A DNA stretch of 64,000 nucleotides, taken from assembly GCA_042577965.1 (NCBI GenBank), contig JBHPDK010000002.1:6635-70634 (forward strand), in the 5' to 3' direction. The notes under the pieces were generated by a model. That model had not been told where the DNA came from. It searched no databases and saw only the letters and a list, made by a program, of their open reading frames with translations. Source of the DNA: Patescibacteria group bacterium (GTDB lineage Bacteria > Patescibacteriota > Gracilibacteria > UBA1369 > PNNO01). Shown here piece by piece: positions 1 through 64,000 of this stretch. Position 1 is the stretch's first letter. Every line of letters starts with the position of its first letter. Position numbers and translations under genes: made by a program.

Positions 1-843
1 TATATTTTGATTGAAGTTGATGATACTGATGCAACTTTTGGTTCTCTTGTTTGGAGCGCTGCTGACGCGAACAATCCTGTGCAGTTAAGCTCTTCAGCAA
101 GCGATGGGGACAGAATTGAAGATATTGAATACGGTGGTGCTGCATTAACTCCGGGAAATACTTATTATGTAAGAATGGCATTCTCAAATTCATCTGGACT
201 TACCCGTGCAGACCGTGGCCTTTGGACTCACCTTGATATGGGCAACCATTATCAGTTTGATATTGCTTCTACTTACATGGAAATAACAAATGCATGTAGC
301 GATCTGATTGAAGTTGTTGATACAAATGCAGGCGGAAGAGCAGTTGGGCAGCCATTAAAAAATTCACAATATGACAGATATGGTGAAGATACCTGTGACT
401 TTACTATCAATTCAACAGATACATCGTGGAAGGTTTATTACAGTATGGCTCCGACAATAACAGATATGGAGGACAGCTCAGACACATTTACTTTTGCTGC
501 AATAGTAAATCCTAGTGATTATCAGATGGATTCCACTGGTGACAATACATATATAGAAGAAGAATATGGATTTCACATCGATGATATTTCAGGAACATCT
601 GCATATATTCAAGCTGATACTGAAACTGGAACACATGATTATGATGACTGGACTCCTGGAACAACAGGCCAGTATGTATTTGATATCGAAACAGATGCAA
701 GTAAAGACAAAATTTTAGATGGCGGCGGCGGCACTATTACCGGCGGCCAGTTCCGCTTATATATACATGGAGGCGTAGATGATTTTACTGTCGGCGCCAC
801 TTACGACCTCGACACATGGATGGTAATAACAGGAACACCTTAA
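1..843 (+). CDS. 3' part of a large surface protein (FN3-like domain plus C-terminal WxL/pilin-like module); gene starts before the window
   Basis: Frame is open from the window edge. It is colinear with the last ~330 aa of the next ORF (LTPGNTYYVR / GLWTHLD / EEYGF motifs) and ends GATYDLDTWMVITGTP. Confidence 0.8.
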   Translation, partial: YILIEVDDTDATFGSLVWSAADANNPVQLSSSASDGDRIEDIEYGGAALTPGNTYYVRMAFSNSSGLTRADRGLWTHLDMGNHYQFDIASTYMEITNACSDLIEVVDTNAGGRAVGQPLKNSQYDRYGEDTCDFTINSTDTSWKVYYSMAPTITDMEDSSDTFTFAAIVNPSDYQMDSTGDNTYIEEEYGFHIDDISGTSAYIQADTETGTHDYDDWTPGTTGQYVFDIETDASKDKILDGGGGTITGGQFRLYIHGGVDDFTVGATYDLDTWMVITGTP

Positions 844-848
844 TATAT

Positions 849-3800
849 ATGAAAAAAACACTCACTTACATATCGATTTTAATTGGAATTTTGCTCGGAA
901 GCATCAGCATCTGGATGGTGCCTGGTGTTTTGGCGCAAGATGCCAGTGATGTGGCTGTTGAGATTGAGGTGGATGACGGTTGTAACTGGACAGGCACACC
1001 GTACCTTCCAACATCATCGCTATCAGTAGCGGATAATGAAATTTGTGTGATTCAGGGTTTAAATAGGGCAGCATTAAATGTAACAATTGACGAAGACGAC
1101 GGTGGTGGTGGCCAGCTGGGTGGTAGATTAATTATTGGTTCTGATGTTGTAGAGACTGTCTTTACTGTTGGCGGAACATTTAATGCAAATGGTATTATTG
1201 AAGTTGGAGCCGCAGGAAATCAGCCTGTTAACTCTACATTAATAACTAATGGTAATCTAAACATTTCTGCAACTGGCAGCAATGGTGATTTTGATATTAT
1301 TGAAAACACAAATGCTACACCTTTAAAAGGTATCAATATCGTTGATATAAATAATAATCCAATGCTTGTTGGTAGTGCTACTACAACCGGTAATTTTACA
1401 AACAACGATAATTCAACAAGTACTATTGCTGGCCTTGATGTGTATGGAGAATTTGAAAACTTACATGCCTCAGGTATTATTACTTTTGATGGTTCTGTTG
1501 GTGGTTCATATATCAGAACAGGTTCAACTTTTGATAATGATGGAACTTTAAATGTTAACGCTGACTTCAATGTACAAGGATTAGTTTCCGCTGATAACAG
1601 TGGAGAAGTAAATGTTACCAATGGACATTGGTGGGTAGGATCTACTGACGCAGGTATCGTAACATTCAACAATTCAGGGGATGTTAATATAAACACAACA
1701 GGAAAATGGTTTGCGTCTCAACACAGTACTGCAGCAACAAATACGGGAACAATAACCGCTCCTCAATTCCTTGTTCAGCATGGTGCAACATTTAATAATA
1801 ATTCCGGTGGCTTAATCGACACAAGTGTTTCAGGCGGAATATTTGTAGTATATGGCGATGCCACATATGGAAACGGAACCTTTAATAATAACTCTGGTGG
1901 TATAGTAACTACAGATTTAGTTTGGATTGTAGATCCTGATTTTGGTACTGGCCCTAACTATACTGACCGCCCAACCCTTAATAATAATGATGGAGCTAAC
2001 TTCACAGCAGGTTCAATTGATTTTAGTTGGGATGATTTAGGAGATTGGCTAGATCCTGGTGTATTTGTTGCTTACGGAAGTATTTTAAATAATGATGGCG
2101 AGTTTATAGTAATTGATGACGGTGCTGACGCTGTTAGCATGTATAGAGGAGCAAAATTAAACAACACAGCTAATGGAACATTCACCTTATCTGGTACTGC
2201 TTCTGAAATTGAAATGAGTAAATCAACCGGAGGAGCCTTTACCAGTGAATGCGGCGCAACCGCAGATATTAAATGTCAAATCACAAATACAAATGTTACT
2301 GATGCTGATGCGTTTAGCGTTAGTGGAGACATCACTTTATGGCAATATGCAGAATTGAACAATAACGGGAATATGACCATTAGCGGTGCGAATAATATTG
2401 ATATTGAAGAAAACAATGTTTCTGTAATTAATGGATCAAATGGTAATTTGGATCTCGAAGGTGCAAATGAAGAATTTAACTTTAATGTAACAGTTGATAA
2501 CGATGGAGACATCGATACAACAACTGCTTCAATAGTAATGTCTAATACTGCATCACTTGATAATGCGAGTACCGCAACACTAACTATAGGTGGAACTACC
2601 ACTGATTTAACTCTAAACAACTCTGCTGAAATTACAAACTACGGAGTAATTAATGTTCCTGATGATGTAACTTTGGTTACCGGCGGAACTCCGGTTACAA
2701 GCATTGTAAATACTGGAAGCAGCGCAAACTTCAATGTTTTAGGTAGTGACGGAAACAGTGTTTTAGAATTACAAGTCGACACAACATTCGACAATGAAGC
2801 AAGCGCAACTGTTGATGTTGACAGTGTAGCAAGCACAGACACAGACAATGGTATGCTAAAAATCTTTGGTAATGGCGTGGGTAATGATGCAATTTATACA
2901 AATGATGGAATAACCAGAGTTCATATATTAAATATAGGGGACACTAATACAAGCACTGATGGCGGAGTATTAGTTAATCAGGGAACTGGTGGTGAATTTG
3001 ATGTAACGTATTACTACACAAGCGTTAAGTCAATTGAGATATATAGAGGAAGCATAACAAATACCAGTACATTCTATGATGGCGGAACAGATAATCCAAG
3101 TTTTGATATTGGCGGCCAGATTCAGGCCATCGGAATTACAGGAGACATTGCCACAGTGACAAACGAAGGAGTGGTTGCGTTCAGGGAACGTCCATATTTT
3201 GAAGATTATTCAATTTTGGATCTTGATGCAGGACGATGGGTGTCATCAGCTAATGCAGGTACGAGCGCTCAGGATCACTACACATTTATTATAGGTGGAA
3301 CCGGCCCTTTCAATTCTGTTCTGGATATTGAAAGCGGAGCAACTTACAGTGGCCAGTTATATTGCGGATGGGGTGCTGATAGTTGTCAGGCATATAACGA
3401 CGGAACAATTAATCGTGTTGATTTGGATGGTGTATCTACAACAAGATATTTAAGTGTATATATGAATAACAGTTCTGTTTTTGATAATTACGGGATAGTT
3501 GATTTTCGTGGGAACATGATTGCAAATAACTCAATTTTTAATAACGAATCTACTGGAACAGTTTCAGCTGATACTTTTGGAAGTCTTTATGCTAATAATG
3601 GTGGCACATTCAATAATAATGCTGATGCAATAACTACTGTTAATCAAATTATAATTCAGAATGCAGGTTCTTATTATTATCAGGATGAGAGATCAGCGAG
3701 TTCTGCTACAAAAACTACTACTACAACCGGATTAATTGATATTGAATCAGGAGGCGCCTTCCAGAATGAAGACCTTGTGCAGGCAGTAGGTTTAAGTGTT

Positions 3801-6800
3801 AATGGTAATGGCAGTTATTTCTATCAAAAAGCCGGTGTTACAGCCTCGAATTCAGTAACTACTTTAACAGCTGCATCTACAATTGATGCAAGTTCAGGAA
3901 CAGCAACCGTGGATATTGATGCTGGTACAACCATTACAACAAATAATGCATTTAGTGTAGATACCGGCGGGGATGTGGATAACAGCGGAATCCTTACTTT
4001 AACCGGAACAGGTACAAATAATCTTCAGGTAGATGGAGGTAATTACGAATCCGGCACAAGTTCAACTCTTAATCTTGCTGGTACTCCGGGTATGCAAATG
4101 AGTTTAAATACTTCAACAGCTGAAATAGCAGGTACAACTCCAGGTAGTCCATCTTTCCAGAATAAAGGTGGCGAATTATGTTTAGGACAATGGAACGTAG
4201 GAGTGGGAGGCCCAGCTTCTAACTGTATTGATTCAACAAACACTATTACTTTAGGCGGATTAACAGTTGATACACTTAACAACACAACTTCTGATGATAC
4301 TGATGTATATATAGGGTCTAACCTTACAGTGCAGGGTGATATTGATGTGGATTCCCTTGATGACGCTGCTGTTAGCGTTGATATCACACAAAATTCAAGT
4401 TCATATTTACAAATAACACAGAATGGAGATTTAAGTATTAATGAAGGTTCAACCGGCCAGGGTATTACATTCACTTCAGGCGGGCATATGGATATTCAGG
4501 GTAGCGGCCTCGGGAATCATGGGCATATTAGAGCAGAAGGTGATGCAACAGTAAGTCTTAATCATATAACTGATGATTATGACATCGGGAGTTTATGGCT
4601 TCTGGCAAGCAATAGTGAAGCTGCATCCGTTACTTTAGCTTCAGGCGCAACTCTAAATCTTAATGATACTCATACAAGTAATCTTGGTGCAGCAGTAATT
4701 ACATTAAATGATAATAATGGTGACGGCTCTGCAACATTCACAACAAACGGAACCACAAATCTTAATTCAGGCAGTACACAAAATTTAATTCTTGGATACA
4801 CAACTTCAACAGACGGAACAGGCGAACTCGAAGTCGGAAGCGGCGGATATATAGAACATGATGAGATTGGCGGCTCATCAGGTAATGTTGATATTAATGC
4901 AACAGGCCGACTTGAAGTAATTGCTGACGCTAACGCAGACAAAGACGCAGACTTTTACGGGACTTTAACAGTTGGCGGTGATTATAATGATGGAACCGGC
5001 AACCGCGGCGCATATATTGGTGGGCAACTGGAAAATGAAACAACTTTAACAATTGAGTCCGCTGGCTTTATGGATGTGGGCGCGAACGGTGATGTAACTG
5101 TAGATGGCTCAACCACTTCAGTAAGCGGAAATATGGAGCTCGATGGCACACTTAATTCAGGCGACCTCACTGTTACTTCAACTGGTGTTATTTCATCAGG
5201 TGATGGCAACCCAACAGTTTCAGGCTCTGGTTGTGGTGTTGGCGGCAATTTTGGATGCGGATCTTCAAGTAATTTTTATATAAATGCAGGTGATGTAAAT
5301 GTGCAGTCAGGCGGTGCAATAAGCTCAGATGCAGTAAGTACTGTTGTTTCTTCTGATACGGGTGGTGGTTCTCATGGTGGTGAAGGTGAAGGAATAACCG
5401 GTACAGGAAAAACATATGGAAAAGTTAAATTAGATGAAACAGGAACTCCAACTTACGGTGATTCAACTAATGCACCATCTTATGGGCAAGCAGGTTACAC
5501 TGGTGCTGCTGCAGATGGTAAAGGTGGTGGTGGTGTAAGAATTTACTCAAACGGTGACTTTACAAATAACGGTACAATCAGTGCTAATGGTGCAGCTGGA
5601 ACTACGTACAGTGGTGCTGGTGGTACAGTTATTATTGTTCATCAACCAACTTTGTCTGGAGCATACTTTATTGGCGATGGGCCAATTACAGCTAATGGTG
5701 GTTCTGGAACTAATGCTGGTGGTGGTGGACGTGTAATTATCAAGTCTCCTTTATTAGATGATCCTGACTTCTCAAGTTATGATGTTGGAGAAGACGGCGG
5801 ATCAGTTAGCGCTGCTCCTGGTGCAGGCGGTGGTGCAGCTGGTACAGTTGTATACCTTGGAGACGGACACAACGATGGTACGGGCTCAACGGTTTATGGC
5901 ACATTGATTGTTGACCAGGCAGGTGAAGCTTCAACTGTTCAAACAGAAATTCCAACAGGAGCCCCTGCAGGCAATATTAAATTTGCCCGAATTGAAGCCA
6001 AAAATGGCGCAGAGGTATATTATGCAGCTGATCCTGTGAACGATCCAACCTCTTGTTACACTCTCGACACAAGTACAATTGATCTTAATGGTGGCGCATG
6101 TAATGAAGAGCCGGATAAACCGGATACTTTATATATAGGTGCTGACCCGACTGGTGCTCAATCAGGTACTGAACCTGGCTACCAGCTAACCGACGGTGTT
6201 GATAATACTGTTTTGTCAGTTGCTGATATAACTCCTCAGTTTAGTGTGATCTACAGACATCCTGAAGCTGCTGATGCAGTCAAAATGCAAATTCAGGTTG
6301 ATGATGCAAGTGCAGCCTTTGGTTCTATAATCTGGGATTACACTAAATCAGGTGTAACCGAAGAAGACCTTAGTACTCTCTCAAACGGCGAGCGCTCAAT
6401 GGATATTGAATATAATGAAGACAGTGGGGCAACTTCTGACTTAAGCCCTGGCAACACATATTACGTTCGTACAAGATTTTATGACGCAACTGATACTCCG
6501 GGATTATGGAGCCACTTAGACTATAACGATCATTATAAATTTCAGATATCAACTTATGCAGCAATCTGGATAGATAACTGTAATAATGGTGCTTATACAG
6601 ATTTATTAATAACGCAGGATGGGACAAGAGGAGGTGCTGATATGGCAAATATTGATGGCCAGAGATTCGGTTATGGAACCTGTGATGTACATGTTTCAAC
6701 TTCAGATACAACATGGGATGTAGACTTTGGAATGAATGCAAGCGAAGGCATAAGTCAGGCATTAGCATTTAATACTGATCCTGGAAATGCTGGATTTAGT

Positions 6801-7190
6801 ATCAATCCTATTAATAATGCAGGCAACGATTGTACAGTTGATGTGGATGGTATAGATACAACTGAAGAATATGGATTTAATATTGAAACATATGCTGATG
6901 GCGCAGGAACAGATAATCAGCTAATACATGATAACGTAGAAGCTGACACTGAATGTCCTACTTATTGTTCAGCTAATGCATATTTCAATGACAGCACATC
7001 TACTCCAGCAGACGCAGATTGTGTATTTGATGTTGAATTAAGCACTGCATTAGATACAATAATTGATGTTGTAGGTAGTGTCTTAAACGAAGGTATCTTT
7101 ACAATTAGAATACTCGAACATGCATACCAGAGTGATGCCGGCACTTACACTCTTGACGCAGAATTTACGTTAACAACAACAACACCTTAA
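849..7190 (+). CDS. Giant secreted adhesin-like protein (~2113 aa): N/G/T-rich beta-helix-like passenger, Gly-rich domain, FN3-like domain, C-terminal WxL/pilin-like module
   Basis: Start at ATG 849 gives a signal peptide ending VLA|QDA. Contains repeated FNNxG/TIT motifs and GGGSHGG/GGGGxVxI motifs. Ends AGTYTLDAEFTLTTTTP, with no C-terminal TM. Confidence 0.8.
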   Translation: MKKTLTYISILIGILLGSISIWMVPGVLAQDASDVAVEIEVDDGCNWTGTPYLPTSSLSVADNEICVIQGLNRAALNVTIDEDDGGGGQLGGRLIIGSDVVETVFTVGGTFNANGIIEVGAAGNQPVNSTLITNGNLNISATGSNGDFDIIENTNATPLKGINIVDINNNPMLVGSATTTGNFTNNDNSTSTIAGLDVYGEFENLHASGIITFDGSVGGSYIRTGSTFDNDGTLNVNADFNVQGLVSADNSGEVNVTNGHWWVGSTDAGIVTFNNSGDVNINTTGKWFASQHSTAATNTGTITAPQFLVQHGATFNNNSGGLIDTSVSGGIFVVYGDATYGNGTFNNNSGGIVTTDLVWIVDPDFGTGPNYTDRPTLNNNDGANFTAGSIDFSWDDLGDWLDPGVFVAYGSILNNDGEFIVIDDGADAVSMYRGAKLNNTANGTFTLSGTASEIEMSKSTGGAFTSECGATADIKCQITNTNVTDADAFSVSGDITLWQYAELNNNGNMTISGANNIDIEENNVSVINGSNGNLDLEGANEEFNFNVTVDNDGDIDTTTASIVMSNTASLDNASTATLTIGGTTTDLTLNNSAEITNYGVINVPDDVTLVTGGTPVTSIVNTGSSANFNVLGSDGNSVLELQVDTTFDNEASATVDVDSVASTDTDNGMLKIFGNGVGNDAIYTNDGITRVHILNIGDTNTSTDGGVLVNQGTGGEFDVTYYYTSVKSIEIYRGSITNTSTFYDGGTDNPSFDIGGQIQAIGITGDIATVTNEGVVAFRERPYFEDYSILDLDAGRWVSSANAGTSAQDHYTFIIGGTGPFNSVLDIESGATYSGQLYCGWGADSCQAYNDGTINRVDLDGVSTTRYLSVYMNNSSVFDNYGIVDFRGNMIANNSIFNNESTGTVSADTFGSLYANNGGTFNNNADAITTVNQIIIQNAGSYYYQDERSASSATKTTTTTGLIDIESGGAFQNEDLVQAVGLSVNGNGSYFYQKAGVTASNSVTTLTAASTIDASSGTATVDIDAGTTITTNNAFSVDTGGDVDNSGILTLTGTGTNNLQVDGGNYESGTSSTLNLAGTPGMQMSLNTSTAEIAGTTPGSPSFQNKGGELCLGQWNVGVGGPASNCIDSTNTITLGGLTVDTLNNTTSDDTDVYIGSNLTVQGDIDVDSLDDAAVSVDITQNSSSYLQITQNGDLSINEGSTGQGITFTSGGHMDIQGSGLGNHGHIRAEGDATVSLNHITDDYDIGSLWLLASNSEAASVTLASGATLNLNDTHTSNLGAAVITLNDNNGDGSATFTTNGTTNLNSGSTQNLILGYTTSTDGTGELEVGSGGYIEHDEIGGSSGNVDINATGRLEVIADANADKDADFYGTLTVGGDYNDGTGNRGAYIGGQLENETTLTIESAGFMDVGANGDVTVDGSTTSVSGNMELDGTLNSGDLTVTSTGVISSGDGNPTVSGSGCGVGGNFGCGSSSNFYINAGDVNVQSGGAISSDAVSTVVSSDTGGGSHGGEGEGITGTGKTYGKVKLDETGTPTYGDSTNAPSYGQAGYTGAAADGKGGGGVRIYSNGDFTNNGTISANGAAGTTYSGAGGTVIIVHQPTLSGAYFIGDGPITANGGSGTNAGGGGRVIIKSPLLDDPDFSSYDVGEDGGSVSAAPGAGGGAAGTVVYLGDGHNDGTGSTVYGTLIVDQAGEASTVQTEIPTGAPAGNIKFARIEAKNGAEVYYAADPVNDPTSCYTLDTSTIDLNGGACNEEPDKPDTLYIGADPTGAQSGTEPGYQLTDGVDNTVLSVADITPQFSVIYRHPEAADAVKMQIQVDDASAAFGSIIWDYTKSGVTEEDLSTLSNGERSMDIEYNEDSGATSDLSPGNTYYVRTRFYDATDTPGLWSHLDYNDHYKFQISTYAAIWIDNCNNGAYTDLLITQDGTRGGADMANIDGQRFGYGTCDVHVSTSDTTWDVDFGMNASEGISQALAFNTDPGNAGFSINPINNAGNDCTVDVDGIDTTEEYGFNIETYADGAGTDNQLIHDNVEADTECPTYCSANAYFNDSTSTPADADCVFDVELSTALDTIIDVVGSVLNEGIFTIRILEHAYQSDAGTYTLDAEFTLTTTTP

Positions 7191-7203
7191 CTTATTAAAT
7201 ATA

Positions 7204-8181
7204 ATGAAAAAACTAAACCTAATAATCTCGATCCTCACTCTAACAATGCTCTTCACAGCATTCGCACCTATGACCAATGCAATTGGCGCTTCACCTCTCA
7301 GAGTTCAACTCGAAGCAGCACCTGGCGAAACTGTTGAAGGAATGGTTCGGGCGCAGAATAGTAAAGATGAAGATCAGGTTGTTGTTTTAATGAAAGGTGA
7401 CTTTTTAGTTGATGAGAAGGAGGATCTGCAGTTTATGTATGAATATGACGAAACAAATAAATGGAGCCTTCAAAATTGGCTTGATTTAAACGAAAACAAC
7501 ATACCGGTTGGCCCTAATGAATCAGTTGAAATTAAATATCAAATCGAGGTTCCGCAGGATGCAGCATCGCAAAGTTATTATGGAGTTGTGTTTGTTCAGA
7601 GTCAGGATCCTGAAATTTTTGAAGGGCTTGGTGGAGTTGGTGTTCAGGCAAATGTAGCTCAGCTTGTTTTGCTTGAGGTAACTGGTGATCTAAAAAGTGA
7701 TGTTGAGGTAAAAGACATGAAGCTTGTTGAAGAAAACGCAGGTCATCGTTTTGAAACAACTGTATTTAACAACGGAAACACTCATGATGCTTCAACTGGA
7801 ACAATAATAGTCACAGATTCAAAATTAAATATACTTGAAGAGCTTGATTTTAATAAAGCAAAACACAATGCCCTGCCTGAAACACAAAAAAATTATATTG
7901 TAATGTGGGAGAAGTTTGCAGAATATGAAGCTGGAATTTATTATGCTTATCTAAATGTTAATGATGAAAATAATGAATACTTAAGCGCAGAACTTAAATT
8001 TGAAATAACAGATCAGGCAGAAATTGAAATTCTTAATCTTAAAATCGGACGAAGCTATACGGAAGCCAAGGCTGCTTATACTGATATTCCTGTAATTCCA
8101 CTTGTTATTATTGGATTCGCTCTAATAGTAGGACTCATCGCAAAAACATGTTGCAGAAAAAAAAGAAAAACAAAAAAATAA
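7204..8181 (+). CDS. DUF916/WxL-interacting (PapD-like Ig) membrane-anchored protein
   Basis: Signal peptide; SP-x-x-x-x-L-x-x-x-PGET start; conserved W and VPQDA..SYYG; second Ig domain with NNGNTH; C-terminal TM and basic tail. Confidence 0.65.
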   Translation: MKKLNLIISILTLTMLFTAFAPMTNAIGASPLRVQLEAAPGETVEGMVRAQNSKDEDQVVVLMKGDFLVDEKEDLQFMYEYDETNKWSLQNWLDLNENNIPVGPNESVEIKYQIEVPQDAASQSYYGVVFVQSQDPEIFEGLGGVGVQANVAQLVLLEVTGDLKSDVEVKDMKLVEENAGHRFETTVFNNGNTHDASTGTIIVTDSKLNILEELDFNKAKHNALPETQKNYIVMWEKFAEYEAGIYYAYLNVNDENNEYLSAELKFEITDQAEIEILNLKIGRSYTEAKAAYTDIPVIPLVIIGFALIVGLIAKTCCRKKRKTKK

Positions 8182-8190
8182 TTTAATATA

Positions 8191-8766
8191 ATGTGTAAAA
8201 AATTGGCTTATTTAACAGGGTTTCTGGCAGTTGTAGCAATAGCAGCTATAACTCTGTTTGCTATGCCAATGTCCGCAGAACACGCAGAAGAATTACACGA
8301 AGCAAAGTATTACGGTGCTGCGGGTGAAGTTCTTAAAGGTCAGGTAACAGTGCTAAATCCAACAAATGAAACAAAAATAATCCTTGCAGAGATTGAAGAA
8401 GAAGGTCACCATAAATGGTTATTTTTACCACAGGACGAGTTTACAATCGGCCCAGGAAGCAAAGTTGTTGTTCAATACGAAGTACGCATTCCTCATGATA
8501 TGGAAGAACCAACATGCCAAAGAATAATTCATATAAAAGAAACAAGCCCATCTAATACACTTAGTTTAAAGCATACTGTCACAATATTCGTACAAGGCGT
8601 ATCAACATTAAGGGGTGCAACAGAGGTAAATATGCTTTATACAACAGTAACAATTATGATGATTGTTGCCTTTGCATTAGGTATTTCAATGGGCGGAATA
8701 TGCTGTTTAAAATTACTCATGCAAAAGATAAATGGTAAAAAAAAGGCTAGAAAAAGGAAGAAATAA
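8191..8766 (+). CDS. Short single-domain paralog of the DUF916-like proteins, membrane anchored
   Basis: GEVLKGQVTVLNPT, KWLFL, IGPGSKVVVQYEVRIP motifs match both neighbours; C-terminal TM and Lys/Arg tail. Confidence 0.6.
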   Translation: MCKKLAYLTGFLAVVAIAAITLFAMPMSAEHAEELHEAKYYGAAGEVLKGQVTVLNPTNETKIILAEIEEEGHHKWLFLPQDEFTIGPGSKVVVQYEVRIPHDMEEPTCQRIIHIKETSPSNTLSLKHTVTIFVQGVSTLRGATEVNMLYTTVTIMMIVAFALGISMGGICCLKLLMQKINGKKKARKRKK

Positions 8767-8813
8767 GTGGTATAATGATTTAACGTGCCTGAAAAAAAAG
8801 TATACTCAAGGCG

Positions 8814-8842
8814 TTGACTTCTAAGGCGAAATGTAGTACAAT
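8814..8842 (+). promoter_or_regulatory. sigma70 promoter of the small pilin-like gene
   Basis: TTGACT-17-TACAAT, followed by a ~130-nt leader. Confidence 0.6.
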
Positions 8843-8980
8843 ATATAATGACAAAAAGAAAAATTAATAAAAAATTCGACACATTTAATCAATAATTTCC
8901 GTTCTGGTCGAGACGGATGAGAAGGGAAAACAAAGAGGGGTGGGGTCAATTATAAACGTTTATAATTAACCAAAACAAAA

Positions 8981-9604
8981 ATGAAAAAAGTTTTAGCAAT
9001 TCTTGCTGTTGTAGCTGTTGTTGCAGTTGCTTCAGTAGCTCACGCTCAAACTAGTGCAGTTCAAGTTTCTGGTTCAATCAGTACAACATTAGGTCTTACA
9101 CCATGTACTGTTGCACTTGGAACAATTACAACTAGTAAATCTACTGCTACCTGTACTACAGATCCAGTTGTTACTGCGAACACTGCAAATGGTTATAATA
9201 TCACTTTAGAATTCACAACTGGTACTCTTTTAAACACAGGTGAATCTAGTGATACCATAGCTAATCTTGTAGATCTTACTGCAGATGATACTTGTCCAAC
9301 TGGTCCTGGTGCAACTGATTGTTGGGCTGTTGGTTCTGTTGTAGTAGGTTCTACTCCAGATCCTAATTTCTCTGCTGCTGCAGATAGTTTCAATGATACC
9401 GAAGGAAACTGGGGGACAGATCCCGAACATCCAATTCCAACTGGTGGTGCAGCTACTATCGTTGACGATGGATCATCAGGTGATCAAACAGCTAGTGGTT
9501 ATGATTTCGACATGACTTTCTCAGTTGTAGCAAATAATGTTGATCAAGAAGCTGGTACTTACTCAAATACTGGTGGAACATTAACTATTGCTGCTAATCC
9601 GTAG
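8981..9604 (+). CDS. Small secreted WxL/CsuA-like protein; putative major fibre subunit
   Basis: Signal peptide AHA|QTS; 4 Cys; TANGY motif; ends AGTYSNTGGTLTIAANP; strongly T/A-ending codons; has its own promoter and terminator. Confidence 0.7.
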   Translation: MKKVLAILAVVAVVAVASVAHAQTSAVQVSGSISTTLGLTPCTVALGTITTSKSTATCTTDPVVTANTANGYNITLEFTTGTLLNTGESSDTIANLVDLTADDTCPTGPGATDCWAVGSVVVGSTPDPNFSAAADSFNDTEGNWGTDPEHPIPTGGAATIVDDGSSGDQTASGYDFDMTFSVVANNVDQEAGTYSNTGGTLTIAANP

Positions 9605-9619
9605 TCAGCTTAATAAAAT

Positions 9620-9652
9620 AAAAAAGCGAGTTTTTTCAAACTCGCTTTTTTT
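9620..9652 (+). terminator. Intrinsic terminator
   Basis: AAAAAAGCGAGTTT-loop-AAACTCGCTTTTTTT. Confidence 0.85.
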
Positions 9653-9704
9653 ATATATACATATATGTTATATTGTCGAACGATTAAATAATTAACCTAA
9701 AAAA

Positions 9705-11048
9705 ATGAAAGTAAAAAAATTAATTACTTTTTTAATTACTGTTCTATTTACAGCTATTTTGGCATTTACTACTATTTCAACTGTTTTTGCAATAATAATA
9801 TCTCCAGCAACATTTGAATATACTGTATCCCCAGGCGAAACAGTAGAAGATTCAATTACTCTCACAAATAATGAAAATAGTCCGAAGTTTTTAAAAGCAT
9901 ATCTGAATGACACATATATTCTTGCAAGAAATCAAACTAAGCAATATACAGATGAAGCTCAGCCACGAGGAATTATCAATTGGACAACTATACTAGAAGA
10001 TCCTACCCAAGTAAATCCAGGAGAAGAATTTACATTTAACTTTATAATCCGTATCCCTAAAGGTGCTGAACCTGGCACTTATTCAGGTGCAATAATGGGT
10101 TCTGCTTTTGAAGATCTTGAAACCGCAGGTTCTGCGGTAGGCTTAGCACCAAGGGCTGCAGGAACGATGAATATTACCGTTGAAGGAGATTTTGAAGAGA
10201 AGTTATCAGGTGAAAATTTCACTATAGATCCTCTAAAAAAGGAACAAGGCTCTATAGTATTTGTTTTTGAAGCGAAAAACGAAGGTAATGTAAAGATTGC
10301 TCCTATTGGAGAAATTAAAATTTATGATAAACAAGGCAACATGGTGCCAGGTGTATATGCTGTAGTAAAAGAATTCGAAAATGAAAAAGTAATAACTGAC
10401 AGATTAGATGTAATTCCATTCAATCCTGGAAATGAGTCTATTTTGCCTTCTGTAACAAGAGGAATTAATACCGGCTGGGAAAATCGGAATGTAGAACCTG
10501 GCGAGTATAAAGCAAAATTAAATTTATACTATGGACAAGATAATACAAAGATTGAACTTGAAACAGATATGTTTGAAATAGAAGAAAATTTTCAATTAGC
10601 TGATTTAGCAGCTGATTCGGCATTCAAAAGCTCTCTACCAATTACATTTTCAGCAAAACTGAAGAACCAAGGATCTGTTGATTTAAGTCCAACAGGTAGC
10701 TTTTCAATTAAAAATATTTTCGGAATGGAGAAAAAAAGGGTAGATCTATCAGCTGATGAATTGAAAATAAAAGGCGGAGAAGAAAAAACAATTAATAATT
10801 TAACATGGGATACGGGTTTTGCATTTGGTATTTATAGTGCAAATCTTGAGCTAAGGGTCGGCGACCAAACCTATATTGCTACAACTACATTCTGGATTTT
10901 AAGCTGGTGGCAGGTACTTATTACAATAATTGTTGTTTTAGTTATTATTTTTGCTTTATATAAAGGGATTCATGGGTATCTTGCAATGAAAAAAAAGCTT
11001 GAAACAAAAGAATCAATAGAAGGAACACCTAAAGAAACAACCGAATAA
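9705..11048 (+). CDS. DUF916/DUF3324-like membrane-anchored protein with three Ig-like domains
   Basis: ISPATFEYTVSPGETV, IPKGAEPGTYSG, and two KNxGxVxxxPxG domains; C-terminal TM. Confidence 0.7.
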   Translation: MKVKKLITFLITVLFTAILAFTTISTVFAIIISPATFEYTVSPGETVEDSITLTNNENSPKFLKAYLNDTYILARNQTKQYTDEAQPRGIINWTTILEDPTQVNPGEEFTFNFIIRIPKGAEPGTYSGAIMGSAFEDLETAGSAVGLAPRAAGTMNITVEGDFEEKLSGENFTIDPLKKEQGSIVFVFEAKNEGNVKIAPIGEIKIYDKQGNMVPGVYAVVKEFENEKVITDRLDVIPFNPGNESILPSVTRGINTGWENRNVEPGEYKAKLNLYYGQDNTKIELETDMFEIEENFQLADLAADSAFKSSLPITFSAKLKNQGSVDLSPTGSFSIKNIFGMEKKRVDLSADELKIKGGEEKTINNLTWDTGFAFGIYSANLELRVGDQTYIATTTFWILSWWQVLITIIVVLVIIFALYKGIHGYLAMKKKLETKESIEGTPKETTE

Positions 11049-11072
11049 GCTCTGTTTTGATTTATACTTTTT

Positions 11073-11106
11073 AAAAAACACTAATATAGAAAATTAGTGT
11101 TTTTTG
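11073..11106 (+). terminator. Intrinsic terminator
   Basis: AAAAAACACTAAT...ATTAGTGTTTTTT. Confidence 0.7.
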
Positions 11107-11115
11107 TATATAAGC

Positions 11116-11144
11116 TTGCCATTCTGAGTGTTTTGGTGTATAAT
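11116..11144 (+). promoter_or_regulatory. sigma70 promoter
   Basis: TTGCCA-17-TATAAT. Confidence 0.65.
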
Positions 11145-11173
11145 ATTATTGAAAATAAAAAACAAATAAAACG

Positions 11174-13219
11174 ATGTTTAAAAAATTCTATTTATTTACT
11201 ATTACATTAATATTTGCTTGTAATTGTACTGTTGCCTTAGCACAAACAGGCGCTGTTAGTGTTTCTGGTCATGTTTTACCAAAAGATATTACAAATCTTA
11301 CTGCGGTCGATGTAGTTCTCGGATCAGGGGAAGTGGCCTTAACATGGACAACAAGCATTACTTCTAGTGTTGATACTCAAAGAGTAGAAATTACTGGTCC
11401 ACAAGATCCTGGAATTAATTTCACAACAAAAAATTTACCATTTAAAATAATTGACGGAGGTGTTGGGCCTAGTGCAGCAGATAATTACGCTAATTATGCT
11501 CCTTTTACTAATATCACTGGATTAGTCCCGGGAGAAGCTTATATTTTTAGGATTGTTTCTATTGTTGCGGCCCTCGAAAGTCCTGGCGCACCCCCTGATG
11601 CCCAAATAATATTTATCCCTGGCTCAGCACTCCCTCCCCCATTCCTCCAGGATGAACCAGATATCACGCCTACCTCAACTACAAATACTTTATATTGGGA
11701 TAACGGTGGTGTAACCGATGCAACTTTGGAATGCAGAATTATTGCAAGTACAACAGACCTTTATTCTGATCCTCTTGGAGAACCAGTTGGTGGTGTAGGT
11801 GGTCTTGGCGACAGTGGATGGGAAGATTGTCCGGATCCTTTGGTCACATATGAATACGAATTCACCGGCCTGACCCCAGGCACAACATATTACTATCACG
11901 TTCAGTCACGCTCAGCTGTTGATGGCTTGAGCCCTTTTTCAAATGTAGAAGATTCTCAGCAAAGGCCTCCGACTCCAATCCCTCCTCCTGCAGATGATGA
12001 AGAACCTGGTGATGGCCCTGGTGGCGGCGGCGGAATAATCCCAGGTACATGCGGAAACGGAATTTTGGATCCTGTTGAGGAATGCGATGATGGCAATACA
12101 GATGATGGTGATGGTTGTTCTGCAAGTTGTCAGGATGAAGAAGCAGCTGTTTCTCCGGTAGCAGTAGTATGTGGTAATGGAATTGTTGAGCCTCCTGAGG
12201 AATGTGATGACGGCAACACAGATAATGACGATGGGTGTTCGTCTGTTTGTGTAGTTGAGCCTGAACATGCGGTGGCTCCTGCTATAGCAGCAGTCTGCGG
12301 TAATGGAACTGTTGAAGCTCCTGAAGAATGTGATGATGGTAATACAGATTCAGGCGATGGCTGTTCTGACACCTGTTTAATTGAAGAAACAGTTTGTGGT
12401 AATGCAATTGTTGAAGCTCCGACTGAGGAATGTGACGATGGTAACACCACAAGCAATGATGGATGTTCAGATACGTGCCAGTTAGAGGAAATTGTCGAGG
12501 TTGTGCTTGAAATAAGGGGTGCTCCGCAGTATCGTGTTACAAATTTCAAAAGAATGGCTGAAGAATCAATGGTAAATGAATCACTTTTAGATCTTACAAA
12601 AACATCACTAATAGCACAAACAGACACTACTTCCCCTGCAGCTCTTACTCCTACTGCAGGCCAAACTGACACAAGAACAACAACAATAACAACTCAAGAG
12701 TTGGCCGTAGGTGTTGATGCTGATCCAGCTGACATTTATAGAATTTATAATACTCCAAATCGTGGATTAAATGCGCAACTTGGCATATACAAGCCAATTA
12801 TCACAAATCTTGATGTTATAAGTATACAATTGGACAATTTTGGTAATGCCAGCATCCCGATTACCATTGTAGCTGGAACTTACGATTTTGCGCTTAATGG
12901 AGAGGCCCACAACGCAACAATCATGAGAGATAAAAAAATTACATCTGAAACCAAGGTTCTCACCCTCGACTTCACATTTAAAGACACAGTTTTCCAAGTA
13001 GCTGGCGACAACGTAGATGATAATCGCGTAAATGCGCTTGATATGAGCAGAATACTCGGTTCATATAAATCCAAGGGAATTAATATTAGCGACTTCAATA
13101 AAGATCTAAATCCAATAGTTAACGCACTCGACATAGCAATCCTCATCTGGAACTACAAAATGGAAGGACAATACCTGATCCCGCGTGAAGTCGTTATCCC
13201 GCGTGAAGTCGCGATTTAA
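11174..13219 (+). CDS. Secreted protein: two FN3 domains, Pro/Gly linker, four Myxococcus-type Cys-rich (DUF4215) repeats, C-terminal dockerin-like domain
   Basis: GLVPGEAY and GLTPGTTYYY; CGNGxxExxEECDDGNxxxxDGCSxxC four times; duplicated GDNVDDNRVNALD / DFNKDxxxxVNALD Ca-loop-helix motif. Confidence 0.8.
   Translation: MFKKFYLFTITLIFACNCTVALAQTGAVSVSGHVLPKDITNLTAVDVVLGSGEVALTWTTSITSSVDTQRVEITGPQDPGINFTTKNLPFKIIDGGVGPSAADNYANYAPFTNITGLVPGEAYIFRIVSIVAALESPGAPPDAQIIFIPGSALPPPFLQDEPDITPTSTTNTLYWDNGGVTDATLECRIIASTTDLYSDPLGEPVGGVGGLGDSGWEDCPDPLVTYEYEFTGLTPGTTYYYHVQSRSAVDGLSPFSNVEDSQQRPPTPIPPPADDEEPGDGPGGGGGIIPGTCGNGILDPVEECDDGNTDDGDGCSASCQDEEAAVSPVAVVCGNGIVEPPEECDDGNTDNDDGCSSVCVVEPEHAVAPAIAAVCGNGTVEAPEECDDGNTDSGDGCSDTCLIEETVCGNAIVEAPTEECDDGNTTSNDGCSDTCQLEEIVEVVLEIRGAPQYRVTNFKRMAEESMVNESLLDLTKTSLIAQTDTTSPAALTPTAGQTDTRTTTITTQELAVGVDADPADIYRIYNTPNRGLNAQLGIYKPIITNLDVISIQLDNFGNASIPITIVAGTYDFALNGEAHNATIMRDKKITSETKVLTLDFTFKDTVFQVAGDNVDDNRVNALDMSRILGSYKSKGINISDFNKDLNPIVNALDIAILIWNYKMEGQYLIPREVVIPREVAI
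13178..13211 (+). repeat. In-frame 16-bp direct repeat with 18-bp period at the gene end
   Basis: ATCCCGCGTGAAGTCG at 13178 and 13196 (IPREVV-IPREVA). Confidence 0.9.
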
Positions 13220-13503
13220 TAATATTTCATATCATAAAGATCCTTCAATAACGGCCCTGGCAAAGGCGCACACCCTCTTCGCCCAATCTCCATCTGTTTC
13301 TTATTAAACCAGTGCCTTATCACAGTGCGAAGTTCCACATCTCCAACAAAAAATCCCACCCCATCCTGCGTAGTAAAAGCCTTTAAAAAGACTTTAACAA
13401 GGGTGGCGAGACCAATCCCTAATTGGTCCTGACATTTTGCTTTAGCCATTTGGTAAATCTCGGCATCCATGCGGAGGTTTAGTTGCTGCTGTTTTTTAGA
13501 CAT
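13216..13503 (-). CDS. Putative ribbon-helix-helix DNA-binding protein
   Basis: QQLNLRMDAEIYQMAKAKC..LGIGLATLVKVFLKAF fits the RelB/DinJ/Arc beta-alpha-alpha pattern. Confidence 0.65.
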   Translation of the reverse strand: MSKKQQQLNLRMDAEIYQMAKAKCQDQLGIGLATLVKVFLKAFTTQDGVGFFVGDVELRTVIRHWFNKKQMEIGRRGCAPLPGPLLKDLYDMKYY

Positions 13504-13521
13504 AATAGAAGGGGTTAAGGA

Positions 13522-13571
13522 TTAACTACACTATCAAAATTACTAGTAATTTACTAGTAAATAGTAGAGTG
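13522..13571. repeat. Left copy of a 50-bp inverted repeat containing tandem TTACTAGTAA palindromes
   Basis: 47/50 identical to the reverse complement of 16843-16892. Confidence 0.95.
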
Positions 13572-13701
13572 TAGTTTTCGTCCACCTCCTGCCAACATGC
13601 TGCTACGCCTCCCGCCGCATATCTCTCCGCAAATTCCCCTAAAAACCCTTTCAAAAACTGCCTTTTTATGATATAATATATAGAGAAAATAAAAAACAAA
13701 A

Positions 13702-16700
13702 ATGCTTAAAAATATAACAGCCCACATTCTTGCTTTCATCATAGCTTTTACGAGCTTTGTTCCGGCTGCCATGGCAGCTTATTTTTATGTAGATGATAAT
13801 CCAAATTTACGAAAAGGATGCCCAGGGCAAATCAATGTTATGCTTAATACAGAAGGCTCAAATGTGCTTGCAGCAGATTCAACAATGAACTTTAGTACAG
13901 CTGAAATGAGTGTGGTAAATATGGCCCTGAATGTGGCGCTTCCAATGCAGACTTATAATCAGATCACAGGCACTTTACTTGAACTTAGTGGGGCAAGGCT
14001 TCCTGCAACCGGTGCATTTAATGGCAATGGTATTTATGGAATTCTGGATATTATTCCGGATATAGCAGCAGCCAGTGTGACTTTGAATTTTTCACCTGAC
14101 CTTAATGTTGATAATGTAATTGCCGAAGAAATCACTTTTGCAAATATAATCAATATACCGGATGGCGCACAAGACGGAACTATTGCAGTAAAAGACAGAT
14201 ACAATAAAGAAGTTGATGGCGTAGGGTTCTGTACACCGGATTTGAATCCTCCTACTGTTAACTTCATTCTTCCTCCAAATGGTTCAGGCGGCAACCCGGC
14301 TAATCAGCCAAATGAAATCTTTTCAATTCAGGATGACCGTGCAGGTGTAGATATTTCAACTTTATCGTACACAATTGAGGGAGTTAGCTATACAAACACT
14401 TCTGCTCAAACAGATTTATCAGAGTCAGGTGGTGTTCATAGAGTTGAAACAACATTTACTTCAGATTGGAGCCCAGGTCAAAAAGTAGACATCAGTGTTT
14501 ACGTATGTGACTTAAATACAGACCCGGCTCCTAATTGCAATACAACAACCGGCCACTTTAATATTTATTCTCCTCCTCCTCCTTCACCGGTTTGCGGTGA
14601 CGGAATAGTTACTTACACAAACGGCGAACAATGTGACGACGGCAATACTGACAACGACGACGGATGCAGTGCTCATTGTTTTATTGAAATAGAGCCTGTG
14701 GTTTGCCCTGATATTCCAACAGATGTACCTTGCCCTACAGCAGGCTTAACAATTGTTAAAGACTTAAGTGCAGCGCTTCCTCCAGGCCAACTCCCTGTTG
14801 TAACAGGTGTTGGTGCAGCAACTGAAGAAGAGATTCTTGCAGGCGAATATCCTGCAGTTGGAACTGCAATCAAAAAAGGCATCCCAGGATGTACACGTGA
14901 AGATATCACAAAAGATGTACTTGCTGAATTTAACGTTGAAGACAGATACAGTGCAAAAGATATAAGATGTTTAGAGGATGTTGAACACTGTATGCTTCCT
15001 TTCTTAATGCACAGCGCTTACCCGGATGCAAATCCTGCTGGCAACAGATATTACCCTGATGTTTACCTAAGTGGCGAGCGAAGCGAGCCACTTCTTGAAG
15101 ACGATTCAGGGCCAATTTCAGGACAATCAAAAGATGCAATCCACTTTAGTACCCGTGAAGGTATGCTTCATGGATTCTATTTAGACTATATGAACTTAAG
15201 CCCTTTCAGACCACAATGGAACATGACAAGAATACAGATTATTAAAACTCTAAACTGGGCTGTCTTTGGCCAGTTATGGGAATATGAAGAAGAATACTAC
15301 GCAGAAATCGGAGGCGAACAAAACTTAGGCCAGGTACGAAGGCTCGCTGCTGACTTAACACAATGGTGGTATCCAAGATACTACAACTTTGCATGCGACA
15401 AAGGCGTATTTAATTGCGACCCTATGATGAACTTTGGTCCTGATGAAATTTGTTCACCTGAATGGAAGCGTGAAATCTTTGCAAGATACAAAGTATATTT
15501 TGAAGGCCAAAAACAAGAAGTCGCAGATATGAATGAAGACTCAGACGCCGACGGCCTTGTTGATTATGATGAATCAAGAGTCTTCTTAACAAATCCTGAA
15601 AACAAAGATACAGACGCAGACGCCCTCGGTGACGGCGATGAAATAGTAAAATACAAATCAAATCCAAAACTTACAGATACAGACTTTGATGGCCTTGATG
15701 ACGGCGACGAAGTAAACAAATACAAAACAAATCCTGTGCTGCCAGACACTGACGGCGATACATATCCTGATGGAATCGAAATTCGCGAAGGAACAGATCC
15801 TTTAGATCCAAACAGTTCCCCTGTAGATGAAGATGGCGATGGCATTCCTGATAAATGGGAATTACAATATGGAATCAATCCTCAAAACGGTGTAGAAGAC
15901 TTTGATGGCGATGGCCTTTCTGATTTTTTCGAACACAGGTATAGCACAGATCCAACAAATCCGGACACGGATGGCGACGGACTTTCTGACGCTGACGAAG
16001 TGCTTCTATACGGAACAGATCCTAATGAATACACAAACCTTTCAGAACTCGGAGTGCGAATTACAAATATAATGGACCAAATGACTCTTACTGATCCACG
16101 TCCTTTACTTCAGGGCTTCGCTCCTTTAGAAGGAATGGAAGTTGAAATTATTTTACGAAACGAATTCGGCAACGAAGTACTACTCGGAAGCGCTATAACA
16201 GATGTTAATAACGCATGGGTATTCACCCCTGAATTTGACATCCTGGACGGCGAATTCTATTTGTTAGCCAAAGGTCTCGATACCAAAAACAAACGAATTT
16301 TAGAATCTCCACTCATCGGAGTAATAATGAATTCAAAGCTTCAGGTAAGCGAGCCACAGCCAGAACGACTCGGCGACACAAACATCACAGAAGAAGTACT
16401 TCTTGAAGGCTTGAGTATTGAAACCCGCGATTCTGCTCCAATTTTAATCGGACGAACAGGCTTTAAAAACAAAGTAATTGCAACATGGCAGTCAGTACTC
16501 GGTACTTCTGCAATCGTAGCTGACCTTGCTGGCGGCGAATTCAGAATCCAGGCTCCAAAAGAGCTCGCACCCGGTCCCCACAAAGTTTCAGTTTACTCAA
16601 TCCGCGACAAAGACAACGCAATGAGTAAAGTTGTTACTGTTAACTTCGAAGTCAAAGAACCATTTGCTGCAATCCTTCGCGGCGTAGCAATGGGCAAAGA

Positions 16701-16824
16701 ACTTATTTTCCCTCTATGGGTATGGACTATGATCTTCCTGGGCGCAGGCCTATTACTTGGCGGCGGCATGTGGATCGAACACCACAGAAAAAAGAAAAAA
16801 GACGGCAAAACTGAGAAGAAATAG
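13702..16824 (+). CDS. Membrane-anchored surface scaffold: cohesin-like domain, Ig-like domain, DUF4215 repeat, SLH-like domain, TSP3-type Ca-binding repeats, Big/Ig domains, TM
   Basis: N-terminal INVMLNT..AAD..MNF..NGNGIYGIL cohesin pattern; YPDV..DAI..EGMLHGF..FRPQWNMTR SLH pattern; about 8 DTDGDGLxDxxE repeats; C-terminal TM and basic tail. Confidence 0.75.
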   Translation: MLKNITAHILAFIIAFTSFVPAAMAAYFYVDDNPNLRKGCPGQINVMLNTEGSNVLAADSTMNFSTAEMSVVNMALNVALPMQTYNQITGTLLELSGARLPATGAFNGNGIYGILDIIPDIAAASVTLNFSPDLNVDNVIAEEITFANIINIPDGAQDGTIAVKDRYNKEVDGVGFCTPDLNPPTVNFILPPNGSGGNPANQPNEIFSIQDDRAGVDISTLSYTIEGVSYTNTSAQTDLSESGGVHRVETTFTSDWSPGQKVDISVYVCDLNTDPAPNCNTTTGHFNIYSPPPPSPVCGDGIVTYTNGEQCDDGNTDNDDGCSAHCFIEIEPVVCPDIPTDVPCPTAGLTIVKDLSAALPPGQLPVVTGVGAATEEEILAGEYPAVGTAIKKGIPGCTREDITKDVLAEFNVEDRYSAKDIRCLEDVEHCMLPFLMHSAYPDANPAGNRYYPDVYLSGERSEPLLEDDSGPISGQSKDAIHFSTREGMLHGFYLDYMNLSPFRPQWNMTRIQIIKTLNWAVFGQLWEYEEEYYAEIGGEQNLGQVRRLAADLTQWWYPRYYNFACDKGVFNCDPMMNFGPDEICSPEWKREIFARYKVYFEGQKQEVADMNEDSDADGLVDYDESRVFLTNPENKDTDADALGDGDEIVKYKSNPKLTDTDFDGLDDGDEVNKYKTNPVLPDTDGDTYPDGIEIREGTDPLDPNSSPVDEDGDGIPDKWELQYGINPQNGVEDFDGDGLSDFFEHRYSTDPTNPDTDGDGLSDADEVLLYGTDPNEYTNLSELGVRITNIMDQMTLTDPRPLLQGFAPLEGMEVEIILRNEFGNEVLLGSAITDVNNAWVFTPEFDILDGEFYLLAKGLDTKNKRILESPLIGVIMNSKLQVSEPQPERLGDTNITEEVLLEGLSIETRDSAPILIGRTGFKNKVIATWQSVLGTSAIVADLAGGEFRIQAPKELAPGPHKVSVYSIRDKDNAMSKVVTVNFEVKEPFAAILRGVAMGKELIFPLWVWTMIFLGAGLLLGGGMWIEHHRKKKKDGKTEKK

Positions 16825-16842
16825 GGAGTCCTTTTGAAAGGA

Positions 16843-16892
16843 CATTCTACTATTTACTAGTAAATTACTAGTAATTTTTATAGTGCAGTTAA
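16843..16892. repeat. Right copy of the 50-bp inverted repeat
   Basis: Reverse complement of 13522-13571 with 3 mismatches. Confidence 0.95.
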
Positions 16893-17000
16893 AGGGGCGC
16901 TTGATGTAAAAGGTGCGCTATCAAAAATGCTGTCTTTTTGCTGTATATTTTTATAGTGCTCTCCTCCGTCCCAGCCTCTTTGTGCTATAATGCCTTCGCT

Positions 17001-17633
17001 ATGCAATCACTCGAAGGAATCATATATATAGTTGTTGGCCTTGTAATCGCAATTTCAATTCATGAAGCTGCTCATGCTTTTGCTGCGTATCGTCTTGGTG
17101 ATCCAACTGCAAAACAAAAGGGTCGCTTAACTTTAAATCCACTTAAGCATCTCGACCTTATGGGTACTGTTATGCTTTTTTTAGCTGGATTTGGCTGGGG
17201 AAAGCCGGTTCCGGTAAATCCATATAATTTTAAAAACCCTGTGCGCGATTCAGCTGTAGTTTCGCTTGCCGGGCCTGCATCGAATTTTGCAACAGCGCTT
17301 TTACTTAGCCTGCCTTTAAAATATTTCGGCGCTGCAATGCCTTTTTGGATTGAAAACATACTCTGGGTAACCTTTGATATTAGCCTTATTCTAGGCATTT
17401 TTAACCTATTACCCTTCCCTCCTCTGGATGGCTCAAAAATCTTCGCAGTTTTTATTCCAAAGCAACATCAGGCTAAATACTTTGAGTTTTTAAAACGAAC
17501 CGAAATTATATTTTTGATATTTATTTTCGCTGATATATTCTTTATAAGACGCTGGCTCGGATACTCAATTCTGTGGCTCGTACTGGGCAGCGTATTTGAC
17601 TTTATTAAGACTTTGATCTTTTTGGGAGGCTAG
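17001..17633 (+). CDS. Site-2 protease, peptidase M50 family
   Basis: HEAAH, GDPTA, LNPLKHLD, AGP, NLLPFPPLDG. ATG 17001 lies just after TGCTATAAT. Confidence 0.92.
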   Translation: MQSLEGIIYIVVGLVIAISIHEAAHAFAAYRLGDPTAKQKGRLTLNPLKHLDLMGTVMLFLAGFGWGKPVPVNPYNFKNPVRDSAVVSLAGPASNFATALLLSLPLKYFGAAMPFWIENILWVTFDISLILGIFNLLPFPPLDGSKIFAVFIPKQHQAKYFEFLKRTEIIFLIFIFADIFFIRRWLGYSILWLVLGSVFDFIKTLIFLGG

Positions 17634-17661
17634 AAGTTGACAATTTTGTCTACCCTTTTTA

Positions 17662-17709
17662 TCACAACATGTTGTGTTTTTTGGCTTACACAAGCACAAT
17701 ATGTTGTGT
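17662..17709. promoter_or_regulatory. Tandem NrdR boxes
   Basis: TCACAACATGTTGTGT (17662) and GCACAATATGTTGTGT (17694) match acaCwAtATaTwGtgt and are 32 bp apart. Confidence 0.7.
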
Positions 17710-17758
17710 TTTTGCATAGTTGGGGGTTGCGCTCAAAAAGGCTATCATTTAAAATAAA

Positions 17759-18022
17759 AATACTCTGAATTGTTCGTTAGAACAGTTACATGCAAACCCA
17801 ACAGCATTTAAGGGGGAGTCAATATTTTTACTGACCGTGGTCTCTATTTGAGACACCCCACCTACAACATTAGGTTTGTGCATGTCATTTGATTCGACGG
17901 CAACTTCGGAGTTTTTTAATGGTTGGCAAATTCGCAACAACCCACTTTTGTGCAACAATGACGCCTCGTCGCACGAACCCACTTCGTGCAACGAACCCAC
18001 TTCGTCGTAACCAACAAGTATT
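17759..18022 (+). ncRNA. Candidate structured ncRNA of unknown family
   Basis: Convergent intergenic region with promoter TTGCGC-17-TAAAAT (17727-17755), nested helices and repeated CCCAC-loop hairpins. Confidence 0.5.
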
Positions 18023-18100
18023 CAAAAAAACGCAAAATCCCGCACTAGTAAGCCTCTAAACTGTGCGCTTTTTGTCTCGCCACCGCACCACCGCACCGCT

Positions 18101-18685
18101 TTACTGCACAATCACGTTTGCAGGAACCTCAAATCTTTCAGGAGGAATGTCCACGTTTGTTTGAATTGAAACTGCCACAGTTTTATTGGTTAGACCTAGC
18201 ATTGTAATTTCCTTTTCAATCACAATTCCGTTCCATATGCAGGCAACTCCTATATTTGGAATGTTGTAAACATCGCATTGCTGACCAGCCACAACCTTTT
18301 TTGTTATAGCTTCCGGATCTGTAGCTGCGTCTTTAATTCCAAGGGCTTTTTTAACAATCGCCAGCTCCTGATCTTCCGCTGACATCGCTTTTAGACTTTC
18401 GTAGAAAGTTGTTGGAAGTTCAACCGCAGTTGCTTTATCCATATCAACTGAATAAATTTTATCACCCAGGTTTATCTCAAGAATGTTTCCGGCTTGTGTA
18501 GTTTTGTATGTTGCCTGTTGGTCTCCTCTCAAATATACAGTCATATCCCCTTCTTCCTGCCCTGTTAATTCATATTGAATAACTGCTGTATTAAAATCAT
18601 AAACAGCAATTTCTGTTGGATAATCCGCTGGAAGGCAGCCAGTAAAAAAAATCAAAGCAATAATTAAAGTAATGAATTTTTTCAT
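18101..18685 (-). CDS. Lipoprotein of unknown function
   Basis: Lipobox FTGC; VAGQQCDVY..ACIWNG..FEVP resembles the DUF4412 type. Confidence 0.7.
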   Translation of the reverse strand: MKKFITLIIALIFFTGCLPADYPTEIAVYDFNTAVIQYELTGQEEGDMTVYLRGDQQATYKTTQAGNILEINLGDKIYSVDMDKATAVELPTTFYESLKAMSAEDQELAIVKKALGIKDAATDPEAITKKVVAGQQCDVYNIPNIGVACIWNGIVIEKEITMLGLTNKTVAVSIQTNVDIPPERFEVPANVIVQ

Positions 18686-18742
18686 AGTTGTAGTATTAAA
18701 TACTTCTTTAGGAATATACCATCATGAGGCAAGATTGGCAAT

Positions 18743-19441
18743 CTACATCAGCACAATGTCGCCCCTTGCAAATAAAATAAGCAGCACTCCAAGTCCAACC
18801 ATTAAGAGGCCTGTGAACAGGCGCATCCATTTTTTATATTTTTCCTTCCAGTTTTTTATATGAAGTGCTGTTGTTCCAAAATATGCAAGCACCACAATAA
18901 CCGCCAAAGGAAGTACAAAAATTAAATTGTAAATAAACAGATACCAAAATGCTGTCCAATCTAATTTTTCTGCAAGAATTGTTGTGATTGCAAGATAGGG
19001 CCCACCCGTACATGGCAGCTCAACAGCTGAAACAATAATTCCTAAAATTATTGCACCTGGAATTGTAACATTTGCCGCGTGTTTTTTAACACGTTCAATT
19101 TGTGAAGATGGGATCGTTAAACTAAAACCCTTCCCGTACCAGAAAAAATCCTTAATTTCCACAAATCCTAAAAATATAACTAAAAATCCAACCATCACAC
19201 CTATCATCTCACCTATTTGGAGTTTGTGGATAACTGTAAGCAGACCAAGTCCAGCCAAAAAATATGTTACAAAAACCGCTCCCACATAAATTGCCCCAGT
19301 AATTAACAACTTCTTTTTGTGTTCTGACAACACCAAAAGTGTTGATATAAGTAGAACCAAAACACCTATAGCGCACGGATTTATCGAGTCTATAAGCGCT
19401 GTAACAAGTACTGTCGTGAGTTTTAAATCAACCATGTTCAA
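18743..19441 (-). CDS. CcdA/DsbD-type transmembrane thiol-redox protein
   Basis: DSINPC and VELPCTGGPY motifs; about 6 TM. Confidence 0.8.
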   Translation of the reverse strand: MNMVDLKLTTVLVTALIDSINPCAIGVLVLLISTLLVLSEHKKKLLITGAIYVGAVFVTYFLAGLGLLTVIHKLQIGEMIGVMVGFLVIFLGFVEIKDFFWYGKGFSLTIPSSQIERVKKHAANVTIPGAIILGIIVSAVELPCTGGPYLAITTILAEKLDWTAFWYLFIYNLIFVLPLAVIVVLAYFGTTALHIKNWKEKYKKWMRLFTGLLMVGLGVLLILFARGDIVLM

Positions 19442-19447
19442 AAGTTG

Positions 19448-19792
19448 TTAACAACCAAATTTTTCTGCAAGTTCTTCCGGGTCGTGTTTGCCCTGCAGCC
19501 ACGAGCCATCAGGAAGCTCCCATGCCGGAACAGTTTGTATGTCTTTTTCAACACAAATTTTTGCCTGCTCTAAATTTGTTCGAGCATCACACTCAACATA
19601 ATCTATATATTGAAAAGACGGACCAAAGCTCTCTTTTTGCTGCGTGCAATGACTACACCATACAGCGCCGTACATTTTTGCGCCTTTTTCAGTTAGGCAT
19701 TTTGCAATTTCAGTTAGCCGTGGATCTTCCGGAGCAGGCCCGCATCCAACTAAAATAGTAGCGCATATTAAAAATGGAATTAATTTTTTCAT
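19448..19792 (-). CDS. Thioredoxin-like lipoprotein (VKOR-partner type)
   Basis: Lipobox LVGC; MYGAVWCSHC, YVEC, VPAW. Confidence 0.85.
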   Translation of the reverse strand: MKKLIPFLICATILVGCGPAPEDPRLTEIAKCLTEKGAKMYGAVWCSHCTQQKESFGPSFQYIDYVECDARTNLEQAKICVEKDIQTVPAWELPDGSWLQGKHDPEELAEKFGC

Positions 19793-19802
19793 AAGATTTG
19801 GG

Positions 19803-20315
19803 TTAGCAAAATTCACACACTTTGGTTTCTTTAAGCCCCTGGTTGATGAGTTTGTGTGCCCACATATGAAGAGCAACAATAATCAAAACAAGTACTTGTT
19901 GGATTATACAATAAGGGCAATATACATAAAGCACAAAAGCTTCTACGTATGTTAAATAGAAAGAAAACAAAAGTCCAAAATATGTAAAATAACGTGTAAT
20001 ATTTAAAACAGTGTTTGGTCGCAGCCCCTTATAAATTTTATTAAAAGGCACGCGCAAAGCAACGCCCAGGGTTCCCACAAGAAGGCCAAAATAAAAAAGC
20101 GCTCCCCATATAGCAACTGGCACGCCAAACAAAACAGCATATTTTGATTGCGCAACTACCATACAGTCAAACACAGAGTTTAAAGAGCACCCTACAGCAC
20201 CCGGGTTATAAAACTCATATGCCAACAGCACCGAAACAGCTATGTTCAAAAATATAAATAAAGATGCATAATATAAAATTTTATTAACTTTTGGCCGAAC
20301 CAGTTTTTCAATCAT
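19803..20315 (-). CDS. Vitamin K epoxide reductase (VKOR) family disulfide-formation protein
   Basis: C..C loop pair, SKYAVLFGVP, CPYC. Confidence 0.9.
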   Translation of the reverse strand: MIEKLVRPKVNKILYYASLFIFLNIAVSVLLAYEFYNPGAVGCSLNSVFDCMVVAQSKYAVLFGVPVAIWGALFYFGLLVGTLGVALRVPFNKIYKGLRPNTVLNITRYFTYFGLLFSFYLTYVEAFVLYVYCPYCIIQQVLVLIIVALHMWAHKLINQGLKETKVCEFC

Positions 20316-20653
20316 GTCTTAAAGATGTTAATCATATGTTCATACTGACGCACAGTATAACAATTTTTAAACAGCCAATAAAGCGCTTTAATGTTTAGAG
20401 TGAACTTTTTTTCAACATCAATGTTTAAAACCCAGGGCGCCGCCGTGTCTAAATAAAAAGGCTAAATATTTAGTATGTGATTTTATAATATTTTCTTTAT
20501 TTAAACAACCCCCTTCTACTTCTAATATATATAAATATATATAATACATACAATCGTAAACGAAAAGAGTTTTAAAGAATGTCAAAAACTTTTGATTGTT
20601 TTATGGGGGGTAATTTGTATAATAGGGGTGATTAAATAATAAACCTCTCCAAT

Positions 20654-21760
20654 ATGAAAGTCTTTTGTGATCAAAAGGATTTGTCTTATGCGTTAAATAC
20701 AGTTAATAAGGCGATCAGTCCAAACAATACACTTCCTGTATTGAATAATATTCTACTTAAAGCTGAAAATAAAAAATTATACCTTTCAGCAACAAACCTC
20801 GAGCTCGCTATTAGTTTATTTATTGATGCGGATGTTAGGAACGAAGGGTCAATCACAGTCCCGGCAAGACTCCTTACAAACCACGTATCACTATTACAAG
20901 ATGGGCAGCTTGAAATGACAATATCAGACGGATTAGCTTTGGCTATTAAGTCAAAAGGGTCAGAAACTAAAATGAAAGGTATTAACGCAGATGAATTTCC
21001 ACTTATTCCTAAAATTGAAAATCCAAAAGTTGTTAAGATTTCAGCAAAAGATCTCAACAAAGCAATTACAAGAACCGTGTTCGCAGCCAGCCAAAACCCG
21101 GCAAAACCCGTTTTATCAGGCGTAAACTTTATTGTTGATAAAGATATTATGAAGGTAGTTGCAACAGACAGCTATAGGTTGGCAGAGCAAAAAATTAACT
21201 TAAAAGACAAAGTTGATTTTAGTGTTCAGTCGATTATTCCAGCGCGAACAGTACAGGAATTAGGAAAGGTTGTTGGAAGAGAAGATGATAAAGATGTAGA
21301 AATGGAATTTTCAGACAGCCAGATTTTGTTCAAGATTGGGAATACAGAAATCACATCAAGATTAATCGAGGGCGCATTCCCTGCTTATGAAAAAATCTTC
21401 CCAAAAACAAGCAAGACTAAAATTGAAGTTGGAATCGAAGAGTTTATTCAGACAGTTAAAAGGGTTTCGCTTTTTGCGAGGGAAAATAACAACAACATTA
21501 AGCTTGCAGCAACAAACGACGGCAAATTAACAATTTCAACAGATGAAACAAAGGTGGGTGAAGAAAAAGCAGAAGTAGATGTTGAAGTAAGCGGCGAAAA
21601 CAACAAGATTGCGCTTAATGCTCAGTATTTAGGGGATGTTCTATCTTATCTGGATATAGACAGGGCGCGGGTTGAGTTAAACGACAAACTTTCACCTGCT
21701 GCAATTAAGCCTTGCAAAGATGATGACTATGTCTATATAATCATGCCACTAAAAGTATAA
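20654..21760 (+). CDS. dnaN: DNA polymerase III beta clamp
   Basis: ATNLE, VATDSYRL, SRLIEGAFP, YIIMPL. Confidence 0.98.
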   Translation: MKVFCDQKDLSYALNTVNKAISPNNTLPVLNNILLKAENKKLYLSATNLELAISLFIDADVRNEGSITVPARLLTNHVSLLQDGQLEMTISDGLALAIKSKGSETKMKGINADEFPLIPKIENPKVVKISAKDLNKAITRTVFAASQNPAKPVLSGVNFIVDKDIMKVVATDSYRLAEQKINLKDKVDFSVQSIIPARTVQELGKVVGREDDKDVEMEFSDSQILFKIGNTEITSRLIEGAFPAYEKIFPKTSKTKIEVGIEEFIQTVKRVSLFARENNNNIKLAATNDGKLTISTDETKVGEEKAEVDVEVSGENNKIALNAQYLGDVLSYLDIDRARVELNDKLSPAAIKPCKDDDYVYIIMPLKV

Positions 21761-21790
21761 ATTCAACCTCTTTTAAAAATATAAACCTAG

Positions 21791-24700
21791 TTGGTTCCGA
21801 AAGAAATTAAAATCAGTGATCTTTTTGATACTGCCCAGAATATTCGCGTTTTGGATCTTTTTCATAAACACAAAAATATCAGCCTAAGTGGGGCTGGGAA
21901 CGCTGCATCAAAGGCATTTGTGGTATTTGAGCTTCTTAAAAAATACAAAGAATATAAGAAGATTTTATGGATTGTTAATGACCCAATGGAACAGGAAAAT
22001 TTAATTAAATCATTACACGTTTGGAGCAACATCCAAACATATAGTTATTTATTAAAAGAGGAAATTTCTCAGGAAAATTTAATTGAAACCCTGAGCACAA
22101 TTGCGCATCTACAGGATGCTGCAAAAAAAATAATAATTGCACCTTATCAGACAATCCTTGAAGACGTTACGTCAAAACAAGAGCTTGATGAATCAAAATT
22201 TATGATCGAGGAGGGCCAAAATATAACAAATATTGAATTAATTGAAGCACTGGTTGAGCTTGGATACGAAGTTGCACCAGGTGATTTTTTAGAAAAAGGA
22301 ATGTACTACCAGAAAGGTGAAATCATAACGGTTTACCCTGTAAATACCGATCACCCAATTAGGTTCGAGCTTGCATTTGATAAAATCGAAGCACTTGATT
22401 TATATGAACAGGAAAACGGTAAAAAAACCGTTAAAAAGCTAAAAAAAGCTGAAATTTATCCTTTAAAAATAAAAACCGACACAGGTGTTTTAACAGAATA
22501 TCTCGACAAACACACGCTGCTGATCGAGGACGAAATCGATGTTATAGATGATTATTTTGAGGCCTGGAACGCTTTAATGGACGAAGCCTACGAAAAAAGC
22601 GCCTCTTTAACTTTTACAACTTTCAACGAAGACGTCTCTCAACACGAGCACCTTCATTATTTATCAGTGTTAAGTTATCGTGGCTCATACGACTTTATAA
22701 GCGACCTTAGGGACAAACAAAGAAACAACTGGAATGTTGTAATTTACACTAAAAAAATAGATGAGCTTAAAGAGATGCTGGGCGAAAGTAATGTTCCTTA
22801 TACGGAAGATTTAAAACAACTGGCAGATCCTCAAAAAAGTCCAAACTTTTTATTTTTAGTTAATTTGGATGTTGAGGCGGTATTCCCAAAATCATTCCAA
22901 AATCCAGAAATAAAACTACTGTTTTTAAGTGATAAAGATATTTTGTCGCTAAAAGAAGAAGCCAAAAAGTCATTTAATCAAAAAGTGTACTTAGACTTCT
23001 TAACCGGCTTAAAGCCTAACGATTTCGTTGTTCATGCAGATCACGGAATCGCAAGATTTTATGGCCTTGAAAAAAAAACCGTAGATGAAATTACGCGTGA
23101 ATATTTAAAACTCGGGTACGCAGAAAACGACAAACTTTTTGTACCGATTGATCAGGCCGACAAAGTCAACAAATATATCGGAGCTGAAGAAAACGCGCCA
23201 AAACTTACACGCCTTGGTTCGGCTGAGTGGGCAACCGTGACTAGTCGTGTTAGAAAAGAAACTGAAATAATCGCAAAAGAACTTTTGGTTTTATATGCAA
23301 AACGAAAAACTGCAAAAGGATTCAAATTTAAGTTGGACAATGATCTTCAGGCAAAATTTGAAGCAACCTTCCCATACGAAGAAACACCTGGTCAGTTTAA
23401 ATCTATTAATGATGTTAAAGAAGATATGGAAAGAGAAATTCCAATGGACCGTCTTGTTTGCGGGGATGTTGGATTTGGAAAAACCGAGGTAGCTATGCGC
23501 GCGGCATTTAAGGCTGTACAAAGCGGGAAGCAGGTTGCGCTGGTTTCGCCAATTACAATTTTAACAGACCAACATTACCGTTCGTTCACTAAAAGAATGA
23601 ATCAGTTTGATGTGCGAATCGAAATGCTTTCGCGCTTTAGAACTCCAAAACAACAGCGCGAAATTTTAGGACGCCTTGAAAAAGGAGAAGTAGATATTGT
23701 TATTGGAACACACAGATTATTACAACCGGATATTAAATTTAAAGACCTTGGACTCATTATCGTGGATGAAGAGCAAAGATTTGGGGTTAAGCAAAAAGAG
23801 AAATTAAAAGAAATAAAAAGCGAAGTGGATGTTGTGACTTTAACAGCAACACCAATTCCACGAACCCTAAATATCTGCTTAAACAAACTACGCGATATAA
23901 CCACTATTACAACACCTCCCCCGGGCCGTTTACCTGTAATTACAGAGGTGCGACGTTTTAGTAATGGTCTTATCCGGGATGCAATTCTGCGCGAAGTAAA
24001 ACGCAACGGCCAAATTTACTTTTTACACAACCGTGTTCAGACAATTGATGGTATGGCAGATAAATTACGTAAACTTGTACCAGAGGCAACGTTTGGGGTC
24101 GCACACGGCAAGCTCGGAACAGGAGACCTTGAAGAAACAATCGTTGCATTTAAAGAGCACAAATTTGACGTGCTCGTAAGCTCAACAATTATTGAAAATG
24201 GAATCGATCTGGCAAACGCTAATACTTTAATTGTTAATAATGCAGAAAAATTCGGGCTGGCACAGCTTTACCAGTTACGTGGACGTGTTGGCCGTGGAAA
24301 AACACAGGCTTACGCATACTTTTTGTATCACGGGCAAAGGCTTAAATTAGACGCGAAAAAGCGTTTACGTGCAATTGTTGAAGCCAGCGACCTGGGTAGC
24401 GGATTCCAGATTGCCATGAAAGACCTTGAGATTCGCGGAGCCGGCGATATTTTAGGAGCCAATCAACACGGAGTGATAAATGTTGTGGGTGTTTCGCATT
24501 TTATCCGCATGTTAAATAAGGCAGTTGAAGACCTTAAAGCAGGTCGCCTTGAAGCTGGCAAAGAAGGCGAAGAAGCATTTGAAGTTGCAATTGAGCTTCC
24601 GGTTTCAGCGTTTATTCCTGACGATTACATTGTTAATGCAAAAGATAAAATTAATGCGTATCAAAAGATTTCAGGTGCGGATGGTCTGGAATATTTAAAT

Positions 24701-25033
24701 GATTTAAATAAAGAGATGGTACAGGAGTATGGGAAAATGCCGCGCGAAGTTCAGAATTTATTCAGAGTCCTTGTGTTAAAAATCGAATCTAAAAAAGCAG
24801 GCTTAACAAATGTAAAAGCTGAAAATGTGCACATGGATCGTGGCAAGCAAATTGTTTTATCAATGTCTAAAAAGGTAAGACCAGAGAACATAATGAACCT
24901 CCTGGAATATAATCCAAAGTGGATAATAAGCGGAACAAAGCTAAAAATTAATATTGAGGACCTGGGGCTCCACTGGTTTGATGCATTAAAAGACAACGTT
25001 AAAAAACTGCAAAAAGCTTTAAAAACAAAATAA
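21791..25033 (+). CDS. mfd: Transcription-repair coupling factor
   Basis: CarD-like domain, CGDVGFGKT, DEEQRFG, QLRGRVGR, TRCF C-terminus. Confidence 0.98.
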   Translation: MVPKEIKISDLFDTAQNIRVLDLFHKHKNISLSGAGNAASKAFVVFELLKKYKEYKKILWIVNDPMEQENLIKSLHVWSNIQTYSYLLKEEISQENLIETLSTIAHLQDAAKKIIIAPYQTILEDVTSKQELDESKFMIEEGQNITNIELIEALVELGYEVAPGDFLEKGMYYQKGEIITVYPVNTDHPIRFELAFDKIEALDLYEQENGKKTVKKLKKAEIYPLKIKTDTGVLTEYLDKHTLLIEDEIDVIDDYFEAWNALMDEAYEKSASLTFTTFNEDVSQHEHLHYLSVLSYRGSYDFISDLRDKQRNNWNVVIYTKKIDELKEMLGESNVPYTEDLKQLADPQKSPNFLFLVNLDVEAVFPKSFQNPEIKLLFLSDKDILSLKEEAKKSFNQKVYLDFLTGLKPNDFVVHADHGIARFYGLEKKTVDEITREYLKLGYAENDKLFVPIDQADKVNKYIGAEENAPKLTRLGSAEWATVTSRVRKETEIIAKELLVLYAKRKTAKGFKFKLDNDLQAKFEATFPYEETPGQFKSINDVKEDMEREIPMDRLVCGDVGFGKTEVAMRAAFKAVQSGKQVALVSPITILTDQHYRSFTKRMNQFDVRIEMLSRFRTPKQQREILGRLEKGEVDIVIGTHRLLQPDIKFKDLGLIIVDEEQRFGVKQKEKLKEIKSEVDVVTLTATPIPRTLNICLNKLRDITTITTPPPGRLPVITEVRRFSNGLIRDAILREVKRNGQIYFLHNRVQTIDGMADKLRKLVPEATFGVAHGKLGTGDLEETIVAFKEHKFDVLVSSTIIENGIDLANANTLIVNNAEKFGLAQLYQLRGRVGRGKTQAYAYFLYHGQRLKLDAKKRLRAIVEASDLGSGFQIAMKDLEIRGAGDILGANQHGVINVVGVSHFIRMLNKAVEDLKAGRLEAGKEGEEAFEVAIELPVSAFIPDDYIVNAKDKINAYQKISGADGLEYLNDLNKEMVQEYGKMPREVQNLFRVLVLKIESKKAGLTNVKAENVHMDRGKQIVLSMSKKVRPENIMNLLEYNPKWIISGTKLKINIEDLGLHWFDALKDNVKKLQKALKTK

Positions 25034-25222
25034 ACAATTAAAAAACTTGACTTCTTGGTCAGAACCATTATAATCACAGCACAATTGATACTGGCTATAT
25101 GCTTTATTGACCCTGCTTTCGAGTAGTGGCTTAGCGCGCAGCCATTGATTGACAAGTAGGGGGTAGTTACCCACACATTTATTCCCACTCACCCGCGGCG
25201 TTTAAAGGAGGACAAATCTAGT

Positions 25223-25465
25223 ATGGTAGATTCGACGGGGAAAGGCACAGTGATTTTACTGATCATTTGTGGGCAGCAGTCGTACCGTTTCCACGCTCCC
25301 CTGGAGCACGTGGAAAACATCAAGCTGACATTTGCAAAAGGATGCACTGTTCAGGGACCGTACGATCAGGACCTCGTGAAGATCGAGAACGTCCCACCCG
25401 CGCCCAGGCGCAAGAAGCGGTCAGCTGGGCCTATGAGGAAGGCCGCCTTAAAGATCAGGAAGTAG
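25223..25465 (+). CDS. GC-rich hypothetical 80-aa protein enclosed by paired UTRs
   Basis: AAAGGAGG SD; promoter TTGACT-16-TATAAT at 25047-25074. Confidence 0.55.
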   Translation: MVDSTGKGTVILLIICGQQSYRFHAPLEHVENIKLTFAKGCTVQGPYDQDLVKIENVPPAPRRKKRSAGPMRKAALKIRK

Positions 25466-25595
25466 ACTAGTTAAATGCTGTGTGGGAACCATGACGGAGG
25501 CCGTATGTGCCAATTCCGTTTCAATACTACCCCCTCACAGCTAATCTGGATTAATTTTGAAAAACCTTTAAAATATACAATGTTCTTTGATTTAT

Positions 25596-26013
25596 GGGGA
25601 TGTACTGGCATTCGACAGAGGTATTTTTAATTTGCTGGTTGCAATCAGGGGATCGCGCTGTCTCCCCTTATATCCGTCCAGCGCATTTATAATTGCTGAC
25701 GAAGCTTATAATAAAGCTGCTTTCGCAAAACTCTTCAAAGCTCCGGCTTTAAGAGTTCCTGCAATGGCAGTTGCCTAAGTGCCTAAGTGTACTTACGTCC
25801 TTATAATTGATGTCTAATATTTTATAAGGGCGCAAATTATTAGACTGTATCTCTTTTTATGATTTGGATTGAGATCGAGGAATCTACAAATCATCCGCCT
25901 TCTCGGCTTTTTGTTCGTTCTTTATCGTTGAGGCGTAACTAAAACGAACTAAGATTGTAGACACTAACATTTTAGGCCTTTGCACCCGGGTTCGACTCCC
26001 GGCATCTCCACCA
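25596..26013 (+). ncRNA. ssrA: tmRNA; tag reading frame 25695-25778, (A)ADEAYNKAAFAKLFKAPALRVPAMAVA
   Basis: 5' GGGGATG..TTCGAC; 3' CCGGGTTCGACTCCCGGCATCTCCACCA; ATAATT precedes the resume codon. Confidence 0.95.
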
Positions 26014-26023
26014 AATGGCTTGT

Positions 26024-26815
26024 TTAAGGGCATTTTGGCTGTTTGCTTAACCATAATTTTGCAGTAGGGAATCCTTTTGTTGAATCCTTAGGTACAGTTT
26101 CTGCTGACAATAAACCATATGAGCCATACATTGCACCAGCAGCCCACCTTCTTGAACCAGTTTGGGCGCACAATATATCCCGTTCTTTCCAAATACATTC
26201 AGCCCCTATCATTGGATTACCAAAAGATATTACCCTTCTATATCTTGTATCAAGACAGGCATCAATTTGACCTTCAAACAAAATTCTTAGCCTTTCTGGG
26301 CTAACTTCTGCTTTACCACCCTCAATTCTACTTTTTTTTCTCTCATAACCTTCTAATGCATCAGCTATTGTAATAGCTAATTGTTGCAAGTCTTTAAAAG
26401 ATTGTTGTTCAAGAACTTGTTTTCTTTGTTCATCTGTAAGGTTTGCAAATTTAATTTTTCTATTATCTTTAATTGCATAAATAGCAATCCCATCATTTTG
26501 ATTTGCCAATTCAATACTAGTTCCATCTGGTAGCTTTTTTAAAACTTCGCTTCCTCTGCGCATTGGAAATTCTTTATCCATTGGTTGAGGATTTGAAAGC
26601 GGTATAGGTGTATCAGCTTTATCTACGTCTACCCTATTAGGTTTTGTTGGTAAGCGTTTTGTAGATGCTTTTGGTTCTTCCGTATTAGGCTTTTTGCCTT
26701 CGCAAGCTGCAGCAGTTAAAGCTAAAATAGCAGCAGCTAAAGTGGCAACAGCTTTTGAATTATGTATTTGTTCAGTACGACTTGTTGGTACTTGTGCTTT
26801 TAAGACTTCGTTCAT
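26024..26815 (-). CDS. Hypothetical protein, possible lipoprotein
   Basis: 263-aa ORF; hydrophobic stretch ending AAAC. Confidence 0.7.
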   Translation of the reverse strand: MNEVLKAQVPTSRTEQIHNSKAVATLAAAILALTAAACEGKKPNTEEPKASTKRLPTKPNRVDVDKADTPIPLSNPQPMDKEFPMRRGSEVLKKLPDGTSIELANQNDGIAIYAIKDNRKIKFANLTDEQRKQVLEQQSFKDLQQLAITIADALEGYERKKSRIEGGKAEVSPERLRILFEGQIDACLDTRYRRVISFGNPMIGAECIWKERDILCAQTGSRRWAAGAMYGSYGLLSAETVPKDSTKGFPTAKLWLSKQPKCP

Positions 26816-26960
26816 AATAACTTTATTAAGCTGTGTTTAAATTACTGGTTAATTGTGCTCTGTGTCAAATATATATAAACGCACCTAATTCCAATTCCCC
26901 ACATGTGTTATATATAAATATAATATTTACTTTTAAATAAGCCTTTAAACAGCGCATGCC

Positions 26961-27040
26961 TTAAGCTTTCTCACTAAAGGCAGCCACTCAACAACCGCTT
27001 CATTAAACGAGTTCCAAAAATTTTGGCCTGTGTCCACCAA
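26961..27040. repeat. 80-bp direct repeat, copy 1; attP-arm-like, ends TCCACCAA
   Basis: 77/80 identical to 27548-27627. Confidence 0.95.
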
Positions 27041-27079
27041 ATTACCCCTTTTCGTTTTAAAACGAGATTTAGATATGGG

Positions 27080-27118
27080 AAAAGGAGGGATAGATCTTTT
27101 TAGTTATCTATCCGCTCC
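27080..27118 (-). terminator. Intrinsic terminator
   Basis: Minus strand GGAGCGGATAGAT...ATCTATCCCTCC-TTTT. Confidence 0.7.
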
Positions 27119-27192
27119 AATTTCCTCGTCTTTAGCTATACTCACCAACACTTTCTGCAGCTAGTTGCTGCCAGTTCAGTCAGTTGTACAGG

Positions 27193-27324
27193 TTATCGCC
27201 CACCTCCTCGAGCCAATTGTCGTTGGATCCGCATGTCGGCTCTTATGACGCAGATCGCCACAATTATGGCGGCCACCGTGAGGGCAACAATTATTGTCGA
27301 GAAAATAACCTCAAGGATCCACAT
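27193..27324 (-). CDS. 43-aa single-TM peptide, absent from the ORF track
   Basis: MWILEVIFSTIIVALTVAAIIVAICVIRADMRIQRQLARGGGR; SD AAAGGAG; promoter TTGACA-17-TATAGT at 27506-27478. Confidence 0.7.
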   Translation of the reverse strand: MWILEVIFSTIIVALTVAAIIVAICVIRADMRIQRQLARGGGR

Positions 27325-27547
27325 TTCGTTCTCCTTTGATTAAACGTTTTGGTGTCTTATTAGCAGACGAGGAACAAATGCCCCTCGCAGCTCTCTCAGA
27401 CATATCTGAAAAGCCTTGAATGAGGCGTTTGTGTTCATCAACTAACAGTCGTTAAATTTTCAAGGGGCGGAAGTGCAACTATACGGCAACCAAGCGCCTT
27501 TGTCAACTCTTGCGCCATCTTTTACTGCTAAGGTTAAATACTATTCG

Positions 27548-27627
27548 TTAAGTTTTCTCACTAAAGGCAGCCACTCAACAACCGCTTCATTAAACGAGTT
27601 CCAAAAATTTTGGCCTTGGTCCACCAA
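27548..27627. repeat. 80-bp direct repeat, copy 2
   Basis: Matches 26961-27040. Confidence 0.95.
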
Positions 27628-27685
27628 CATTGACAAAACATGAAGACCGTGTTACCATTTTAATGGTAAATGTTAAAAATTAAAA

Positions 27686-28342
27686 ATGGATTTAAGCAAA
27701 GAACAATCATCTTCAAAAACTATAAAAATCAACAATTTAAGAGACCTTTGCACAACAGATGGATTAGCTGTGCCTAGAGAAACTATGCCTCAAGAGCTTC
27801 AAGAATTAGCTAATGAAAAAGTGCAGAGTGTTCTTGTTGTTGAAGACCAACAAGGAGGAAGCATTGAATACAACCCTAGATTTTTATCAATAACATCTCG
27901 GGATCTTGAAGCTGAAGAAGTTACTGGAATTCGAGGCTCTTTAATCCGTGCAGTGCAAAAAGTTGAAAATGAAGTTGATTCGCAGACTATGTTATTAGAC
28001 GAAATATTGCCAGAAGACAATGACCTTTTAGCTTATTTGGTAGATAAATTATCAACACCAGAAAAGGAAATCCAAATCGGCACAGAAACTGATGCTATTT
28101 GTAATTATATAAGGTTTTACAGTACTTCGGATGACCGCTTTATTGTTACAGCAGAATCATCTAGCCCTGAATATGTTGATTATTTACACATTGTAGAAGT
28201 GGATATAAAAAATGGTACACCAAAAATTAATCCAACCACACAAGGAGAAGATGCGAGGCCATTAACGCAAGCAGATCCACTTATGAAGAACATCTTAGTG
28301 CTTGCTGAAATGCTAATTAAAAGAAAGCAAACCGAAGCTTAA
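27686..28342 (+). CDS. Hypothetical protein
   Basis: 218-aa ORF; promoter TTGACA-17-TACCAT at 27630-27658. Confidence 0.75.
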   Translation: MDLSKEQSSSKTIKINNLRDLCTTDGLAVPRETMPQELQELANEKVQSVLVVEDQQGGSIEYNPRFLSITSRDLEAEEVTGIRGSLIRAVQKVENEVDSQTMLLDEILPEDNDLLAYLVDKLSTPEKEIQIGTETDAICNYIRFYSTSDDRFIVTAESSSPEYVDYLHIVEVDIKNGTPKINPTTQGEDARPLTQADPLMKNILVLAEMLIKRKQTEA

Positions 28343-28369
28343 TATAAAATGCTAGAATTAGTTGAATTT

Positions 28370-28401
28370 GAGTTCCAAAAATTTTAGTCTGTGTTCATCA
28401 A
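28370..28401. repeat. Partial, decayed copy 3 of the direct repeat
   Basis: GAGTTCCAAAAATTTTAGTCTGTGTTCATCAA; 28/32 identical to the end of copy 1. Confidence 0.85.
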
Positions 28402-28466
28402 GAAGCACTTGACAATAGCCAGGAAAGATTATAAAGTAATCCCCTTTTTGTTATAATTTAAATATA

Positions 28467-28892
28467 ATGTCAGAAAAACCTCCCCAACAACCTGAAAAAC
28501 CTAAAATCTTTAATGTTCACGAGTTTGTCCAAAAACTCAGCTTATTAGAAGTTCAACTTTTTGAAGTGATTCAAAAGCTTGAACAAGCTATGAGAGACAA
28601 AGATGAGAATAATATTGCTATATTTATGGCCAAAAAAACCCGGCTTACTAATGATATGTTTGCGCATCTTGCACATGCTTTAAAAATATCAAACGGCAAC
28701 GTACGCAGGTTGGCTCAATTCAATCCCAATAATACACGATATTATATGAAGCTATCTCTTCCCTGTGAACCAAGGTTTTTGTGGATGGGAGTTGAAGAAT
28801 GGCTTGCAGATAAAGAAGATGATGAAGTGCCAATTGCTAAAGGAAAGAGCATAGAAGAGGCTATTAATGCTTTATTAAATCCCCCTCAATAG
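28467..28892 (+). CDS. Hypothetical protein
   Basis: 141-aa ORF; promoter TTGACA-17-TAAAGT at 28409-28437. Confidence 0.7.
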   Translation: MSEKPPQQPEKPKIFNVHEFVQKLSLLEVQLFEVIQKLEQAMRDKDENNIAIFMAKKTRLTNDMFAHLAHALKISNGNVRRLAQFNPNNTRYYMKLSLPCEPRFLWMGVEEWLADKEDDEVPIAKGKSIEEAINALLNPPQ

Positions 28893-28895
28893 ATT

Positions 28896-29300
28896 TCAAT
28901 TCAGGTATTTGTATTCTTCACTTAGAATACTTAATTTAATGTCCAACCGCTCTCCGCCTATTCCTGGTTCTTTGGAGTGTAATTGTAAAAGTTCAAGCCA
29001 ATTTCTTTCCAATTGCCCTTCTCTTGCTACGACTTCTAATAATTCTGAATTACCTGAGGATATTAAGCTATTTATAGCAGTCTGCGTCTCAAGTTTTATA
29101 GCAATCCTTCTAAAACTGGAACTTTTTAAAAGCTGTGTATATTTTTTTAAAAGCTCTATTCTTTCCTCATAAGGAGTAGATTTTGAGCTGGCTGTATTTA
29201 AATCCTCTTCCACCTTATCAAGAGCAGCATCAAATATATTTAGCAGATATTTTTTTGCTTCAGGCAAGCTGTTTCCTTTTTGTGAGGATTCTAAGCGCAT
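28896..29300 (-). CDS. Hypothetical helical protein
   Basis: ORF from MRLESSQ. Confidence 0.6.
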   Translation of the reverse strand: MRLESSQKGNSLPEAKKYLLNIFDAALDKVEEDLNTASSKSTPYEERIELLKKYTQLLKSSSFRRIAIKLETQTAINSLISSGNSELLEVVAREGQLERNWLELLQLHSKEPGIGGERLDIKLSILSEEYKYLN

Positions 29301-29438
29301 AAGAAATATAATTAAATAAAGGTTCAATTAAAACACAAAGTATTATATTAGTCAAGCTTTTAACGAAATGCCCACCCAGGCGTTGTGCGAGTCGCCTTTT
29401 TGTGCTATAATATCATTGAAAAACAATAAAAATAAAAA

Positions 29439-30194
29439 ATGAAAAAACCCTCTATAAAGCTAACAATTAGTGTATTTACTCTTACTGTAGTTGCTACTGC
29501 ATCTTTTGTCCTTGGCATGTCAACTAATCCCGGCCCTGCAGAAGCAAGATTAATTTCTGAATATGAAGATACAATTGAAACAATTTTTGATGTAGTTGAA
29601 TTTAAACCTAATTTTGAAACAGAATCTTTTTTTGAGGTTTTTCGATTTAAAGATAAGATAAAAGGAGACAGTTTTTTTAATATTCTTTCTTTTGCAAGCG
29701 GAGGTTCATTTGACAGTTATTTTGACAGAGCTTGCTCTCAGCAAATCATACCTGACAGTTTTTATGATGTTTTTATTAAACACGAAAGATCAAATACAGA
29801 ATCTTTTGTAGCCACTTATTGTGATCCGGAAGAAGGTTCAACATTTACCGCTAATATGTTTTTTAGAGAATTTAGATTTAGAAATTATTTAAAAGGTGAA
29901 GAAATTTTCAATGTATTCAAATTCAATTTTGACTTTGATGCTGCAGATTTTTTTGATGTTTTTACCCTGAAAAGAAGTTATCAAACGGAGGATTTTTTTA
30001 AAATTTTCCAAATGAATAGAAATTTTAAGCCGGAACAGATATTCGATGCTTTTAAACTCAATCAGGAATATAGCAATGAAAGCTTTTTTGATGTGTTTTC
30101 ACTAAATAATGATTATTCAATTGAAAGCTTTTTTGATCTTTTTATGACAAAACGGGACCTCGACAGATTATTAGAAGTGCCGAGAAGACGTTAA
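29439..30194 (+). CDS. Secreted Phe-rich 15-aa tandem-repeat protein
   Basis: Signal peptide; about 13 repeats of xFFxxFxxxxxxxxE. Confidence 0.8.
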   Translation: MKKPSIKLTISVFTLTVVATASFVLGMSTNPGPAEARLISEYEDTIETIFDVVEFKPNFETESFFEVFRFKDKIKGDSFFNILSFASGGSFDSYFDRACSQQIIPDSFYDVFIKHERSNTESFVATYCDPEEGSTFTANMFFREFRFRNYLKGEEIFNVFKFNFDFDAADFFDVFTLKRSYQTEDFFKIFQMNRNFKPEQIFDAFKLNQEYSNESFFDVFSLNNDYSIESFFDLFMTKRDLDRLLEVPRRR

Positions 30195-30225
30195 GAAAGA
30201 GCGCGATTTTTTGATTAATCAAATT

Positions 30226-30609
30226 TTACAGAAACCAGCCAAAATAGCTGAGAATTCCTCCAAAAATTACAGATCCAACACCAATTACAATCAGGAATCC
30301 TGAATTATTAAACCATGGCTTAAAAAAGTTTATGAATTTTGGAAATACAAGCATCAAAGCTCCTTTTACAAATCCAATCCAACCAATAAGCGTGATAATA
30401 ACCACCCAACTAGATTCCCAAATATTGTGATTCATAATAATTAAAAGACCTACAATTGTTGCAAAAATTCCCCACGTAAAAGCAAAAACAGTATCTTTCA
30501 TCATTTCACTAAACAATTTTTTGTAAAAATTTGTGTTAAATAAAATCCCAAGCCCCATTGCGATATAAACCGCTCCAAAAAGCTTGGCAATGAACATAGA
30601 AAGTTCCAT
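30226..30609 (-). CDS. Small 4-TM membrane protein, paralog 1
   Basis: HNIWESSWVVIITLIGW..KG..FP. Confidence 0.85.
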   Translation of the reverse strand: MELSMFIAKLFGAVYIAMGLGILFNTNFYKKLFSEMMKDTVFAFTWGIFATIVGLLIIMNHNIWESSWVVIITLIGWIGFVKGALMLVFPKFINFFKPWFNNSGFLIVIGVGSVIFGGILSYFGWFL

Positions 30610-30718
30610 AAAAAAATGGTTAAGAATATTACAAACATTATATACTTAATTTGCTTAATTCACAAAAGCAGGCAACAAAAAAACCGCCCCAATAATAATC
30701 GAGACGGTTTTTAAAAAT

Positions 30719-31105
30719 TTACACAAAGTACCCAAAGTAGCATAAAACTACTCCAAGCACCAAATAAAGCAGCCCTCCAAATACCAGAAGCCCTTTACCT
30801 TTCATAAGACCTGCTGTCCATTTTCCAAGTTCAGTTGGTAACAAAAGCAAAAGAACACCTTTAACAACCATGCCCCATCCTAAAATCGTAATAATTACTT
30901 CCCAGCTTTGTACCCACACATTGTGAGCCAAAACAAAAACAACACCAAGAACCAGAGTTATCATTCCAGCCAAAAGCATTAATCCTTCATCTTTAACTAA
31001 AGCTTTATAAGCTTTTTGGTAATAGCTTAGGCGAATCAATAACGCCAGGCCGATTACCACCATTACAACTCCCAAAAGCTGTGCCAGGTAGAGCGAAAGT
31101 TCCAT
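30719..31105 (-). CDS. Small 4-TM membrane protein, paralog 2
   Basis: HNVWVQSWEVIITILGW..KG..LP; tandem duplicate of the neighbour. Confidence 0.85.
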   Translation of the reverse strand: MELSLYLAQLLGVVMVVIGLALLIRLSYYQKAYKALVKDEGLMLLAGMITLVLGVVFVLAHNVWVQSWEVIITILGWGMVVKGVLLLLLPTELGKWTAGLMKGKGLLVFGGLLYLVLGVVLCYFGYFV

Positions 31106-31266
31106 AACTTTTTAGGTTAAATTATAAACTATCTTATACCATACCATAATTTACTTGATATTACTATCGAGCTTCATATATACTGATTCTCCTTTGCTTT
31201 TCAGCTTAAAGAAGAGTAAAATATCAGGGCTGGCAAATGTCTGCGAAAGCTAATTAAATTAAAGAA

Positions 31267-32802
31267 ATGTCATTTATAGATATATTAATTATTGCGGGAG
31301 CACTGGTTCTTGGCGCCATAATCAGCCAGGCGGTTTTTCGTAGATTAAAATTTGTAGATTTTGATAAAGCGCAGAAAAAAAGCGAAGAAATGCTTGAACA
31401 AAGCAAAGAGGAAGCAAAAACAATTAAAGAAGAAGCAGCCGAGAAAGCTGAAAATGTTAAAAAGAATACAGACGATACGATTAATCAAATGAAAACTCTC
31501 ATCCATACTATTGAGCAAAATGTGAAATTTAAAGAAGAAGCGCTTGATAGAAAAGAAAGGAAAAACGACCATTTAAGAGGAATGGCTGTGGATTTTGAAA
31601 AGCAAATTAATGAAAGCGAGCAAAAGTACGAGGAACTCGAGGAGTTGATTAAGCAAAAACTTGCAACTCAATCAGGTGAAAAAATCGAGAATTTAAAAGC
31701 AGCTTTAATCAAAAGATTTGAAAAAGAAACTAGCCAGGAAGCAGCTGAGGCAATTTCGAAAAAAGTTGATAATGCAAGGGAGAATGCGGAAAAAACTGCT
31801 AAAGAGATTCTTAAAAGTTCAATACAAAAATTTACAGATGAGACTTCAGTTGAAAAAAAAGAAGCGAAAATTATTGTCCCGCGCGATGAAGCAAAGGCTG
31901 CTATTGTTGGCCGAAATGCAGAAAACGTAAAACTTATTGAAGAACTTTTAGAGATCGACGTTGTATTTAATGATGAACCAAACACAATTGTTGTTTCAAC
32001 TTTCGATCTTTTAAGAAAAAACGTAGCTCGTATTGCTGTTGAAAACCTGGTTAAAAAGCGCAGAATTAAAGAGCAGGATATTAAACAGGCAATTAAAGAT
32101 GCGAAAAAAGTTATTGAAAAAGATCTGGCAAAAGTTGGAGAAAAAGCAGTTAAAAAAATGAATTTTAAAAGAAAATTTCCAGCGGAACTTATTAAAATTA
32201 TTGGACGACTTAAATACAGAACCAGCTATGGTCAAAATATCCTTCTTCATTCATTCGAGGTTGCATCAATGGCTGAATTACTAGCTGGTGAGCTGGGGCT
32301 TGATCCTGAAATGGTAAAAGTTGCAGCATTCTTCCATGATATTGGTAAAGCGATTGATCAGCATGTAGAAGGCTCATCTCACGATGTGCTTACCCGTGAA
32401 ATTATGACAAAATACGGTTGTTTTTCACAGGAAGAAATACATGCAGCATGGACTCATCATGAAGCAGAAACACCCGAGACCCCAGAGGCCAGACTTGTTA
32501 TGGCAGCAGATGCTATTTCAGCAGGTAGGCCTGGTGCACGCCAGGAATCTTTAGAGAAATATCTTGAAAGGTTAAGAGCTTTAGAAAAAATTGCTACATC
32601 ATACGAAGGTGTACAAAAAACATTTGCTATCTCGGCAGGTCGGGAATTAAGGGTAATATTGTCTCCTGACGATATTAAAGATGAAGAAATGGATAAAGTA
32701 GCTAAAAAAATCGCAAGAGAAATAGAAGAAAATTTAAGTTATCCAGGAAAAATTAAAGTAAATCTGATTAGACGAACCCGTTCTGTTGATTATGCAAAAT
32801 AA
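31267..32802 (+). CDS. rny: Ribonuclease Y
   Basis: N-terminal TM, coiled coil, KH-like domain, RTSYGQN, HDIGK, ADAISAGRPGAR. Confidence 0.95.
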   Translation: MSFIDILIIAGALVLGAIISQAVFRRLKFVDFDKAQKKSEEMLEQSKEEAKTIKEEAAEKAENVKKNTDDTINQMKTLIHTIEQNVKFKEEALDRKERKNDHLRGMAVDFEKQINESEQKYEELEELIKQKLATQSGEKIENLKAALIKRFEKETSQEAAEAISKKVDNARENAEKTAKEILKSSIQKFTDETSVEKKEAKIIVPRDEAKAAIVGRNAENVKLIEELLEIDVVFNDEPNTIVVSTFDLLRKNVARIAVENLVKKRRIKEQDIKQAIKDAKKVIEKDLAKVGEKAVKKMNFKRKFPAELIKIIGRLKYRTSYGQNILLHSFEVASMAELLAGELGLDPEMVKVAAFFHDIGKAIDQHVEGSSHDVLTREIMTKYGCFSQEEIHAAWTHHEAETPETPEARLVMAADAISAGRPGARQESLEKYLERLRALEKIATSYEGVQKTFAISAGRELRVILSPDDIKDEEMDKVAKKIAREIEENLSYPGKIKVNLIRRTRSVDYAK

Positions 32803-32814
32803 CCACTTGTAAAT

Positions 32815-33090
32815 ATGTTCTTCCGAAAAAAGAAAAAGAAGGAAAAAAAGAAGAAAAAAGGAATGGTTGATAAGGTTGTTATGGGCGCAATTATCGGAGG
32901 AGCAATTGGTTCGGTTGTTGGCATGAGTGTGGCTCCTAACAAAGGAGAAGAAACACGCAAGTATTTAAAGGAAAAAGGAAAGGAATTTATAGATGAGCAT
33001 GAAGAGGAAATCGAGACTCTTAAAAAAGAGGCAAAAGCCAAAGGAGGAAGGCTTTGGAAATCTGCTAAAAAGATTATCAAAAAACGCTAA
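32815..33090 (+). CDS. YtxH-like protein
   Basis: GAIIGGAIG..APNKGEETRK. Confidence 0.8.
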   Translation: MFFRKKKKKEKKKKKGMVDKVVMGAIIGGAIGSVVGMSVAPNKGEETRKYLKEKGKEFIDEHEEEIETLKKEAKAKGGRLWKSAKKIIKKR

Positions 33091-33102
33091 GGCAAAAAAG
33101 GC

Positions 33103-35244
33103 ATGGCTAAGAAAAAAAAGAAGAAGCAGCTCAAGCAGAAAAAGAAAACTTCTGCTTTGAAAAAGGCCAAAAAAGGACAAAAGAAAAAAGGCCGGGCTTC
33201 TACTAAATCCACAAAATCTAAAAAGAAACAGGCTTCAAAAAAGTCTGCTAAAACTTCGCAGCCCAAAAAAACTACCAAGCCATCCAAAAAAACTGCTAAA
33301 CCCAAAAAAAGCACCAAAGCAAAAAAACCCACTGCTCCAAAAAAGGATTCCAAAACGCAGCACAGTAAAGTTTCAAAATTTTTGTATAAAGCAAGAAATC
33401 CGCTTATGGCAGCAGTTTCAGCAATGGCAATTTTAGTACTTTTTCAGTTAGCATCTTTGGTTTTAACTTTTGAATTTTTAAATAGGGCAGCTCCGGGTAC
33501 AATGATTGCAGGGGTCGACATTAGTTCACTTAAAGTGGATGAAGTGCAGGAAAAGTTATTTGAAAAAGGTCAACCATTTTTAGAAACACCGATCAAAGTA
33601 ATTTTAAGTGAAGGTGAAGCAGAATTTATGCCAGCTGATCTGGGTATAGCAATTGATCCAAGGGCAACTATAAATAAAATAAATTTTGTGCAATTTGATA
33701 ACTCGAATCTTGCTACACTGCTTTCTTCAGCCTGGAATGGCGAGGAGATTGCTTTACATAATACAGTTAATATTGAACATACACTCAGCACAATCGAAAA
33801 CGGTTTTAATTTCCACGATCAAAAATCCAAAAATGCATACCTTGCTTTTGAAGGGGGAGCTCTTGTAGTAATTCCCGAAGAAAAAGGCCTCGCAATCAAC
33901 ACCAGAAAGCTTTTTAATGATATAAAGGAAAATGCGTCAAATTTAACATCTAATACAATTGATGTTGAAACTTACGAACATTCACCGCTTGTTACTTCTG
34001 CAAACCTGGATACTCAACTTAATGAAATAACAGCAAAATTAAAGCAGCAAATCACTCTAAATTATGAGAATTTTAATTTTAATCTTAAACTGATTGATCA
34101 CATTGACTGGGTAGGATTTGAATATAAAGATGTTTTAAAATTTGGTGATGTTGCAAGTATTGATTTGCAAATGAATACAGACAGTACTTTTGCACTAAAA
34201 GATGCTATCCACATGGATAAAGAGCTTAGAATAGCGGTTTCAAAACCACTTTTTGAAACTTATCTTGATGAAAAATTAAGCCCGCTTATTGAATCCGAAT
34301 CCGAAGGTGTGAAAATTTACAGAGACGAAAATGAAAAAATTATTTTTGATGGAAAGGGCTCAGACGGACAATTGATTAACCGGAATTATTTATTGGCAGG
34401 TTTGAATCTTGCAGCTAATCAGGGCATTGATGAAGTGCCAATACCTATACATTTACAACCTGCTGATGTTGAAATCTCAGATGATTTGAAAGAACTTGGT
34501 ATTACTTCGCTAATTTCTACAGGCAAAAGTGCTTTTGCAGGTTCAACATATAGCAGAATTCACAATATCAACACTGGAATTAGTAAATTTCAGGGCCATT
34601 TAATTGCACCTGGCGAAACATTTTCATTTACAGGTGTTCTTGGGCCGGTTGATGGTAGCACAGGTTATAAACAAGAACTTGTAATAAAACCGGAAGGCAC
34701 AATTCCTGAATATGGTGGAGGATTATGCCAGGTTTCTTCAACAATGTTTAGAGCTGCTTTATTTGCAGGATTGCCTATTGTTGAAAGAGCACCACACTCA
34801 TACGCAGTGTCATATTATTCACAGGTTTATGGATGGGGTCTTGATGCAACAATTTACCCTGGTGTACATGATGTTAAATTTACAAATGACACACCAGCTC
34901 ATATTTTGATTCAGGGTTACACAGAAGGTATAAACGCATATTTTAAATTTTATGGTACTGGCGATGGCCGCTCAGTTGAATTAGAAGGGCCTTATTTAGG
35001 GGGATATCATTACCCGGGCCCAACAGTTTATGTGGAATCTGCTAATTTAGCACCTGGCCAGCAGAAATGGATGGAAAGCAGCCACACAGGCTTTAATGCA
35101 ACCTGGTACAGACATTTAACAGACAAAGCCGGCGATACTCTAAAAGAACCAATTTATTCCCAATACAGAGCAATACCTGCCCGCGTATTAGTTGGCCCAG
35201 GTGGCGGCGATGAAAGCGAAGGTTCAGAAGCAGCAAGCGGTTAA
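33103..35244 (+). CDS. VanW-family protein with Lys-rich N-terminal tail
   Basis: PGETFSF, GGGLCQVSSTMF, ERAPHS, GLDAT. Confidence 0.9.
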   Translation: MAKKKKKKQLKQKKKTSALKKAKKGQKKKGRASTKSTKSKKKQASKKSAKTSQPKKTTKPSKKTAKPKKSTKAKKPTAPKKDSKTQHSKVSKFLYKARNPLMAAVSAMAILVLFQLASLVLTFEFLNRAAPGTMIAGVDISSLKVDEVQEKLFEKGQPFLETPIKVILSEGEAEFMPADLGIAIDPRATINKINFVQFDNSNLATLLSSAWNGEEIALHNTVNIEHTLSTIENGFNFHDQKSKNAYLAFEGGALVVIPEEKGLAINTRKLFNDIKENASNLTSNTIDVETYEHSPLVTSANLDTQLNEITAKLKQQITLNYENFNFNLKLIDHIDWVGFEYKDVLKFGDVASIDLQMNTDSTFALKDAIHMDKELRIAVSKPLFETYLDEKLSPLIESESEGVKIYRDENEKIIFDGKGSDGQLINRNYLLAGLNLAANQGIDEVPIPIHLQPADVEISDDLKELGITSLISTGKSAFAGSTYSRIHNINTGISKFQGHLIAPGETFSFTGVLGPVDGSTGYKQELVIKPEGTIPEYGGGLCQVSSTMFRAALFAGLPIVERAPHSYAVSYYSQVYGWGLDATIYPGVHDVKFTNDTPAHILIQGYTEGINAYFKFYGTGDGRSVELEGPYLGGYHYPGPTVYVESANLAPGQQKWMESSHTGFNATWYRHLTDKAGDTLKEPIYSQYRAIPARVLVGPGGGDESEGSEAASG

Positions 35245-35987
35245 GCCCCTTCAACTTCAATTAACATTTCTTTTGCAAGTTGATTATGTGGATCAGCTTT
35301 TAAAGTTTGTCTAAGGTAATACTTTGCCTGCGACATTTTCCCCAGCTCTATTTCGAAATTTGCAAAAGTTAATAGAAAGTCTGTATTAGAAGGTTCAAGA
35401 TCAACAGCCATTTTATACATTTCTTCAGCTTTTAATGGTTGAGATAAAGCACGGTAAACTTCTGCAGTGCTTAAGTATCTTGCTGGCCTTGAAGAGTCTA
35501 AATTTATTGATTTCAAATATGAGTCCAAAGCTTCATCAAATTTTTTCTGCTCATAAAGTGCGCACCCTAAATTGCTATAAAACACAGGATCATCATCAGT
35601 TGTCTTAATTAATTTACGATATATATTTTCAGCTTTATCAAATGCTTCTCTTTTTAAGTAAATCAATCCAAGCTTCAAATTAGCTTCTCTGTGCTCTGCG
35701 TCAAGTTCAATAATCTCTTCTAAATGCTTTTTAGCAGAGTCAAGATCACCATTGTCAAAAAGAGCCATAGCCTTTGTATAAAGAATTTTAATCTCAGTTC
35801 CTTTGTCTTCAGGCGCTACTTCTTTTTTAGAAGGATTTTTTGAATGAAAAGCTTTAAGTAGGCCTTTAGAAGATTTGCTTTTTTCTACAAGCAAACGTTC
35901 AAGATATATACCTTTTGTAGAGATCAAATATCTTCTAACAAAAATTATTAATAATGCCGCAACTGATAAAATCAGGATTGTTGTCAT
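35241..35987 (-). CDS. Membrane-anchored TPR protein
   Basis: N-terminal TM and multiple TPR motifs. Confidence 0.85.
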   Translation of the reverse strand: MTTILILSVAALLIIFVRRYLISTKGIYLERLLVEKSKSSKGLLKAFHSKNPSKKEVAPEDKGTEIKILYTKAMALFDNGDLDSAKKHLEEIIELDAEHREANLKLGLIYLKREAFDKAENIYRKLIKTTDDDPVFYSNLGCALYEQKKFDEALDSYLKSINLDSSRPARYLSTAEVYRALSQPLKAEEMYKMAVDLEPSNTDFLLTFANFEIELGKMSQAKYYLRQTLKADPHNQLAKEMLIEVEGA

Positions 35988-35989
35988 AC

Positions 35990-36844
35990 TTATTTTCCTT
36001 CGTTAAGTGGTGCTTCGACCTCTTCTCTTCCTTCGGTCACCACCTTTTTGATCTCGGTTGCGCCTACTATTTCAGTACTTTGGTCAGGGAAGAGGATTTT
36101 AGCCTGTTGATTTAGAATGTCAAGCCCAATTACCTTGCCTTCGCCCTTTTTTACCTTAACAATGCTCCCGGATTTTGGAAGACCCTTTTTTAATCTCTTA
36201 TATTCTTCAACTTCGTATCTTAGGCAGCACATTAGTTTTCCGCAGCAGCCAGACAATTTTGAACTCCCTTTACTTTCCAGACTTTGCGATCTAACCATGT
36301 CCATAGTGATACTTTCTAAATCTTTGAGCCAATTAGCGCAGCAAAGACCTTTTCCGCATTTCCCGCGCCCAGTAACAATTCTGGCTTTATCCCTTGGCCC
36401 TATTTGCTGTAAATGAATTTGTTTTTGAAATGTTTTAGCGAGATCTTTAACCAGTTCTCTAAAATCAACACGGTCATCAGCAGTAAAAATAAAATTAATT
36501 CTGTTTCCGTCTAAAGAATACTCAACAAACTCAAGCTGCATTTCTAATTTATGTTCATCAATTTTGTCTTTGCATTTGATTATTGCCTCCTGAGCCTTTT
36601 CTCTCAGCATTTCCATTTTTTGAACATCATTTGGAGTTGCTTTTCTTAAGACTGAATAATTTTTTAAAATCCTTTCATGGTTATCAGGAACTTCACGATT
36701 TGAAAAATGGACACGTCCAATATTTTCCCGGTTTTCATCATCATGAAAAACAACAAAATCCCCTGCTTCAAGTTCAGCATTTTCTCCTCCTGGAATAAGG
36801 ATTTCTTTACGGGTGAATTGATCGAATGCAGCTACAACTTTCAT
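35990..36844 (-). CDS. ricT: PSP1/YaaT (RicT) family protein
   Basis: RVDFRELVKDL, QIGPRD, CGKGLCC, KLSGCCGKLMCCLRYE. Confidence 0.92.
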   Translation of the reverse strand: MKVVAAFDQFTRKEILIPGGENAELEAGDFVVFHDDENRENIGRVHFSNREVPDNHERILKNYSVLRKATPNDVQKMEMLREKAQEAIIKCKDKIDEHKLEMQLEFVEYSLDGNRINFIFTADDRVDFRELVKDLAKTFQKQIHLQQIGPRDKARIVTGRGKCGKGLCCANWLKDLESITMDMVRSQSLESKGSSKLSGCCGKLMCCLRYEVEEYKRLKKGLPKSGSIVKVKKGEGKVIGLDILNQQAKILFPDQSTEIVGATEIKKVVTEGREEVEAPLNEGK

Positions 36845-37768
36845 TTAAAATGCTTTAAGTGCTAAATTTTCCAGTGCAAGCCTGGCATTAATATTACGCT
36901 TTAATAAATTGCGCGTTTCCTGAATTTCTGCGAGCAGAGTGAGTAAATGTTTCTTTTTTTCTTCAGTAATCGTGTCTACTGCCAGCCCCTGATGAAGCCT
37001 GCTTCGTACCAAATGCGTAAACACATCAAGAAATTCATAAGGGTCTTTATCAGAGCTCAGCATCTCTTCAACTACCTGAAATTTTTTATAAACAGGCTTG
37101 TCTTCCAGAAACTCACAGAGCACATTATACATGTTTAAATAGCTCGAGAGAAGCTCAGAATTTTCAAGAAATTTAATTGCTTTTCCGCTTTTTCCAAGCG
37201 AAAGTGAAGCAACCTGTTTTATGATATCCGGATCTTTATCCGGATAAAGATCAGTAAGTTTTTCTTCAAGAAATTTTTGAGAATAAGCAGTAAATTTGAT
37301 TAATCGAACCCGTGAAATAATTGTTGGCAAAATTTCTCTTATATTTGCAGTCGTCATTATAATCAAAGTATTTGGAGGCGGCTCCTCTAAAGTTTTAAGC
37401 AGACAATTTGCAGCTTCAGGCGTAAGACGCTCAGCCCCTTTAATTAAAAGGATTTTGTACTCTGCCTGCTTTGTCATTTGAAGTCTCTGAATGATGTCAC
37501 GAATTTGTTCAATTTTAATAGATTCACCTTTTTCTTTAAGAACAATTGTATCAGTATGATTTCCGCTCTGAATTTGCTTACATGTCGGACACTCATTACA
37601 AAGATTATTTGTGCACTGTAAAATATTCACAAAACGACGTGCAATTGAAAATTTTCCTATATGAGAAGGCCCAGTGAAAAGATACGCGTGCGTAAGATTC
37701 CCGGATTTAATATCCTGCTCAATAAGCTCAAGCTGCTTTTTATGACCTATAATTTTCCAGTTATACAA
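36845..37768 (-). CDS. holB: DNA polymerase III delta-prime subunit
   Basis: HAYLFTGP, CxxCxxC, AANCLLKTLEEPP, TIISR. Confidence 0.93.
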   Translation of the reverse strand: MYNWKIIGHKKQLELIEQDIKSGNLTHAYLFTGPSHIGKFSIARRFVNILQCTNNLCNECPTCKQIQSGNHTDTIVLKEKGESIKIEQIRDIIQRLQMTKQAEYKILLIKGAERLTPEAANCLLKTLEEPPPNTLIIMTTANIREILPTIISRVRLIKFTAYSQKFLEEKLTDLYPDKDPDIIKQVASLSLGKSGKAIKFLENSELLSSYLNMYNVLCEFLEDKPVYKKFQVVEEMLSSDKDPYEFLDVFTHLVRSRLHQGLAVDTITEEKKKHLLTLLAEIQETRNLLKRNINARLALENLALKAF

Positions 37769-37777
37769 TTTGGTGCG

Positions 37778-39040
37778 TTAAGGGGCTATATTTTGCCATT
37801 TTTCCTCTTGCCTTACAAGCAATTCTTTTGCTTTTTCAGGGTGTTTCATAATCTCCTTAATAAAGATTTCTAAACGCACTTTGTTTTGTGAACCTTTCAC
37901 CAAAATAATATCCCTGCCTCCCATCATGTTTTTGTAGTGTATGGCAGCCTCTTTGGCACTTTTAAAACTAAATATATTTGATGAATTCATACCTTGTTTG
38001 TTGGCAGCAGCGTTTGCATATCGAACATCTTCTCCAACTGTAATTAAAATATCTACATATTGAGGTACAATTGAACCAATTTCTTGATGCAGCTTAATAG
38101 AATTTTCACCAAGCTCATTCATATTTCCAAAAATAAACACCCTGCGGCCATTACGCTTGTTTCCAAAATAATCCAAAACCTTTAAAGACTCTTTAACAGC
38201 ATCTGGTGAAGCATTATATGAACTGTCTAAAATTAAAGTATCTTGCAAGCCTTCAATCAAACTCAGGCGACCTGGCGGAAGTCTGTAATTCATTAAGGCT
38301 TCTTGAATATTAGCAATTGGTACATCAGTTAAAAATCCTAAAACAATGGCAGGAAAAAGTGTTGAAACATGATATTCGCCGAATACCGGTACAAAAAACT
38401 GATAATCCTTTCCTTTATATTCAACATCAAAATCAATACCTTTTTCATTTTGTATAAAACTGAATGCCTTAAAATCAGCAAAATCCGCAAAGCCATAAGT
38501 TATATCTCCTTTGATTTTCGCAATAAGCGGATCATCAATATTAATAAGTTTTGTTTTCGCATTACTAAAAATTTTGCTTTTTTCACTAAAAATTTCATCC
38601 ACAGACTTAAACTGGCCGTCGGCAAGGTGGGCTGGTTTTATGGCTGTAATAACAGCAAAATCAGGGGGCGCCAGTTTGGTTAAAAAGTCCATATCCCCTG
38701 CTTTATCAACACCCATTTCCAAAACCAGATAATCATATTTATCTTTTACAAAAAAGGTACGCCAAAAACCTCCAAATAAGATTTTTACCCAGTCGATTGG
38801 CGAATTAAAACCCGAATTTTGTTGCAAAATTGTCAAAGGAAGCCCGAATTCACTGTTAAAACTTTTTTTATTTTTCAAAACACGATACCTCTTCGACAAA
38901 ACTTCATAAATAGCATCTTTGCAACTGGTCTTACCAACCGAACCAGTCACTCCAATCACTTTTGCCTTCATTCGCCTAAGTTTAATCCTTGCAAGAATCT
39001 CAAGCTTTTTAAGAACGATTTTTCTTAAAATTGATTTCAT
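37778..39040 (-). CDS. murF: UDP-MurNAc-tripeptide:D-Ala-D-Ala ligase
   Basis: GVTGSVGKT, DSSYNASP, GNMNELG, LVKGS. Confidence 0.92.
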   Translation of the reverse strand: MKSILRKIVLKKLEILARIKLRRMKAKVIGVTGSVGKTSCKDAIYEVLSKRYRVLKNKKSFNSEFGLPLTILQQNSGFNSPIDWVKILFGGFWRTFFVKDKYDYLVLEMGVDKAGDMDFLTKLAPPDFAVITAIKPAHLADGQFKSVDEIFSEKSKIFSNAKTKLINIDDPLIAKIKGDITYGFADFADFKAFSFIQNEKGIDFDVEYKGKDYQFFVPVFGEYHVSTLFPAIVLGFLTDVPIANIQEALMNYRLPPGRLSLIEGLQDTLILDSSYNASPDAVKESLKVLDYFGNKRNGRRVFIFGNMNELGENSIKLHQEIGSIVPQYVDILITVGEDVRYANAAANKQGMNSSNIFSFKSAKEAAIHYKNMMGGRDIILVKGSQNKVRLEIFIKEIMKHPEKAKELLVRQEEKWQNIAP

Positions 39041-39074
39041 ATATAATTACCCTAGAAATTAGCACCGACATTAT

Positions 39075-39356
39075 ATGCGAAAACAGGCACATTTAACAAT
39101 ATTAGGCATTGTTCAAGGTGTTTTTTACAGAGATTTCACTCAGGAGAATGCACTGGAACTTGGATTAACAGGCTGGGTTCGAAATGTCTCAGACGGAACA
39201 GTTGAGACATGCGTCCAGGGCACCGAAGAAGAGATTAAAGAACTAATCCAAAGGTGCTATGAAGGTCCTCCTTCAGCACAGGTTGAGGATATAAAGGTGG
39301 AATGGGAAAATCTTGATGAGAAATTTGATACGTTCGAGGTTCGTTTTTCTAATTAA
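39075..39356 (+). CDS. acyP: Acylphosphatase
   Basis: GIVQGVFYR, GWVRN, GPPSA. Confidence 0.95.
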   Translation: MRKQAHLTILGIVQGVFYRDFTQENALELGLTGWVRNVSDGTVETCVQGTEEEIKELIQRCYEGPPSAQVEDIKVEWENLDEKFDTFEVRFSN

Positions 39357-40048
39357 GTTTTAGTTGTCGTAAGGTTTTCAAGATGTCGACGTTTACGCCC
39401 AATTGCTTCCCTCAAAGAACTACTTATAGGTATTCCATCTTGAGGATTTTCCAAACAATCCAACATTTCTAAATTAGCTTGAGGTACAGCGACAGATCTC
39501 ACAGTCCGATTAGGACTTTTAATAGCTAACCATATAATTTCTTCAGTAACTTTAGGATGAGTAAGTATGGCTTTTGTAATATATTGTCTATTACCTCCCC
39601 AGGGATTTTCAATTCCTGAGATCATCTCCATTGCACTACGCAAAACATTAACTGTAACACCAGCATTATATTTTAGAAGAAATAAAACTTCAGTCCGGTC
39701 ACAAACTTCTAAAGCTTTCAAAAATAAATCTTCTTCTAAATAAGGGATTTTATTTTGAATTGGTTTCCTTAATTTCCCTCTTCTAGGAGGCGGATGATGT
39801 TTATCAATAATTTGTTTAGTGCGTTGTACAACTTGTTGAATTTTTTCAAACTCAGCATCATTGGGCCCTTCATAAAGAAGTTTTTCTCTTGTGTCTTCTG
39901 CAGCGATTATCAATTTTAATAATTTTATCTTGCCTTTAAATTGAGATACAAGCCCATTTAGCTCTTGCAGGCTTTCTTCTGGAGTGCTTTGGCAAGCAAC
40001 AGTTAGATAAACAATTGTTTCAGGTGTTTTTGGTGAGTCTGATTCCAT
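39353..40048 (-). CDS. Hypothetical protein
   Basis: ORF from MESDSPKTPE; no recognised motif. Confidence 0.7.
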   Translation of the reverse strand: MESDSPKTPETIVYLTVACQSTPEESLQELNGLVSQFKGKIKLLKLIIAAEDTREKLLYEGPNDAEFEKIQQVVQRTKQIIDKHHPPPRRGKLRKPIQNKIPYLEEDLFLKALEVCDRTEVLFLLKYNAGVTVNVLRSAMEMISGIENPWGGNRQYITKAILTHPKVTEEIIWLAIKSPNRTVRSVAVPQANLEMLDCLENPQDGIPISSSLREAIGRKRRHLENLTTTKT

Positions 40049-40239
40049 ATAATTTGTAAAAGGATGCAATTATAACAAAAAATTGAATAACGTCAAGTAG
40101 CAAGTTGTTATTTATTGAGGTGCGCTATTAAAACCTCCTTATACAAATTTATAGCTTTTTTATATAAATTTGTATAGCGCATATAAAAAATCTCCACCCA
40201 CCCTCAAAGACAAGTGAAGATTTTAACCATTTATCATGT

Positions 40240-40602
40240 TCATTTTGCTACTGCAGCCCCTTTAGCCATTTCAACAACCGCTTTAAAAGCATCCGGGTTG
40301 TTTACTGCTAATTCAGCAAGCATTTTTCGGTCGAGTCGCACACCTGCATGCAGGCAGCCATTCATGAATCTGCTGTAGCTAATGCCGTGAGCACGGCATG
40401 CAGCATTAATTCGGGTGATCCATACGCTTCTAAAAGTTCTTTTTTTAAGCCTGCGATCGCGGTACGCGTTCACCCCTGCTTTCATAACTGCATTTTTTGC
40501 GTGTTTGAAAGTTTTGCTTCGGAGTCCTCGGTAACCTTTGGCAGCTTTTATAACTTTTTTGTGCCTACGGTGGGCAGCTACGCCTCTTTTTACTCTTGGC
40601 AT
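40240..40602 (-). CDS. rplT: 50S ribosomal protein L20
   Basis: [15 protein letters not shown]. Confidence 0.99.
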
Positions 40603-40613
40603 GTTATGTTAAA

Positions 40614-40802
40614 TTAAAAAATAATTTTAGAAAGAAGTTTTTGCTGAGGTGCTTCAGCAACTTTTCCTTTATTGTTAAGTTTTTTCTGACGCTTTGATTT
40701 ATTTACAAGCAAATGATTCTTGCATGATTTTTGTACAACGAATTTTCCTGTACCAGTTTTTTTAACTCTTTTTTTTGCGCCGCTATGGGTTTTTTGCTTC
40801 AT
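40614..40802 (-). CDS. rpmI: 50S ribosomal protein L35
   Basis: MKQKTHSGAKKR. Confidence 0.97.
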   Translation of the reverse strand: MKQKTHSGAKKRVKKTGTGKFVVQKSCKNHLLVNKSKRQKKLNNKGKVAEAPQQKLLSKIIF

Positions 40803-40813
40803 GATTTTTAAGA

Positions 40814-41323
40814 TTATTTAAGTGGAGTTAATATCATAATTAGATTATTCCCCTGTCTTTTTGGCCCTTCTTCGACCTGCGCTATTTCTTCTAAGGTTTC
40901 TGCGAATTTTTTGAGTTTTTCCATTGCCAGATCAACATGTGCCAGCTCTCTTCCCCTAAAAATTAACGATACTTTTACTATATTTCTTGCTTTTAAAAAC
41001 TTTTCTGCCTGTTTTCTTTTCACTTCCATATCATGATCATCTGTTCTAAATCCTACTCTTACACCTTTTACTTCACTTTGCTTTTGCATTTTTTTATGCT
41101 TCTGGTCGATTTTCTTCTGCTTATATCTGTACTTACCAAAATCCATTAATTTACACACAGGAGGATTAGCATTCGGTGATACTTCCACCAAATCAATATC
41201 TTTCCCTTTGGCCATTCCAAGCGCTTTTTCAGTAGCCATAATTCCTAATTGGCCTCCTTCATCATCAATAAGCCTTACTGTTGGGACATTGATTTTTTCG
41301 TTAATCTTTAATTTCTTGTTTAT
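40814..41323 (-). CDS. infC: Translation initiation factor IF-3, non-canonical ATA start
   Basis: Frame extends 28 codons upstream of the track ATG (INEKI..VRLIDDEG.QLGI) to ATA at 41323; in-frame TAA lies 4 codons further upstream. Confidence 0.95.
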   Translation of the reverse strand: MNKKLKINEKINVPTVRLIDDEGGQLGIMATEKALGMAKGKDIDLVEVSPNANPPVCKLMDFGKYRYKQKKIDQKHKKMQKQSEVKGVRVGFRTDDHDMEVKRKQAEKFLKARNIVKVSLIFRGRELAHVDLAMEKLKKFAETLEEIAQVEEGPKRQGNNLIMILTPLK

Positions 41324-41389
41324 GGTTTTTGGTTAAAAGAAGCGCTTAAGGATTGTATGGGAAAAAGGGGCTAGAAGTCAAGAAAAATT

Positions 41390-43369
41390 CTATTTTTTAC
41401 CATGTCGATTTTTACTTCTTTTTATTTTTCTTCTTTTAGTAGGTGATGCAGCTTTCTTTATTCTTCTCCTACATTTATTTTTCTGAACTGGCTCCTTTTT
41501 TCTACTGAATGTTTTTGGAACAACTGATGCTGAAGCGCGCCTTCGTATTGTTCCTAATATTTTTTCTGGATCCGGCTCCTGTTCCTGCTCTTGCTCTTGC
41601 TCCTGCTCCTGCTCCTGCTCCTCTTCCTGCCCTAATCGCTCCAGTTTTTCTTTTACTACTGCAAGTTCTTTTTCTGTCATCTTTCTTATAAGAAGAACAG
41701 CTGTAGTTGGATCTTTTTTATCATTCACGAATGTTTCAACTATTTTAAGACCATGTTTTTCGCATAATTCCTTCATTTGTTTTATTGTTGGAAAATATGA
41801 AGGTAAAAGTAGTATTTCGTCTCCAGGTCCTTTTTCATAATAATGTGGTGAAGTAACTGAAAGAGACGTGTCTTTTAGATCTACTCTTATTTTCACTTTT
41901 CTTTTAAAGACAAGCCTGTGTACAACACCATAATAGCCTGGATTATCAGGATCTTCTTCAAAAGTTGTCATAATATTAAAACAATCGTTCCGATCTAACT
42001 CTTCATCACTATCTGGATCAAGAAAGGTTGTTAATTCAGGATCAGTAAATAAATGACTTACAAAATGCTGAGAGGCTTCAGAGTTGTAACCAGGTAAAAT
42101 TCTTTTTGTTTCTGCACGTCTTGCCGCAGATCTTTCTTCAGGTTTGTCCAGCTTACCAACATGAAAACTAAGAAGCGCATAAGTTGCTTTAATATTTTTT
42201 TCATTTTCTTCATCCCCATCACCAACAACCTCAGGTTCATCAAGAAAGTTCTTTGCAAATAAATCACGAAGCGTTATTTCAGGATGCTGGTTACATACAA
42301 CATTCCCGATTTGAGTAACCAGAGTAGTAAAATCGTCCTGGGTATGAAATTCACTTCCGTCTGTCTGTTGGAAAATTCCAGCACGAGGCTCAACCTCTAA
42401 TGGAAGCGGAACAGTTTGATCCAATTCATTTAATAATTGAGCATGCTCTTTTTTATGCATACTAAATTTTCTTGCTAGAATAAATCTACCTAAACTAACA
42501 ATTACATCTAAAGCATCTTCTAAATCAGCATCATGTCTTTCTAACTCACCACTCAAATATTCATAAAACAATTTTTCAATTTTACTTGCAGCTTCAGTAG
42601 GATGCTTAGTATTTCTTAAACCGTTTTCTGTTAAAAATTTAACTAAATCAATCCATGGACTTTGTTTTGTTATTTCTTGTCTGATTTGACGACCTCTAAT
42701 ATATTCTGCAATTGCATCATAAATACCAGCAACTGTTTTAAAAAGCATTTCAGGACTTACATCTACAAGTACAAGATCAACAAAACAACTGCGTATCATT
42801 TTAAAAATAACTTCAGCAATTTTACGCCCGGTCCCAGGGCCAAGATCCACTACTTTCAGATAATCTGAACCTGGATGCATTATTAATTCAAGAAGACGTT
42901 TTAGATTTTTTGCATCTTTCAAAATATCCAGATCTTGCTGTAACGATGCATATGCAAGATCCTTATCAACTTTTTCCCATGGATCACTATCACGATAGTG
43001 AGCATAAGTAGGCACTTTTCCTGTTTCAAGACTTTCAATAATATCTCTTTTTTGTGCTTCTTGTCTTAAAGCTTTTTCTTGTTCCCGAATTTCCACTTTA
43101 CAACGGGCAGAATCACTCATATCAGTTACTAAAGCAGGTTGTTCAGTAGGAGTAGGTGTTGTAGCCATTCTACTCAATGCTTCTTTTTGCGCTTCTTCTT
43201 CACTAAAACCTGTTGCCATTAAGTCCCGAACCCAATCTTTGAATATAGTTGCAAGCTGACCTGTCATACCTTTTGGCATTGTTATTTTTTGTGCGCCAGA
43301 TTCCTGCTGCTCTTCAGTAGCTTCTACATCATGTCCAGGCCCTCTTTTTTTCTCTTTCCCATTGGCCAT
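41390..43369 (-). CDS. Large SAM-dependent methyltransferase-like protein (EgtD-like motifs) with EQ repeat and basic tail
   Basis: VVDLGPGTGRK, LVDVSPEML, IGNVVCN, GYNS. Confidence 0.6.
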   Translation of the reverse strand: MANGKEKKRGPGHDVEATEEQQESGAQKITMPKGMTGQLATIFKDWVRDLMATGFSEEEAQKEALSRMATTPTPTEQPALVTDMSDSARCKVEIREQEKALRQEAQKRDIIESLETGKVPTYAHYRDSDPWEKVDKDLAYASLQQDLDILKDAKNLKRLLELIMHPGSDYLKVVDLGPGTGRKIAEVIFKMIRSCFVDLVLVDVSPEMLFKTVAGIYDAIAEYIRGRQIRQEITKQSPWIDLVKFLTENGLRNTKHPTEAASKIEKLFYEYLSGELERHDADLEDALDVIVSLGRFILARKFSMHKKEHAQLLNELDQTVPLPLEVEPRAGIFQQTDGSEFHTQDDFTTLVTQIGNVVCNQHPEITLRDLFAKNFLDEPEVVGDGDEENEKNIKATYALLSFHVGKLDKPEERSAARRAETKRILPGYNSEASQHFVSHLFTDPELTTFLDPDSDEELDRNDCFNIMTTFEEDPDNPGYYGVVHRLVFKRKVKIRVDLKDTSLSVTSPHYYEKGPGDEILLLPSYFPTIKQMKELCEKHGLKIVETFVNDKKDPTTAVLLIRKMTEKELAVVKEKLERLGQEEEQEQEQEQEQEQEQEPDPEKILGTIRRRASASVVPKTFSRKKEPVQKNKCRRRIKKAASPTKRRKIKRSKNRHGKK

Positions 43370-43542
43370 AATAAAAAAAATTTATAAGGCAGTTATTTTA
43401 AAACAAAAGGAGTAGTCTTGTCAAGCCTAATTTTAAGCTTTTTTTTATGCAATTCAAGCAACTTAACTGGCTTTTTACTTAAGTTTGTTTCGAATTAATA
43501 TTTATGTTAGAGTTATATCCCAAATATTTTAACTAATCAAGC

Positions 43543-44613
43543 GTGAAGTTTCGGCTTAAACAAGGTAAAAAAACAAGGCCAACAAAGATAGGAAATTTGA
43601 CTATTGGAGGTGAAAATCCAATTGCGATTCAGTCAATGACAACTACAAAAACCGAGGATTGGAAGTCCACAGTTGAACAAATTCATGCTTTAGAAGCTGA
43701 GAAATGCGACATAATTAGAGTAGCAATACCAAATATGGAAGCAGCAAAAGCAATTCCACAGATAAAAAAGCATACAACAATGCCACTTGTTGCTGATATT
43801 CACTTTGATCACAACCTTGCAATCGAGTCTTTTAAGCAGGGCGCAGACAAAATTCGCATAAATCCAGGAAATATTGGTTCAAAAGATGCAGTAGCTGAGG
43901 TTATTAAAGCTGCAAAAACTTTAAATAAAGCTATTCGTATTGGAATAAATTCAGGAAATATGGAAGATGAACTTTTAGAAAAATACGGGCACCCAACTGC
44001 CCCAGCATTTGTTGAATCTGCCTTAAACAGCATTGAATTTTGCGAAAAACTTGGCTTTAAAAATATAGTAGTTTCATTAAAATCTGTTGAAGTGCCTGAT
44101 TCTATCGAAGCATACAGACTTTTTGCACAAAAATCCGATTACCCACTTCATGTTGGAATGACTGAGGCTGGCACAATGATTCCAGGCATAAGCAAAAATG
44201 CAATTGGTATAGGAACTTTATTACAGGAAGGAATCGGTGACACAATCAGAGTTTCAATGACAGAGAGTCCGGTTGATCAGGTTAAAACAGCAAAAGAAAT
44301 CCTAAAATGCCTTCATTTATACGACAAAGAACCAACAATTATTTCTTGCCCTACATGCGGCAGAACAGAAATTGATGTTAAAAAATTATCACAGGAAGTT
44401 ACTCGCAGAACCGCCCATATTCAAAAACCATTAAAAATTACAGTTCTCGGTTGCGCTGTTAATGGGCCTGGTGAAGCCAAAGAAGCAGATTATGGAATAG
44501 CAGGCGGCCGAAAAAAAGGAGTAATTTATCGGAAAGGCGAAATTTACAAAGTTGTTCAAGAAGCACAATTACTCGACGAATTTATTAAGTTAATTGAATC
44601 TGAAAATGCCTAA
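43543..44613 (+). CDS. ispG: HMBPP synthase
   Basis: IQSMT, ADIHFD, RINPGNIG, CPTCGR, GCAVNGPGEA. Confidence 0.97.
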   Translation: MKFRLKQGKKTRPTKIGNLTIGGENPIAIQSMTTTKTEDWKSTVEQIHALEAEKCDIIRVAIPNMEAAKAIPQIKKHTTMPLVADIHFDHNLAIESFKQGADKIRINPGNIGSKDAVAEVIKAAKTLNKAIRIGINSGNMEDELLEKYGHPTAPAFVESALNSIEFCEKLGFKNIVVSLKSVEVPDSIEAYRLFAQKSDYPLHVGMTEAGTMIPGISKNAIGIGTLLQEGIGDTIRVSMTESPVDQVKTAKEILKCLHLYDKEPTIISCPTCGRTEIDVKKLSQEVTRRTAHIQKPLKITVLGCAVNGPGEAKEADYGIAGGRKKGVIYRKGEIYKVVQEAQLLDEFIKLIESENA

Positions 44614-45598
44614 AAACATTATTATTATTGGCTCAACAGGCTCAATCGGCACTCAGGCGCTTAATGTTATTCGCTCAAATTTATCAGATTTTAATGTAGT
44701 TGGATTATCTGCGTATAAAAATCAGGAACTTTTAGATAAACAAATTGCAGAATTTAATCCAAAATATGGCGGTACATTATGCGAAAAAAAACTCAAGAAA
44801 ATGGTTTTGCAAAATGATGTGGATATTATTTTATTTGGATGCCGCGGTACAGATTTGATTGATGTTCTTCGGGAAACAATCAAAGCCAACAAGCATATAG
44901 CAATTGCAAATAAAGAAATGATTGTAGAATTTGGTGAGGAAATTATGCAGCTTGTGCATGGTTCAGATTGTAAATTTATTCCTGTTGATTCTGAGCACAA
45001 TGCGATTTTTCAGATTTTGGATAATCGAAACGTTCGGGATGTTGAAAAAATTACACTCACATGCTCTGGTGGACCGTTTTTTAATCGTCCTGATCTAAAA
45101 AACATAACAATTGATGAAGCTTTGAGTCATCCAAAATGGAAAATGGGTAAAAAAATCACAATCGACAGTGCAACTTTGATGAATAAGGCTATTGAAATAA
45201 TTGAAGCTAAGTATTTATTTGATTTGGATCCTTCACAAATAGAAGTTTTGGTGCATCCGGAGTGTATTGTTCATGGAATTGTGCATTTTAAAGATGGCTC
45301 ATCAATTGCACATATGGGCTTCCCTGACATGCAAATCCCAATTTCATATGCACTTTATTATCCTGAATCTCACAAAAATAATTTACCGCGTTTTGATTTA
45401 AAAGGTGAGTCTTTATCGTTTTTTGAGCCTGATCATGACAAATTTCCTTCAATAAAATTTGCTTATTCAGCATTAAAAAACCGAAATGCAGCAGGATTAA
45501 GAAGAGCAAATGACGAAGCAGTTGAAAAATTTTTAAATGAAGAAATTGAATTTGAAGATATATTTAAATTTATAAAAAACAAGGCGGACGTCCGATAG
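44606..45598 (+). CDS. dxr: 1-deoxy-D-xylulose-5-phosphate reductoisomerase
   Basis: GSTGSIG, ANKE, PVDSEH, HPKWKMG, DSATLMNK. Confidence 0.97.
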   Translation: MPKNIIIIGSTGSIGTQALNVIRSNLSDFNVVGLSAYKNQELLDKQIAEFNPKYGGTLCEKKLKKMVLQNDVDIILFGCRGTDLIDVLRETIKANKHIAIANKEMIVEFGEEIMQLVHGSDCKFIPVDSEHNAIFQILDNRNVRDVEKITLTCSGGPFFNRPDLKNITIDEALSHPKWKMGKKITIDSATLMNKAIEIIEAKYLFDLDPSQIEVLVHPECIVHGIVHFKDGSSIAHMGFPDMQIPISYALYYPESHKNNLPRFDLKGESLSFFEPDHDKFPSIKFAYSALKNRNAAGLRRANDEAVEKFLNEEIEFEDIFKFIKNKADVR

Positions 45599-45612
45599 GA
45601 GCGCCCGCCTTT
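45581..45612. terminator. Hairpin between convergent genes
   Basis: AAGGCGGACG...CGCCCGCCTT. Confidence 0.6.
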
Positions 45613-45634
45613 ATAGCATCCGTGCCCCGGGTTG

Positions 45635-46108
45635 CTACAGGTTACCTACTGGTTCCACTTTCAGGAACTTGTGGCGGAAGTGACGAATCAGAGACTCGTA
45701 CTTATCGCTCACTTCAACGAAACGTTGGTGCTTCGTTTTGAACTTCTGCTCCTTTCTGTTCAGTTTGCGGAAGTAGCCTTCTTCGAGCATGCCTCTAGCT
45801 AGTTCACGCGCGAACGCGCGCCTGACATTGAAGCATTTCCGCCCGGCACGCCTTACCAGTTCCTTGGTATGGCCGTAGCCTTTGCGGAAGGTTTCGAAGC
45901 GCTGCCCCTGCTCCTTTCGTGGCAGCTTCTTCAGGGCTGAAAGCCCTTTGTTGTACTGCTTGAGTTTAGCAGTGAGGGTGTCCGTCTTCTCGCAGCACTC
46001 ATCTGCGAGCCTCATAGCACCTTTGTCCAGTTCCGGGTCCTTTTTGGGCTTGAAACAGCCCATCCAGGATGCCGAAAGCACCAGGCAAAGAATCGTGATG
46101 TACTTCAT
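45635..46108 (-). CDS. GC-rich basic helical lipoprotein
   Basis: MKYITILCLVLSASWMGC; AGGGGG SD. Confidence 0.7.
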   Translation of the reverse strand: MKYITILCLVLSASWMGCFKPKKDPELDKGAMRLADECCEKTDTLTAKLKQYNKGLSALKKLPRKEQGQRFETFRKGYGHTKELVRRAGRKCFNVRRAFARELARGMLEEGYFRKLNRKEQKFKTKHQRFVEVSDKYESLIRHFRHKFLKVEPVGNL

Positions 46109-46343
46109 TCCGTTCCCCCTTGTATTCAGTTGTTGGGCACAGACACAGAGAATTTTTTGCCTACCATCAATTATCCAAAGGATACCAATGGTAAGACACA
46201 AATTTCTCTGTGTATGCAAATAATTATTTGTCAAAAAGCATATAGGAACTTTAGTTTAATATAAATAGCTAAAATGTCAACCATGGTAGTTGAATTTTCC
46301 TCTATTTTATGCTAAAATATGAAGATCTAACCGTGCCCAAAAT

Positions 46344-47375
46344 ATGAGCTCAGGACAACCAAAAAAACCATCTCCGGAAGTTCCGGGTAAAAGTACACTC
46401 GAATTAAAAATCGAGAGAACTGCGCTGGAGCGTGATAGAGTCACAAATAGACTACTTTCAAGTTTGATTCCGGCAAATAAAAGTGTACGAAAATTTATTG
46501 AAGATGCATGTAAATTTGCAAAAATAACCCCCCCAAAACAAGGTGACCCACTTGCGCCTTATGTTTATAAACTCCAAAAAAAGGTATGTAAATTTAAGCT
46601 GACCGATACCGCAAATGGCTGTGATGGAAAACTTGGGCCAATAACTTTTACAGAGCTTCTAAAAGAGCTTCCTCAACTTGCAAAAGGTTATTCAAAACAA
46701 GCAAGAATAGGAAAACATAAAGCTCAGAGGCAAGGCTTGGCAACCTTGATGGGCGCTCCTCGACAAACGGTTGATGCTAAACGCGGTGATTTTAAAAAAA
46801 CAAAGCAGGTAGGTGATTCATTAACATATCAGCTTGTACATTATTCAAAAGATAGAGCAAAATTCAGAGCACAAAATAAAAGATTTTTTAAAGGAGGAAG
46901 GTCAGTAATCACAATGCGAAAAAAATTAGAAAGAAATCCAAAATTAATTGATAATACTGCCACATTCACACTTTGGGCAGGAGCCAATGATATTTATTAC
47001 AGAAGCCCGGAACGAATTCATAGAGAAACTGAAAGAATCATTGAAATAATCTTGTCTCGAAATCCAAATGCTAAAATTGCGCTTTTAACATTGCACGGCG
47101 ACACTTTCAGAGGCTTTAGAAAAAAGCAGGCTACAGTTAAAAGAAAAATCTCAAGACTCAACACTTTAATTCGAAAAACAGGCCAAAAACATGCTAATAA
47201 CGTAAAAGTTATTGAAATGAGAAGAGAAATATATTCAGCAGAAGGGAAAGGTAAAAGAGTTTTAGCTCCAGACAAATTACATTTAACAGTAAAAGGGGCT
47301 CGCGCAATTGATACCTTGCTTAAGGATGAGATCCAAAATGGAACTCATGGCCCATTAACAAGTTACATGGCATAG
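46344..47375 (+). CDS. SGNH/GDSL hydrolase with a peptidoglycan-binding-like motif
   Basis: VGDSLT, GG, GAND, DKLH blocks; DGKLGPIT motif. Confidence 0.75.
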   Translation: MSSGQPKKPSPEVPGKSTLELKIERTALERDRVTNRLLSSLIPANKSVRKFIEDACKFAKITPPKQGDPLAPYVYKLQKKVCKFKLTDTANGCDGKLGPITFTELLKELPQLAKGYSKQARIGKHKAQRQGLATLMGAPRQTVDAKRGDFKKTKQVGDSLTYQLVHYSKDRAKFRAQNKRFFKGGRSVITMRKKLERNPKLIDNTATFTLWAGANDIYYRSPERIHRETERIIEIILSRNPNAKIALLTLHGDTFRGFRKKQATVKRKISRLNTLIRKTGQKHANNVKVIEMRREIYSAEGKGKRVLAPDKLHLTVKGARAIDTLLKDEIQNGTHGPLTSYMA

Positions 47376-47381
47376 GCTATA

Positions 47382-48356
47382 ATGCCACGGAAGCAAATAC
47401 CTAAATGCATTATGGTAAAAACTGTTATCGGGATTATTTCGTATAATGATCTTCATTATCTTAAAAAAACTCTGCCAATTTTAAATGAGCTTCCTGACTC
47501 TAAAATTGTTATTTTAGACAACGCCCATAACCATGAGGTTCAAAAGTTTGTGAATCAAAAATATCCTGAGATTGATTTTATAAGGCACCGCGATGGTAAT
47601 CTTGGATTTGGTAGAGGTCATAATTATATTGTTCTTAAGTCCCCTGCTTCGGATTATTTTTTCTGCCTTAATAACGATATTTTATTAGAACCATCAACAT
47701 ATAAAAAATGTGTGAAGTTTTTAGATGGCCACAAAGACTCATGTATAATTTCTGCTAAACTTTATCATTGGGATTTTGCACATGACCAAAAAACAAAAAT
47801 CATCGATACACTTGGAATTATAGGAACCCGTGCTCATCATTTTTGGGATCGCGGACAGGGTAAGGAGGATAAGGGCCAATATGATAATTCGATTAATAAT
47901 ATTTTTGGGATTTCAGGAGCAGCTTTTTTTATCAGACGATCATGCATTCCAAAGCTTCAAGGTTCGACTAATCAGATTTTTGATGAAAACTTTTTTATGT
48001 ATAAAGAGGATATTGACCTTGCATATCGCATGCGATGGCAGGGCATGAAGATCGATTTTTTGCCTGATGTACTTGGATATCACGATCGCACAGTTGGAAA
48101 GAAAAAAAAGAAGTCAAAGTTTGAAGCAAAGATGAGTTATAAAAATCACCTTTTACTTTTACGAAATAATTTCAGTTCAAAATATCCTTTTAATTATAAA
48201 TATCTTACTTTTATTCACGAGGGGCTTAAGTTTTTTTATTATCTTTTACGCAATCCAAAAATACTTGCAGAATTCCCAAAAGCCTTTAAGATAAAAATCC
48301 GGAAATCAGAAAGAACAATCCCGCCGCGTAAAATGAAGAAATTCTTTCTTAAATAA
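47382..48356 (+). CDS. Glycosyltransferase family 2 (start may be 47412)
   Basis: LDNA, NLGFGRGHN, LNND, FFMYKEDIDL. Confidence 0.92.
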   Translation: MPRKQIPKCIMVKTVIGIISYNDLHYLKKTLPILNELPDSKIVILDNAHNHEVQKFVNQKYPEIDFIRHRDGNLGFGRGHNYIVLKSPASDYFFCLNNDILLEPSTYKKCVKFLDGHKDSCIISAKLYHWDFAHDQKTKIIDTLGIIGTRAHHFWDRGQGKEDKGQYDNSINNIFGISGAAFFIRRSCIPKLQGSTNQIFDENFFMYKEDIDLAYRMRWQGMKIDFLPDVLGYHDRTVGKKKKKSKFEAKMSYKNHLLLLRNNFSSKYPFNYKYLTFIHEGLKFFYYLLRNPKILAEFPKAFKIKIRKSERTIPPRKMKKFFLK

Positions 48357-48365
48357 CCTGCCAAG

Positions 48366-49166
48366 ATGAACGACCTAGCAATAGTAATCCTTCACTACAA
48401 TACCCCTGATGATGTTTCTAAAAATCTGGAGGCTTTTCAGCAGGCGGATATTCCTGAAAAAACACAGTTTATTGTTGTGAATAATGGCGGACACAATGCA
48501 AATGATAAAATTCTAAAAAGCACTTACGAAAATTTAAATGTTAGATTTTTTGATATACCAAACAAAGGATTTCCGCAGGGTAATAACTTTGGTATTGCGC
48601 ATACAGATGCCAAAATAATCGCTATGGTTAATCCGGATATAGAAATTAAAAAAGACACATTTTCAATTATACTAAAATACTTCGAAGATCATCCTAAAGT
48701 TGGAATTATTTCTCCACGGCTTATTTATCCAAACAACAAAACTCAGGATAACTACAGAACTTTCCCTCACTGGTACGATTTAATTATTAAAAGAATTCCA
48801 CCTTTTCGAAAAATGTTTTTAGGTAGAATGCGAAAATATTTAATGTGGGAGAAGGATCCATCAAAAAACGAAGCAGTTGACTGGACAACCGGTGCATTCC
48901 AGGTAGTAAGCCGCGAGTGCTGGGATGCATGCGGCCCAAACAATGAAGAATATTTTTTGTTTATGTCAGATCTGGAGATTTGCTGGCAGGCATGGGAAAA
49001 AGATTTTCAGGTTCACTTTATTGGGCAGGCACAGGCCCGTCACAACGAAACCAGGCTTTCAGAAGGCGGAATCGCAGATATCTTCAAGAAGAAAACAATG
49101 CGTATACACATAAAAGACGCATTTGCTTATTTTAAAAAATATTGGGGCAAAAAGTTTCCTCGCTAA
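48366..49166 (+). CDS. Glycosyltransferase family 2
   Basis: NKGFPQGNN, VNPD, DWTTGA. Confidence 0.9.
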   Translation: MNDLAIVILHYNTPDDVSKNLEAFQQADIPEKTQFIVVNNGGHNANDKILKSTYENLNVRFFDIPNKGFPQGNNFGIAHTDAKIIAMVNPDIEIKKDTFSIILKYFEDHPKVGIISPRLIYPNNKTQDNYRTFPHWYDLIIKRIPPFRKMFLGRMRKYLMWEKDPSKNEAVDWTTGAFQVVSRECWDACGPNNEEYFLFMSDLEICWQAWEKDFQVHFIGQAQARHNETRLSEGGIADIFKKKTMRIHIKDAFAYFKKYWGKKFPR

Positions 49167-49168
49167 GT

Positions 49169-50329
49169 CTACTCCTTCTCCTTTTTAAATTTATAAAACG
49201 GAATGTACTGAACAAAGTACGTTGAAATTATTATTGAAAGGAACATTATAACTTCAATGGCCATTGCAAAATCCATGGATATATGGCCGAGCGTGGCCCC
49301 AAGTAAAATCGCGATGATTGAGAATTCACTAAGCTGACCAAGTCGCGTGCTTATTTCCAAACTTTCGTTTGGTACAGCTTTAAACACTTTAAATAACAGT
49401 CTGAATATTAGAGGTTTAGCGGCAATTGTGAATATTAATGCTATTGCTATTAGGGTTGCAAATGGCTGCAGGTTTTGAAATTCAATATTTGCTCCAAGTA
49501 CAAAAAAGAACAGTATCATAAAAAAGTCACGAATTGTTTCTGATCTTTGAACAATAACTTTAAGCTTGTAATCAGGCAAAAATGTTAAAGAAATACCTGC
49601 AATAAATGCTCCGATCTCGCGTGAAAAACTTAATGCTTCTGCAATTTCTGCAAATAAAAAACACCAGGCAAGCCCAAGTAAAAACATTATATCCGGCTTG
49701 TGGAAAATTCTACGTGCAATTCTTTTAAGAATATATTTTTGAAGAACAAACGCCAGCCCAAACACCGCAATACCCTGGATAATGAATTTAATCGCCTGAA
49801 ACACTCCAAAATAACCAAGCTCTCTCGAGCTTGAAATAAACAGCAAAATAAAAATCGCAATAATATCCTGGGTAATCAAAGCTGCAATACAATACTGCCG
49901 CACATAAGGATTAGAATCTTTTTGATCGTTCAACAGCTTCATTACAACCACAGTCGAACTAAACATCAGTACAACCGCCAAATATACTGTTTCAGTAACT
50001 CCAATTTGTGTCATCCACCCAATTAAAAGTCCAAAAATAAATATGATGGCGGATGCGGCCAAAGTGATTAAAGAGCCTTTTCCAAAGATGCCTGAGAAAA
50101 TTTTTGCTTTCAGTTCGAGCCCAATCAAATATAAAAGCAAAATAATTCCAACCTGCCCAATCGCCTCGAAAAACAAATTATTATCAATTAATCCAAAGCC
50201 CTGCGGCCCTATAATCAAGCCGGAAAATATAAATGCAATGAGGATCGGCTGCTTAGAAAGCTCAAGAATAATACTAAGCACAGCAGTCACAATTACAACA
50301 ATACTTAATTGAAAAATGAGCTCGTTCAT
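49169..50329 (-). CDS. Cation:proton antiporter (CPA2/KefB-like TM domain)
   Basis: SSTVVV, ITQD, IGAFIAG, QLSEFS; about 12 TM. Confidence 0.9.
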   Translation of the reverse strand: MNELIFQLSIVVIVTAVLSIILELSKQPILIAFIFSGLIIGPQGFGLIDNNLFFEAIGQVGIILLLYLIGLELKAKIFSGIFGKGSLITLAASAIIFIFGLLIGWMTQIGVTETVYLAVVLMFSSTVVVMKLLNDQKDSNPYVRQYCIAALITQDIIAIFILLFISSSRELGYFGVFQAIKFIIQGIAVFGLAFVLQKYILKRIARRIFHKPDIMFLLGLAWCFLFAEIAEALSFSREIGAFIAGISLTFLPDYKLKVIVQRSETIRDFFMILFFFVLGANIEFQNLQPFATLIAIALIFTIAAKPLIFRLLFKVFKAVPNESLEISTRLGQLSEFSIIAILLGATLGHISMDFAMAIEVIMFLSIIISTYFVQYIPFYKFKKEKE

Positions 50330-50471
50330 TTGGGGCTGCTTTAGTTAGAGTGAATCCATCTCGATTATTTTCTCATATTTTGAAGGAAATTTCGAGTTTT
50401 TGTATTTGGGAGTTGACACACTACAGCAATCGTGCCAAAATTCCTGCCAATGTCTTTGTTAAACATTTGCC

Positions 50472-50900
50472 ATGAAAGACAAGAAAAATCCTTCAGACGA
50501 ATATTTAAGAGATTTGGTTAGAGGCCTTGATAGAAAACAATATGCTCTAAGAGAGGCAGCATCGTATGGAGAAATGATGATCAATACAGGATATCTTGAA
50601 GTTGAGATAAGTGAATTACGTGACCGAATTGAATCCAGATGCCTTATTTTATTATTAGGAGCCCTACAAAGTGATAATCTTATGGAGATTCAGGATTTTT
50701 TTCTGATAGTACAGGATGCTTCAAAACGTCATCGTTCATTTGATAGCGTATTAGCACTAGATGCAGTGCCTTTTGCTGAGCAGGTGTTTGCAGGGCTTTT
50801 TAAATACCTGGTAAGGAATGTTATTGCAGAGGTCGATGACGATGCCAAGCAGCAATTATTTGATAAATTAAAAGTTTTTGATGAGGATTCCAAAGAATAA
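50472..50900 (+). CDS. Hypothetical protein
   Basis: 142-aa helical ORF with an upstream TTGACA. Confidence 0.7.
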   Translation: MKDKKNPSDEYLRDLVRGLDRKQYALREAASYGEMMINTGYLEVEISELRDRIESRCLILLLGALQSDNLMEIQDFFLIVQDASKRHRSFDSVLALDAVPFAEQVFAGLFKYLVRNVIAEVDDDAKQQLFDKLKVFDEDSKE

Positions 50901-50965
50901 TGATGGGGGTTTGACATATTACCATTTGTGGCGTAAGGTTGCGCCTGTTATTAACCTAACTTGTT

Positions 50966-51328
50966 ATGGTTGATGAAGAATTATCAAAACTACTTACTCA
51001 ATATGATAAGTTGGCAGCCAGGTTCCCGCCAGAAGAATTAGAATCAGGAATTCTACCAAGCGAACTTTCAAGGATTAATACGAATATTTCGCAAAGAGTA
51101 GGTGAATTGTTAGCTGAAGGGCTTCAAGAAGAGAGCCTTTCTGCTTTTATCAGAGTTCGAGATGATTTGGTAGAATCTTTTGATGTTGTTGATAAAGGGA
51201 GAGAAAGATTCAATAAGTGTGTAGCCACTATAATGATTGCCTTTTTAGGAGCACTGTACGTAAAGGATGAAGATTTATTAAGACGTCAATTGGTTGTTTC
51301 TCTTAGAGAACTCTTTGAAGACTCTTAG
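50966..51328 (+). CDS. Hypothetical protein
   Basis: 120-aa helical ORF with an upstream TTGACA. Confidence 0.7.
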   Translation: MVDEELSKLLTQYDKLAARFPPEELESGILPSELSRINTNISQRVGELLAEGLQEESLSAFIRVRDDLVESFDVVDKGRERFNKCVATIMIAFLGALYVKDEDLLRRQLVVSLRELFEDS

Positions 51329-51385
51329 AATTCGCAAAAATTTAATTAAAGTATTATTATATCCTGCGTGATTAATAATGTTATT

Positions 51386-52765
51386 ATGAAATATGATCCA
51401 ACACACCTTGATCAATTCAAATCCAGGCTCGCTCTTCTTCCTGAGAATCTAACAGAAATTGGAATTCGCGATATTTTTGTTGGCCCGGGATTGCGTCGCG
51501 AAGTTTCAAAATTTATTCCACATGGCTCAAAAGTTGTTTTAGTTATGGGCAATACTCCGATGTTTGTTAATGATGAGAATATTAAAGAAACGATCGAGGA
51601 GAAGTTGAGGGGCGATTTTGAGGATGTTGTAAAAATTGAATTAAAGCATGAGGATTGCTCTGGCGGAATGATTCATGCTGATTTTGAAAATGTTGAAAAA
51701 GTAAAAAAGCAGCTTTTTGCGGATGCAGTTGTTGTTTCAATCGGCTCTGGAACAATCACTGATATAACAAAACATGCCTGTTATTTATTCGAGAAAGAAA
51801 ATGAGTGCAAACCATTAAGATTTATTGTTGTTCAAACCGCTAATACTGTAACAGCTTTCACTTCAAATATTGCGGTTTTGTTAAAAGACGGAGTTAAACG
51901 AACTTATTCTTCGCGCTATCCAGATTATGTTATTAGTGATCTTGAGATTTTACGCGATGCCCCTTATGAGCTTACACAGGCGGGTTTTGGGGATTTGATA
52001 GCGAGGTATGTTTCATATCCTGACTGGTATTTGGGATGGAAAGTCGGCAATTTAGGAATTTATAATGAGGTGCCAAAAGATCTTTTAGATGAAAGTTTGG
52101 AATGGTTGCTTGAGAATGCTGAAAAAGTTGCAGAGCGCGAGCCAGAAGCTATAAAAATTTTAACAAAGGCACTTCTGAATGCAGGCCTTTCAATGTCCAT
52201 TATTGGAATGAGTACACCGATTAGTGGATATGAGCATGTAATTTCACATGTTCTTGATATGAAAGCAGGAGTTGATAGGCGCGAGTCAGATTTGCATGGA
52301 ATTCAAGTAGGGATTGCGAGCGTTTTATCAGCATATGTTTATGAAGAATTGTTGGGGATGGATAAATTTAGTTTGAAATTTCCGGAATGGCCAGAGTGTG
52401 AAAATCGAATTCGTAAAAATTTTAGAGCCAAAGGATTCGATGACAGCTCGATTTCAGAAATGATTTCTGATTATAAAATTAAATATGATAAGTGGATTTC
52501 AAATCAAGATGAAATTTTAAAATGGGCTGCTAAGTGGTCAGATGAAAAATTAAAAATAAATCGCCTACTCAAAACTGGTGATGAATTAAAATCAGCTATA
52601 CAAAAAATCGGAATTAAAACCAAACTTAATGAAAATTGGGAGTATGCATTTTTAAATGCACACTTTATTAGACGTAGATTTACTGTGGCTGATTTGCTTT
52701 ATTTTATGGGAAAATTAGATGATGGCCTATACGTCAAAGTAGCCGGGCGAGTAGGCGTTGAATAG
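51386..52765 (+). CDS. sn-glycerol-1-phosphate dehydrogenase-like protein (AraM/EgsA family)
   Basis: IGSGTITDITK, AGFGD, SGYEHVISH, HGIQVG. Confidence 0.8.
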   Translation: MKYDPTHLDQFKSRLALLPENLTEIGIRDIFVGPGLRREVSKFIPHGSKVVLVMGNTPMFVNDENIKETIEEKLRGDFEDVVKIELKHEDCSGGMIHADFENVEKVKKQLFADAVVVSIGSGTITDITKHACYLFEKENECKPLRFIVVQTANTVTAFTSNIAVLLKDGVKRTYSSRYPDYVISDLEILRDAPYELTQAGFGDLIARYVSYPDWYLGWKVGNLGIYNEVPKDLLDESLEWLLENAEKVAEREPEAIKILTKALLNAGLSMSIIGMSTPISGYEHVISHVLDMKAGVDRRESDLHGIQVGIASVLSAYVYEELLGMDKFSLKFPEWPECENRIRKNFRAKGFDDSSISEMISDYKIKYDKWISNQDEILKWAAKWSDEKLKINRLLKTGDELKSAIQKIGIKTKLNENWEYAFLNAHFIRRRFTVADLLYFMGKLDDGLYVKVAGRVGVE

Positions 52766-52893
52766 CCAGTGTATACCCAATGTATACCCGTTGGGTAAAC
52801 AGTGAGTACGCAATGTATATCCAGCCGGATAATTTGAGATAAATTTCGAATTTTGATAAAATATCGAACTGTAAAATTAACCAAAATTTAATC

Positions 52894-53814
52894 ATGGAAG
52901 AATACGACATTATAATTATCGGGGCAGGAGTTGCAGGACTCAGTGCGCAGCTATATGCTGCACGCGGCGGAGCCAAAGCAGTGGTTTTTGAAAAAGAAGC
53001 TCCAGGTGGCCAACTGCTTTTAACAGAAAGTATTGAAAACTATCCAGGTGTTGAAGAAGTAAATGGGGCAGAACTTGCACAAAAGCTTATGGCACATGCT
53101 CAGAAGTTTGGAGGCGAAATTAAATACGAAGGAGTAACTGAGCTGGAACCTCATGATGACTATGTTGTTGTTAAAACAAAAAGCACTGAATATAAAGCTA
53201 AATATGTGATCGTTGGTTTAGGTTCTGATCCCAGAAAGCTTGGAGTGCCAGGTGAAGATGAATTCAGAGGCAAAGGAGTTTCGTACTGCGCAACCTGCGA
53301 TGGAGCATTTTATAAAGACCAGGAATGTATTATTGTTGGTGGCGGCGATTCAGCCTTAGACGAAGGCATCGCACTTGCAAAGCACGCAAGTAAAGTAACA
53401 ATCATCCATCGCCGTGACGAGTTTAAAGCAGAACAATATTTAATTGATCTTGCAGAAAAAAACGAAAAAATAGAATTCTTATTTAATAATGAAGTTAAAG
53501 AAATAAGAGGAGACAAAGATGGAAAAGTTGACCGTGTACTTTTACATGATAAAAAAGAAGACAAAGAGCACGAATTTTTATGCAAAGGCGTATTTGTATT
53601 TATCGGCTACACTCCGCGGTCAGAACTTCTTGAAGGCAAAGTTGATTTAGAAAAAGGCTATGCAAAAGTTGATAATACAATGCAAACTTCACACCCGCGT
53701 ATCTTTGCAGCAGGAGATATTCGCAATAAAGCAGTAAAGCAGGTAGTTGCCTCAGGTGGCGATGGTGCAACCGCAGCAATCTATGCTATGCACCATTTAC
53801 GAAAAGAGAGCTAA
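52894..53814 (+). CDS. trxB: Thioredoxin reductase
   Basis: GAGVAG, IENYPG, CATCDG, GGGDSA, HRR. Confidence 0.97.
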   Translation: MEEYDIIIIGAGVAGLSAQLYAARGGAKAVVFEKEAPGGQLLLTESIENYPGVEEVNGAELAQKLMAHAQKFGGEIKYEGVTELEPHDDYVVVKTKSTEYKAKYVIVGLGSDPRKLGVPGEDEFRGKGVSYCATCDGAFYKDQECIIVGGGDSALDEGIALAKHASKVTIIHRRDEFKAEQYLIDLAEKNEKIEFLFNNEVKEIRGDKDGKVDRVLLHDKKEDKEHEFLCKGVFVFIGYTPRSELLEGKVDLEKGYAKVDNTMQTSHPRIFAAGDIRNKAVKQVVASGGDGATAAIYAMHHLRKES

Positions 53815-56800
53815 ACATATTCGCTCCACGACATAATCTCAAGATCTTCTAGCTTGTAGCGTGCCATTGCTTCAATAAGCATTTTAGAAATTTGCAGGTT
53901 TGTGATTAAAGGGATGTTCATGTCGATGGCTGTTCTTCTTATTCTGTAGCCGTCTGTTATTTCCTGGCGAGTGTAGTTTTTTGGAATATCAATTACAAAG
54001 TCGAGTTTTTTCTCTTCAAGATAGTCGAGAATATTTGGAGATTTGCCTGTTGAAACTTTATAAAGTTTAGAATTTTTTATTCCATTTTCATTTAAAAAGT
54101 CAGATGTTCCTTCGGTTGCGAATAAATTAAAGCCCATTTGATGCAGGATTTTTGCAGAAGCTAAAAAGTCTGCCTTGTCTTCAATTCGACCAATAGTAAG
54201 TAATATATTTTTCTTTGGGATTATGAATCCAACTGAAATCATTGCTTTTAAAAGTGCAGCATGAAGGTTTTTTCCAAAGCAAGCTACTTCGCCTGTAGAC
54301 GCCATTTCAACCCCAAGTACAGGGTCAGCACCTTTGAGCCTTGAAAAGCTGAACTGAGGAGCTTTAACACCCACATGGTCTAAATCTAAAGTTTTGTAGT
54401 CGGTTCGATTTAAAGCTTTTGAATTTCGCATATTCAACATCGCTTTAGTTGCAATTTCAATAAAATTATAACCAGTTACTTTTGATGAGAAAGGGAATGA
54501 CCTGCTAGCCCTTAAATTACATTCAATAACTTTAACTTCATTTGCACGTGCCAGAAACTGAATATTAAACGGTCCTGTAATCTGAAGTTCTTTTGCAATT
54601 TTTTTAGTAAGATTTTTGATTTTTCTAATCGTCTCAATGTAGAGTTTTTGAGGAGGAAGCACAATTGTTGCATCCCCTGAATGCACCCCTGCATGTTCAA
54701 TGTGCTCTGCAATTGCATAAATGACTAGTCGTCCTTTGTATGCAACTGCATCTATCTCAATTTCTTTTGCTCCTTTTTCAAATTTGCTAATTACAACAGG
54801 GGCATCGGGTGAAACGCGGGTTGCAGTTTCTAAAAAATTAATAAGCGATTCCTTATTATGTGCAACCCGCATTGCAGCACCGCTTAAGACATAAGATGGT
54901 CTAACCAACACCGGGTAATTCACTCTCTTTGCAAATCTGATTGCATCAGACATGCGATTTAGCTCTTTCCACTGAGGCTGATCAACATTGATTTTATCAA
55001 GCATTTCTGAAAACTTGTGGCGGTTTTCTGCTCTATCAATGTTTTTCGGATCAGTGCCGAGCACCTTTACTCCGGCTTCTTTTAATTTTGTAGCAATATT
55101 ATTTGGAATTTGCCCTCCAGCAGAAAGAATCACGCCGTCAGGCTTTTCTTTTTCATAAATATCAAGAACACGTTCAACTGAAAGTTCATCAAAATATAAT
55201 TTATCTGAAATATCATAATCAGTTGAAACTGTCTCTGGATTATAATTAATCATAATTGTCTCGTAGCCTTCCTTGCCAACAGTTTGTAGCGCAGTTACAC
55301 AGCACCAGTCAAACTCAACTGAAGATCCAATCGAATACGAACCTGAACCTAAAACAATTATTTTTTTTCGTTTGCTCGGCTTAACATCATCTTTATCCCC
55401 ATGATAAGTCAAATACAGATAATTGGTTTTAGCTGGCCATTCTGCAGCCATTGTATCAATCTGTTTGATCACAGGTTCAATACCAAGTTGCTTTCTTAAT
55501 TTTCGAATTTCTATTTCTTTATTTTTACTGAGCATTGCAATTTGCGCATCCGAATAACCCTGTTTTTTTGCCTTAGTCAAAATTTCTTTTTCTAAAACTC
55601 TTTTTCTTTTTAATTCACTTTCAGTTTTAACTATATTTGCAAGTTTTTCTAAAAACCAGGGATCAATTCCTGAAAGTTTATTAATTTTTTTAACTGTCCA
55701 TCCTTTACGAAGTGCCTCTGCAATTGCAAGAATTCTTTTAGGAGTTGGCACAGAAATTTCTTTTGATAGATTTGTAGTTTTAAGATCAATATGTTTATTT
55801 GCAGTGAGTCCATATAATCCAATTTGAAGCATGCGGAGTCCTTTTTGCATAACTTCTTCAAAGTTTCTTCCAAGTGCCATGATTTCACCAACTGATTTCA
55901 TCTCAGACGTGATCTCCTGTGAAACCCTTTGAAATTTTTGAAGATCCCATCTAGGAATTTTTAAAGCTAGATAATCAAGAGCTGGCTCAAAACACGCAAC
56001 AGTGGTTTTTGTAACAGCATTTTTAAGCTCAGGAAGTGTATATCCAAGGCCGAGTTTTGCCGCTACATGAGCCAAAGGATAACCTGTTGCCTTGCTTGCC
56101 AAAGCAGATGAACGCGAAAGCCGCGCATTAACTTCAATCACACGATAATCTTCAGATTCCGGATCAAGTGCAAACTGGATATTGCACTCCCCTACAATTT
56201 CTAAATGACGAATTGTTTTTGTAGAAAGATCTCGAAGTTTATGATATTCACTGTTTGTTAAAGTTTGAGAAGGTGCAACAACAATCGACTCACCTGTGTG
56301 AATTCCAAGTGGATCAAAATTTTCCATATTACAGACAGTAATGCAGTTGTCAGCTTTGTCGCGCACAACTTCATACTCTACTTCCTTCCATCCTTTAAGA
56401 TTTTCTTCAACCAAAATCTGCGGTGAATATGCAAATGCAGTTTTAAGCAGTGCCTTTAGTTCACGTTTGTTATATGCAAAACCTGAGCCTTTGCCTCCAA
56501 GTGCAAAAGCTGCCCGGATTATTAAAGGGAAGCCAATTTTTTCAGCTGCTTTAAAAGCTTGAGATTCAGTTGTGCAAGCTACACTTTTTGGCATTTTAAC
56601 GCCAATTTTTGTAAGTTCTTTATTAAAGAGTTCTCGGTCTTCAGTATTTTGTATTGTCTGAACAGGAGTTCCAAGCACGCGAACGCCGTATTTTTTCAAA
56701 ATCCCCTTCTCATATAAATCCACACCGCAGTTAAGTGCGGTCTGGCCTCCAAAAGCCAGCATTATTCCATCGGGCTTCTCCCTGGCTATAACTTTTTCAA

Positions 56801-57026
56801 CAAAAAAAGCATTAACAGGTAAAAAATAAATTTTATCTGCAAGTTCTTTGCTGGTTTGGTTAGTCGCAATATTTGGATTCACCAAAACAGTTTTTACGCG
56901 CTCTTCGCGAAGTGCCTTTATTGCCTGTGAACCTGAATAATCGAACTCTCCTGCTTCCCCTATTTTTAGGGCTCCTGATCCGAGTACTAATACTTTCTTT
57001 AGATTATGCGGTTTTTTAGGCGTCAT
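53811..57026 (-). CDS. carB: Carbamoyl-phosphate synthase large subunit
   Basis: GEAGEFDYSG, two ATP-grasp domains, MGS domain. Confidence 0.98.
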   Translation of the reverse strand: MTPKKPHNLKKVLVLGSGALKIGEAGEFDYSGSQAIKALREERVKTVLVNPNIATNQTSKELADKIYFLPVNAFFVEKVIAREKPDGIMLAFGGQTALNCGVDLYEKGILKKYGVRVLGTPVQTIQNTEDRELFNKELTKIGVKMPKSVACTTESQAFKAAEKIGFPLIIRAAFALGGKGSGFAYNKRELKALLKTAFAYSPQILVEENLKGWKEVEYEVVRDKADNCITVCNMENFDPLGIHTGESIVVAPSQTLTNSEYHKLRDLSTKTIRHLEIVGECNIQFALDPESEDYRVIEVNARLSRSSALASKATGYPLAHVAAKLGLGYTLPELKNAVTKTTVACFEPALDYLALKIPRWDLQKFQRVSQEITSEMKSVGEIMALGRNFEEVMQKGLRMLQIGLYGLTANKHIDLKTTNLSKEISVPTPKRILAIAEALRKGWTVKKINKLSGIDPWFLEKLANIVKTESELKRKRVLEKEILTKAKKQGYSDAQIAMLSKNKEIEIRKLRKQLGIEPVIKQIDTMAAEWPAKTNYLYLTYHGDKDDVKPSKRKKIIVLGSGSYSIGSSVEFDWCCVTALQTVGKEGYETIMINYNPETVSTDYDISDKLYFDELSVERVLDIYEKEKPDGVILSAGGQIPNNIATKLKEAGVKVLGTDPKNIDRAENRHKFSEMLDKINVDQPQWKELNRMSDAIRFAKRVNYPVLVRPSYVLSGAAMRVAHNKESLINFLETATRVSPDAPVVISKFEKGAKEIEIDAVAYKGRLVIYAIAEHIEHAGVHSGDATIVLPPQKLYIETIRKIKNLTKKIAKELQITGPFNIQFLARANEVKVIECNLRASRSFPFSSKVTGYNFIEIATKAMLNMRNSKALNRTDYKTLDLDHVGVKAPQFSFSRLKGADPVLGVEMASTGEVACFGKNLHAALLKAMISVGFIIPKKNILLTIGRIEDKADFLASAKILHQMGFNLFATEGTSDFLNENGIKNSKLYKVSTGKSPNILDYLEEKKLDFVIDIPKNYTRQEITDGYRIRRTAIDMNIPLITNLQISKMLIEAMARYKLEDLEIMSWSEYV

Positions 57027-57199
57027 TTAATTAAAATGTATTTATTTGTTAGGATGTCTTTCTGAATATCTTCCTGTGTTCCATAATCACTTCCCTCTCG
57101 GTCTTGTACTCTAATCAAACTTGATCCAACTTTCAATACTTTTACAAGTTCTCCTGTTGCCTTATTTCGCCATTTCTGCCCTACTTTGACTTCAAGCAT
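57023..57199 (-). CDS. 58-aa small beta-rich protein, absent from the ORF track
   Basis: MLEVKVGQKWRNKATGELVKVLKV...; its stop overlaps the carB start (ATGA). Confidence 0.7.
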   Translation of the reverse strand: MLEVKVGQKWRNKATGELVKVLKVGSSLIRVQDREGSDYGTQEDIQKDILTNKYILIK

Positions 57200-57203
57200 A
57201 TAT

Positions 57204-58691
57204 TTAAAAGATTATGACTATTAGTGCAGGTATTATAACAAATCCTGCGATATATTTTAATATGTTTCGTCTTCTCATTTTAATCACATGCATCGAAAGA
57301 TGCCTGGTTACTTTATATATAAGCGTTGAACCGTAATTGCCAAATATGAATAAAATTCCGAGCGAAGCCATCATTGTTAATACAATTCCTCCTGCGACTG
57401 CATAGCCCTGCGCATTTGCAAATGAAGCAAGAAGCACATCAATAAATGTTCCAACTGAAGTTCCTATCATATATGGAATCGCCTGCCTTAATGTAACGAT
57501 ACGCGTAACTGCCAGCGGTACAAGCAGGGTTGTTAATAAAGATGCACTTGGTACTATTATTGTTAGTCCAAGACCAATTCCAAATGCTCTCCAATGCGAA
57601 CTAAAAGCTTTTTCCATAATAGCACGGGTGTGCCTTTTACCTCCTAAGAATACAAACATACTCTTACCAACTCTTCCTAAACTGAAAATTAAAAGCCCTA
57701 CACCAACAAGGAATGAAATAACGAGTGGCCAGGTTTCAAATCTTACTAAATTTAGAATAGGACTTGTTATTACTGAAAGCAAATCAGGCACTTTGCTAAA
57801 TGCTGGCAAAGTTTCTGCCCAGCTTGCGATAGCATCTCCACTTGAAGTAAAGACTTTTGTTGGAATCTGGATAATCAAAACTAACAAAACAAGAAAAATT
57901 GAATATATAACATTGGCTAACCCAAGCTCAAAACCATGTCTTAAATGCCAGTGGTGCTTTGTACGAATTACAAGGGAAGCAAGCACAGGAGTCAAAGTGT
58001 TTCCGAGTGCAATTCCCAATAAAATATAAAAACCTATTTCAAAACTTATAACTTCTGAACCAACTAAAGAGTTACTTAAAATTGCTATAACTGAACCGGA
58101 TTGTGCAATAACAGAAGTAAACCATCCAGCTCCAAATGCACTTGCAGTTGAATCAACAGTTGAGGTGATTGTTCCAATGGCACCGCTGCTCAAAGTAACA
58201 GTCACTTCTTTAATAATAATGACAGATAAAATAAACAAATAAATCACTAAAGCAAATTGCAAAGCATTTATAATCTTGCGCCGCCTTGAAAAAACACGGG
58301 CTTTAATCGAAATCAAATCTTTATGTGCATGTTCAATTTCAGCTTCTGTTATTTTTTCTGCATTTCTTGCAGCCCGCAGGGCTTCTCTATTAATGCGATG
58401 GCCTTTTTTTTCTTTATCTTCCTGGGCTTCTTTTTGCTTTCTATCAAAAATACGCCATATTTTTTTAGCGCGCCTTTCAATCATTTTTAAAGCTTCCCCT
58501 TTTTTCTTGTCCATTTTCTTTAACTCTTTTGTGAGTTTTTTATCTTCATGTTCTAATTTGTGATTTTTTTCTCGGGTGATTTTATTTTTTTCTCTTTTTA
58601 AATGATTTTTAGCGTGTTCTTTAACATCACGCAGTTCGCGTTTCTTTTTTTCCAATTCTTTTTTTAGATCCGGTTCTTTTTGATCATTCAT
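57204..58691 (-). CDS. Na/Pi cotransporter-like membrane protein with a charged N-terminal coiled coil
   Basis: AQSGS / ILLGIALGNT and VPSAS / YMIGTSVGT repeat pair. Confidence 0.7.
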   Translation of the reverse strand: MNDQKEPDLKKELEKKKRELRDVKEHAKNHLKREKNKITREKNHKLEHEDKKLTKELKKMDKKKGEALKMIERRAKKIWRIFDRKQKEAQEDKEKKGHRINREALRAARNAEKITEAEIEHAHKDLISIKARVFSRRRKIINALQFALVIYLFILSVIIIKEVTVTLSSGAIGTITSTVDSTASAFGAGWFTSVIAQSGSVIAILSNSLVGSEVISFEIGFYILLGIALGNTLTPVLASLVIRTKHHWHLRHGFELGLANVIYSIFLVLLVLIIQIPTKVFTSSGDAIASWAETLPAFSKVPDLLSVITSPILNLVRFETWPLVISFLVGVGLLIFSLGRVGKSMFVFLGGKRHTRAIMEKAFSSHWRAFGIGLGLTIIVPSASLLTTLLVPLAVTRIVTLRQAIPYMIGTSVGTFIDVLLASFANAQGYAVAGGIVLTMMASLGILFIFGNYGSTLIYKVTRHLSMHVIKMRRRNILKYIAGFVIIPALIVIIF

Positions 58692-58694
58692 AAT

Positions 58695-59087
58695 TTAAGC
58701 AGCGCTAGGATCATTCTGAATCATTCCAAAAGTGTTGCCCTCAGTATCCTGCACAACAGCATTCCAACCAATACCGGTTATTGGCATTTTAGGCATTAAA
58801 ACAGTGCCTCCAAGCTCTTCAAGCTTAGCCAAATACTTATCAATATCTTCAACAGAAACATAATTAATAATTCCCTGGCCAGGATTGCTGCGCTTCATCA
58901 TTCCACCATTGATTCCTTGACCCTGTGGCATGTTATTTGCATCAACAGGCAGAGTCCCTACCATCAAATAATCCGGAAAATCCGGGCTTACAGGTTGAAT
59001 TGTCCAGCCAAAAAGCTCTTTGTAAAAGTTTTGAGCTCTTGCAAGGTCATCAGCGGGTATTTCAAAATGAATAGGAGAGTGAGTCAT
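58695..59087 (-). CDS. VOC/glyoxalase family protein
   Basis: HFEIPADD, FYKELFGW, DTEGN. Confidence 0.92.
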   Translation of the reverse strand: MTHSPIHFEIPADDLARAQNFYKELFGWTIQPVSPDFPDYLMVGTLPVDANNMPQGQGINGGMMKRSNPGQGIINYVSVEDIDKYLAKLEELGGTVLMPKMPITGIGWNAVVQDTEGNTFGMIQNDPSAA

Positions 59088-59111
59088 AATAATATTTATT
59101 AGTTAATTTAC

Positions 59112-59204
59112 TGGCGGAGAGGGGGGGATTCGAACCCCCGCGGCCACATAAGTAACCCTACAGGATTAGCAATCCCGCCTCTTCAGCCACTTGAGTACCT
59201 CTCC
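59112..59204 (-). tRNA. tRNA-Ser(GCT)
   Basis: GGAGAGG acceptor stem, CGGGA-TTGCTAA-TCCTG anticodon arm, long variable arm, TTCGAAT, encoded CCA. Confidence 0.97.
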
Positions 59205-59264
59205 GCGGTAGGTAAAGCAGATTGCATAAAGAAGTCTACTTATAGAAGGGGAAAATGTAAAGAT

Positions 59265-59633
59265 TTAGTCTATTTGCATTGCTTTAATTTCCTTTATTAA
59301 TGACTCACATAAACTTGTAAATTTAGTTTCATGTCCGTTAAAAGATATTTGAGCAGTATGTAAAATAGTGGGCAAGCTAATTAAGATCGTTGGTAAATTT
59401 ATAGTATTAGACTTGCCTCCGATAATCATTTCAAGGCCTTCTATCGCTTCAGACAAGGCTAATCCTTTTTGCAAACCTTGCCATTTACCTAAAGTTATTA
59501 ATAAAATGCTTCTTAAATCAGGTAATAATTCTTCAAGCTTTTGTTTTATTTGGGGGTCAAGGGTTTGATTGGTTTTTAGATTTTCAGAAGGAGATTCTTG
59601 CGGACATGATGGGTCGGTCGGTCTTTCAGTCAT
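59265..59633 (-). CDS. Hypothetical protein
   Basis: 122-aa ORF. Confidence 0.6.
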   Translation of the reverse strand: MTERPTDPSCPQESPSENLKTNQTLDPQIKQKLEELLPDLRSILLITLGKWQGLQKGLALSEAIEGLEMIIGGKSNTINLPTILISLPTILHTAQISFNGHETKFTSLCESLIKEIKAMQID

Positions 59634-59687
59634 ATCAATGAGTTAATTAATAGGGTTAAGAATTTAGATTTTTATATATTAAAATAT

Positions 59688-60869
59688 TTAAAAGTTCTTC
59701 ATATATTCCTCAATCGCATTGCACGCTTTCTCCAACGTTGCCTCATCTGGTAGCAGCACAATTCTAAAATGGCCAGGCACACCGAAACCGCTTCCATGTA
59801 CAGTCACAACTCCAGTTTGACTAATCAAACCTTCTACCCACTTTTTATCATCAACATCCCGTTCGATTTTAGGGAAGGCATAAAAAGCACCCTTTGGAGC
59901 AACGCAACTAATTCCATCAATCTCATTCAACATCGAAATACAAATATCCCGACGACGCTCAAGTTTAGCAATTGCCTCAGGAATATGATCCTGCGGCCCC
60001 TCTAAAGCTGGCTTTATTGCAAACTGCATTGGATGATTTGAGCACAAACGGGCACGTGTGAACTTATTAATCGCTTCAACATAATCGCAGCAAATCTCAG
60101 CCGGACCACTAATAATTGCCCATCCAATCCTCCACCCCGGAGCCATATAGTTTTTTGAAATTCCATTAAAAGTTACAAAACATACATCATCAGCTAATGA
60201 AGCAATTGAAATATGCTCACCTCCATCAAAAATCAATTTGTCATAAATCTCATCACTATAAATTACTAAATTGTGCTTTCGTGCGAGTTCAATAATTTCA
60301 AGTAAAGTTTCGCGATTGCAAACAGAGCCAGTTGGATTATTTGGATTAATCAAAACAATACCTTTTGTGCGATCATTAATCTTCGATTCCATATCAGCAA
60401 CATTTGGCTGCCAATCATTTTCCTCATCAAGTTCGTATCCGATTTCCTCACCTTCGAGCTTATTTAAAATGGCTTCATATAAAGGATATCCCGGTGAAGG
60501 TGTTAAAATGTTATCACCTGGATTAATTATTGAAGTAAGGCAAATTTCAATAGCTTCGCTACCGCCATTTGTAATCACAATATCCTGAATATTTTTGATT
60601 CCCTGGCTCTCAGCACGGCGCCTAATTGCATCTAGGGCCTCATCAATGCCAGAAGAATCAGAATAACCATTATAGCCACCAAGCATGGCCTTATTAACAG
60701 CCTCAATCATGTGCTTTGGCGTTTTAAAATCAAACTTTAAAGGATCTCCAATATTAAGCCACATCATTTGCTTACCAGTTGCCTGAGTTTTTTTAGCTAA
60801 AACAACAATATCGCGAACAGCATAAGTTACGTTTTCTGTTCTTCGTGAAGGAATTATTTTAGAAGGCAT
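59688..60869 (-). CDS. PLP-dependent aminotransferase class I/II (AlaA-like)
   Basis: LNIGDP, INPNNPTG, SDEIYD, SKNY..PGWRIGW. Confidence 0.93.
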   Translation of the reverse strand: MPSKIIPSRRTENVTYAVRDIVVLAKKTQATGKQMMWLNIGDPLKFDFKTPKHMIEAVNKAMLGGYNGYSDSSGIDEALDAIRRRAESQGIKNIQDIVITNGGSEAIEICLTSIINPGDNILTPSPGYPLYEAILNKLEGEEIGYELDEENDWQPNVADMESKINDRTKGIVLINPNNPTGSVCNRETLLEIIELARKHNLVIYSDEIYDKLIFDGGEHISIASLADDVCFVTFNGISKNYMAPGWRIGWAIISGPAEICCDYVEAINKFTRARLCSNHPMQFAIKPALEGPQDHIPEAIAKLERRRDICISMLNEIDGISCVAPKGAFYAFPKIERDVDDKKWVEGLISQTGVVTVHGSGFGVPGHFRIVLLPDEATLEKACNAIEEYMKNF

Positions 60870-60919
60870 GCTTTAAATGTTATTTCACCAATGAATATAT
60901 CAAAAATCTAAATAACAAA

Positions 60920-61156
60920 CTATTTCTTTTTTCTAGTTCTCTCAAGTCGGTTTAAAATTGCTGCAACCTGTTCTTTAATATTTTCTATTTCGCGGCTAAA
61001 GGTTCGTAAAGCTTTGCCACGCCAAATACTTACACAATCATTCACTTCAATCTGCCTCCTTTTATCTTCCAAAGGTGGAATTTTTCTTCTGTGCCTCCAT
61101 AAGCGTGTGTATAGGCCACTCCTGCTTAACTGTTCTAAACTTTTTCTTTCTGGCAT
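60920..61156 (-). CDS. Hypothetical protein
   Basis: 78-aa basic ORF filling the intergenic space. Confidence 0.5.
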   Translation of the reverse strand: MPERKSLEQLSRSGLYTRLWRHRRKIPPLEDKRRQIEVNDCVSIWRGKALRTFSREIENIKEQVAAILNRLERTRKKK

Positions 61157-61242
61157 TTTGGCAAAATTTGTTATCAGATGAAGATTTTATTGAAATTTAT
61201 TAAAAAATCAAGTAAAAAGAAGTCTAATCCTAAGTTTTAAAT

Positions 61243-62031
61243 ATGGAAAATTCTAATAAAGAACAATTCGATGCCCAGCTTGTATTGGTAGCTGATGATG
61301 ATATAGAAAAAAGTGAGATAAGATTATATCACCATCAAATTAACGTAATTCCAGCACATCAGGTTTTGAATTATGCTTTAAAGATAAAAAAAGGCAAAGA
61401 TATGGGTGAATCAGAAGCTGTGCTTAAAATGGTGTTTGGAGATCTTGATAAGAAACTTAATGAACTAAAAGAAGAATTTGGCGAGGAGGTTGTAAATATA
61501 ATTCTTAATGGGCGTTTAAGAATGTCGATACTCTTAAATTCTGAAGAAGGGATTATAGCTGCTGGTGATCATAGAAGAAAATATATGGATTATGTGAAAT
61601 CTAAAGAAGGCAAAGTTGAATCATATCTTAAATTTGCTGCAGGAGGAGGAGCTGAAATGTTTCTGGATTCAGATGAAAGAATAATAGCGCCGTGGTCAGG
61701 ACTTTTATGTACGCCTATTCAGGGTGGTACCCCTGATTTTGTTGAAGAACGATATGACAGATTAAAACTATTAATTGCTTGCAGTGCTGATAAAGATCAA
61801 AGAGAAAAGCTTGATGAAAAAATTCATGAAATTGAAGATGAAAATCCTGATAATCCTCAATTTAATTTTAATTCAGCTGAATTAGTAGATTTTGGCATAG
61901 CACACACTCAAGTTGCTGACCTTAATGAGATGCGGGAATTATTTCTTCAAAGAACAGGCATAACCTTGCTGCCAGCAGGATTATCAGATGAGTTTGAAAT
62001 TAAAATCAAAAATTTTTTTAAAGATGAATAA
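61243..62031 (+). CDS. Hypothetical protein
   Basis: 262-aa ORF. Confidence 0.75.
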   Translation: MENSNKEQFDAQLVLVADDDIEKSEIRLYHHQINVIPAHQVLNYALKIKKGKDMGESEAVLKMVFGDLDKKLNELKEEFGEEVVNIILNGRLRMSILLNSEEGIIAAGDHRRKYMDYVKSKEGKVESYLKFAAGGGAEMFLDSDERIIAPWSGLLCTPIQGGTPDFVEERYDRLKLLIACSADKDQREKLDEKIHEIEDENPDNPQFNFNSAELVDFGIAHTQVADLNEMRELFLQRTGITLLPAGLSDEFEIKIKNFFKDE

Positions 62032-62035
62032 GCTT

Positions 62036-62716
62036 TTATAATTCTTTATATGTAAATTGTTTTATCACTTCAGGCACATTCCTCTCTACTCCCCTCGCAG
62101 TCACCAGTTTTGAAACAGTATGTGCATCCAAATCCTCACCTTTATAAGGTTCAAGCGGAGCATCACCTTCAAGCCATTTTTGCTCATTTTGACTCCCCAA
62201 AATAACTGGCATTCGCTTTTTTTTATTATGTATTTTTGCCAAAAGTTCATTTGCCTCGCAAGTAATTATTGTGAAAGTTTTTTTAATTTCACCTGTCTCA
62301 GGATTTGTCCATGGCTCCCAAAGGCCAGCCAGAGCAAACGGCTCCTGATCTTTTTTATAAATATAATATGGATATTTTTTCCCTTTTACTTCCTGCCATT
62401 CAAAAAACCCATCCACCAATACCAAACAATATCCTGATTTTGCAGCATGTTTAAAAGAAGGCTTTTCATGGATTGTTTCAGCCCTTGCATTGCATGTTTT
62501 GTTTTGAATTTCTTCATCTTTTGCCCAGGGAGGTATAAGTCCCCAACTCGCCATTTGAATCAAACCAGGATCTTTATTCAAAATTACTGGATGATTCGGA
62601 TGGGTAAAAGCATTTGTATAAAAAATAGGTTTAATGTTTTCAGGCTCAGCAAATTTAGCATTAAACCGTTTTTCAGTTTTCTTTTGATCAGATTTTAACG
62701 AAACCGTAAAGCACAT
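62036..62716 (-). CDS. SOS response-associated peptidase (SRAP/YedK/HMCES)
   Basis: N-terminal MC, WGLIPPW, NARAET, GFFEW, IH..RMPVIL. Confidence 0.95.
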   Translation of the reverse strand: MCFTVSLKSDQKKTEKRFNAKFAEPENIKPIFYTNAFTHPNHPVILNKDPGLIQMASWGLIPPWAKDEEIQNKTCNARAETIHEKPSFKHAAKSGYCLVLVDGFFEWQEVKGKKYPYYIYKKDQEPFALAGLWEPWTNPETGEIKKTFTIITCEANELLAKIHNKKKRMPVILGSQNEQKWLEGDAPLEPYKGEDLDAHTVSKLVTARGVERNVPEVIKQFTYKEL

Positions 62717-62780
62717 AAGCTTGATGATAATGTTATTTTATTATAGTATACTTACCTGTAAAAATTAACCTAAATTAATC

Positions 62781-63329
62781 ATGAAAAAAACTGCATTATT
62801 AGTACTAAGTATCTTTATTTTAAGCGCCTGCGGAGGAGTAGGTGAACTAAAAGTAGGAAAGGTTATCGATGCCAGTGCAAGAGCAACCAGAAATACTTAT
62901 GAGCATCCAATTGATCCTCCGGAAGGATATCCATATGCTGCTTATGTAAGACTGGATGGTGAAGAAGTTGTTTTGTACGCAAAAGACGCAGTAAAGTGTA
63001 AACTTGGCCAAAGTGTTAAGTTTAATGGACGTGTAAGGCAGGCAAAAGCAGTTCCAGAAGGTGAGACAGAAGAAGTGGTAGAAATGCACATAGTATTAAA
63101 AGAATTTGAATGTACAGGAACAGCTCCTGAACCAAAATATGGAGCTATGACTATTCAGGTTGAAAATATTTTCAAAGATAAAATTGTTTATGGCTCAGGT
63201 TTAGAGAATCCTGCCCCATACAAAGAAGACTGCGAGCTTAGAGCAGGCAGATTTAATGAATGCGGCTCTCCTTGCGAGCCTGATGCTGGATTCTGTATTG
63301 AAGTATGCGCTTATACCTGCGATTTTTAA
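62781..63329 (+). CDS. Lipoprotein with a Cys-rich C-terminus
   Basis: Lipobox LSAC; C..RAGRFNECGSPC..CIEVCAYTC. Confidence 0.8.
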   Translation: MKKTALLVLSIFILSACGGVGELKVGKVIDASARATRNTYEHPIDPPEGYPYAAYVRLDGEEVVLYAKDAVKCKLGQSVKFNGRVRQAKAVPEGETEEVVEMHIVLKEFECTGTAPEPKYGAMTIQVENIFKDKIVYGSGLENPAPYKEDCELRAGRFNECGSPCEPDAGFCIEVCAYTCDF

Positions 63330-63336
63330 ATGCTGG

Positions 63337-63831
63337 CTAAATGCTGGCGAAAAATTTAATGTACTCTTTACGTTTTGGGTCATCTGGCGGAAGCGTTTCA
63401 AATTCAGTTTTAAGTTTTTCCAGCTTTCTAATATCCCGCCTTGCATATTCTGGATTATTCTGCCTTTCGTACTCATTTAACATAGTTTCAATTCCATATA
63501 AACAAAGGTCATTAAAATGATCCTCTGGAATTTCTTCATGTAATTTTTCAGCTTCTTTTTTTGTTAAAGTAAGAGCAAATCCCTGTTCTCCGGTTTCATT
63601 ATCTTCATTTATACCAATTTTAATTGAAGGAGATTTTTTTTCCTGACATAGTGTTCTAAAAACACAAATAACCACTTTATCAAAATTTTGAATTAAATAA
63701 TCGAGTTTTTTTCTTCTGGCATCTTCTGCGCCTAAAGATTCTATTATTTTAATAAGTTTTTCGTGAAGCCAACCTAGTGCTTCTTGCGGAGGAAGCCTTT
63801 CCTGAGCTGGCTCGGGTGCTTCTGGTCCCAT
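63337..63831 (-). CDS. Hypothetical protein
   Basis: 164-aa ORF with an upstream TTGACA. Confidence 0.7.
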   Translation of the reverse strand: MGPEAPEPAQERLPPQEALGWLHEKLIKIIESLGAEDARRKKLDYLIQNFDKVVICVFRTLCQEKKSPSIKIGINEDNETGEQGFALTLTKKEAEKLHEEIPEDHFNDLCLYGIETMLNEYERQNNPEYARRDIRKLEKLKTEFETLPPDDPKRKEYIKFFASI

Positions 63832-64000
63832 AAAATTTAATTAAAGGAATGTATTTTATAAAGTTTTTGCAAATATGTCAAGTACTATGTGGAATTTTGA
63901 AAATAAAATAGGCTATCGGATTGACGTGTTTTTGAGATTTTGGTTTTGAGCCGGGCAACCTTGTTCGTGAAAATTTGGATTGACAGCATTTTGCGATTTC

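Follow-up and report, generated by a model that had tools for sequence, protein, structure and literature searches.

A Peregrinibacteria gene cluster that probably encodes a donor-strand pilus without an usher, its base subunit bearing a dockerin-like C-terminal module

The gene cluster described here was found in the genome (75% complete) of a tiny uncultured Peregrinibacteria bacterium. It covers positions 1 to 16824 of the window, the whole stretch of 64,000 nucleotides analyzed, and extends upstream from it to G000:C2:2 (Table 1). Giant adhesin 1 starts upstream of the window, its full gene (G000:C2:3329-7477) encoding 1,382 aa. For giant adhesin 2, the alternative start at position 849 used in the original prediction corresponds to an MKK start; the protein opens with a signal peptide, followed by an extended region rich in Gly, Thr, and Asn to which no Pfam family matched, and also has an fn3-like stretch and the C-terminal module.

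Table 1. Features of the cluster (positions in the window unless a contig is named)
Feature	Position	Strand	Description
Third giant ORF	G000:C2:2-3322		Upstream of window
Giant adhesin 1, C-terminal 280 aa	1..843	+	Ends in acceptor-type C-terminal module
Giant adhesin 2	816..7190	+	2124 aa counted from first ATG; proposed acceptor-only tip subunit
Giant 2 C-terminal module	6546..7187	+	Aligned with pilin family profile (hhalign Prob 82.5, E 9.9e-6, 134 columns)
P0003	7204..8181	+	Two-domain WxLIP/DUF916-like; signal peptide, C-terminal TM helix, basic tail; proposed tethered chaperone
P0004	8191..8766	+	191 aa, short P0003 relative; signal peptide, C-terminal TM helix
P0005	8981..9604	+	207-aa secreted all-beta protein; proposed major pilin
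P0005 proposed donor strand	about 9047-9090	+	Within N-terminal extension
Hairpin	9620..9651	.	Palindromic, 14-bp stem and T-run, 16 nt past P0005 stop; terminator-like in both directions
P0006	9705..11048	+	Three-domain WxLIP/DUF916-like; signal peptide, C-terminal TM helix, basic tail; proposed tethered chaperone
P0007	11174..13219	+	681 aa; proposed base (terminator) subunit
P0007 pilin-type N-terminal strand	about 11243-11280	+	After signal peptide
P0007 X-module-like stretch and dockerin-like module	12887-13216	+	C-terminal end
P0008	13702..16824	+	1040-aa membrane-anchored protein; proposed cell anchor

A C-terminal module common to three proteins had been proposed. For giants 1 and 2 it was clear by BLASTP (33% identity over 315 aligned positions, E 2e-26), but P0005 showed no BLASTP similarity to either giant (best E 0.67 and 1.0), and an hhalign comparison of a 2-row with a 3-row alignment likewise gave no match (E 0.55). 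P0005 was joined to the giants by family profiles, the pilin-like profile A4 (34 rows) aligning with profile A9, built from six giant C-termini (E 9.9e-6; Table 1). The pilin profile also matched the end of a 2,772-aa ORF in the relative G007 (E 3.7e-4). Judged from these comparisons, the module common to the giants and P0005 is real and very diverged. With the last 320 aa of giant 2 as a phmmer query, the third giant was not retrieved at an E of ≤1; its module therefore rests on alignments.

In P0005, the signal peptide is followed by an N-terminal extension modeled at low confidence and by a beta-sandwich in which two cysteine pairs and the C-terminal strand are conserved. The structural model of P0005 was of middling confidence (pLDDT 74.8, pTM 0.70), with residues 15 to 33, spanning the end of the signal peptide and the first mature residues, at a pLDDT below 50. 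Chaperone-usher pilus subunits made up 13 of the best 50 VIA structural matches, the best of pilin type being to the Csu pilus (7zl4_B, Z 5.5, rmsd 3.1, 115 aligned), and 7zl4_A (Z 5.2) and CupE (8cio_A, Z 5.0) matched as well. These matches are weak. Viral jelly-rolls and carbohydrate-binding modules equaled the pilins in score, and all matches had a Z of ≤6.3, a level that, according to the search tool, may reflect only a common beta-sandwich arrangement. Structure neighbors in the Atlas included Csu/SCPU, WxL, and CS1 pilin clusters (TM 0.44 to 0.52), and the feature neighbors were CPR clusters (0.96) and a PF13731 cluster (0.93). PF13731 (WxL) itself had no match anywhere in this genome at an E of ≤10, and no resemblance was seen between the pilin profile and five CPR WxL proteins that are Pfam-positive (hhalign Prob 2.1). 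The P0005 gene had been credited with its own promoter and terminator. The hairpin behind it is terminator-like, and promoter-like sites occurred at chance frequency (28 found versus 27.9 expected).

The three membrane-tethered DUF916-like proteins that had been predicted, P0003, P0004, and P0006, are related to one another (phmmer E 1.3e-11 and 5.4e-5), and each carries a hydrophobic 19-mer at both its N-terminal and C-terminal sides. PF06030 matched only P0003 and P0006, at 17 and 19.5 bits, under the cut-off of 27.3. A profile of 13 P0003/P0006-type proteins (A5) was compared with the PDB, and its best matches were both to EfmWxLIP1, the solved WxL-interacting protein of Enterococcus faecium (9i1y_A, E 9.2e-7; 9i25_C, E 1.4e-6); no other chain had an E below 0.04. 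Seven of the 13 members matched PF06030 (best 6.7e-5) and four matched PF11797 (best 1.3e-5), all below cut-off, and PapD_N gave no match among the 13 at an E of ≤0.1. In two CPR genomes, the ORF directly 3' of a Pfam-positive WxL protein matched A5 (E 3.7e-16 and 5.3e-15). All A5-type proteins combine a signal peptide with a C-terminal TM helix, an arrangement reported for 96.7% of the WxL chaperones (Sleutel et al., bioRxiv 10.64898/2026.10.17.759780) and for PamC and PamD of the Pam pili (Troman et al., bioRxiv 2026.03.03.709456, PMC13278184). P0004 is possibly a truncated chaperone.

P0007 begins with a signal peptide and the pilin-type strand, directly behind which lie fn3 domains (Pfam fn3 E 3e-7), four Cys-rich acidic repeats (DUF4215), the X-module-like stretch, and the dockerin-like module; no acceptor module, TM helix, or sorting signal was found in it. 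Its mature N-terminal 10-mer is identical to that of P0005 at eight of 10 positions, compared with three to four for the six other locus proteins, so that within the locus this 10-mer of the pilin is common to P0007 alone. Across eight genomes, same-genome pilin/P0007 pairs averaged 6.1 identities in 10, against 4.7 for cross-genome pairs, and 21 of 40,320 re-pairings reached the observed identity sum, the eight genomes being kin. The co-variation is modest, as in four of the eight some cross-genome partner scored equally or higher.

Gene order was conserved. The arrangement giant, P0003-like, pilin, P0006-like, P0007-like, P0008-like was found in all seven pilin-bearing relatives, which belong to four genera, with the P0006-like gene invariably downstream of the pilin gene; the chaperone/P0007-type/P0008-type triple was also found in the Peribacteria MAG L027.

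On this evidence, the product of the cluster is most likely a thin adhesive surface fiber assembled by chaperone-guided strand swapping. All parts would be exported by Sec, and P0003 and P0006 (perhaps also P0004), tethered in the membrane, would lend a beta-strand and so hold newly exported subunits. P0005 would form the pilus shaft. The giants, having the C-terminal acceptor module and no donor strand, could occupy only the distal tip, as adhesins, while P0007, having a donor strand and no acceptor module, would end growth at the base. These shaft, tip, tethered-chaperone, and base-cap roles, as originally predicted, fit all the sequence evidence and mirror two experimentally studied systems.

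The same proteins could instead form a non-filamentous surface complex, in which WxLIP-like anchors hold the giants and P0005 by the C-terminal modules of these proteins, in keeping with the older WxL/csc view, with P0005 a small adaptor or minor subunit and not a polymerizing shaft. WxLIP homology indicates binding partners and not polymerization, at least three giant adhesins accompany a single small-protein gene, the pilin-type structural matches of P0005 are weak (Z ≤5.5), and ElrC, a WxL protein of the Elr system, is described without a demonstrated polymerizing tendency (bioRxiv 10.64898/2026.10.17.759780). However, the conserved, co-varying N-terminal strand of P0005 and the module-less P0007 has no role in simple holding, the strong hairpin directly 3' of the P0005 gene suits a highly expressed major subunit, and the homologous systems examined experimentally are reported to form filaments (PMC13278184; bioRxiv 10.64898/2026.10.17.759780), making such a complex unlikely.

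How the fiber is fastened to the cell was considered from both partners of the proposed dockerin-cohesin pair. Pfam Dockerin_1 matched P0007 at an E of 0.033, below cut-off, and was found in six of seven P0007 orthologs (best 1.4e-4). A profile of the P0007 end (A6) gave 11 PDB matches at an E of ≤10, every one a dockerin-bearing chain, the best being the CipA X-dockerin (2b59_B, E 3.5e-4, query 12-100 against chain 64-151). Identification of the P0007 end as a dockerin-like module is reasonably supported by these matches, and the protein at 11174-13219 can be described, as predicted, as lacking the module, sharing the N terminus of the small protein, and ending in a dockerin-like domain. P0008 begins with a 190-aa N-terminal domain and carries a single Cys-rich repeat, TSP3 calcium-binding repeats of the bacterial type, and stretches that resemble Ig domains, with a C-terminal TM helix (hydrophobic residues 1000-1018) and then a basic tail. 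The predicted TM anchor was confirmed, but the cohesin start rests on leads: Pfam Cohesin matched two of seven orthologs at about 0.05, and PF00963 occurred in 13, 93, and 18% of the members of the three best Atlas clusters (score 0.90). These weak, sub-threshold signals hint at a cohesin-like domain. The domain profile had no PDB sequence match at an E of ≤10. No family for the chaperones, pilin, dockerin, or cohesin reached its curated Pfam cut-off.

In the cellulosome, it is an X-dockerin/cohesin pair that attaches a large complex outside the cell to an anchoring protein bound to the cell. The Type II pair of Clostridium thermocellum (PDB 2b59, 3kcp) resembles the P0007 end, which matched CipA across its X-module as well as its dockerin; here the similarity does not reach the Pfam cut-off, the partner is a cohesin-like candidate, and a pilus, not enzymes, would be what is carried. 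A cellulosome-like scaffold assembling secreted enzymes on the surface, which a dockerin-like module and a possible cohesin-like domain might suggest, is highly improbable given that no catalytic or carbohydrate-binding family was found among the eight proteins, that there is only one dockerin-like module and one candidate partner, and that the remaining locus is pilus-like.

We tentatively propose that the fiber could be moored by the dockerin-like end of P0007 binding the N-terminal domain of TM-anchored P0008. The P0007-type gene lies directly before the P0008-type gene in all seven pilin-bearing relatives as well as in additional genomes from a different family; P0007, which itself has neither a TM helix nor a sorting signal, needs a partner if the fiber is to stay on the cell, and P0008 has a TM helix. 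It is also possible, though on balance doubtful, that the fiber is a donor-strand pilus but P0008 takes no part in mooring it. In that case, the dockerin-like end would be a calcium-binding module with another target (cell wall, another scaffold, or host), or the fiber would be chaperone-held or shed, and P0008 would be an independent calcium-binding surface protein merely traveling with the locus. The sub-threshold nature of the cohesin signals favors this, as do the report that Pam pili detach easily (PMC13278184) and the occurrence of the P0008 N-domain in 23 of 151 class genomes against seven of 151 for the pilin family at the sensitivity used, so that domain and pilin are not tied strictly to each other.

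Usher, sortase, and LPXTG had been described as missing from the window. No usher was found in this genome (75% complete) and no sortase in the locus, but a sortase gene lies elsewhere (C10:31826-32254), and the eight locus proteins checked contain a single LPxTG string, an internal LPATG at residue 100 of P0008.

The suggestion that the combination was undescribed did not hold, as the Pam pili of Candidatus Mycosynbacter amalyticus and other CPR bacteria and the Elr/WxL pili of Enterococcus faecalis and other Bacillota are, from the accounts in the two 2026 preprints, this kind of machine. Pam pili are described as donor-strand pili with no usher or sortase, TM-anchored chaperones, and an N-terminal-strand terminator, PamR, in which the strand is followed by two FnIII domains (PMC13278184). 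Going by these descriptions, they share with the locus the superphylum, Sec-exported parts, lack of an usher, C-terminal-TM chaperones, donor-strand assembly, an acceptor-only tip, a terminator with a strand and then FnIII domains, and paired cysteines in the pilins. They differ in that the Pam pilins are two-domain proteins (38.7 and 55.3 kDa) donating a strand from the inter-domain linker, whereas P0005 has one domain of about 19 kDa and an N-terminal strand; the tip protein PamT is small, whereas the giants range from 1,382 to over 2,100 aa; and PamR has a TM helix of its own at its end, whereas P0007 ends in the dockerin-like module and is followed by the separate TM protein P0008. Homologs were reported mainly in Saccharimonadia and Microgenomatia, with Peregrinibacteria unmentioned in the survey text (PMC13278184).

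In Elr/WxL pili, DUF916/DUF3324 proteins are reported to be the donor-strand chaperones (bioRxiv 10.64898/2026.10.17.759780). As described there, these pili share with the locus large tip adhesins (a beta-helix-like class included) with the acceptor domain at the extreme C terminus, a chaperone of the DUF916/DUF3324 type whose C terminus carries a TM helix and whose family shows profile homology (EfmWxLIP1, E 9.2e-7), and a strand-only terminator. In contrast, the locus pilin and giants have no PF13731 match, and the chaperones fall below the Pfam cut-offs, so that the locus escapes that paper's own detection rule. The Elr terminator is a 13-kDa protein, whereas P0007 is a 681-aa multidomain protein without LPxTG, and Elr/WxL pili were reported as confined to Bacillota, whereas the host here is a Patescibacterium (bioRxiv 10.64898/2026.10.17.759780). 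The archaic and alternative chaperone-usher systems (Csu, CupE, CFA/I, CS1) share the donor-strand logic, but here there is no usher, outer membrane, or PapD_N match, and the chaperones are membrane-tethered.

There is good support for a donor-strand pilus that dispenses with an usher and has tethered chaperones, giant tips, and a strand-only base, and the locus, known from its genes alone, quite probably encodes a donor-strand-exchange pilus guided by chaperones and of the Pam and Elr/WxL kind. What is new is a Peregrinibacteria version of such a pilus with a one-domain pilin, sequence evidence linking CPR chaperones with the WxLIP family (151/301 Patescibacteria genomes), and a base subunit that terminates in a dockerin-like module in place of a TM helix or LPxTG. 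Fastening to the cell seems to differ from that in the two preprint systems; if the proposed mooring is true, the P0007-P0008 pair would stand in for PamR's TM helix or for ElrB's LPxTG/sortase link.

The locus lies in a Peregrinibacteria genome (G000) of 1.26 Mb in 58 contigs, with an estimated completeness of 75%. Every gene of the proposed pilus locus is on the forward strand, and the remainder of the window contains housekeeping genes, including dnaN, mfd, and that for RNase Y. Within the family, seven of 12 genomes have relatives of the proposed pilin, P0005, as against none of the 28 other genomes of the order; across the class, the pilin family was present in 7 of 151 genomes and the N-terminal domain of the proposed cell anchor, P0008, in 23 of 151. 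When synteny was checked, as the original prediction had proposed, the gene order was found to be retained in all seven relatives that have a P0005 relative. In the relative G007, a second pilin-type gene (E = 2.8e-26) adjoins a 2772-aa ORF with a pilin-like terminal module (G007:C2:320353-323309), which suggests that more than one such locus can occur per genome.

Features of the proposed pilus locus (positions are those of the window unless a contig is named)
Feature	Position	Strand	Description
Giant 1, tail	1-843	+	1382-aa protein beginning upstream of the window
Giant 2	816-7190	+	2124 aa
P0003	7204-8181	+	Signal peptide, C-terminal hydrophobic helix, basic tail
P0004	8191-8766	+	Signal peptide, C-terminal hydrophobic helix, basic tail
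P0005	8981-9604	+	Secreted, 207 aa
P0006	9705-11048	+	Signal peptide, C-terminal hydrophobic helix, basic tail
P0007	11174-13219	+	
P0008	13702-16824	+	
Third giant secreted-type ORF (L001), upstream of the window	G000:C2:2-3322		At least 1106 aa; truncated by the contig start

The third giant ends in a C-terminal sequence similar to those of the other giants, with two additional cysteines near the end, and was not retrieved by phmmer at E ≤ 1 with the C terminus of giant 2 as the query. A 482-bp noncoding gap (13220-13701) separates P0007 from P0008 and contains a promoter-like site (13650-13677; 10/12, with TG); judging by this sequence, P0008 may be transcribed separately. A hairpin at 9620-9651, beyond the end of P0005, suggests that P0005 could be expressed well above its neighbors. 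Three kilobases downstream of the locus, a VKOR-family gene (19803-20315; Pfam, E = 1.1e-19) and a gene for a neighboring membrane protein (18743-19441) are found on the reverse strand. The pilin, P0007, and P0008 have many conserved cysteines, and it is pure conjecture that VKOR, as a disulfide-forming enzyme, might act on them.

P0003, P0004, and P0006 are paralogues, and the claim that the locus encodes three membrane-tethered DUF916-like proteins was borne out, as each combines a signal peptide with a C-terminal hydrophobic helix (19-mers at residues 290 to 308, 145 to 163, and 393 to 411, respectively) followed by a basic tail. The only two matches to PF06030 in G000 were P0006 (19.5 bits) and P0003 (17 bits), against a cut-off of 27.3, and the best PF11797 match in the genome had an E value of 0.78. 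Among 13 members of the family, seven matched PF06030 and four matched PF11797, none above the cut-off. A profile built from these 13 proteins (A5) matched the solved WxL-interacting protein (WxLIP) of E. faecium, EfmWxLIP1 (9i1y_A, E = 9.2e-7; 9i25_C, E = 1.4e-6), with the next PDB chain at only E = 0.04. The best stretch of this match was the first domain, including the most conserved alternating segment of the family, and a weak second stretch corresponded to domain 2. Distant homology of the P0003/P0006-type chaperones to WxLIP is supported at the level of profiles, and the conserved alternating segment would match by position the donor strand that the Elr preprint assigns to its chaperone. 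Unlike classical chaperone-usher systems, the locus has putative chaperones lacking a PapD family match (the 13 chaperone-like proteins gave none at E ≤ 0.1) and resides in a genome in which the usher PF00577 was not found at E ≤ 0.01; the absence of an usher, noted in the window, holds genome-wide in an assembly that is 75% complete.

Of 301 sampled Patescibacteria genomes, A5 matched 151 at E ≤ 1e-5 (a tally that counts one genome flagged as unpublished, G191), frequently several times per genome. The WxL domain, PF13731, matched 19 of the 301 genomes at E ≤ 1e-3, with six exceeding the cut-off, and all 19 belong to the A5-positive set. At two loci the ORF immediately downstream of the WxL protein matched A5 (E = 3.7e-16 and 5.3e-15), and in G063 the PF13731 and A5 matches are 359 bp apart. 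As WxL proteins adjoin A5-type ORFs in genomes of the candidate phyla radiation (CPR), WxL-chaperone pairs therefore occur beyond Bacillota. In G000 itself, PF13731 had no match at E ≤ 10, and an hhalign comparison of the pilin family with five Pfam-positive CPR WxL proteins gave no profile similarity (Prob 2.1). One Atlas feature neighbor of P0005 carries PF13731 (score 0.93, rank 17) and is a lead only.

Giants 1 and 2 have approximately 300 C-terminal residues in common (BLASTP, 33% identity, E = 2e-26), and no BLASTP similarity was detectable between P0005 and the giants. A two-row pilin alignment compared by hhalign with three giant C termini gave an E value of 0.55, a result superseded by larger profiles. 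A search of 1.84 billion representatives gave 31 relatives of P0005 at E ≤ 1e-3, and related genomes supplied seven more; a less exhaustive homologue search had returned only P0005 itself and one relative. Using the resulting 34-row pilin profile (A4) against six rows of giant C termini (A9), hhalign gave a probability of 82.5% and an E value of 9.9e-6 over 134 columns reaching the extreme C terminus, and the pilin profile also matched the end of the 2772-aa ORF of G007. The module that the original prediction had seen in both the giants and P0005 is therefore real, if strongly diverged, and its last strand is the best-conserved part.

An AlphaFold2 model of P0005 (34-row alignment; mean pLDDT 74.8, pTM 0.70) was all-beta and consisted of one beta-domain with an N-terminal extension that is disordered in the model. 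Residues 15 to 33, comprising the end of the signal peptide and the first mature residues, had a pLDDT below 50, so the extension is predicted to be unpacked against the domain. Using VIA-align against 48,161 chains, the best Z score was 6.3 and none reached Z ≥ 8. In the best 50 rows from Foldseek's top 1000 chains, 13 were chaperone-usher subunits, and no solved WxL or Pam chain was among these 50, which is not evidence for a different fold. The pilin-type matches included Csu (7zl4_B, Z = 5.5), BPSL1626 (5.5), and EcpA (5.3), with further pilus subunits represented by CsuA/B, FimF/G, CfaE, CS20, and PapE; viral jelly-rolls and carbohydrate-binding modules scored equal to these. A comparison in Atlas gave a similar picture, and one structural neighbor there, a 347-aa protein from Saccharimonadota (TM 0.69 by query), is a lead only. 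When the pilin profiles were run against PDB sequences, flagellin (E = 0.87 with A3) and YoaG (E = 0.27 with A4) were returned, neither of them meaningful. The modeled fold is compatible with a pilin and not decisive, as unrelated sandwiches score alike. A TasA/camelysin-type or Ena-type fiber was also considered and was dropped, as no SipW-type peptidase or matching family was among the domain-family matches of the window.

For a donor-strand pilus, the relevant feature of P0005 is its mature N terminus, which carries an alternating conserved strand with a Gly-x-Ile core; compared with the Elr consensus [S/T]8-x-[G/A]10-x-[V/I]12-x-F14, there is no exact match and no terminal Phe. The first mature residues are identical to those of P0007, the proposed base subunit, at 8/10 positions and to those of six other locus proteins at 3-4/10, so the near identity that had been noticed between P0005 and P0007 is confined to this pair within the locus. 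Across eight genomes, same-genome pilin and P0007 N termini averaged 6.1/10 identical positions versus 4.7/10 for cross-genome pairs, and only 21 of 40,320 re-pairings reached the observed sum. Co-variation of this kind is as expected if both strands must fit one groove, and is moderate evidence because the eight genomes are kin and four of them have a cross-genome partner scoring equally well or better. The giants lack this strand and would therefore be acceptor-only; P0007 lacks the C-terminal module and would therefore be donor-only.

Following its strand, P0007 contains fn3-type domains, four Cys-rich acidic repeats, and a conserved C-terminal 110 aa, with no LPxTG, no C-terminal hydrophobic segment, and no transmembrane (TM) helix besides the signal peptide. 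All 11 PDB matches of the 110-aa profile at E ≤ 10 are dockerin-bearing, the best being the CipA X-module-dockerin (E = 3.5e-4), with an alignment covering both the X-module and the dockerin. In Pfam, Dockerin (PF00404) scored 15 bits on P0007 against a cut-off of 22.9, and six of seven P0007 orthologues matched Dockerin_1 at E ≤ 1, the best (1.4e-4) being under the cut-off. As the proposed base subunit, P0007 appears to be moored via this dockerin-like module. The Cys-rich acidic repeat (DUF4215/TIGR02232) occurs abundantly in proteins secreted by G000, a small genome: 11 further ORFs, spread over contigs C32, C19, C27, C10, C31, C24, C4, C12, and C57, match P0007 through it (best E = 1e-32). 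A cellulosome-like scaffold was dropped, as no enzymes were found among the eight proteins of the locus.

The partner proposed for the P0007 base subunit is P0008, and a P0008-type gene follows P0007 in all seven relatives and in further genomes. A C-terminal TM helix confirmed the predicted membrane anchor, and P0008 also has TSP3 calcium-binding repeats. The N-terminal domain gives only weak cohesin signals, and its Atlas feature neighbors carry PF00963; this Cohesin family had no Pfam match on P0008 of the window, two of seven orthologues matched at E about 0.05, and the domain profile had no match to PDB sequences at E ≤ 10. An uncontrolled prediction of a complex between the P0008 N-domain (26-190), the P0007 C-terminal 110 aa, and two calcium ions, with a 7-row alignment for each protein part, reached scores of 0.12 and 0.09, where the mark is 0.32, and is no evidence either way on binding. 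Of all elements of the locus, the dockerin-cohesin joint is both the most original and the least proven. An internal LPATG (13999-14013; residue 100) is located within the P0008 N-terminal domain and kept in four of seven orthologues; its distance of approximately 900 residues from the C terminus sets it apart from classical sorting signals. The only sortase detected in the genome (PF04203, E = 8e-28) is on a different contig (G000:C10:31826-32254).

Two systems described in 2026 preprints resemble this locus. Elr/WxL pili have a one-domain WxL pilin polymerized by donor-strand exchange, a TM-anchored DUF916/DUF3324 chaperone, tip adhesins that end in a WxL domain, and a terminator that has only the strand and an LPxTG; to count as a chaperone, one protein of 150-800 aa must exceed the gathering thresholds of PF06030 and PF11797 alike, and according to a survey of RefSeq reference proteomes with Pfam gathering thresholds the system is restricted to Bacillota (bioRxiv 10.64898/2026.10.17.759780). 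The putative chaperones of the locus likewise have a C-terminal TM helix but fall under both Pfam gathering thresholds, the pilin and giants are without a PF13731 WxL domain, and P0007 has the donor strand without the LPxTG. Pam pili are donor-strand filaments resolved by cryo-EM, with TM-anchored chaperones, a tip subunit, no usher, and a terminator in which FnIII domains and a TM helix follow an N-terminal strand (PMC13278184). Membrane-anchored two-domain chaperones without an usher are common to Pam and the locus, whereas P0005 is a single-domain protein of 207 aa and Pam pilins are two-domain, donating an interdomain linker strand, and P0007 has the strand and fn3 domains without a C-terminal TM helix of its own.

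The mechanism originally predicted was largely right, but its core had already been described (PMC13278184; bioRxiv 10.64898/2026.10.17.759780). The texts of the two preprints contain no mention of WxL, DUF916, Peregrinibacteria, dockerin, or cohesin for Pam (PMC13278184) and none of Pam or CPR for Elr (bioRxiv 10.64898/2026.10.17.759780). Full-text literature searches returned no paper pairing the candidate phyla radiation with WxL, no relevant Peregrinibacteria-dockerin paper as judged by title and abstract, and only a 2013 review joining donor strand, dockerin, and pilus. Set against both systems, what is new is the Peregrinibacteria host, a predicted one-domain pilin unlike that of Pam, a putative pilin outside Pfam WxL unlike that of Elr, candidate chaperones that link the locus with the WxLIP family, and a proposed base subunit apparently held by a dockerin-like module.

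Most CPR/Patescibacteria live as obligate episymbionts, and host attachment is a central open question in their biology. Each preprint treats the usher-less, chaperone-guided donor-strand pilus as a feature of one group alone, the CPR in the case of Pam (PMC13278184) and Bacillota in that of WxL/Elr (bioRxiv 10.64898/2026.10.17.759780). The presence of A5 in 151/301 genomes, its match to enterococcal WxLIP, and its adjacency to CPR WxL proteins suggest that the two systems are related. A tentative and somewhat doubtful extension is that Pam and WxL/Elr pili are homologous and make up a single ancient family in monoderms, found in about half of Patescibacteria and centered on a chaperone of the WxLIP type, Sec-exported and membrane-tethered, that drives usher-less donor-strand exchange, and that Peregrinibacteria evolved a third fastening, in which a strand-only base subunit plugs into a separate TM anchor via a calcium-dependent dockerin-cohesin-type joint. 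If the relation between the two systems is confirmed, it would provide one evolutionary frame for monoderm donor-strand pili and extend their range to Peregrinibacteria, and a modular noncovalent anchor would explain how a fiber is retained by a cell that has no usher and, for this locus, no sortase signal in use. The giants, as tip proteins, would then be prime candidates for host-recognition adhesins.

Follow-up and report, generated by a model that had tools for sequence, protein, structure and literature searches.

A probable usher-less donor-strand-exchange pilus locus in a Patescibacteria-type bacterium

Gene content of the locus

The window analysed here is a stretch of 64,000 nucleotides from contig JBHPDK010000002.1 of a Patescibacteria group bacterium. 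Its first 16.8 kb contain genes for two giant adhesins, three putative chaperones, one single-domain pilin and one terminator candidate with FN3 domains, and all features described below lie on the forward strand. Positions 1..843 hold the 3' end of adhesin gene 1. Of the 1382-aa product, this part encodes the C-terminal 280 aa, in which an FN3-like domain is followed by a pilin-like acceptor module at the C-terminus. A search found the full-length adhesin 1 (P0034) on the same contig at 100% identity, and seven homologues besides. Adhesin gene 2 (849..7190) lies in tandem with it and is translated from the ATG at 849 into a protein of 2113 aa. This protein opens with a leader and an acidic alternating strand; a long repetitive payload rich in Gly, Asn and Thr follows, and an FN3-like domain precedes the acceptor module at the C-terminus. 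No match to adhesin 2 was found in Pfam, NCBIfam or PDB sequence searches, and its C-terminus is 33% identical to that of adhesin 1 over 315 aligned positions (E 2e-26).

The three putative chaperones align with one another and all carry a C-terminal membrane helix. Chaperone 1 (7204..8181; 325 aa) has a leader, two Ig-like domains, a hydrophobic segment at residues 290-308 and a Lys/Arg-rich tail (8 K/R among the last 15 residues). The minimal chaperone 2 (8191..8766; 191 aa) has a leader, one DUF916-like domain, an alternating strand, the membrane helix and a Lys/Arg-rich tail, with no Pfam match of its own. Chaperone 3 (9705..11048; 447 aa) has a leader, a DUF916-like domain and further Ig-like domains before the helix. 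Pfam PF06030 (WxLIP_PGBD) was covered almost entirely in chaperones 1 (E 0.0064, 17.0 bits) and 3 (E 0.001, 19.5 bits), both under the cut-off of 27.3. For chaperone 3, the best PDB sequence matches of a four-sequence profile were to EfmWxLIP1 (9i1y_A and 9i25_C, E 0.01). Its Atlas neighbours partly carry PF06030 or PF11797, and among CPR neighbours PF06030 was present in 11-41% of members.

The pilin gene (8981..9604) encodes 207 aa, of which about 185 form the mature single-domain protein, and four Cys are conserved across the family in the homologue alignment. Promoter-like sites, which are consensus matches only, lie upstream at 8748-8776 and 8814-8842, and a terminator-like hairpin with a T-run (9620..9652) begins 16 bases past the stop codon. 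The AF2 monomer model was of low confidence (pLDDT 64.8), as was the second structure model of the analysis (pLDDT 62.4). The best PDB fold matches of the pilin model were FimA and self-complemented FimA (E 1.5e-3, TM 0.38-0.47), with EcpA and CsuA/B further down; these are weak matches, none of those in the PDB fold search reaching E <= 0.001 and all with a TM below 0.5. The Atlas neighbours of the pilin were CPR clusters, with WxL, SCPU and CS1 pilin clusters lower in the lists.

The terminator candidate (11174..13219; 681 aa) was delineated by translation, Pfam/NCBIfam searches, orthologue alignment and the fn3 profile. A leader and the N-terminal strand are followed by two FN3-like domains, then by four acidic repeats rich in Cys and a beta-rich region, and the end is weakly dockerin-like; neither a membrane helix nor an LPxTG motif was found in it. 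A 1040-aa protein follows (13702..16824). After its leader come a beta-rich N-terminal domain, a repeat rich in Cys and TSP3 repeats, and its C-terminus is formed by a membrane helix and a tail rich in Lys. The only PDB sequence match of its N-terminal 200 aa was weak (2jnk_A/2ozn, E 0.13). As a possible membrane partner through which the fibre base might be anchored, this protein is a lead only. A related locus, L001, keeps the order pilin, chaperone 3, terminator, membrane protein (1029 aa there) and M50 peptidase, so that an orthologue of chaperone 3 adjoins the pilin gene in both. The curated cut-offs of Pfam and NCBIfam for WxL, DUF916, DUF3324, PapD and usher proteins were not reached by any family in the locus.

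N-terminal motif shared by the pilin and the terminator

The initial annotation had described a Gln-initiated alternating beta-strand, placed just after the predicted signal cleavage, in the proteins encoded at 849, 8981 and 11174. The position was borne out for all three, as each string directly follows a hydrophobic leader with small residues at -3 and -1. Cleavage sites inferred from this -3/-1 rule place the mature starts at 936, 9047 and 11243, respectively. The sharing held for the second and third of these proteins, which both carry Phi-x-Phi-x-[G/A]-x-Phi, and failed for the 849 protein, whose score against a matrix of the motif fell within the null (see below).

The motif is conserved in all 15 members of the pilin family and in all seven terminator orthologues. 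In the 8-residue blocks, position 5 is Gly in 14/15 pilins (Ala in one) and Gly in 4/7 terminator orthologues (Ala in three), so that the central Gly/Ala is kept in 22/22 sequences; V, I or L occupies position 3 in 22/22 and position 7 in 21/22. Gln at +1 was less constant, being present in 8/15 pilins, 2/7 FN3 proteins and 3/9 adhesins (one of the nine adhesins without a full leader). The leading Gln is thus incidental, as judged from these alignments.

The first 51 residues were the only notable similarity between the 8981 and 11174 proteins by BLASTP (E 0.011, for that single comparison), other segments giving E 4.9 or worse. In a profile-profile comparison of the two families only 34 columns aligned, those of the signal peptide and the strand (P 0.0018, with a probability of 14.9%). 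The pattern [VI]-x-[VI]-[STNG]-G-x-[VIL] occurred four times in the 34,775 six-frame ORF residues of the window, and two of the four were the mature N-termini of 8981 and 11174, although this rarity is inflated because the motif was written post hoc.

In the terminator the strand spans residues 24-35 (11243..11278) and is followed by an invariant Pro36 (codon 11279-11281). The fn3 profile begins at residue 37-40, right after this Pro, and the strand therefore lies outside the FN3 domain, which fits its earlier description as a portable module.

Modelled complex of the pilin and the terminator strand

A complex was modelled from pilin residues 38-207, its own strand having been removed, and terminator residues 24-152. 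The groove was thereby offered empty. The model scored 0.79, compared with 0.00 for the best of three controls. Of 157 solved complexes, 116 reach the mark set for this score, as do 2 of 215 mismatched pairs; these counts hold only roughly because our own alignments were used. The runs agreed in at least 93% of contacts, with a partner pLDDT of at least 73.

Terminator residues 24-37 contacted pilin residues 38-49 and 187-204. On one side, residues 28, 30, 32 and 34 of the terminator paired with 199-201, 196, 193 and 191-192 of the pilin; on the opposite side, their partners were 42-43, 44, 46-47 and 49. The strand therefore runs antiparallel to the last strand of the pilin and parallel to the first. 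A preprint on Elr pili describes the same geometry for exchanged ElrD (bioRxiv 10.64898/2026.10.17.759780). By filling the groove of an N-terminally truncated 8981 protein, the strand behaved in the model as the pilin-type N-terminal extension that had been suggested for it.

The strands could instead each be the first beta-strand of their own protein's first domain, integral or self-complementing, with 8981 a monomeric secreted beta-sandwich and the likeness due to beta-strand composition and signal-peptidase-site constraints. The monomer model indeed places 8981 residues 27-35 as a strand inside the fold, self-complemented FimA monomers are among the best PDB matches, and strands of this alternating kind are frequent in such beta-rich proteins: a loose form of the motif occurs 64 times in 34,775 residues. 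This reading is nevertheless improbable: the pLDDT of that strand is below 50, the terminator strand precedes the invariant Pro outside the fn3 profile, the core of the strand is missing from the pilin-homologous adhesin module, the complex model seats the terminator strand in another protein, flanked by that protein's first and last strands, with the controls at 0.00, and the central Gly/Ala is invariant in 22/22 sequences. The strands of the pilin (9047..9091, conserved in 15/15 family members and a low-confidence strand in the monomer model) and of the terminator are probably donor strands that join the subunits of a thin surface fibre.

The giant adhesins

The pilin-like module that the initial annotation had placed at the end of the 849 protein was recovered, with approximate boundaries at 6546..7187 from the alignment to adhesin 1, and is proposed to be an acceptor-only domain. 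A profile of the adhesin C-terminal module (P0034-P0041, adhesin 2 left out) matched the 849 ORF at E 2.2e-21. When the adhesin alignment was scanned in 25 sliding windows, a match to the pilin profile was seen only in the last two (P 1.3e-4 with a probability of 54%, and P 0.0028), the remainder giving P >= 0.16. The C-terminal alignment including adhesin 2 gave P 0.0036 (probability 9%) against the pilin family by hhalign, and the pilin and the adhesin module were reciprocal best, weak hmmsearch matches (E 0.74 and 0.028). The match in the adhesin-1 family extends from pilin mature residue 10 to the common C-terminal end, leaving the donor-strand core without a counterpart. A fold search with the adhesin C-terminal model returned nothing significant (best E 0.2).

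The N-terminus of mature adhesin 2 (936..971) also alternates, with hydrophobic and acidic residues, but differs from the donor-strand motif in its matrix score. The matrix was built from 22 blocks (15 pilins and seven FN3 proteins) and compared with a null of 20,000 random 20-residue segments of stored proteins, with a 95th percentile of 5.0 bits. Six sampled family blocks scored 7.2-17.0 bits. The nine adhesin-family mature N-termini scored from -2.7 to +2.8 bits, with null fractions at or above each score of 0.13-0.65; the 849 protein had the +2.8 bits (null fraction 0.13). In this family a conserved Cys/Trp block of the D-P-D-C-x-W type, which opens the N-terminal region, follows the strand after 2-5 residues. 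The third strand is accordingly regarded as a generic look-alike only.

The adhesins might still be both donors and acceptors, their acidic N-terminal strand entering a pilin-like groove, and would then either form part of the shaft or be linked head to tail at the tip. The recurrence of an alternating mature N-terminal strand in the family, with Ala at the Gly/Ala position in 7/9 by our reading, the tandem adhesin genes and one Enterococcus faecium adhesin modelled as both donating and accepting in the Elr preprint (bioRxiv 10.64898/2026.10.17.759780) would fit this. Such a double role is unlikely, as all nine N-termini lie within the null, both adhesins of the window have Ile at the central position, the strand stands only 2-5 residues from the Cys/Trp block, and ElrA-type tips have no donor strand. 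Where the analogues have been described, the large adhesin forms a tip that only accepts, and the proposal that the 849 protein is an ancillary shaft subunit is therefore the less likely reading. A position of the giant adhesins at the tip is preferred.

Comparison with known pilus systems

The region from 1 to 16.8 kb is likely to encode an usher-less, chaperone-assisted donor-strand-exchange pilus of a monoderm Patescibacteria-type host, comprising a pilin, a donor-only terminator, tip adhesins and chaperones. The 8981 protein would be a polymerising pilin with an incomplete Ig-like domain, completed by the N-terminal strand of the next subunit. The 11174 protein, with a pilin-type strand on an unrelated FN3 scaffold and no acceptor domain, would plug the last pilin at the base and so end growth. 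Adhesin 1 (gene end at 843) and adhesin 2 (849-7190), having a C-terminal pilin-like domain and no donor strand, would be placed at the distal tip, and the three membrane-anchored DUF916-like proteins would act as chaperones that hold on to the open grooves until strands are exchanged.

In the classical chaperone-usher pili (Fim, Pap, Caf1, Csu, CFA/I), an incomplete Ig-like pilin is completed by the N-terminal extension of its neighbour, in which hydrophobic residues alternate around a small central residue. The fold of the pilin model resembles these, its best PDB matches being FimA and self-complemented FimA, though weakly (TM 0.38-0.47). The locus differs in that no outer membrane, usher or PapD-family chaperone was detected and in that its putative chaperones are membrane-tethered.

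The Elr/WxL pilus of Enterococcus faecalis, for which the preprint reports cryo-EM of ElrD and a donor-only ElrB (bioRxiv 10.64898/2026.10.17.759780), resembles the locus in its membrane-anchored DUF916-type chaperones with a C-terminal helix and basic tail (putative here), a large adhesin that ends in a pilin-fold domain lacking the donor strand, a donor-only protein ending the fibre (a candidate here) and the lack of an usher. It differs in several respects. No protein of the locus reaches the Pfam cut-offs for PF13731, PF06030 or PF11797; the Elr donor consensus ends in a Phe that the motif of 8981 and 11174 lacks; the terminator candidate, at 681 aa, combines FN3 domains with Cys repeats and has neither LPxTG nor a membrane helix, whereas that of Elr is a sortase substrate of 13 kDa; the chaperone paralogues number three, one with a single domain; and the host is of Patescibacteria type, whereas the preprint finds the Elr system only in Bacillota.

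The Pam pilus of Ca. Mycosynbacter amalyticus (CPR) was compared through published descriptions of its proteins rather than by sequence (PMC13278184 / bioRxiv 10.64898/2026.03.03.709456). Like the proposed system, it belongs to a CPR host and relies on donor-strand exchange, with chaperones anchored in the membrane and without an usher; the pilins of both have paired cysteines. Its terminator, too, is comparable: PamR has tandem FnIII domains and an extra N-terminal beta-strand, which is predicted to insert into the last pilin and terminate the fibre. PamA and PamB, however, are pilins of 39-55 kDa with two domains, and the linker between these serves as the donor strand, whereas the pilin here has one domain of about 185 aa and carries the strand at its N-terminus. 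PamR has a C-terminal membrane helix, which the 11174 protein lacks, and the PamT tip is a small single domain, compared with proposed tips of 1382 and about 2100 aa.

An older view of WxL clusters would have the DUF916-like membrane proteins hold 8981, 11174 and the adhesin C-termini 1:1 at the surface, with the strand as a recognition tag and no fibre. In the proposal of Hassan et al. 2023 (PMC10599100), WxL is bound and stabilised by WxLIP at the surface, where a strand of a beta-hairpin inserts beside the WxL N-terminus; in this locus, three membrane-anchored paralogues stand beside three kinds of client. Little probability is given to this view, since the Elr preprint reports cryo-EM fibres and N-terminal-strand-dependent ladders in Bacillota (bioRxiv 10.64898/2026.10.17.759780), the Pam preprint reports cryo-EM filaments formed by strand exchange in CPR (PMC13278184), and the terminator strand was modelled in the pilin groove, the modelled pair being pilin and terminator. 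A fibre assembled by strand exchange remains the preferred reading. As the donor-strand principle has already been described in these two 2026 preprints, for Elr/WxL pili of Bacillota and Pam pili of CPR, the locus would represent a new variant that bridges the two systems rather than a new mechanism.

Gene content of the locus

The first 16,824 nt of the window carried, on the plus strand, a row of genes whose translations were secreted or membrane-anchored proteins. It opened with the C-terminal end of an adhesin (adhesin 1; 1-843), corresponding to the final 280 aa of the 1382-aa full-length P0034, and continued with a giant protein (adhesin 2; 849-7190), two small membrane-anchored proteins (7204-8181 and 8191-8766), a secreted 207-aa protein referred to here as the pilin (8981-9604), a third membrane-anchored protein (9705-11048), a secreted 681-aa protein referred to as the terminator (11174-13219), and a membrane-anchored protein of 1040 aa (13702-16824). 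This locus probably encodes a pilus assembled by donor-strand exchange. A Pfam scan of 39 proteins of the window detected no member of the usher or PapD families.

Promoter-like sites were noted 5' of the pilin gene (8748-8842), as was a terminator-like GC-stem hairpin with a T-run (9620-9652) located 16 bases 3' of its stop codon; both were consensus matches only. On this sequence pattern the pilin gene may form its own, more strongly expressed transcription unit within the locus, which would fit a major subunit. A few kb downstream of this locus, in which paired cysteines and Cys-rich repeats abound, were minus-strand genes for a VKOR-family protein (19803-20315) and an SfLAP-family membrane protein (18743-19441). 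These may supply extracytoplasmic disulfide formation. A tmRNA gene was also present in the window (25596-26013), with a tag peptide of 27 residues.

The N-terminal strand of the pilin and the terminator

The initial annotation proposed that the mature pilin, terminator and adhesin 2 begin with a common, Gln-initiated alternating strand. All three quoted strings were present, each after a hydrophobic leader whose -3 and -1 positions hold small residues, the cleavage sites being inferred from the -3/-1 rule. For the pilin and the terminator the likeness was beyond chance. The N-terminal 51 residues were the sole notable BLASTP similarity between these two proteins (E 0.011; E of at least 4.9 for other segments), and profile-profile comparison of the two families aligned 34 columns, covering the signal peptide and strand only (P 0.0018, probability 14.9%).

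The motif in both families was Phi-x-Phi-x-[G/A]-x-Phi, directly after the signal peptide. The motif was conserved across 15 pilins and seven terminator-type proteins, and its central Gly or Ala was kept throughout: position 5 of the 8-residue block was Gly in 14 pilins and Ala in one, and Gly in four and Ala in three of the terminators. Position 3 was V/I/L in 22/22 sequences, position 7 was V/I/L in 21/22, and position 1 was hydrophobic in 20/22. An invariant Pro terminated the strand in the terminator family. The strict form of the motif, which was defined post hoc, occurred four times in the 34,775 residues of six-frame ORFs of the window, and two of these occurrences were the mature N-termini of the pilin and the terminator. 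The leading Gln did not prove to be a common property, as it was found at +1 in only 8/15 pilins, 2/7 terminators and 3/9 adhesins.

The N-terminus of adhesin 2 had a different character. Its hydrophobic/acidic alternation was followed within a few residues by a conserved Cys/Trp block, and the same was true of eight other members of the adhesin family. With a donor-strand matrix derived from the 22 blocks of donor type, scores for the nine adhesin N-termini ran from -2.7 to +2.8 bits, compared with 7.2-17.0 bits for six sampled blocks of the pilin and terminator families. The 95th percentile of the null for this matrix was 5.0 bits, and 13%-65% of random segments reached the adhesin scores. 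The strand likeness is real for the pilin and the terminator and generic for adhesin 2. For the first two proteins, the findings support the idea of a pilin-type N-terminal extension that behaves as a portable module.

A model of the terminator strand in the pilin groove

The terminator (residues 24-152) was folded together with the pilin (residues 38-207), from which its own strand had been removed, emptying the groove beforehand. The complex, a prediction rather than a measured structure, scored 0.79, against 0.00 for the best of three controls. Among solved complexes, 116 of 157 reached the score mark, as did 2 of 215 mismatched pairs; this calibration is rough only, as alignments made for the present analysis were used. 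Contact agreement between runs was at least 93%, and the pLDDT of the partner was at least 73. In the modelled interface, terminator residues 24-37 lay against pilin residues 38-49 and 187-204, with the terminator strand parallel to the first strand of the pilin and antiparallel to its last. No solved relative of either family was detected by sequence in the PDB. The model is therefore less likely to repeat a known complex, but donor-strand architecture in general is common in solved structures.

The pilin family

A search of 1.84 billion cluster representatives detected 15 relatives of the pilin (16 matches at E ≤ 0.001, including itself). The family alignment comprised the pilin and 14 relatives, P0023 having been dropped (610 aa, repetitive, E 8.3e-5, eight matched stretches). 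The pilin is a single domain, approximately 185 residues long when mature, and carries the conserved strand at its N-terminus. In an 8-sequence alignment the leader was better conserved than the mature protein, with 13 of 18 invariant columns falling in the 22-residue signal peptide (8981-9046).

Comparison of the family with Pfam and NCBIfam found no family, and the pilin of the window matched no Pfam family at E ≤ 0.1. The WxL domain (PF13731) was found in 0/15 members, even at E ≤ 1. The Atlas neighbours of the pilin were CPR clusters and, lower in the lists, WxL, Csu/SCPU and CS1 pilin clusters. A WxL affinity is supported solely by this Atlas likeness, with a feature score of 0.93 to one WxL cluster and TM scores of 0.51/0.48 to another. 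AF2 modelled the pilin as an all-beta domain, with modest confidence (pLDDT 64.8, pTM 0.66; pLDDT < 50 for the N-terminal strand). All fold matches of this model in the PDB were weak (best E 1.5e-3, TM 0.38-0.47); the best were FimA variants and self-complemented FimA, with EcpA and CsuA/B lower. A PDB sequence search with the pilin profile returned titin modules only (E 0.2).

The C-terminal domain of the adhesins

The C-terminal regions of adhesins 1 and 2, of approximately 300 residues, were homologous (33% identity over 315 aligned positions, E 2e-26). An eight-adhesin alignment was divided into 25 sliding windows, and each was compared with the mature pilin profile; only the last two matched (P 1.3e-4, probability 54%; P 0.0028), against P of at least 0.16 for the other 23. 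A first hhalign comparison of the pilin with the adhesin C-termini, in which signal peptides were kept, had given a probability of 9%, and the higher value was obtained after leader removal and windowing. The alignment began at mature residue 10 of the pilin and reached the common C-terminal end; since it starts at that residue, the adhesin module has no counterpart of the strand core. In hmmsearch the pilin and the adhesin C-terminus were mutual best non-self matches, although weak (E 0.74 and 0.028), and BLASTP of the pilin against both adhesins gave no match.

The AF2 model of the adhesin C-terminus was of low confidence (pLDDT 62.4, pTM 0.50). A fold search with this model gave no significant match (best E 0.2), and a CFA/I chaperone-tip adhesin complex appeared at rank 4 (probability 0.33). 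For adhesin 2, no family was found in Pfam or NCBIfam, and a PDB sequence search gave nothing at E ≤ 1. The sequence profiles, though not the structural comparison, support a reading of the last adhesin domain as a putative pilin fold lacking its own donor strand. The initial annotation had suggested that adhesin 2 is an ancillary subunit built into the shaft; this is the less likely reading, and an acceptor-only tip adhesin fits better.

Putative DUF916-like chaperones

The three membrane-anchored proteins encoded at 7204-8181, 8191-8766 and 9705-11048 had an N-terminal Ig-like domain in common. PF06030 (DUF916, WxLIP_PGBD) matched two of the three over nearly the whole profile, with E values of 0.0064 (17.0 bits) and 0.001 (19.5 bits), below the cut-off of 27.3, and the Pfam scan reported PF11797 (DUF3324) in none of them. 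The best of six PDB sequence matches of the chaperone family profile was Enterococcus faecium WxLIP1 (EfmWxLIP1; E 0.01). The Atlas neighbours of the 9705-11048 protein were CPR clusters, some with PF06030 (11-41% of members) or PF11797 (14%). The EfmWxLIP1 match and the Atlas neighbours support a distant kinship of the putative chaperones to DUF916/WxLIP proteins.

A hydrophobic 19-residue segment near the C-terminus was found in all three paralogues, two of which had 8-9 K/R in the last 15 residues. The paralogue at 8191-8766, which may represent a minimal chaperone, had a single domain, equivalent to the first of the Ig-like domains, followed by an alternating strand with Gly at its end, the membrane helix and a tail rich in Lys/Arg.

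The terminator and a possible anchor of the fibre base

The terminator had five orthologues in the database and one in a related locus, L001, all of which were aligned; from 11 matches, P0029-P0033 were left out as FN3-only matches covering 13-36% of the query. The order of the protein was the strand, two FN3-like domains and four Cys-rich acidic repeats (TIGR02232, E 2.2e-46). The first fn3 match (E 0.0034, below the cut-off) started at residue 37-40, and the second FN3 domain had an E of 3e-7. The complex model and the position of the strand outside the fn3 profile support a predicted donor-only role for this protein. Neither an LPxTG-like motif nor a C-terminal hydrophobic segment or membrane helix was found in the terminator or in its five database orthologues. 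A short direct peptide repeat was present at its C-terminus (13175-13216); it also occurred in one orthologue, P0027, and was absent from the other five homologues.

The C-terminal region encoded at 13001-13147 was weakly like type I dockerins (Dockerin_1, E 0.13; CelS dockerins, E 0.42), and the start of the 1040-aa membrane protein (14002-14145) weakly matched PDB entries 2jnk_A/2ozn (E 0.13), all of these being sub-threshold matches. Entries 2jnk and 2ozn are a Clostridium perfringens cohesin module and its dockerin complex. The dockerin-like end of the terminator on the cohesin-like start of the membrane protein could form a non-covalent base anchor, a suggestion that draws on the sub-threshold matches, synteny and the identity of 2jnk/2ozn.

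A related locus

A search of genome contigs with a 3-sequence alignment yielded one locus, L001, from 70 pattern matches, in a metagenome-assembled "bacterium". Its gene order was pilin, 9705-type protein, terminator, 13702-type membrane protein and M50 peptidase. A genome-contig search with the 8-sequence pilin alignment returned signal-peptide patterns only (600 matches, 0 relatives). As the contig searches yielded L001 alone, the conservation of gene order rests on one locus. The L001 contig ended 3.3 kb upstream of its pilin gene, and two paralogous ORFs of 272-273 aa (711-1532 and 2169-2987, minus strand) stood there in place of the adhesin and chaperone genes. Small ORFs of 108 and 188 aa lay between its terminator and membrane-protein genes (7309-8803, plus strand). 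The terminator orthologue P0027, which was 80% identical, was labelled "Patescibacteria group bacterium".

Discussion

The mechanism considered here is already known, as its principle is described in two 2026 preprints. The Elr preprint (bioRxiv 10.64898/2026.10.17.759780) presents cryo-EM evidence that ElrD, a WxL protein, polymerises via an N-terminal donor strand (mature residues 1-15). Its chaperone is ElrE, a membrane protein of the DUF916/DUF3324 type; ElrA, a large WxL protein, was modelled as an acceptor-only tip, and ElrB, which carries LPxTG, as a donor-only terminator. The pilin of the present locus, by comparison, lacked PF13731, and its putative chaperones scored below the PF06030 cut-off with PF11797 unreported. 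The C-terminal transmembrane tether of the Elr-type chaperones was seen in all three paralogues, while the LPxTG sorting signal of the Elr terminator was absent from ours. Of the Elr donor consensus, [S/T]-x-[G/A]-x-[V/I]-x-F, a [G/A]-x-[V/I/L] part was present in 21/22 strands of the pilin and terminator families, but the residue at the S/T position was hydrophobic and the Phe two residues after V/I/L was absent.

The Pam preprint (PMC13278184) describes by cryo-EM strand-exchanged pili of two-domain pilins in a Saccharimonadia bacterium, with membrane-anchored PapD-like chaperones and a tandem-FnIII protein, bearing an additional strand at its N-terminus, that is predicted to end the fibre and anchor it. 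The Pam donor strand is the linker between the two pilin domains, whereas the pilin described here is single-domain with an N-terminal strand. PamR combines the extra strand and tandem FnIII domains with a C-terminal membrane helix; our terminator has the strand and two FN3-like domains without the helix. No Pam entry was returned by the PDB sequence and fold searches. Classical chaperone-usher systems rely on an usher in the outer membrane and a periplasmic chaperone of the PapD family, neither of which was detected among the 39 proteins of the window that were scanned against Pfam.

The locus pairs an Elr-like design of pilin, adhesin and chaperone with an FN3 terminator that resembles PamR, and its host is of CPR type. 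It would work like both systems but belongs formally to neither, because it falls short of the Pfam cut-offs of the WxL system and lacks the two-domain pilin of Pam. In the proposed scheme, Sec would export all subunits, and the membrane-tethered DUF916-like proteins would, by analogy, cover the grooves left open in the pilin and at the adhesin C-termini. The fibre would begin with an adhesin as acceptor-only tip, and pilins would join at the base, where every pilin would donate its N-terminal strand to the preceding subunit, as the motif, the fold leads and analogy suggest. The terminator, with a donor strand but no groove, would stop growth, in line with the complex model. A lead for the anchoring of the base is the dockerin-like end of the terminator with the cohesin-like start of the 13702-16824 protein, for which all matches were sub-threshold.

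The Elr preprint (10.64898/2026.10.17.759780) states that the system is confined to Bacillota, on the basis of Pfam gathering thresholds applied to RefSeq proteomes; such a survey would miss proteins like these. WxL and DUF916 are not mentioned in the Pam preprint (PMC13278184), nor CPR in the Elr preprint, and no literature linking WxL with Saccharibacteria or Patescibacteria was found in the library searched. Papers listed there for donor strands in Patescibacteria included the Pam preprint and one on an archaeal pilus. A broader proposal, which we regard as doubtful, is that Bacillota WxL/Elr pili and CPR Pam-type pili form one ancient, usher-less, membrane-chaperone donor-strand family of monoderms that this locus links, with the base held by dockerin-/cohesin-like docking of a soluble terminator to the 13702-16824 protein rather than by a sortase or a membrane helix.

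The DUF916-type chaperone family seems to extend past Bacillota. CPR/Patescibacteria are mostly uncultured episymbionts that need attachment to host cells, and because of this need surface fibres are central to their biology. The motif directly after the signal peptide, beside DUF916-like membrane proteins, offers a simple annotation signature for such loci, and would single out terminators and adhesins in metagenomes. What the locus chiefly offers is a link between the Bacillota and CPR systems and a help in the annotation of surface loci in CPR.

Follow-up and report, generated by a model that had tools for sequence, protein, structure and literature searches.

A pair of boxes resembling the operator of NrdR, the repressor of ribonucleotide reductase (RNR) genes, lies between two convergent genes in the 64,000-nt stretch of Patescibacteria DNA analysed here (the window), and this raises the question of what such a site is doing where no nrd gene follows. 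A sequence-only reading had proposed that two NrdR boxes precede a structured non-coding RNA instead of a nrd gene. The 467-bp gap and all of the coordinates quoted for it matched the sequence, and at the sequence level NrdR-type boxes do front a structured non-coding RNA; the RNA is not a new one, but 6S RNA (Table 1). On the plus strand no protein gene follows the boxes, as had been noted, the next gene there being that of the 6S RNA, and the boxes do not lie in the promoter region of an RNR operon. Protein-coding content in the gap was considered and rejected, as the open reading frames of 56 aa (17889-18059, +), 83 aa (17749-18000, −) and 50 aa (17565-17717, −) overlap the RNA or the boxes, and the 56-aa frame falls within a stretch that is missing from relatives.

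Table 1. Features of the NrdR-type box/6S locus and its flanks, in window positions (a dot marks features without assigned strand).
Feature	Positions	Strand	Basis
Peptidase_M50 family gene, upstream neighbour	16938-17633	+	Pfam PF02163, E 3.6e-14
Gap between genes, 467 bp			Flanked by the M50-peptidase gene (+) and the convergent 194-aa gene (−)
TGTCnA element, 10 nt ahead of box 1	17647-17652	+	Invariant in 13/13 upstream regions
NrdR-type box 1, TCACAACATGTTGTGT	17662-17677	.	15.0 bits, RNR-derived matrix
Linker between boxes, 16 bp	17678-17693	.	Sequence
NrdR-type box 2, GCACAATATGTTGTGT	17694-17709	.	13.3 bits, RNR-derived matrix
Proximal 6S promoter: TTGCGC (17727-17732), 17-nt spacer, TAAAAT (17750-17755)	17727-17755	+	Sequence
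6S/SsrS RNA gene, 158 nt	17759-17916	+	RF00013, 58.3 bits versus gathering score 46.4
Genome-specific spacer with short direct repeats	17917-18100	.	Outside the 6S RNA, no Rfam match
194-aa gene, convergent downstream neighbour	18101-18685	−	No Pfam family

Judged by its Rfam match, the RNA is an ordinary 6S/SsrS RNA of the known family. The match spans the full RF00013 model (1-187, E = 6e-11 in the 701-nt stretch searched), and RF00013 was the sole Rfam family to match the gap at E up to 1. 6S RNA is a global regulator: it takes the shape of an open promoter and ties up the housekeeping RNA polymerase holoenzyme. By minimum free energy (MFE), the 158-nt RNA taken alone folds into a rod with a closing stem, an internal stem, a central bubble and an apical domain (−44.9 kcal/mol, z = −3.9, with none of 200 shuffles as stable), in which CATGCAAACC/GGTTTGTGCATG forms the internal stem and GGGG/CCCC closes the apical domain. 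A run of six T directly 3′ of the closing stem is a plausible transcription end. Compared with RF00013 6S RNAs, the length of 158 nt, the closing stem, the asymmetric central bubble, the small hairpin in the 3′ strand of the bubble and the apical stem are the same, the relatives covary, and no structural differences were found.

Using the covariance model with an E limit of 0.001, 6S homologues were found in 49 of the 101 related genomes, with 26 above the cut-off. An alignment of 54 sequences, comprising these 49 and five of seven metagenome copies, showed compensatory changes on both sides in 21 of 30 consensus pairs. Paired cells made up 92.0%, against 40.6-53.9% when the partners were slid by 1-3 columns, the covariation score was 0.519 against 0.07-0.14 when slid, and none of 500 shuffles reached the observed value on any of five covariation measures. 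The internal stem was left out of the pair count owing to poor MAFFT alignment, and it is present in the Rfam alignment. The Rfam match above the gathering score and the covariation, both of which had been named beforehand as checks, together with the rod fold thus bear out the claim of a structured non-coding RNA behind the boxes. Its outline had been drawn too large: the RNA was placed as reaching near 18022 and ends at 17916. The helix strings proposed for it all occur. Two of them, CATGCAAACC/GGTTTGTGCATG and GGGG/CCCC, are part of the 6S fold, whereas the outer helix (AATACT/AGTATT) and the 3′ domain (GTTGG/CCAAC) lie beyond the 3′ end of the RNA, in the stretch missing from relatives. 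Nor is the proposed three-way junction conserved; the two-hairpin junction of GTCA/TGAC and GTCTC/GAGAC forms in the MFE fold of the window sequence itself, but the covarying apical domain of the 54 relatives is one single extended hairpin with the tip GACCGUGGUC.

An NrdR site is described as consisting of two 16-bp boxes, each of them partly palindromic, with a linker of 15-16 bp, for which 14-17 bp is tolerated (PMC13584703, PMC12051234), and each box as having six conserved positions, C4, A6, A8, T9, T11 and G13, of which C4 and G13 are crucial (PMC13584703). The two boxes of the window lie 32 bp apart from start to start and carry the six bases in both (12/12 positions); they agree with an NrdR-binding site in every published sequence feature. 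The earlier claim of two consensus-like boxes at this distance was therefore confirmed, with the discrimination from chance coming from the tandem arrangement. A loose search for single boxes (≤3 mismatches) stayed at the chance level, with 6 hits versus 3.76 ± 2.40 expected and 18 of 100 shuffles reaching 6, and the published box-pair regular expression, which finds the 6S site but matches at 240 places with 20-24 nt core spacing, is unusable as a test in this AT-rich genome (35% G+C). By applying a tandem filter with phased spacing, in which each box was allowed ≤5 mismatches and their sum ≤8, only two pairs passed in the whole 1.26-Mb assembly, namely the 6S site with 5 mismatches in total and another with 8. 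A NrdR protein is encoded in the assembly (TIGR00244, 190.4 bits versus a cut-off of 124.65), with Zn_ribbon_NrdR and ATP-cone domains, and a genome lacking nrdR, which would have spoken against the sequence-only reading, was thus not the case. As nrdR was found in 95 of 101 relatives, the box-less genome G007 included, the phylogenetic profile of nrdR and boxes is uninformative.

The RNR genes of the lineage served as a yardstick. The assembly, which is 75% complete, has a single RNR large-subunit gene, located on another contig and bearing its own boxes, and a search for a class III enzyme found none. In all 12 family genomes that have the upstream region of the RNR gene on the contig (the thirteenth, G012, was dropped with this region cut off), the gene is preceded by tandem boxes at a spacing of 31-32 bp, and they keep a conserved place approximately 200-250 nt ahead of the start codon; the conserved RNR leader gave no Rfam match in the three loci searched. 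A symmetrised weight matrix was built from 24 RNR boxes of one family, with the 6S sites excluded from training. When tandem sites were ranked genome-wide by this matrix, the RNR operator came first with 32.1 bits, being itself in the training set, and the 6S site second with 28.3 bits, followed by a site upstream of dnaA (18.5 bits), a site at a PD-(D/E)XK nuclease gene (18.0 bits) and the rest at ≤13 bits. The box upstream of dnaA recurs in 8 of 10 family genomes. That the 6S site is the relic of a deleted nrd operon can be dismissed, as the relatives, which were checked for such an operon at this locus, carry the same 6S RNA at this place, and the RNR gene has an operator of its own at a different locus.

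To follow the boxes across genomes, their offsets were counted from the Rfam start and are approximate with respect to the transcription start. Among the 11 genomes of family f1 with a model match, nine carry the pair at −96 to −98 and −65 to −66, and each of these beats all 300 dinucleotide shuffles; the exceptions are G005, with one box-like site, and G007, with none, where the M50 reading frame stops right at the promoter. Several genomes have a degenerate box 1, that of G010 scoring −0.7 bits. In the twelfth f1 genome, G006, in which 6S was found by BLASTN only, a strong box 2 lies at −76 and a weak box 1 at −108, and in the thirteenth, G002, from the same genus, 6S was found by neither the covariance model nor BLASTN. 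A sequence-pattern search retrieved seven metagenome contigs with a family-type 6S gene: five have the pair at the same offsets, two of them near-duplicates of two others, and two, which are G007-like, are without. Given that G007, G005 and these two contigs keep the 6S gene and its proximal promoter without a good pair, the operator is dispensable.

Outside f1, the pair is found in six of eight f13 genomes at −106 to −108 and −74 to −76, about one helical turn further upstream, and families f15 and f17 have a single moderate box at −114, one such genome passing the shuffle test. In total, tandem sites above all 300 shuffles were found upstream of 6S in 17 of 49 genomes (f1, 9/11; f13, 6/8; f15, 1/3; f3, 1/3; eight other families, 0/24), and 32 of the 49 6S genes within the order are without such a site; scores of ≥9 bits were reached by 15/49 upstream regions versus 0/49 downstream control regions. 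These counts overstate independence because the genomes are kin. In other orders, where 34 genomes had a 6S match and the 23 with loci were examined, no tandem site was found in any of the 23, the best scoring 1.6 bits. When 13 upstream regions of the family type were aligned, conservation was confined to TGTCnA, both boxes, the −35 TTG and the −10 TAnnnT, and box 2 is the most conserved element upstream of 6S. Judged by their placement, the boxes belong to the 6S gene and not to its upstream neighbour: the M50 gene, which tblastn places near 6S at 41 of the 49 loci and which varies in orientation within the order, points the other way in genus g5 and has given up its place to a metallo-beta-lactamase-fold gene in G004. 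The box-to-6S distance is kept in both, while the spacing between box 1 and the stop codon ahead of it is variable.

The second promoter of the sequence-only reading, TTGCGC-17-TAAAAT, stands as quoted, with its TTGnnn/TAnnnT core invariant in 13/13 of the aligned upstream regions. Its −10 ends 4 nt before the Rfam start, and its register recurs in other families. A generic promoter scan flagged neither of the two promoters of that reading, its only site lying inside the M50 gene (1.8 expected), and it returned no terminators. As for the TTGACA said to stand just ahead of the boxes, the string is there (17637-17642), but it is unconserved in relatives; the invariant TGTCnA lies nine bases downstream of it and could either serve a distal promoter as its −35 (TTGTCT, 17646-17651) or be bound by some other factor. 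This candidate distal promoter, TTGTCT-16-CATGTT, would have its −10 inside box 1. It is weak, with the −10 variants CATGTT, TATGTT, TATATG and CCTGTA, is not recognisable in f13 and went unreported by the generic scan. Between the end of box 2 and the −35 of the proximal promoter, the only one that is clearly conserved, lie 17 bp, so that the boxes would overlap an RNA polymerase site only if the putative distal promoter is real.

NrdR loaded with dATP and ATP is described as a DNA-binding tetramer, and ATP alone as giving non-binding oligomers (PMC9110341, PMC13584703). The reading that we favour, and hold to be rather probable, is that the 6S gene is under a two-box NrdR operator, co-regulated with the RNR gene and probably with dnaA, and most likely repressed. 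From the motif, its spacing and its phylogenetic conservation we infer that NrdR regulates 6S, and we infer likewise its binding, the sign of the regulation, the transcription starts and the physiological logic. Under such regulation, 6S RNA would be transcribed from the conserved sigma-70-type proximal promoter, and when dATP is high relative to demand, the tetramer loaded with dATP and ATP would occupy both boxes, whose centres precede the RNA start by approximately 58 and 90 bp. This occupancy would change 6S synthesis, and NrdR carrying only ATP would leave the DNA. Repression, as the default for two-box sites, would be the most likely sign, and it could act by two routes, in which either the T-rich flank upstream of the proximal promoter is blocked or the distal promoter, with its −10 within box 1, is occluded. 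The distal and proximal arrangement would resemble P1 and P2 of E. coli ssrS, where a precursor is processed (PMC12152304). As 6S output would be co-regulated with the RNR gene and probably dnaA, polymerase availability would track the dNTP/ATP status.

The proposed operator can be set against known NrdR systems. With the operators at RNR operons (E. coli nrdHIEF, nrdDG and nrdAB; S. coelicolor nrdRJ and nrdAB; PMC13584703, PMC12051234) it shares box length, linker and conserved positions, and the RNR gene of this very lineage bears such two-box operators; it differs in having a non-coding RNA as its target and in leaving the recognisable core promoter uncovered, with both boxes upstream of it. 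In the L. monocytogenes nrdAB distal pair, which looks functional, the boxes likewise lie well upstream and are reported to be bound 5-10 times more weakly in vitro, but that pair accompanies a proximal pair over the polymerase site, and no proximal pair is found here (PMC12051234). P. aeruginosa topA is, like 6S, a non-RNR gene with an NrdR box, which ties dNTP sensing to the global state of DNA and transcription, but there a single box precedes a protein-coding target, and the effect, with NrdR as activator, was shown experimentally (PMC4409342). As for ssrS of E. coli, protein control is likewise exerted upstream of and between the promoters P1 and P2 (by Fis, H-NS and Lrp), and the possible proximal/distal pair has its counterpart there in a longer precursor that is 5′-processed; the E. 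coli regulators differ in being nucleoid-associated proteins and not a nucleotide-sensing repressor, and the distal promoter of the window is a putative one (PMC12152304).

A wider and more tentative reading, which we consider possible but doubtful, is that in this order of regulator-poor bacteria with small genomes NrdR is not specific to RNR but the master of a small growth-state regulon with two-box operators at RNR, dnaA and 6S, and that it acts at 6S from a fixed helical face (−65/−97 or −75/−107). A fixed face upstream of the core promoter would point to a non-occlusive mechanism, for example activation or trapping of the polymerase alpha subunits. If it were true, the dATP/ATP ratio would set the free housekeeping polymerase via 6S, besides dNTP synthesis and replication initiation.

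A positive effect of NrdR on the 6S promoter, or one exerted from a single helical face, in place of repression by occlusion is in our estimate unlikely, yet it is a real alternative and the most probable of the competing explanations. Both boxes lie wholly upstream of the −35, their centres fall in the usual seat of upstream-bound activators, and the pair of G006 and f13 lies 10-11 bp further out (−107/−75 versus −97/−65), approximately one turn, so that the same face is kept; moreover, NrdR activates topA in P. aeruginosa (PMC4409342). The topA precedent is nevertheless a single box, and in the biochemical reports every two-box site studied represses (PMC13584703, PMC12051234, PMC9110341). 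At −114, the putative sites of f15 and f17 are out of phase with the others, and the offsets compared are approximate. As a general rule helical phasing was accordingly rejected, in that it fits f1 versus G006 and f13 and fails for the weaker −114 sites.

A role of the boxes mainly at the RNA level, as a hairpin with a U-run at which M50 transcription would end and which would shield the 6S promoter, the likeness to an NrdR site being secondary, is improbable. With two palindromes of similar sequence, a transcript running on from M50 could pair one box with the other, and in the window genome 17663-17708 does fold into a hairpin of 17 bp with UUUUU behind it; the 127-nt region reaches −32.5 kcal/mol (z = −2.7), a stability that 2 of 200 shuffles attained. 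T-runs follow both boxes in most family members, and the imperfect positions, read in the 6S sense, are biased to the G-U over the A-C type by 32 versus 10 within and 36 versus 6 between the boxes, while the RNR boxes show the opposite bias (10 versus 24). This G-U bias, however, may stem from T-rich left half-sites. The inter-box helix is unpredicted in G009, G010, G011, G012 and G091, which form other pairings at −6.6 to −14.2 kcal/mol, the stem is AT-rich, and single boxes fold no better than shuffles. Further against a terminator, the six NrdR contact positions, needless for it, are kept, the distance is fixed to the 6S promoter and variable to the upstream stop codon, and the boxes persist in g5, which has no M50 gene upstream on the same strand. 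An RNA-level hairpin would have a minor role, possibly in addition to that of the NrdR operator.

Equally improbable in our view is that the boxes are decaying or neutral, as a former operator or a titration site without effect on 6S, or are bound by another protein. Losses do occur: the boxes are gone from G007-like genomes and degenerate in G005, G010, G011 and G012 with 6S retained, and both the other orders sampled and the majority of families in this one lack them. Their position and spacing are nevertheless kept across at least four genera of f1 plus a second family amid flanks that have diverged, box 2 of g5 is ≤1 mismatch from consensus despite different flanks, and no relative has a nrd gene near 6S.

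Returning to the NrdR operator, the 6S RNA is an ordinary family member and the NrdR site looks ordinary, and the novelty therefore lies in their combination, which appears undescribed. We found no publication linking NrdR to 6S RNA or ssrS, co-mentions occurring in full text only and never in a title or abstract, and nothing relevant in the literature on 6S RNA in Patescibacteria. To our knowledge, little is known of the transcriptional control of 6S RNA outside E. coli, and the host lineage has very few regulators and is not culturable alone. NrdR is termed an RNR-specific repressor by groups that study it (PMC9110341), and the large survey of its motif was restricted to stretches of 500 nt ahead of RNR operons (PMC13584703), so that targets of the 6S type would be missed; scans for NrdR box pairs would thus be better run genome-wide than at RNR genes alone. 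If the favoured reading is true, dNTP supply, replication initiation and RNA polymerase availability would be coupled via one nucleotide sensor. Because NrdR proteins bind foreign boxes (PMC13584703), the idea is testable with existing reagents.

The spacer 3′ of the RNA, which is missing from relatives, has copies elsewhere in the assembly, one of 41 nt at 97.6% identity (contig C15) and one of 35 nt (contig C22); its repeats belong to the dispersed families D1 and D2, and a terminator-like hairpin lies near 18040-18075. The 194-aa gene was found by tblastn in 11 of 49 6S loci, every one in f1, and comparison with a protein atlas leads to DUF4412-like clusters, which is a lead only. It is not a 5-formyltetrahydrofolate cyclo-ligase gene, the downstream neighbour of 6S in E. 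coli. Genome sizes across the order range from 0.7 to 1.9 Mb. Loss of ribosomal protein L30 is a hallmark of the CPR radiation, and L30 was found in 0/5 near-complete relatives versus 13/14 controls, a pattern that fits the CPR label the sequence-only reading had given to the source.

Ranking the window's own assembly (G000) genome-wide with a matrix built from the family's RNR-gene operators placed the third-best tandem NrdR-type site, at 18.5 bits, upstream of dnaA. Of 10 family genomes inspected, 8 have a box scoring 11 bits or more in the dnaA upstream region. About 33 nt 3′ of the dnaA-upstream box there is also a related palindrome, ATCCAAyATrTTGGAT. In G007, a relative in the same family, a near-consensus box immediately precedes an HD-domain gene that is followed by nrdR, and no box was detectable at the G000 counterpart of this gene pair (L001).

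In G000 and at the corresponding position in 11 relatives, the RNR operator is followed, ahead of the RNR start codon, by a conserved leader region. Its sequence includes the blocks ATATATTCGA and GCGCTCA as well as an inverted repeat, GCAAC...TTGC. Searching three of these loci against Rfam gave no match, and the leader may represent an unrecognised RNA element.

Around the 6S RNA gene, an invariant TGTCnA element was found to be as conserved as the promoter hexamers, and an insertion of GAACCCACTTCGT-type repeat units lies 3′ of the gene in G000 only, without counterpart in relatives. The upstream M50-family peptidase gene adjoins 6S in 41 of 49 related loci and is near-constant across the order, occurring in three different orientations relative to 6S. 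The downstream neighbour, a 194-aa protein, was assigned no Pfam family; its nearest protein-atlas clusters are hypothetical proteins, some of them DUF4412 (score 0.94, a lead only). Further upstream, a 1040-aa protein is probably a calcium-binding surface protein, and a weak match to the calcium-binding domain of binary toxin B/anthrax PA was also obtained (20.6 bits, below the 25-bit cut-off).

Coordinates of the features in the window, elsewhere in G000 and in G007
Feature	Location	Strand	Remarks
1040-aa protein	window 13702-16824		bacterial TSP3 repeat, DUF4215
M50-family peptidase gene	window 16938-17633	+	
TGTCnA element	window 17647-17652		10 nt 5′ of box 1
Short dispersed repeat	window 17917-18100; G000 C15:12932-12972, C22:1372-1406		
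194-aa protein	window 18101-18685	-	
dnaN then mfd	window 20654-25033	+	
tmRNA	window 25596-26013	+	114 bits
tRNA	window 59115-59204	-	
Tandem NrdR-type site	G000 C5:3663-3710 (locus L211/L220)		155-187 nt 5′ of dnaA start codon
RNR leader	G000 C7:33283-33520 (locus L008)		~210 nt
NrdR box, HD-domain (dGTPase-like) gene, nrdR	G007 C4:58838-60428 (locus L042)
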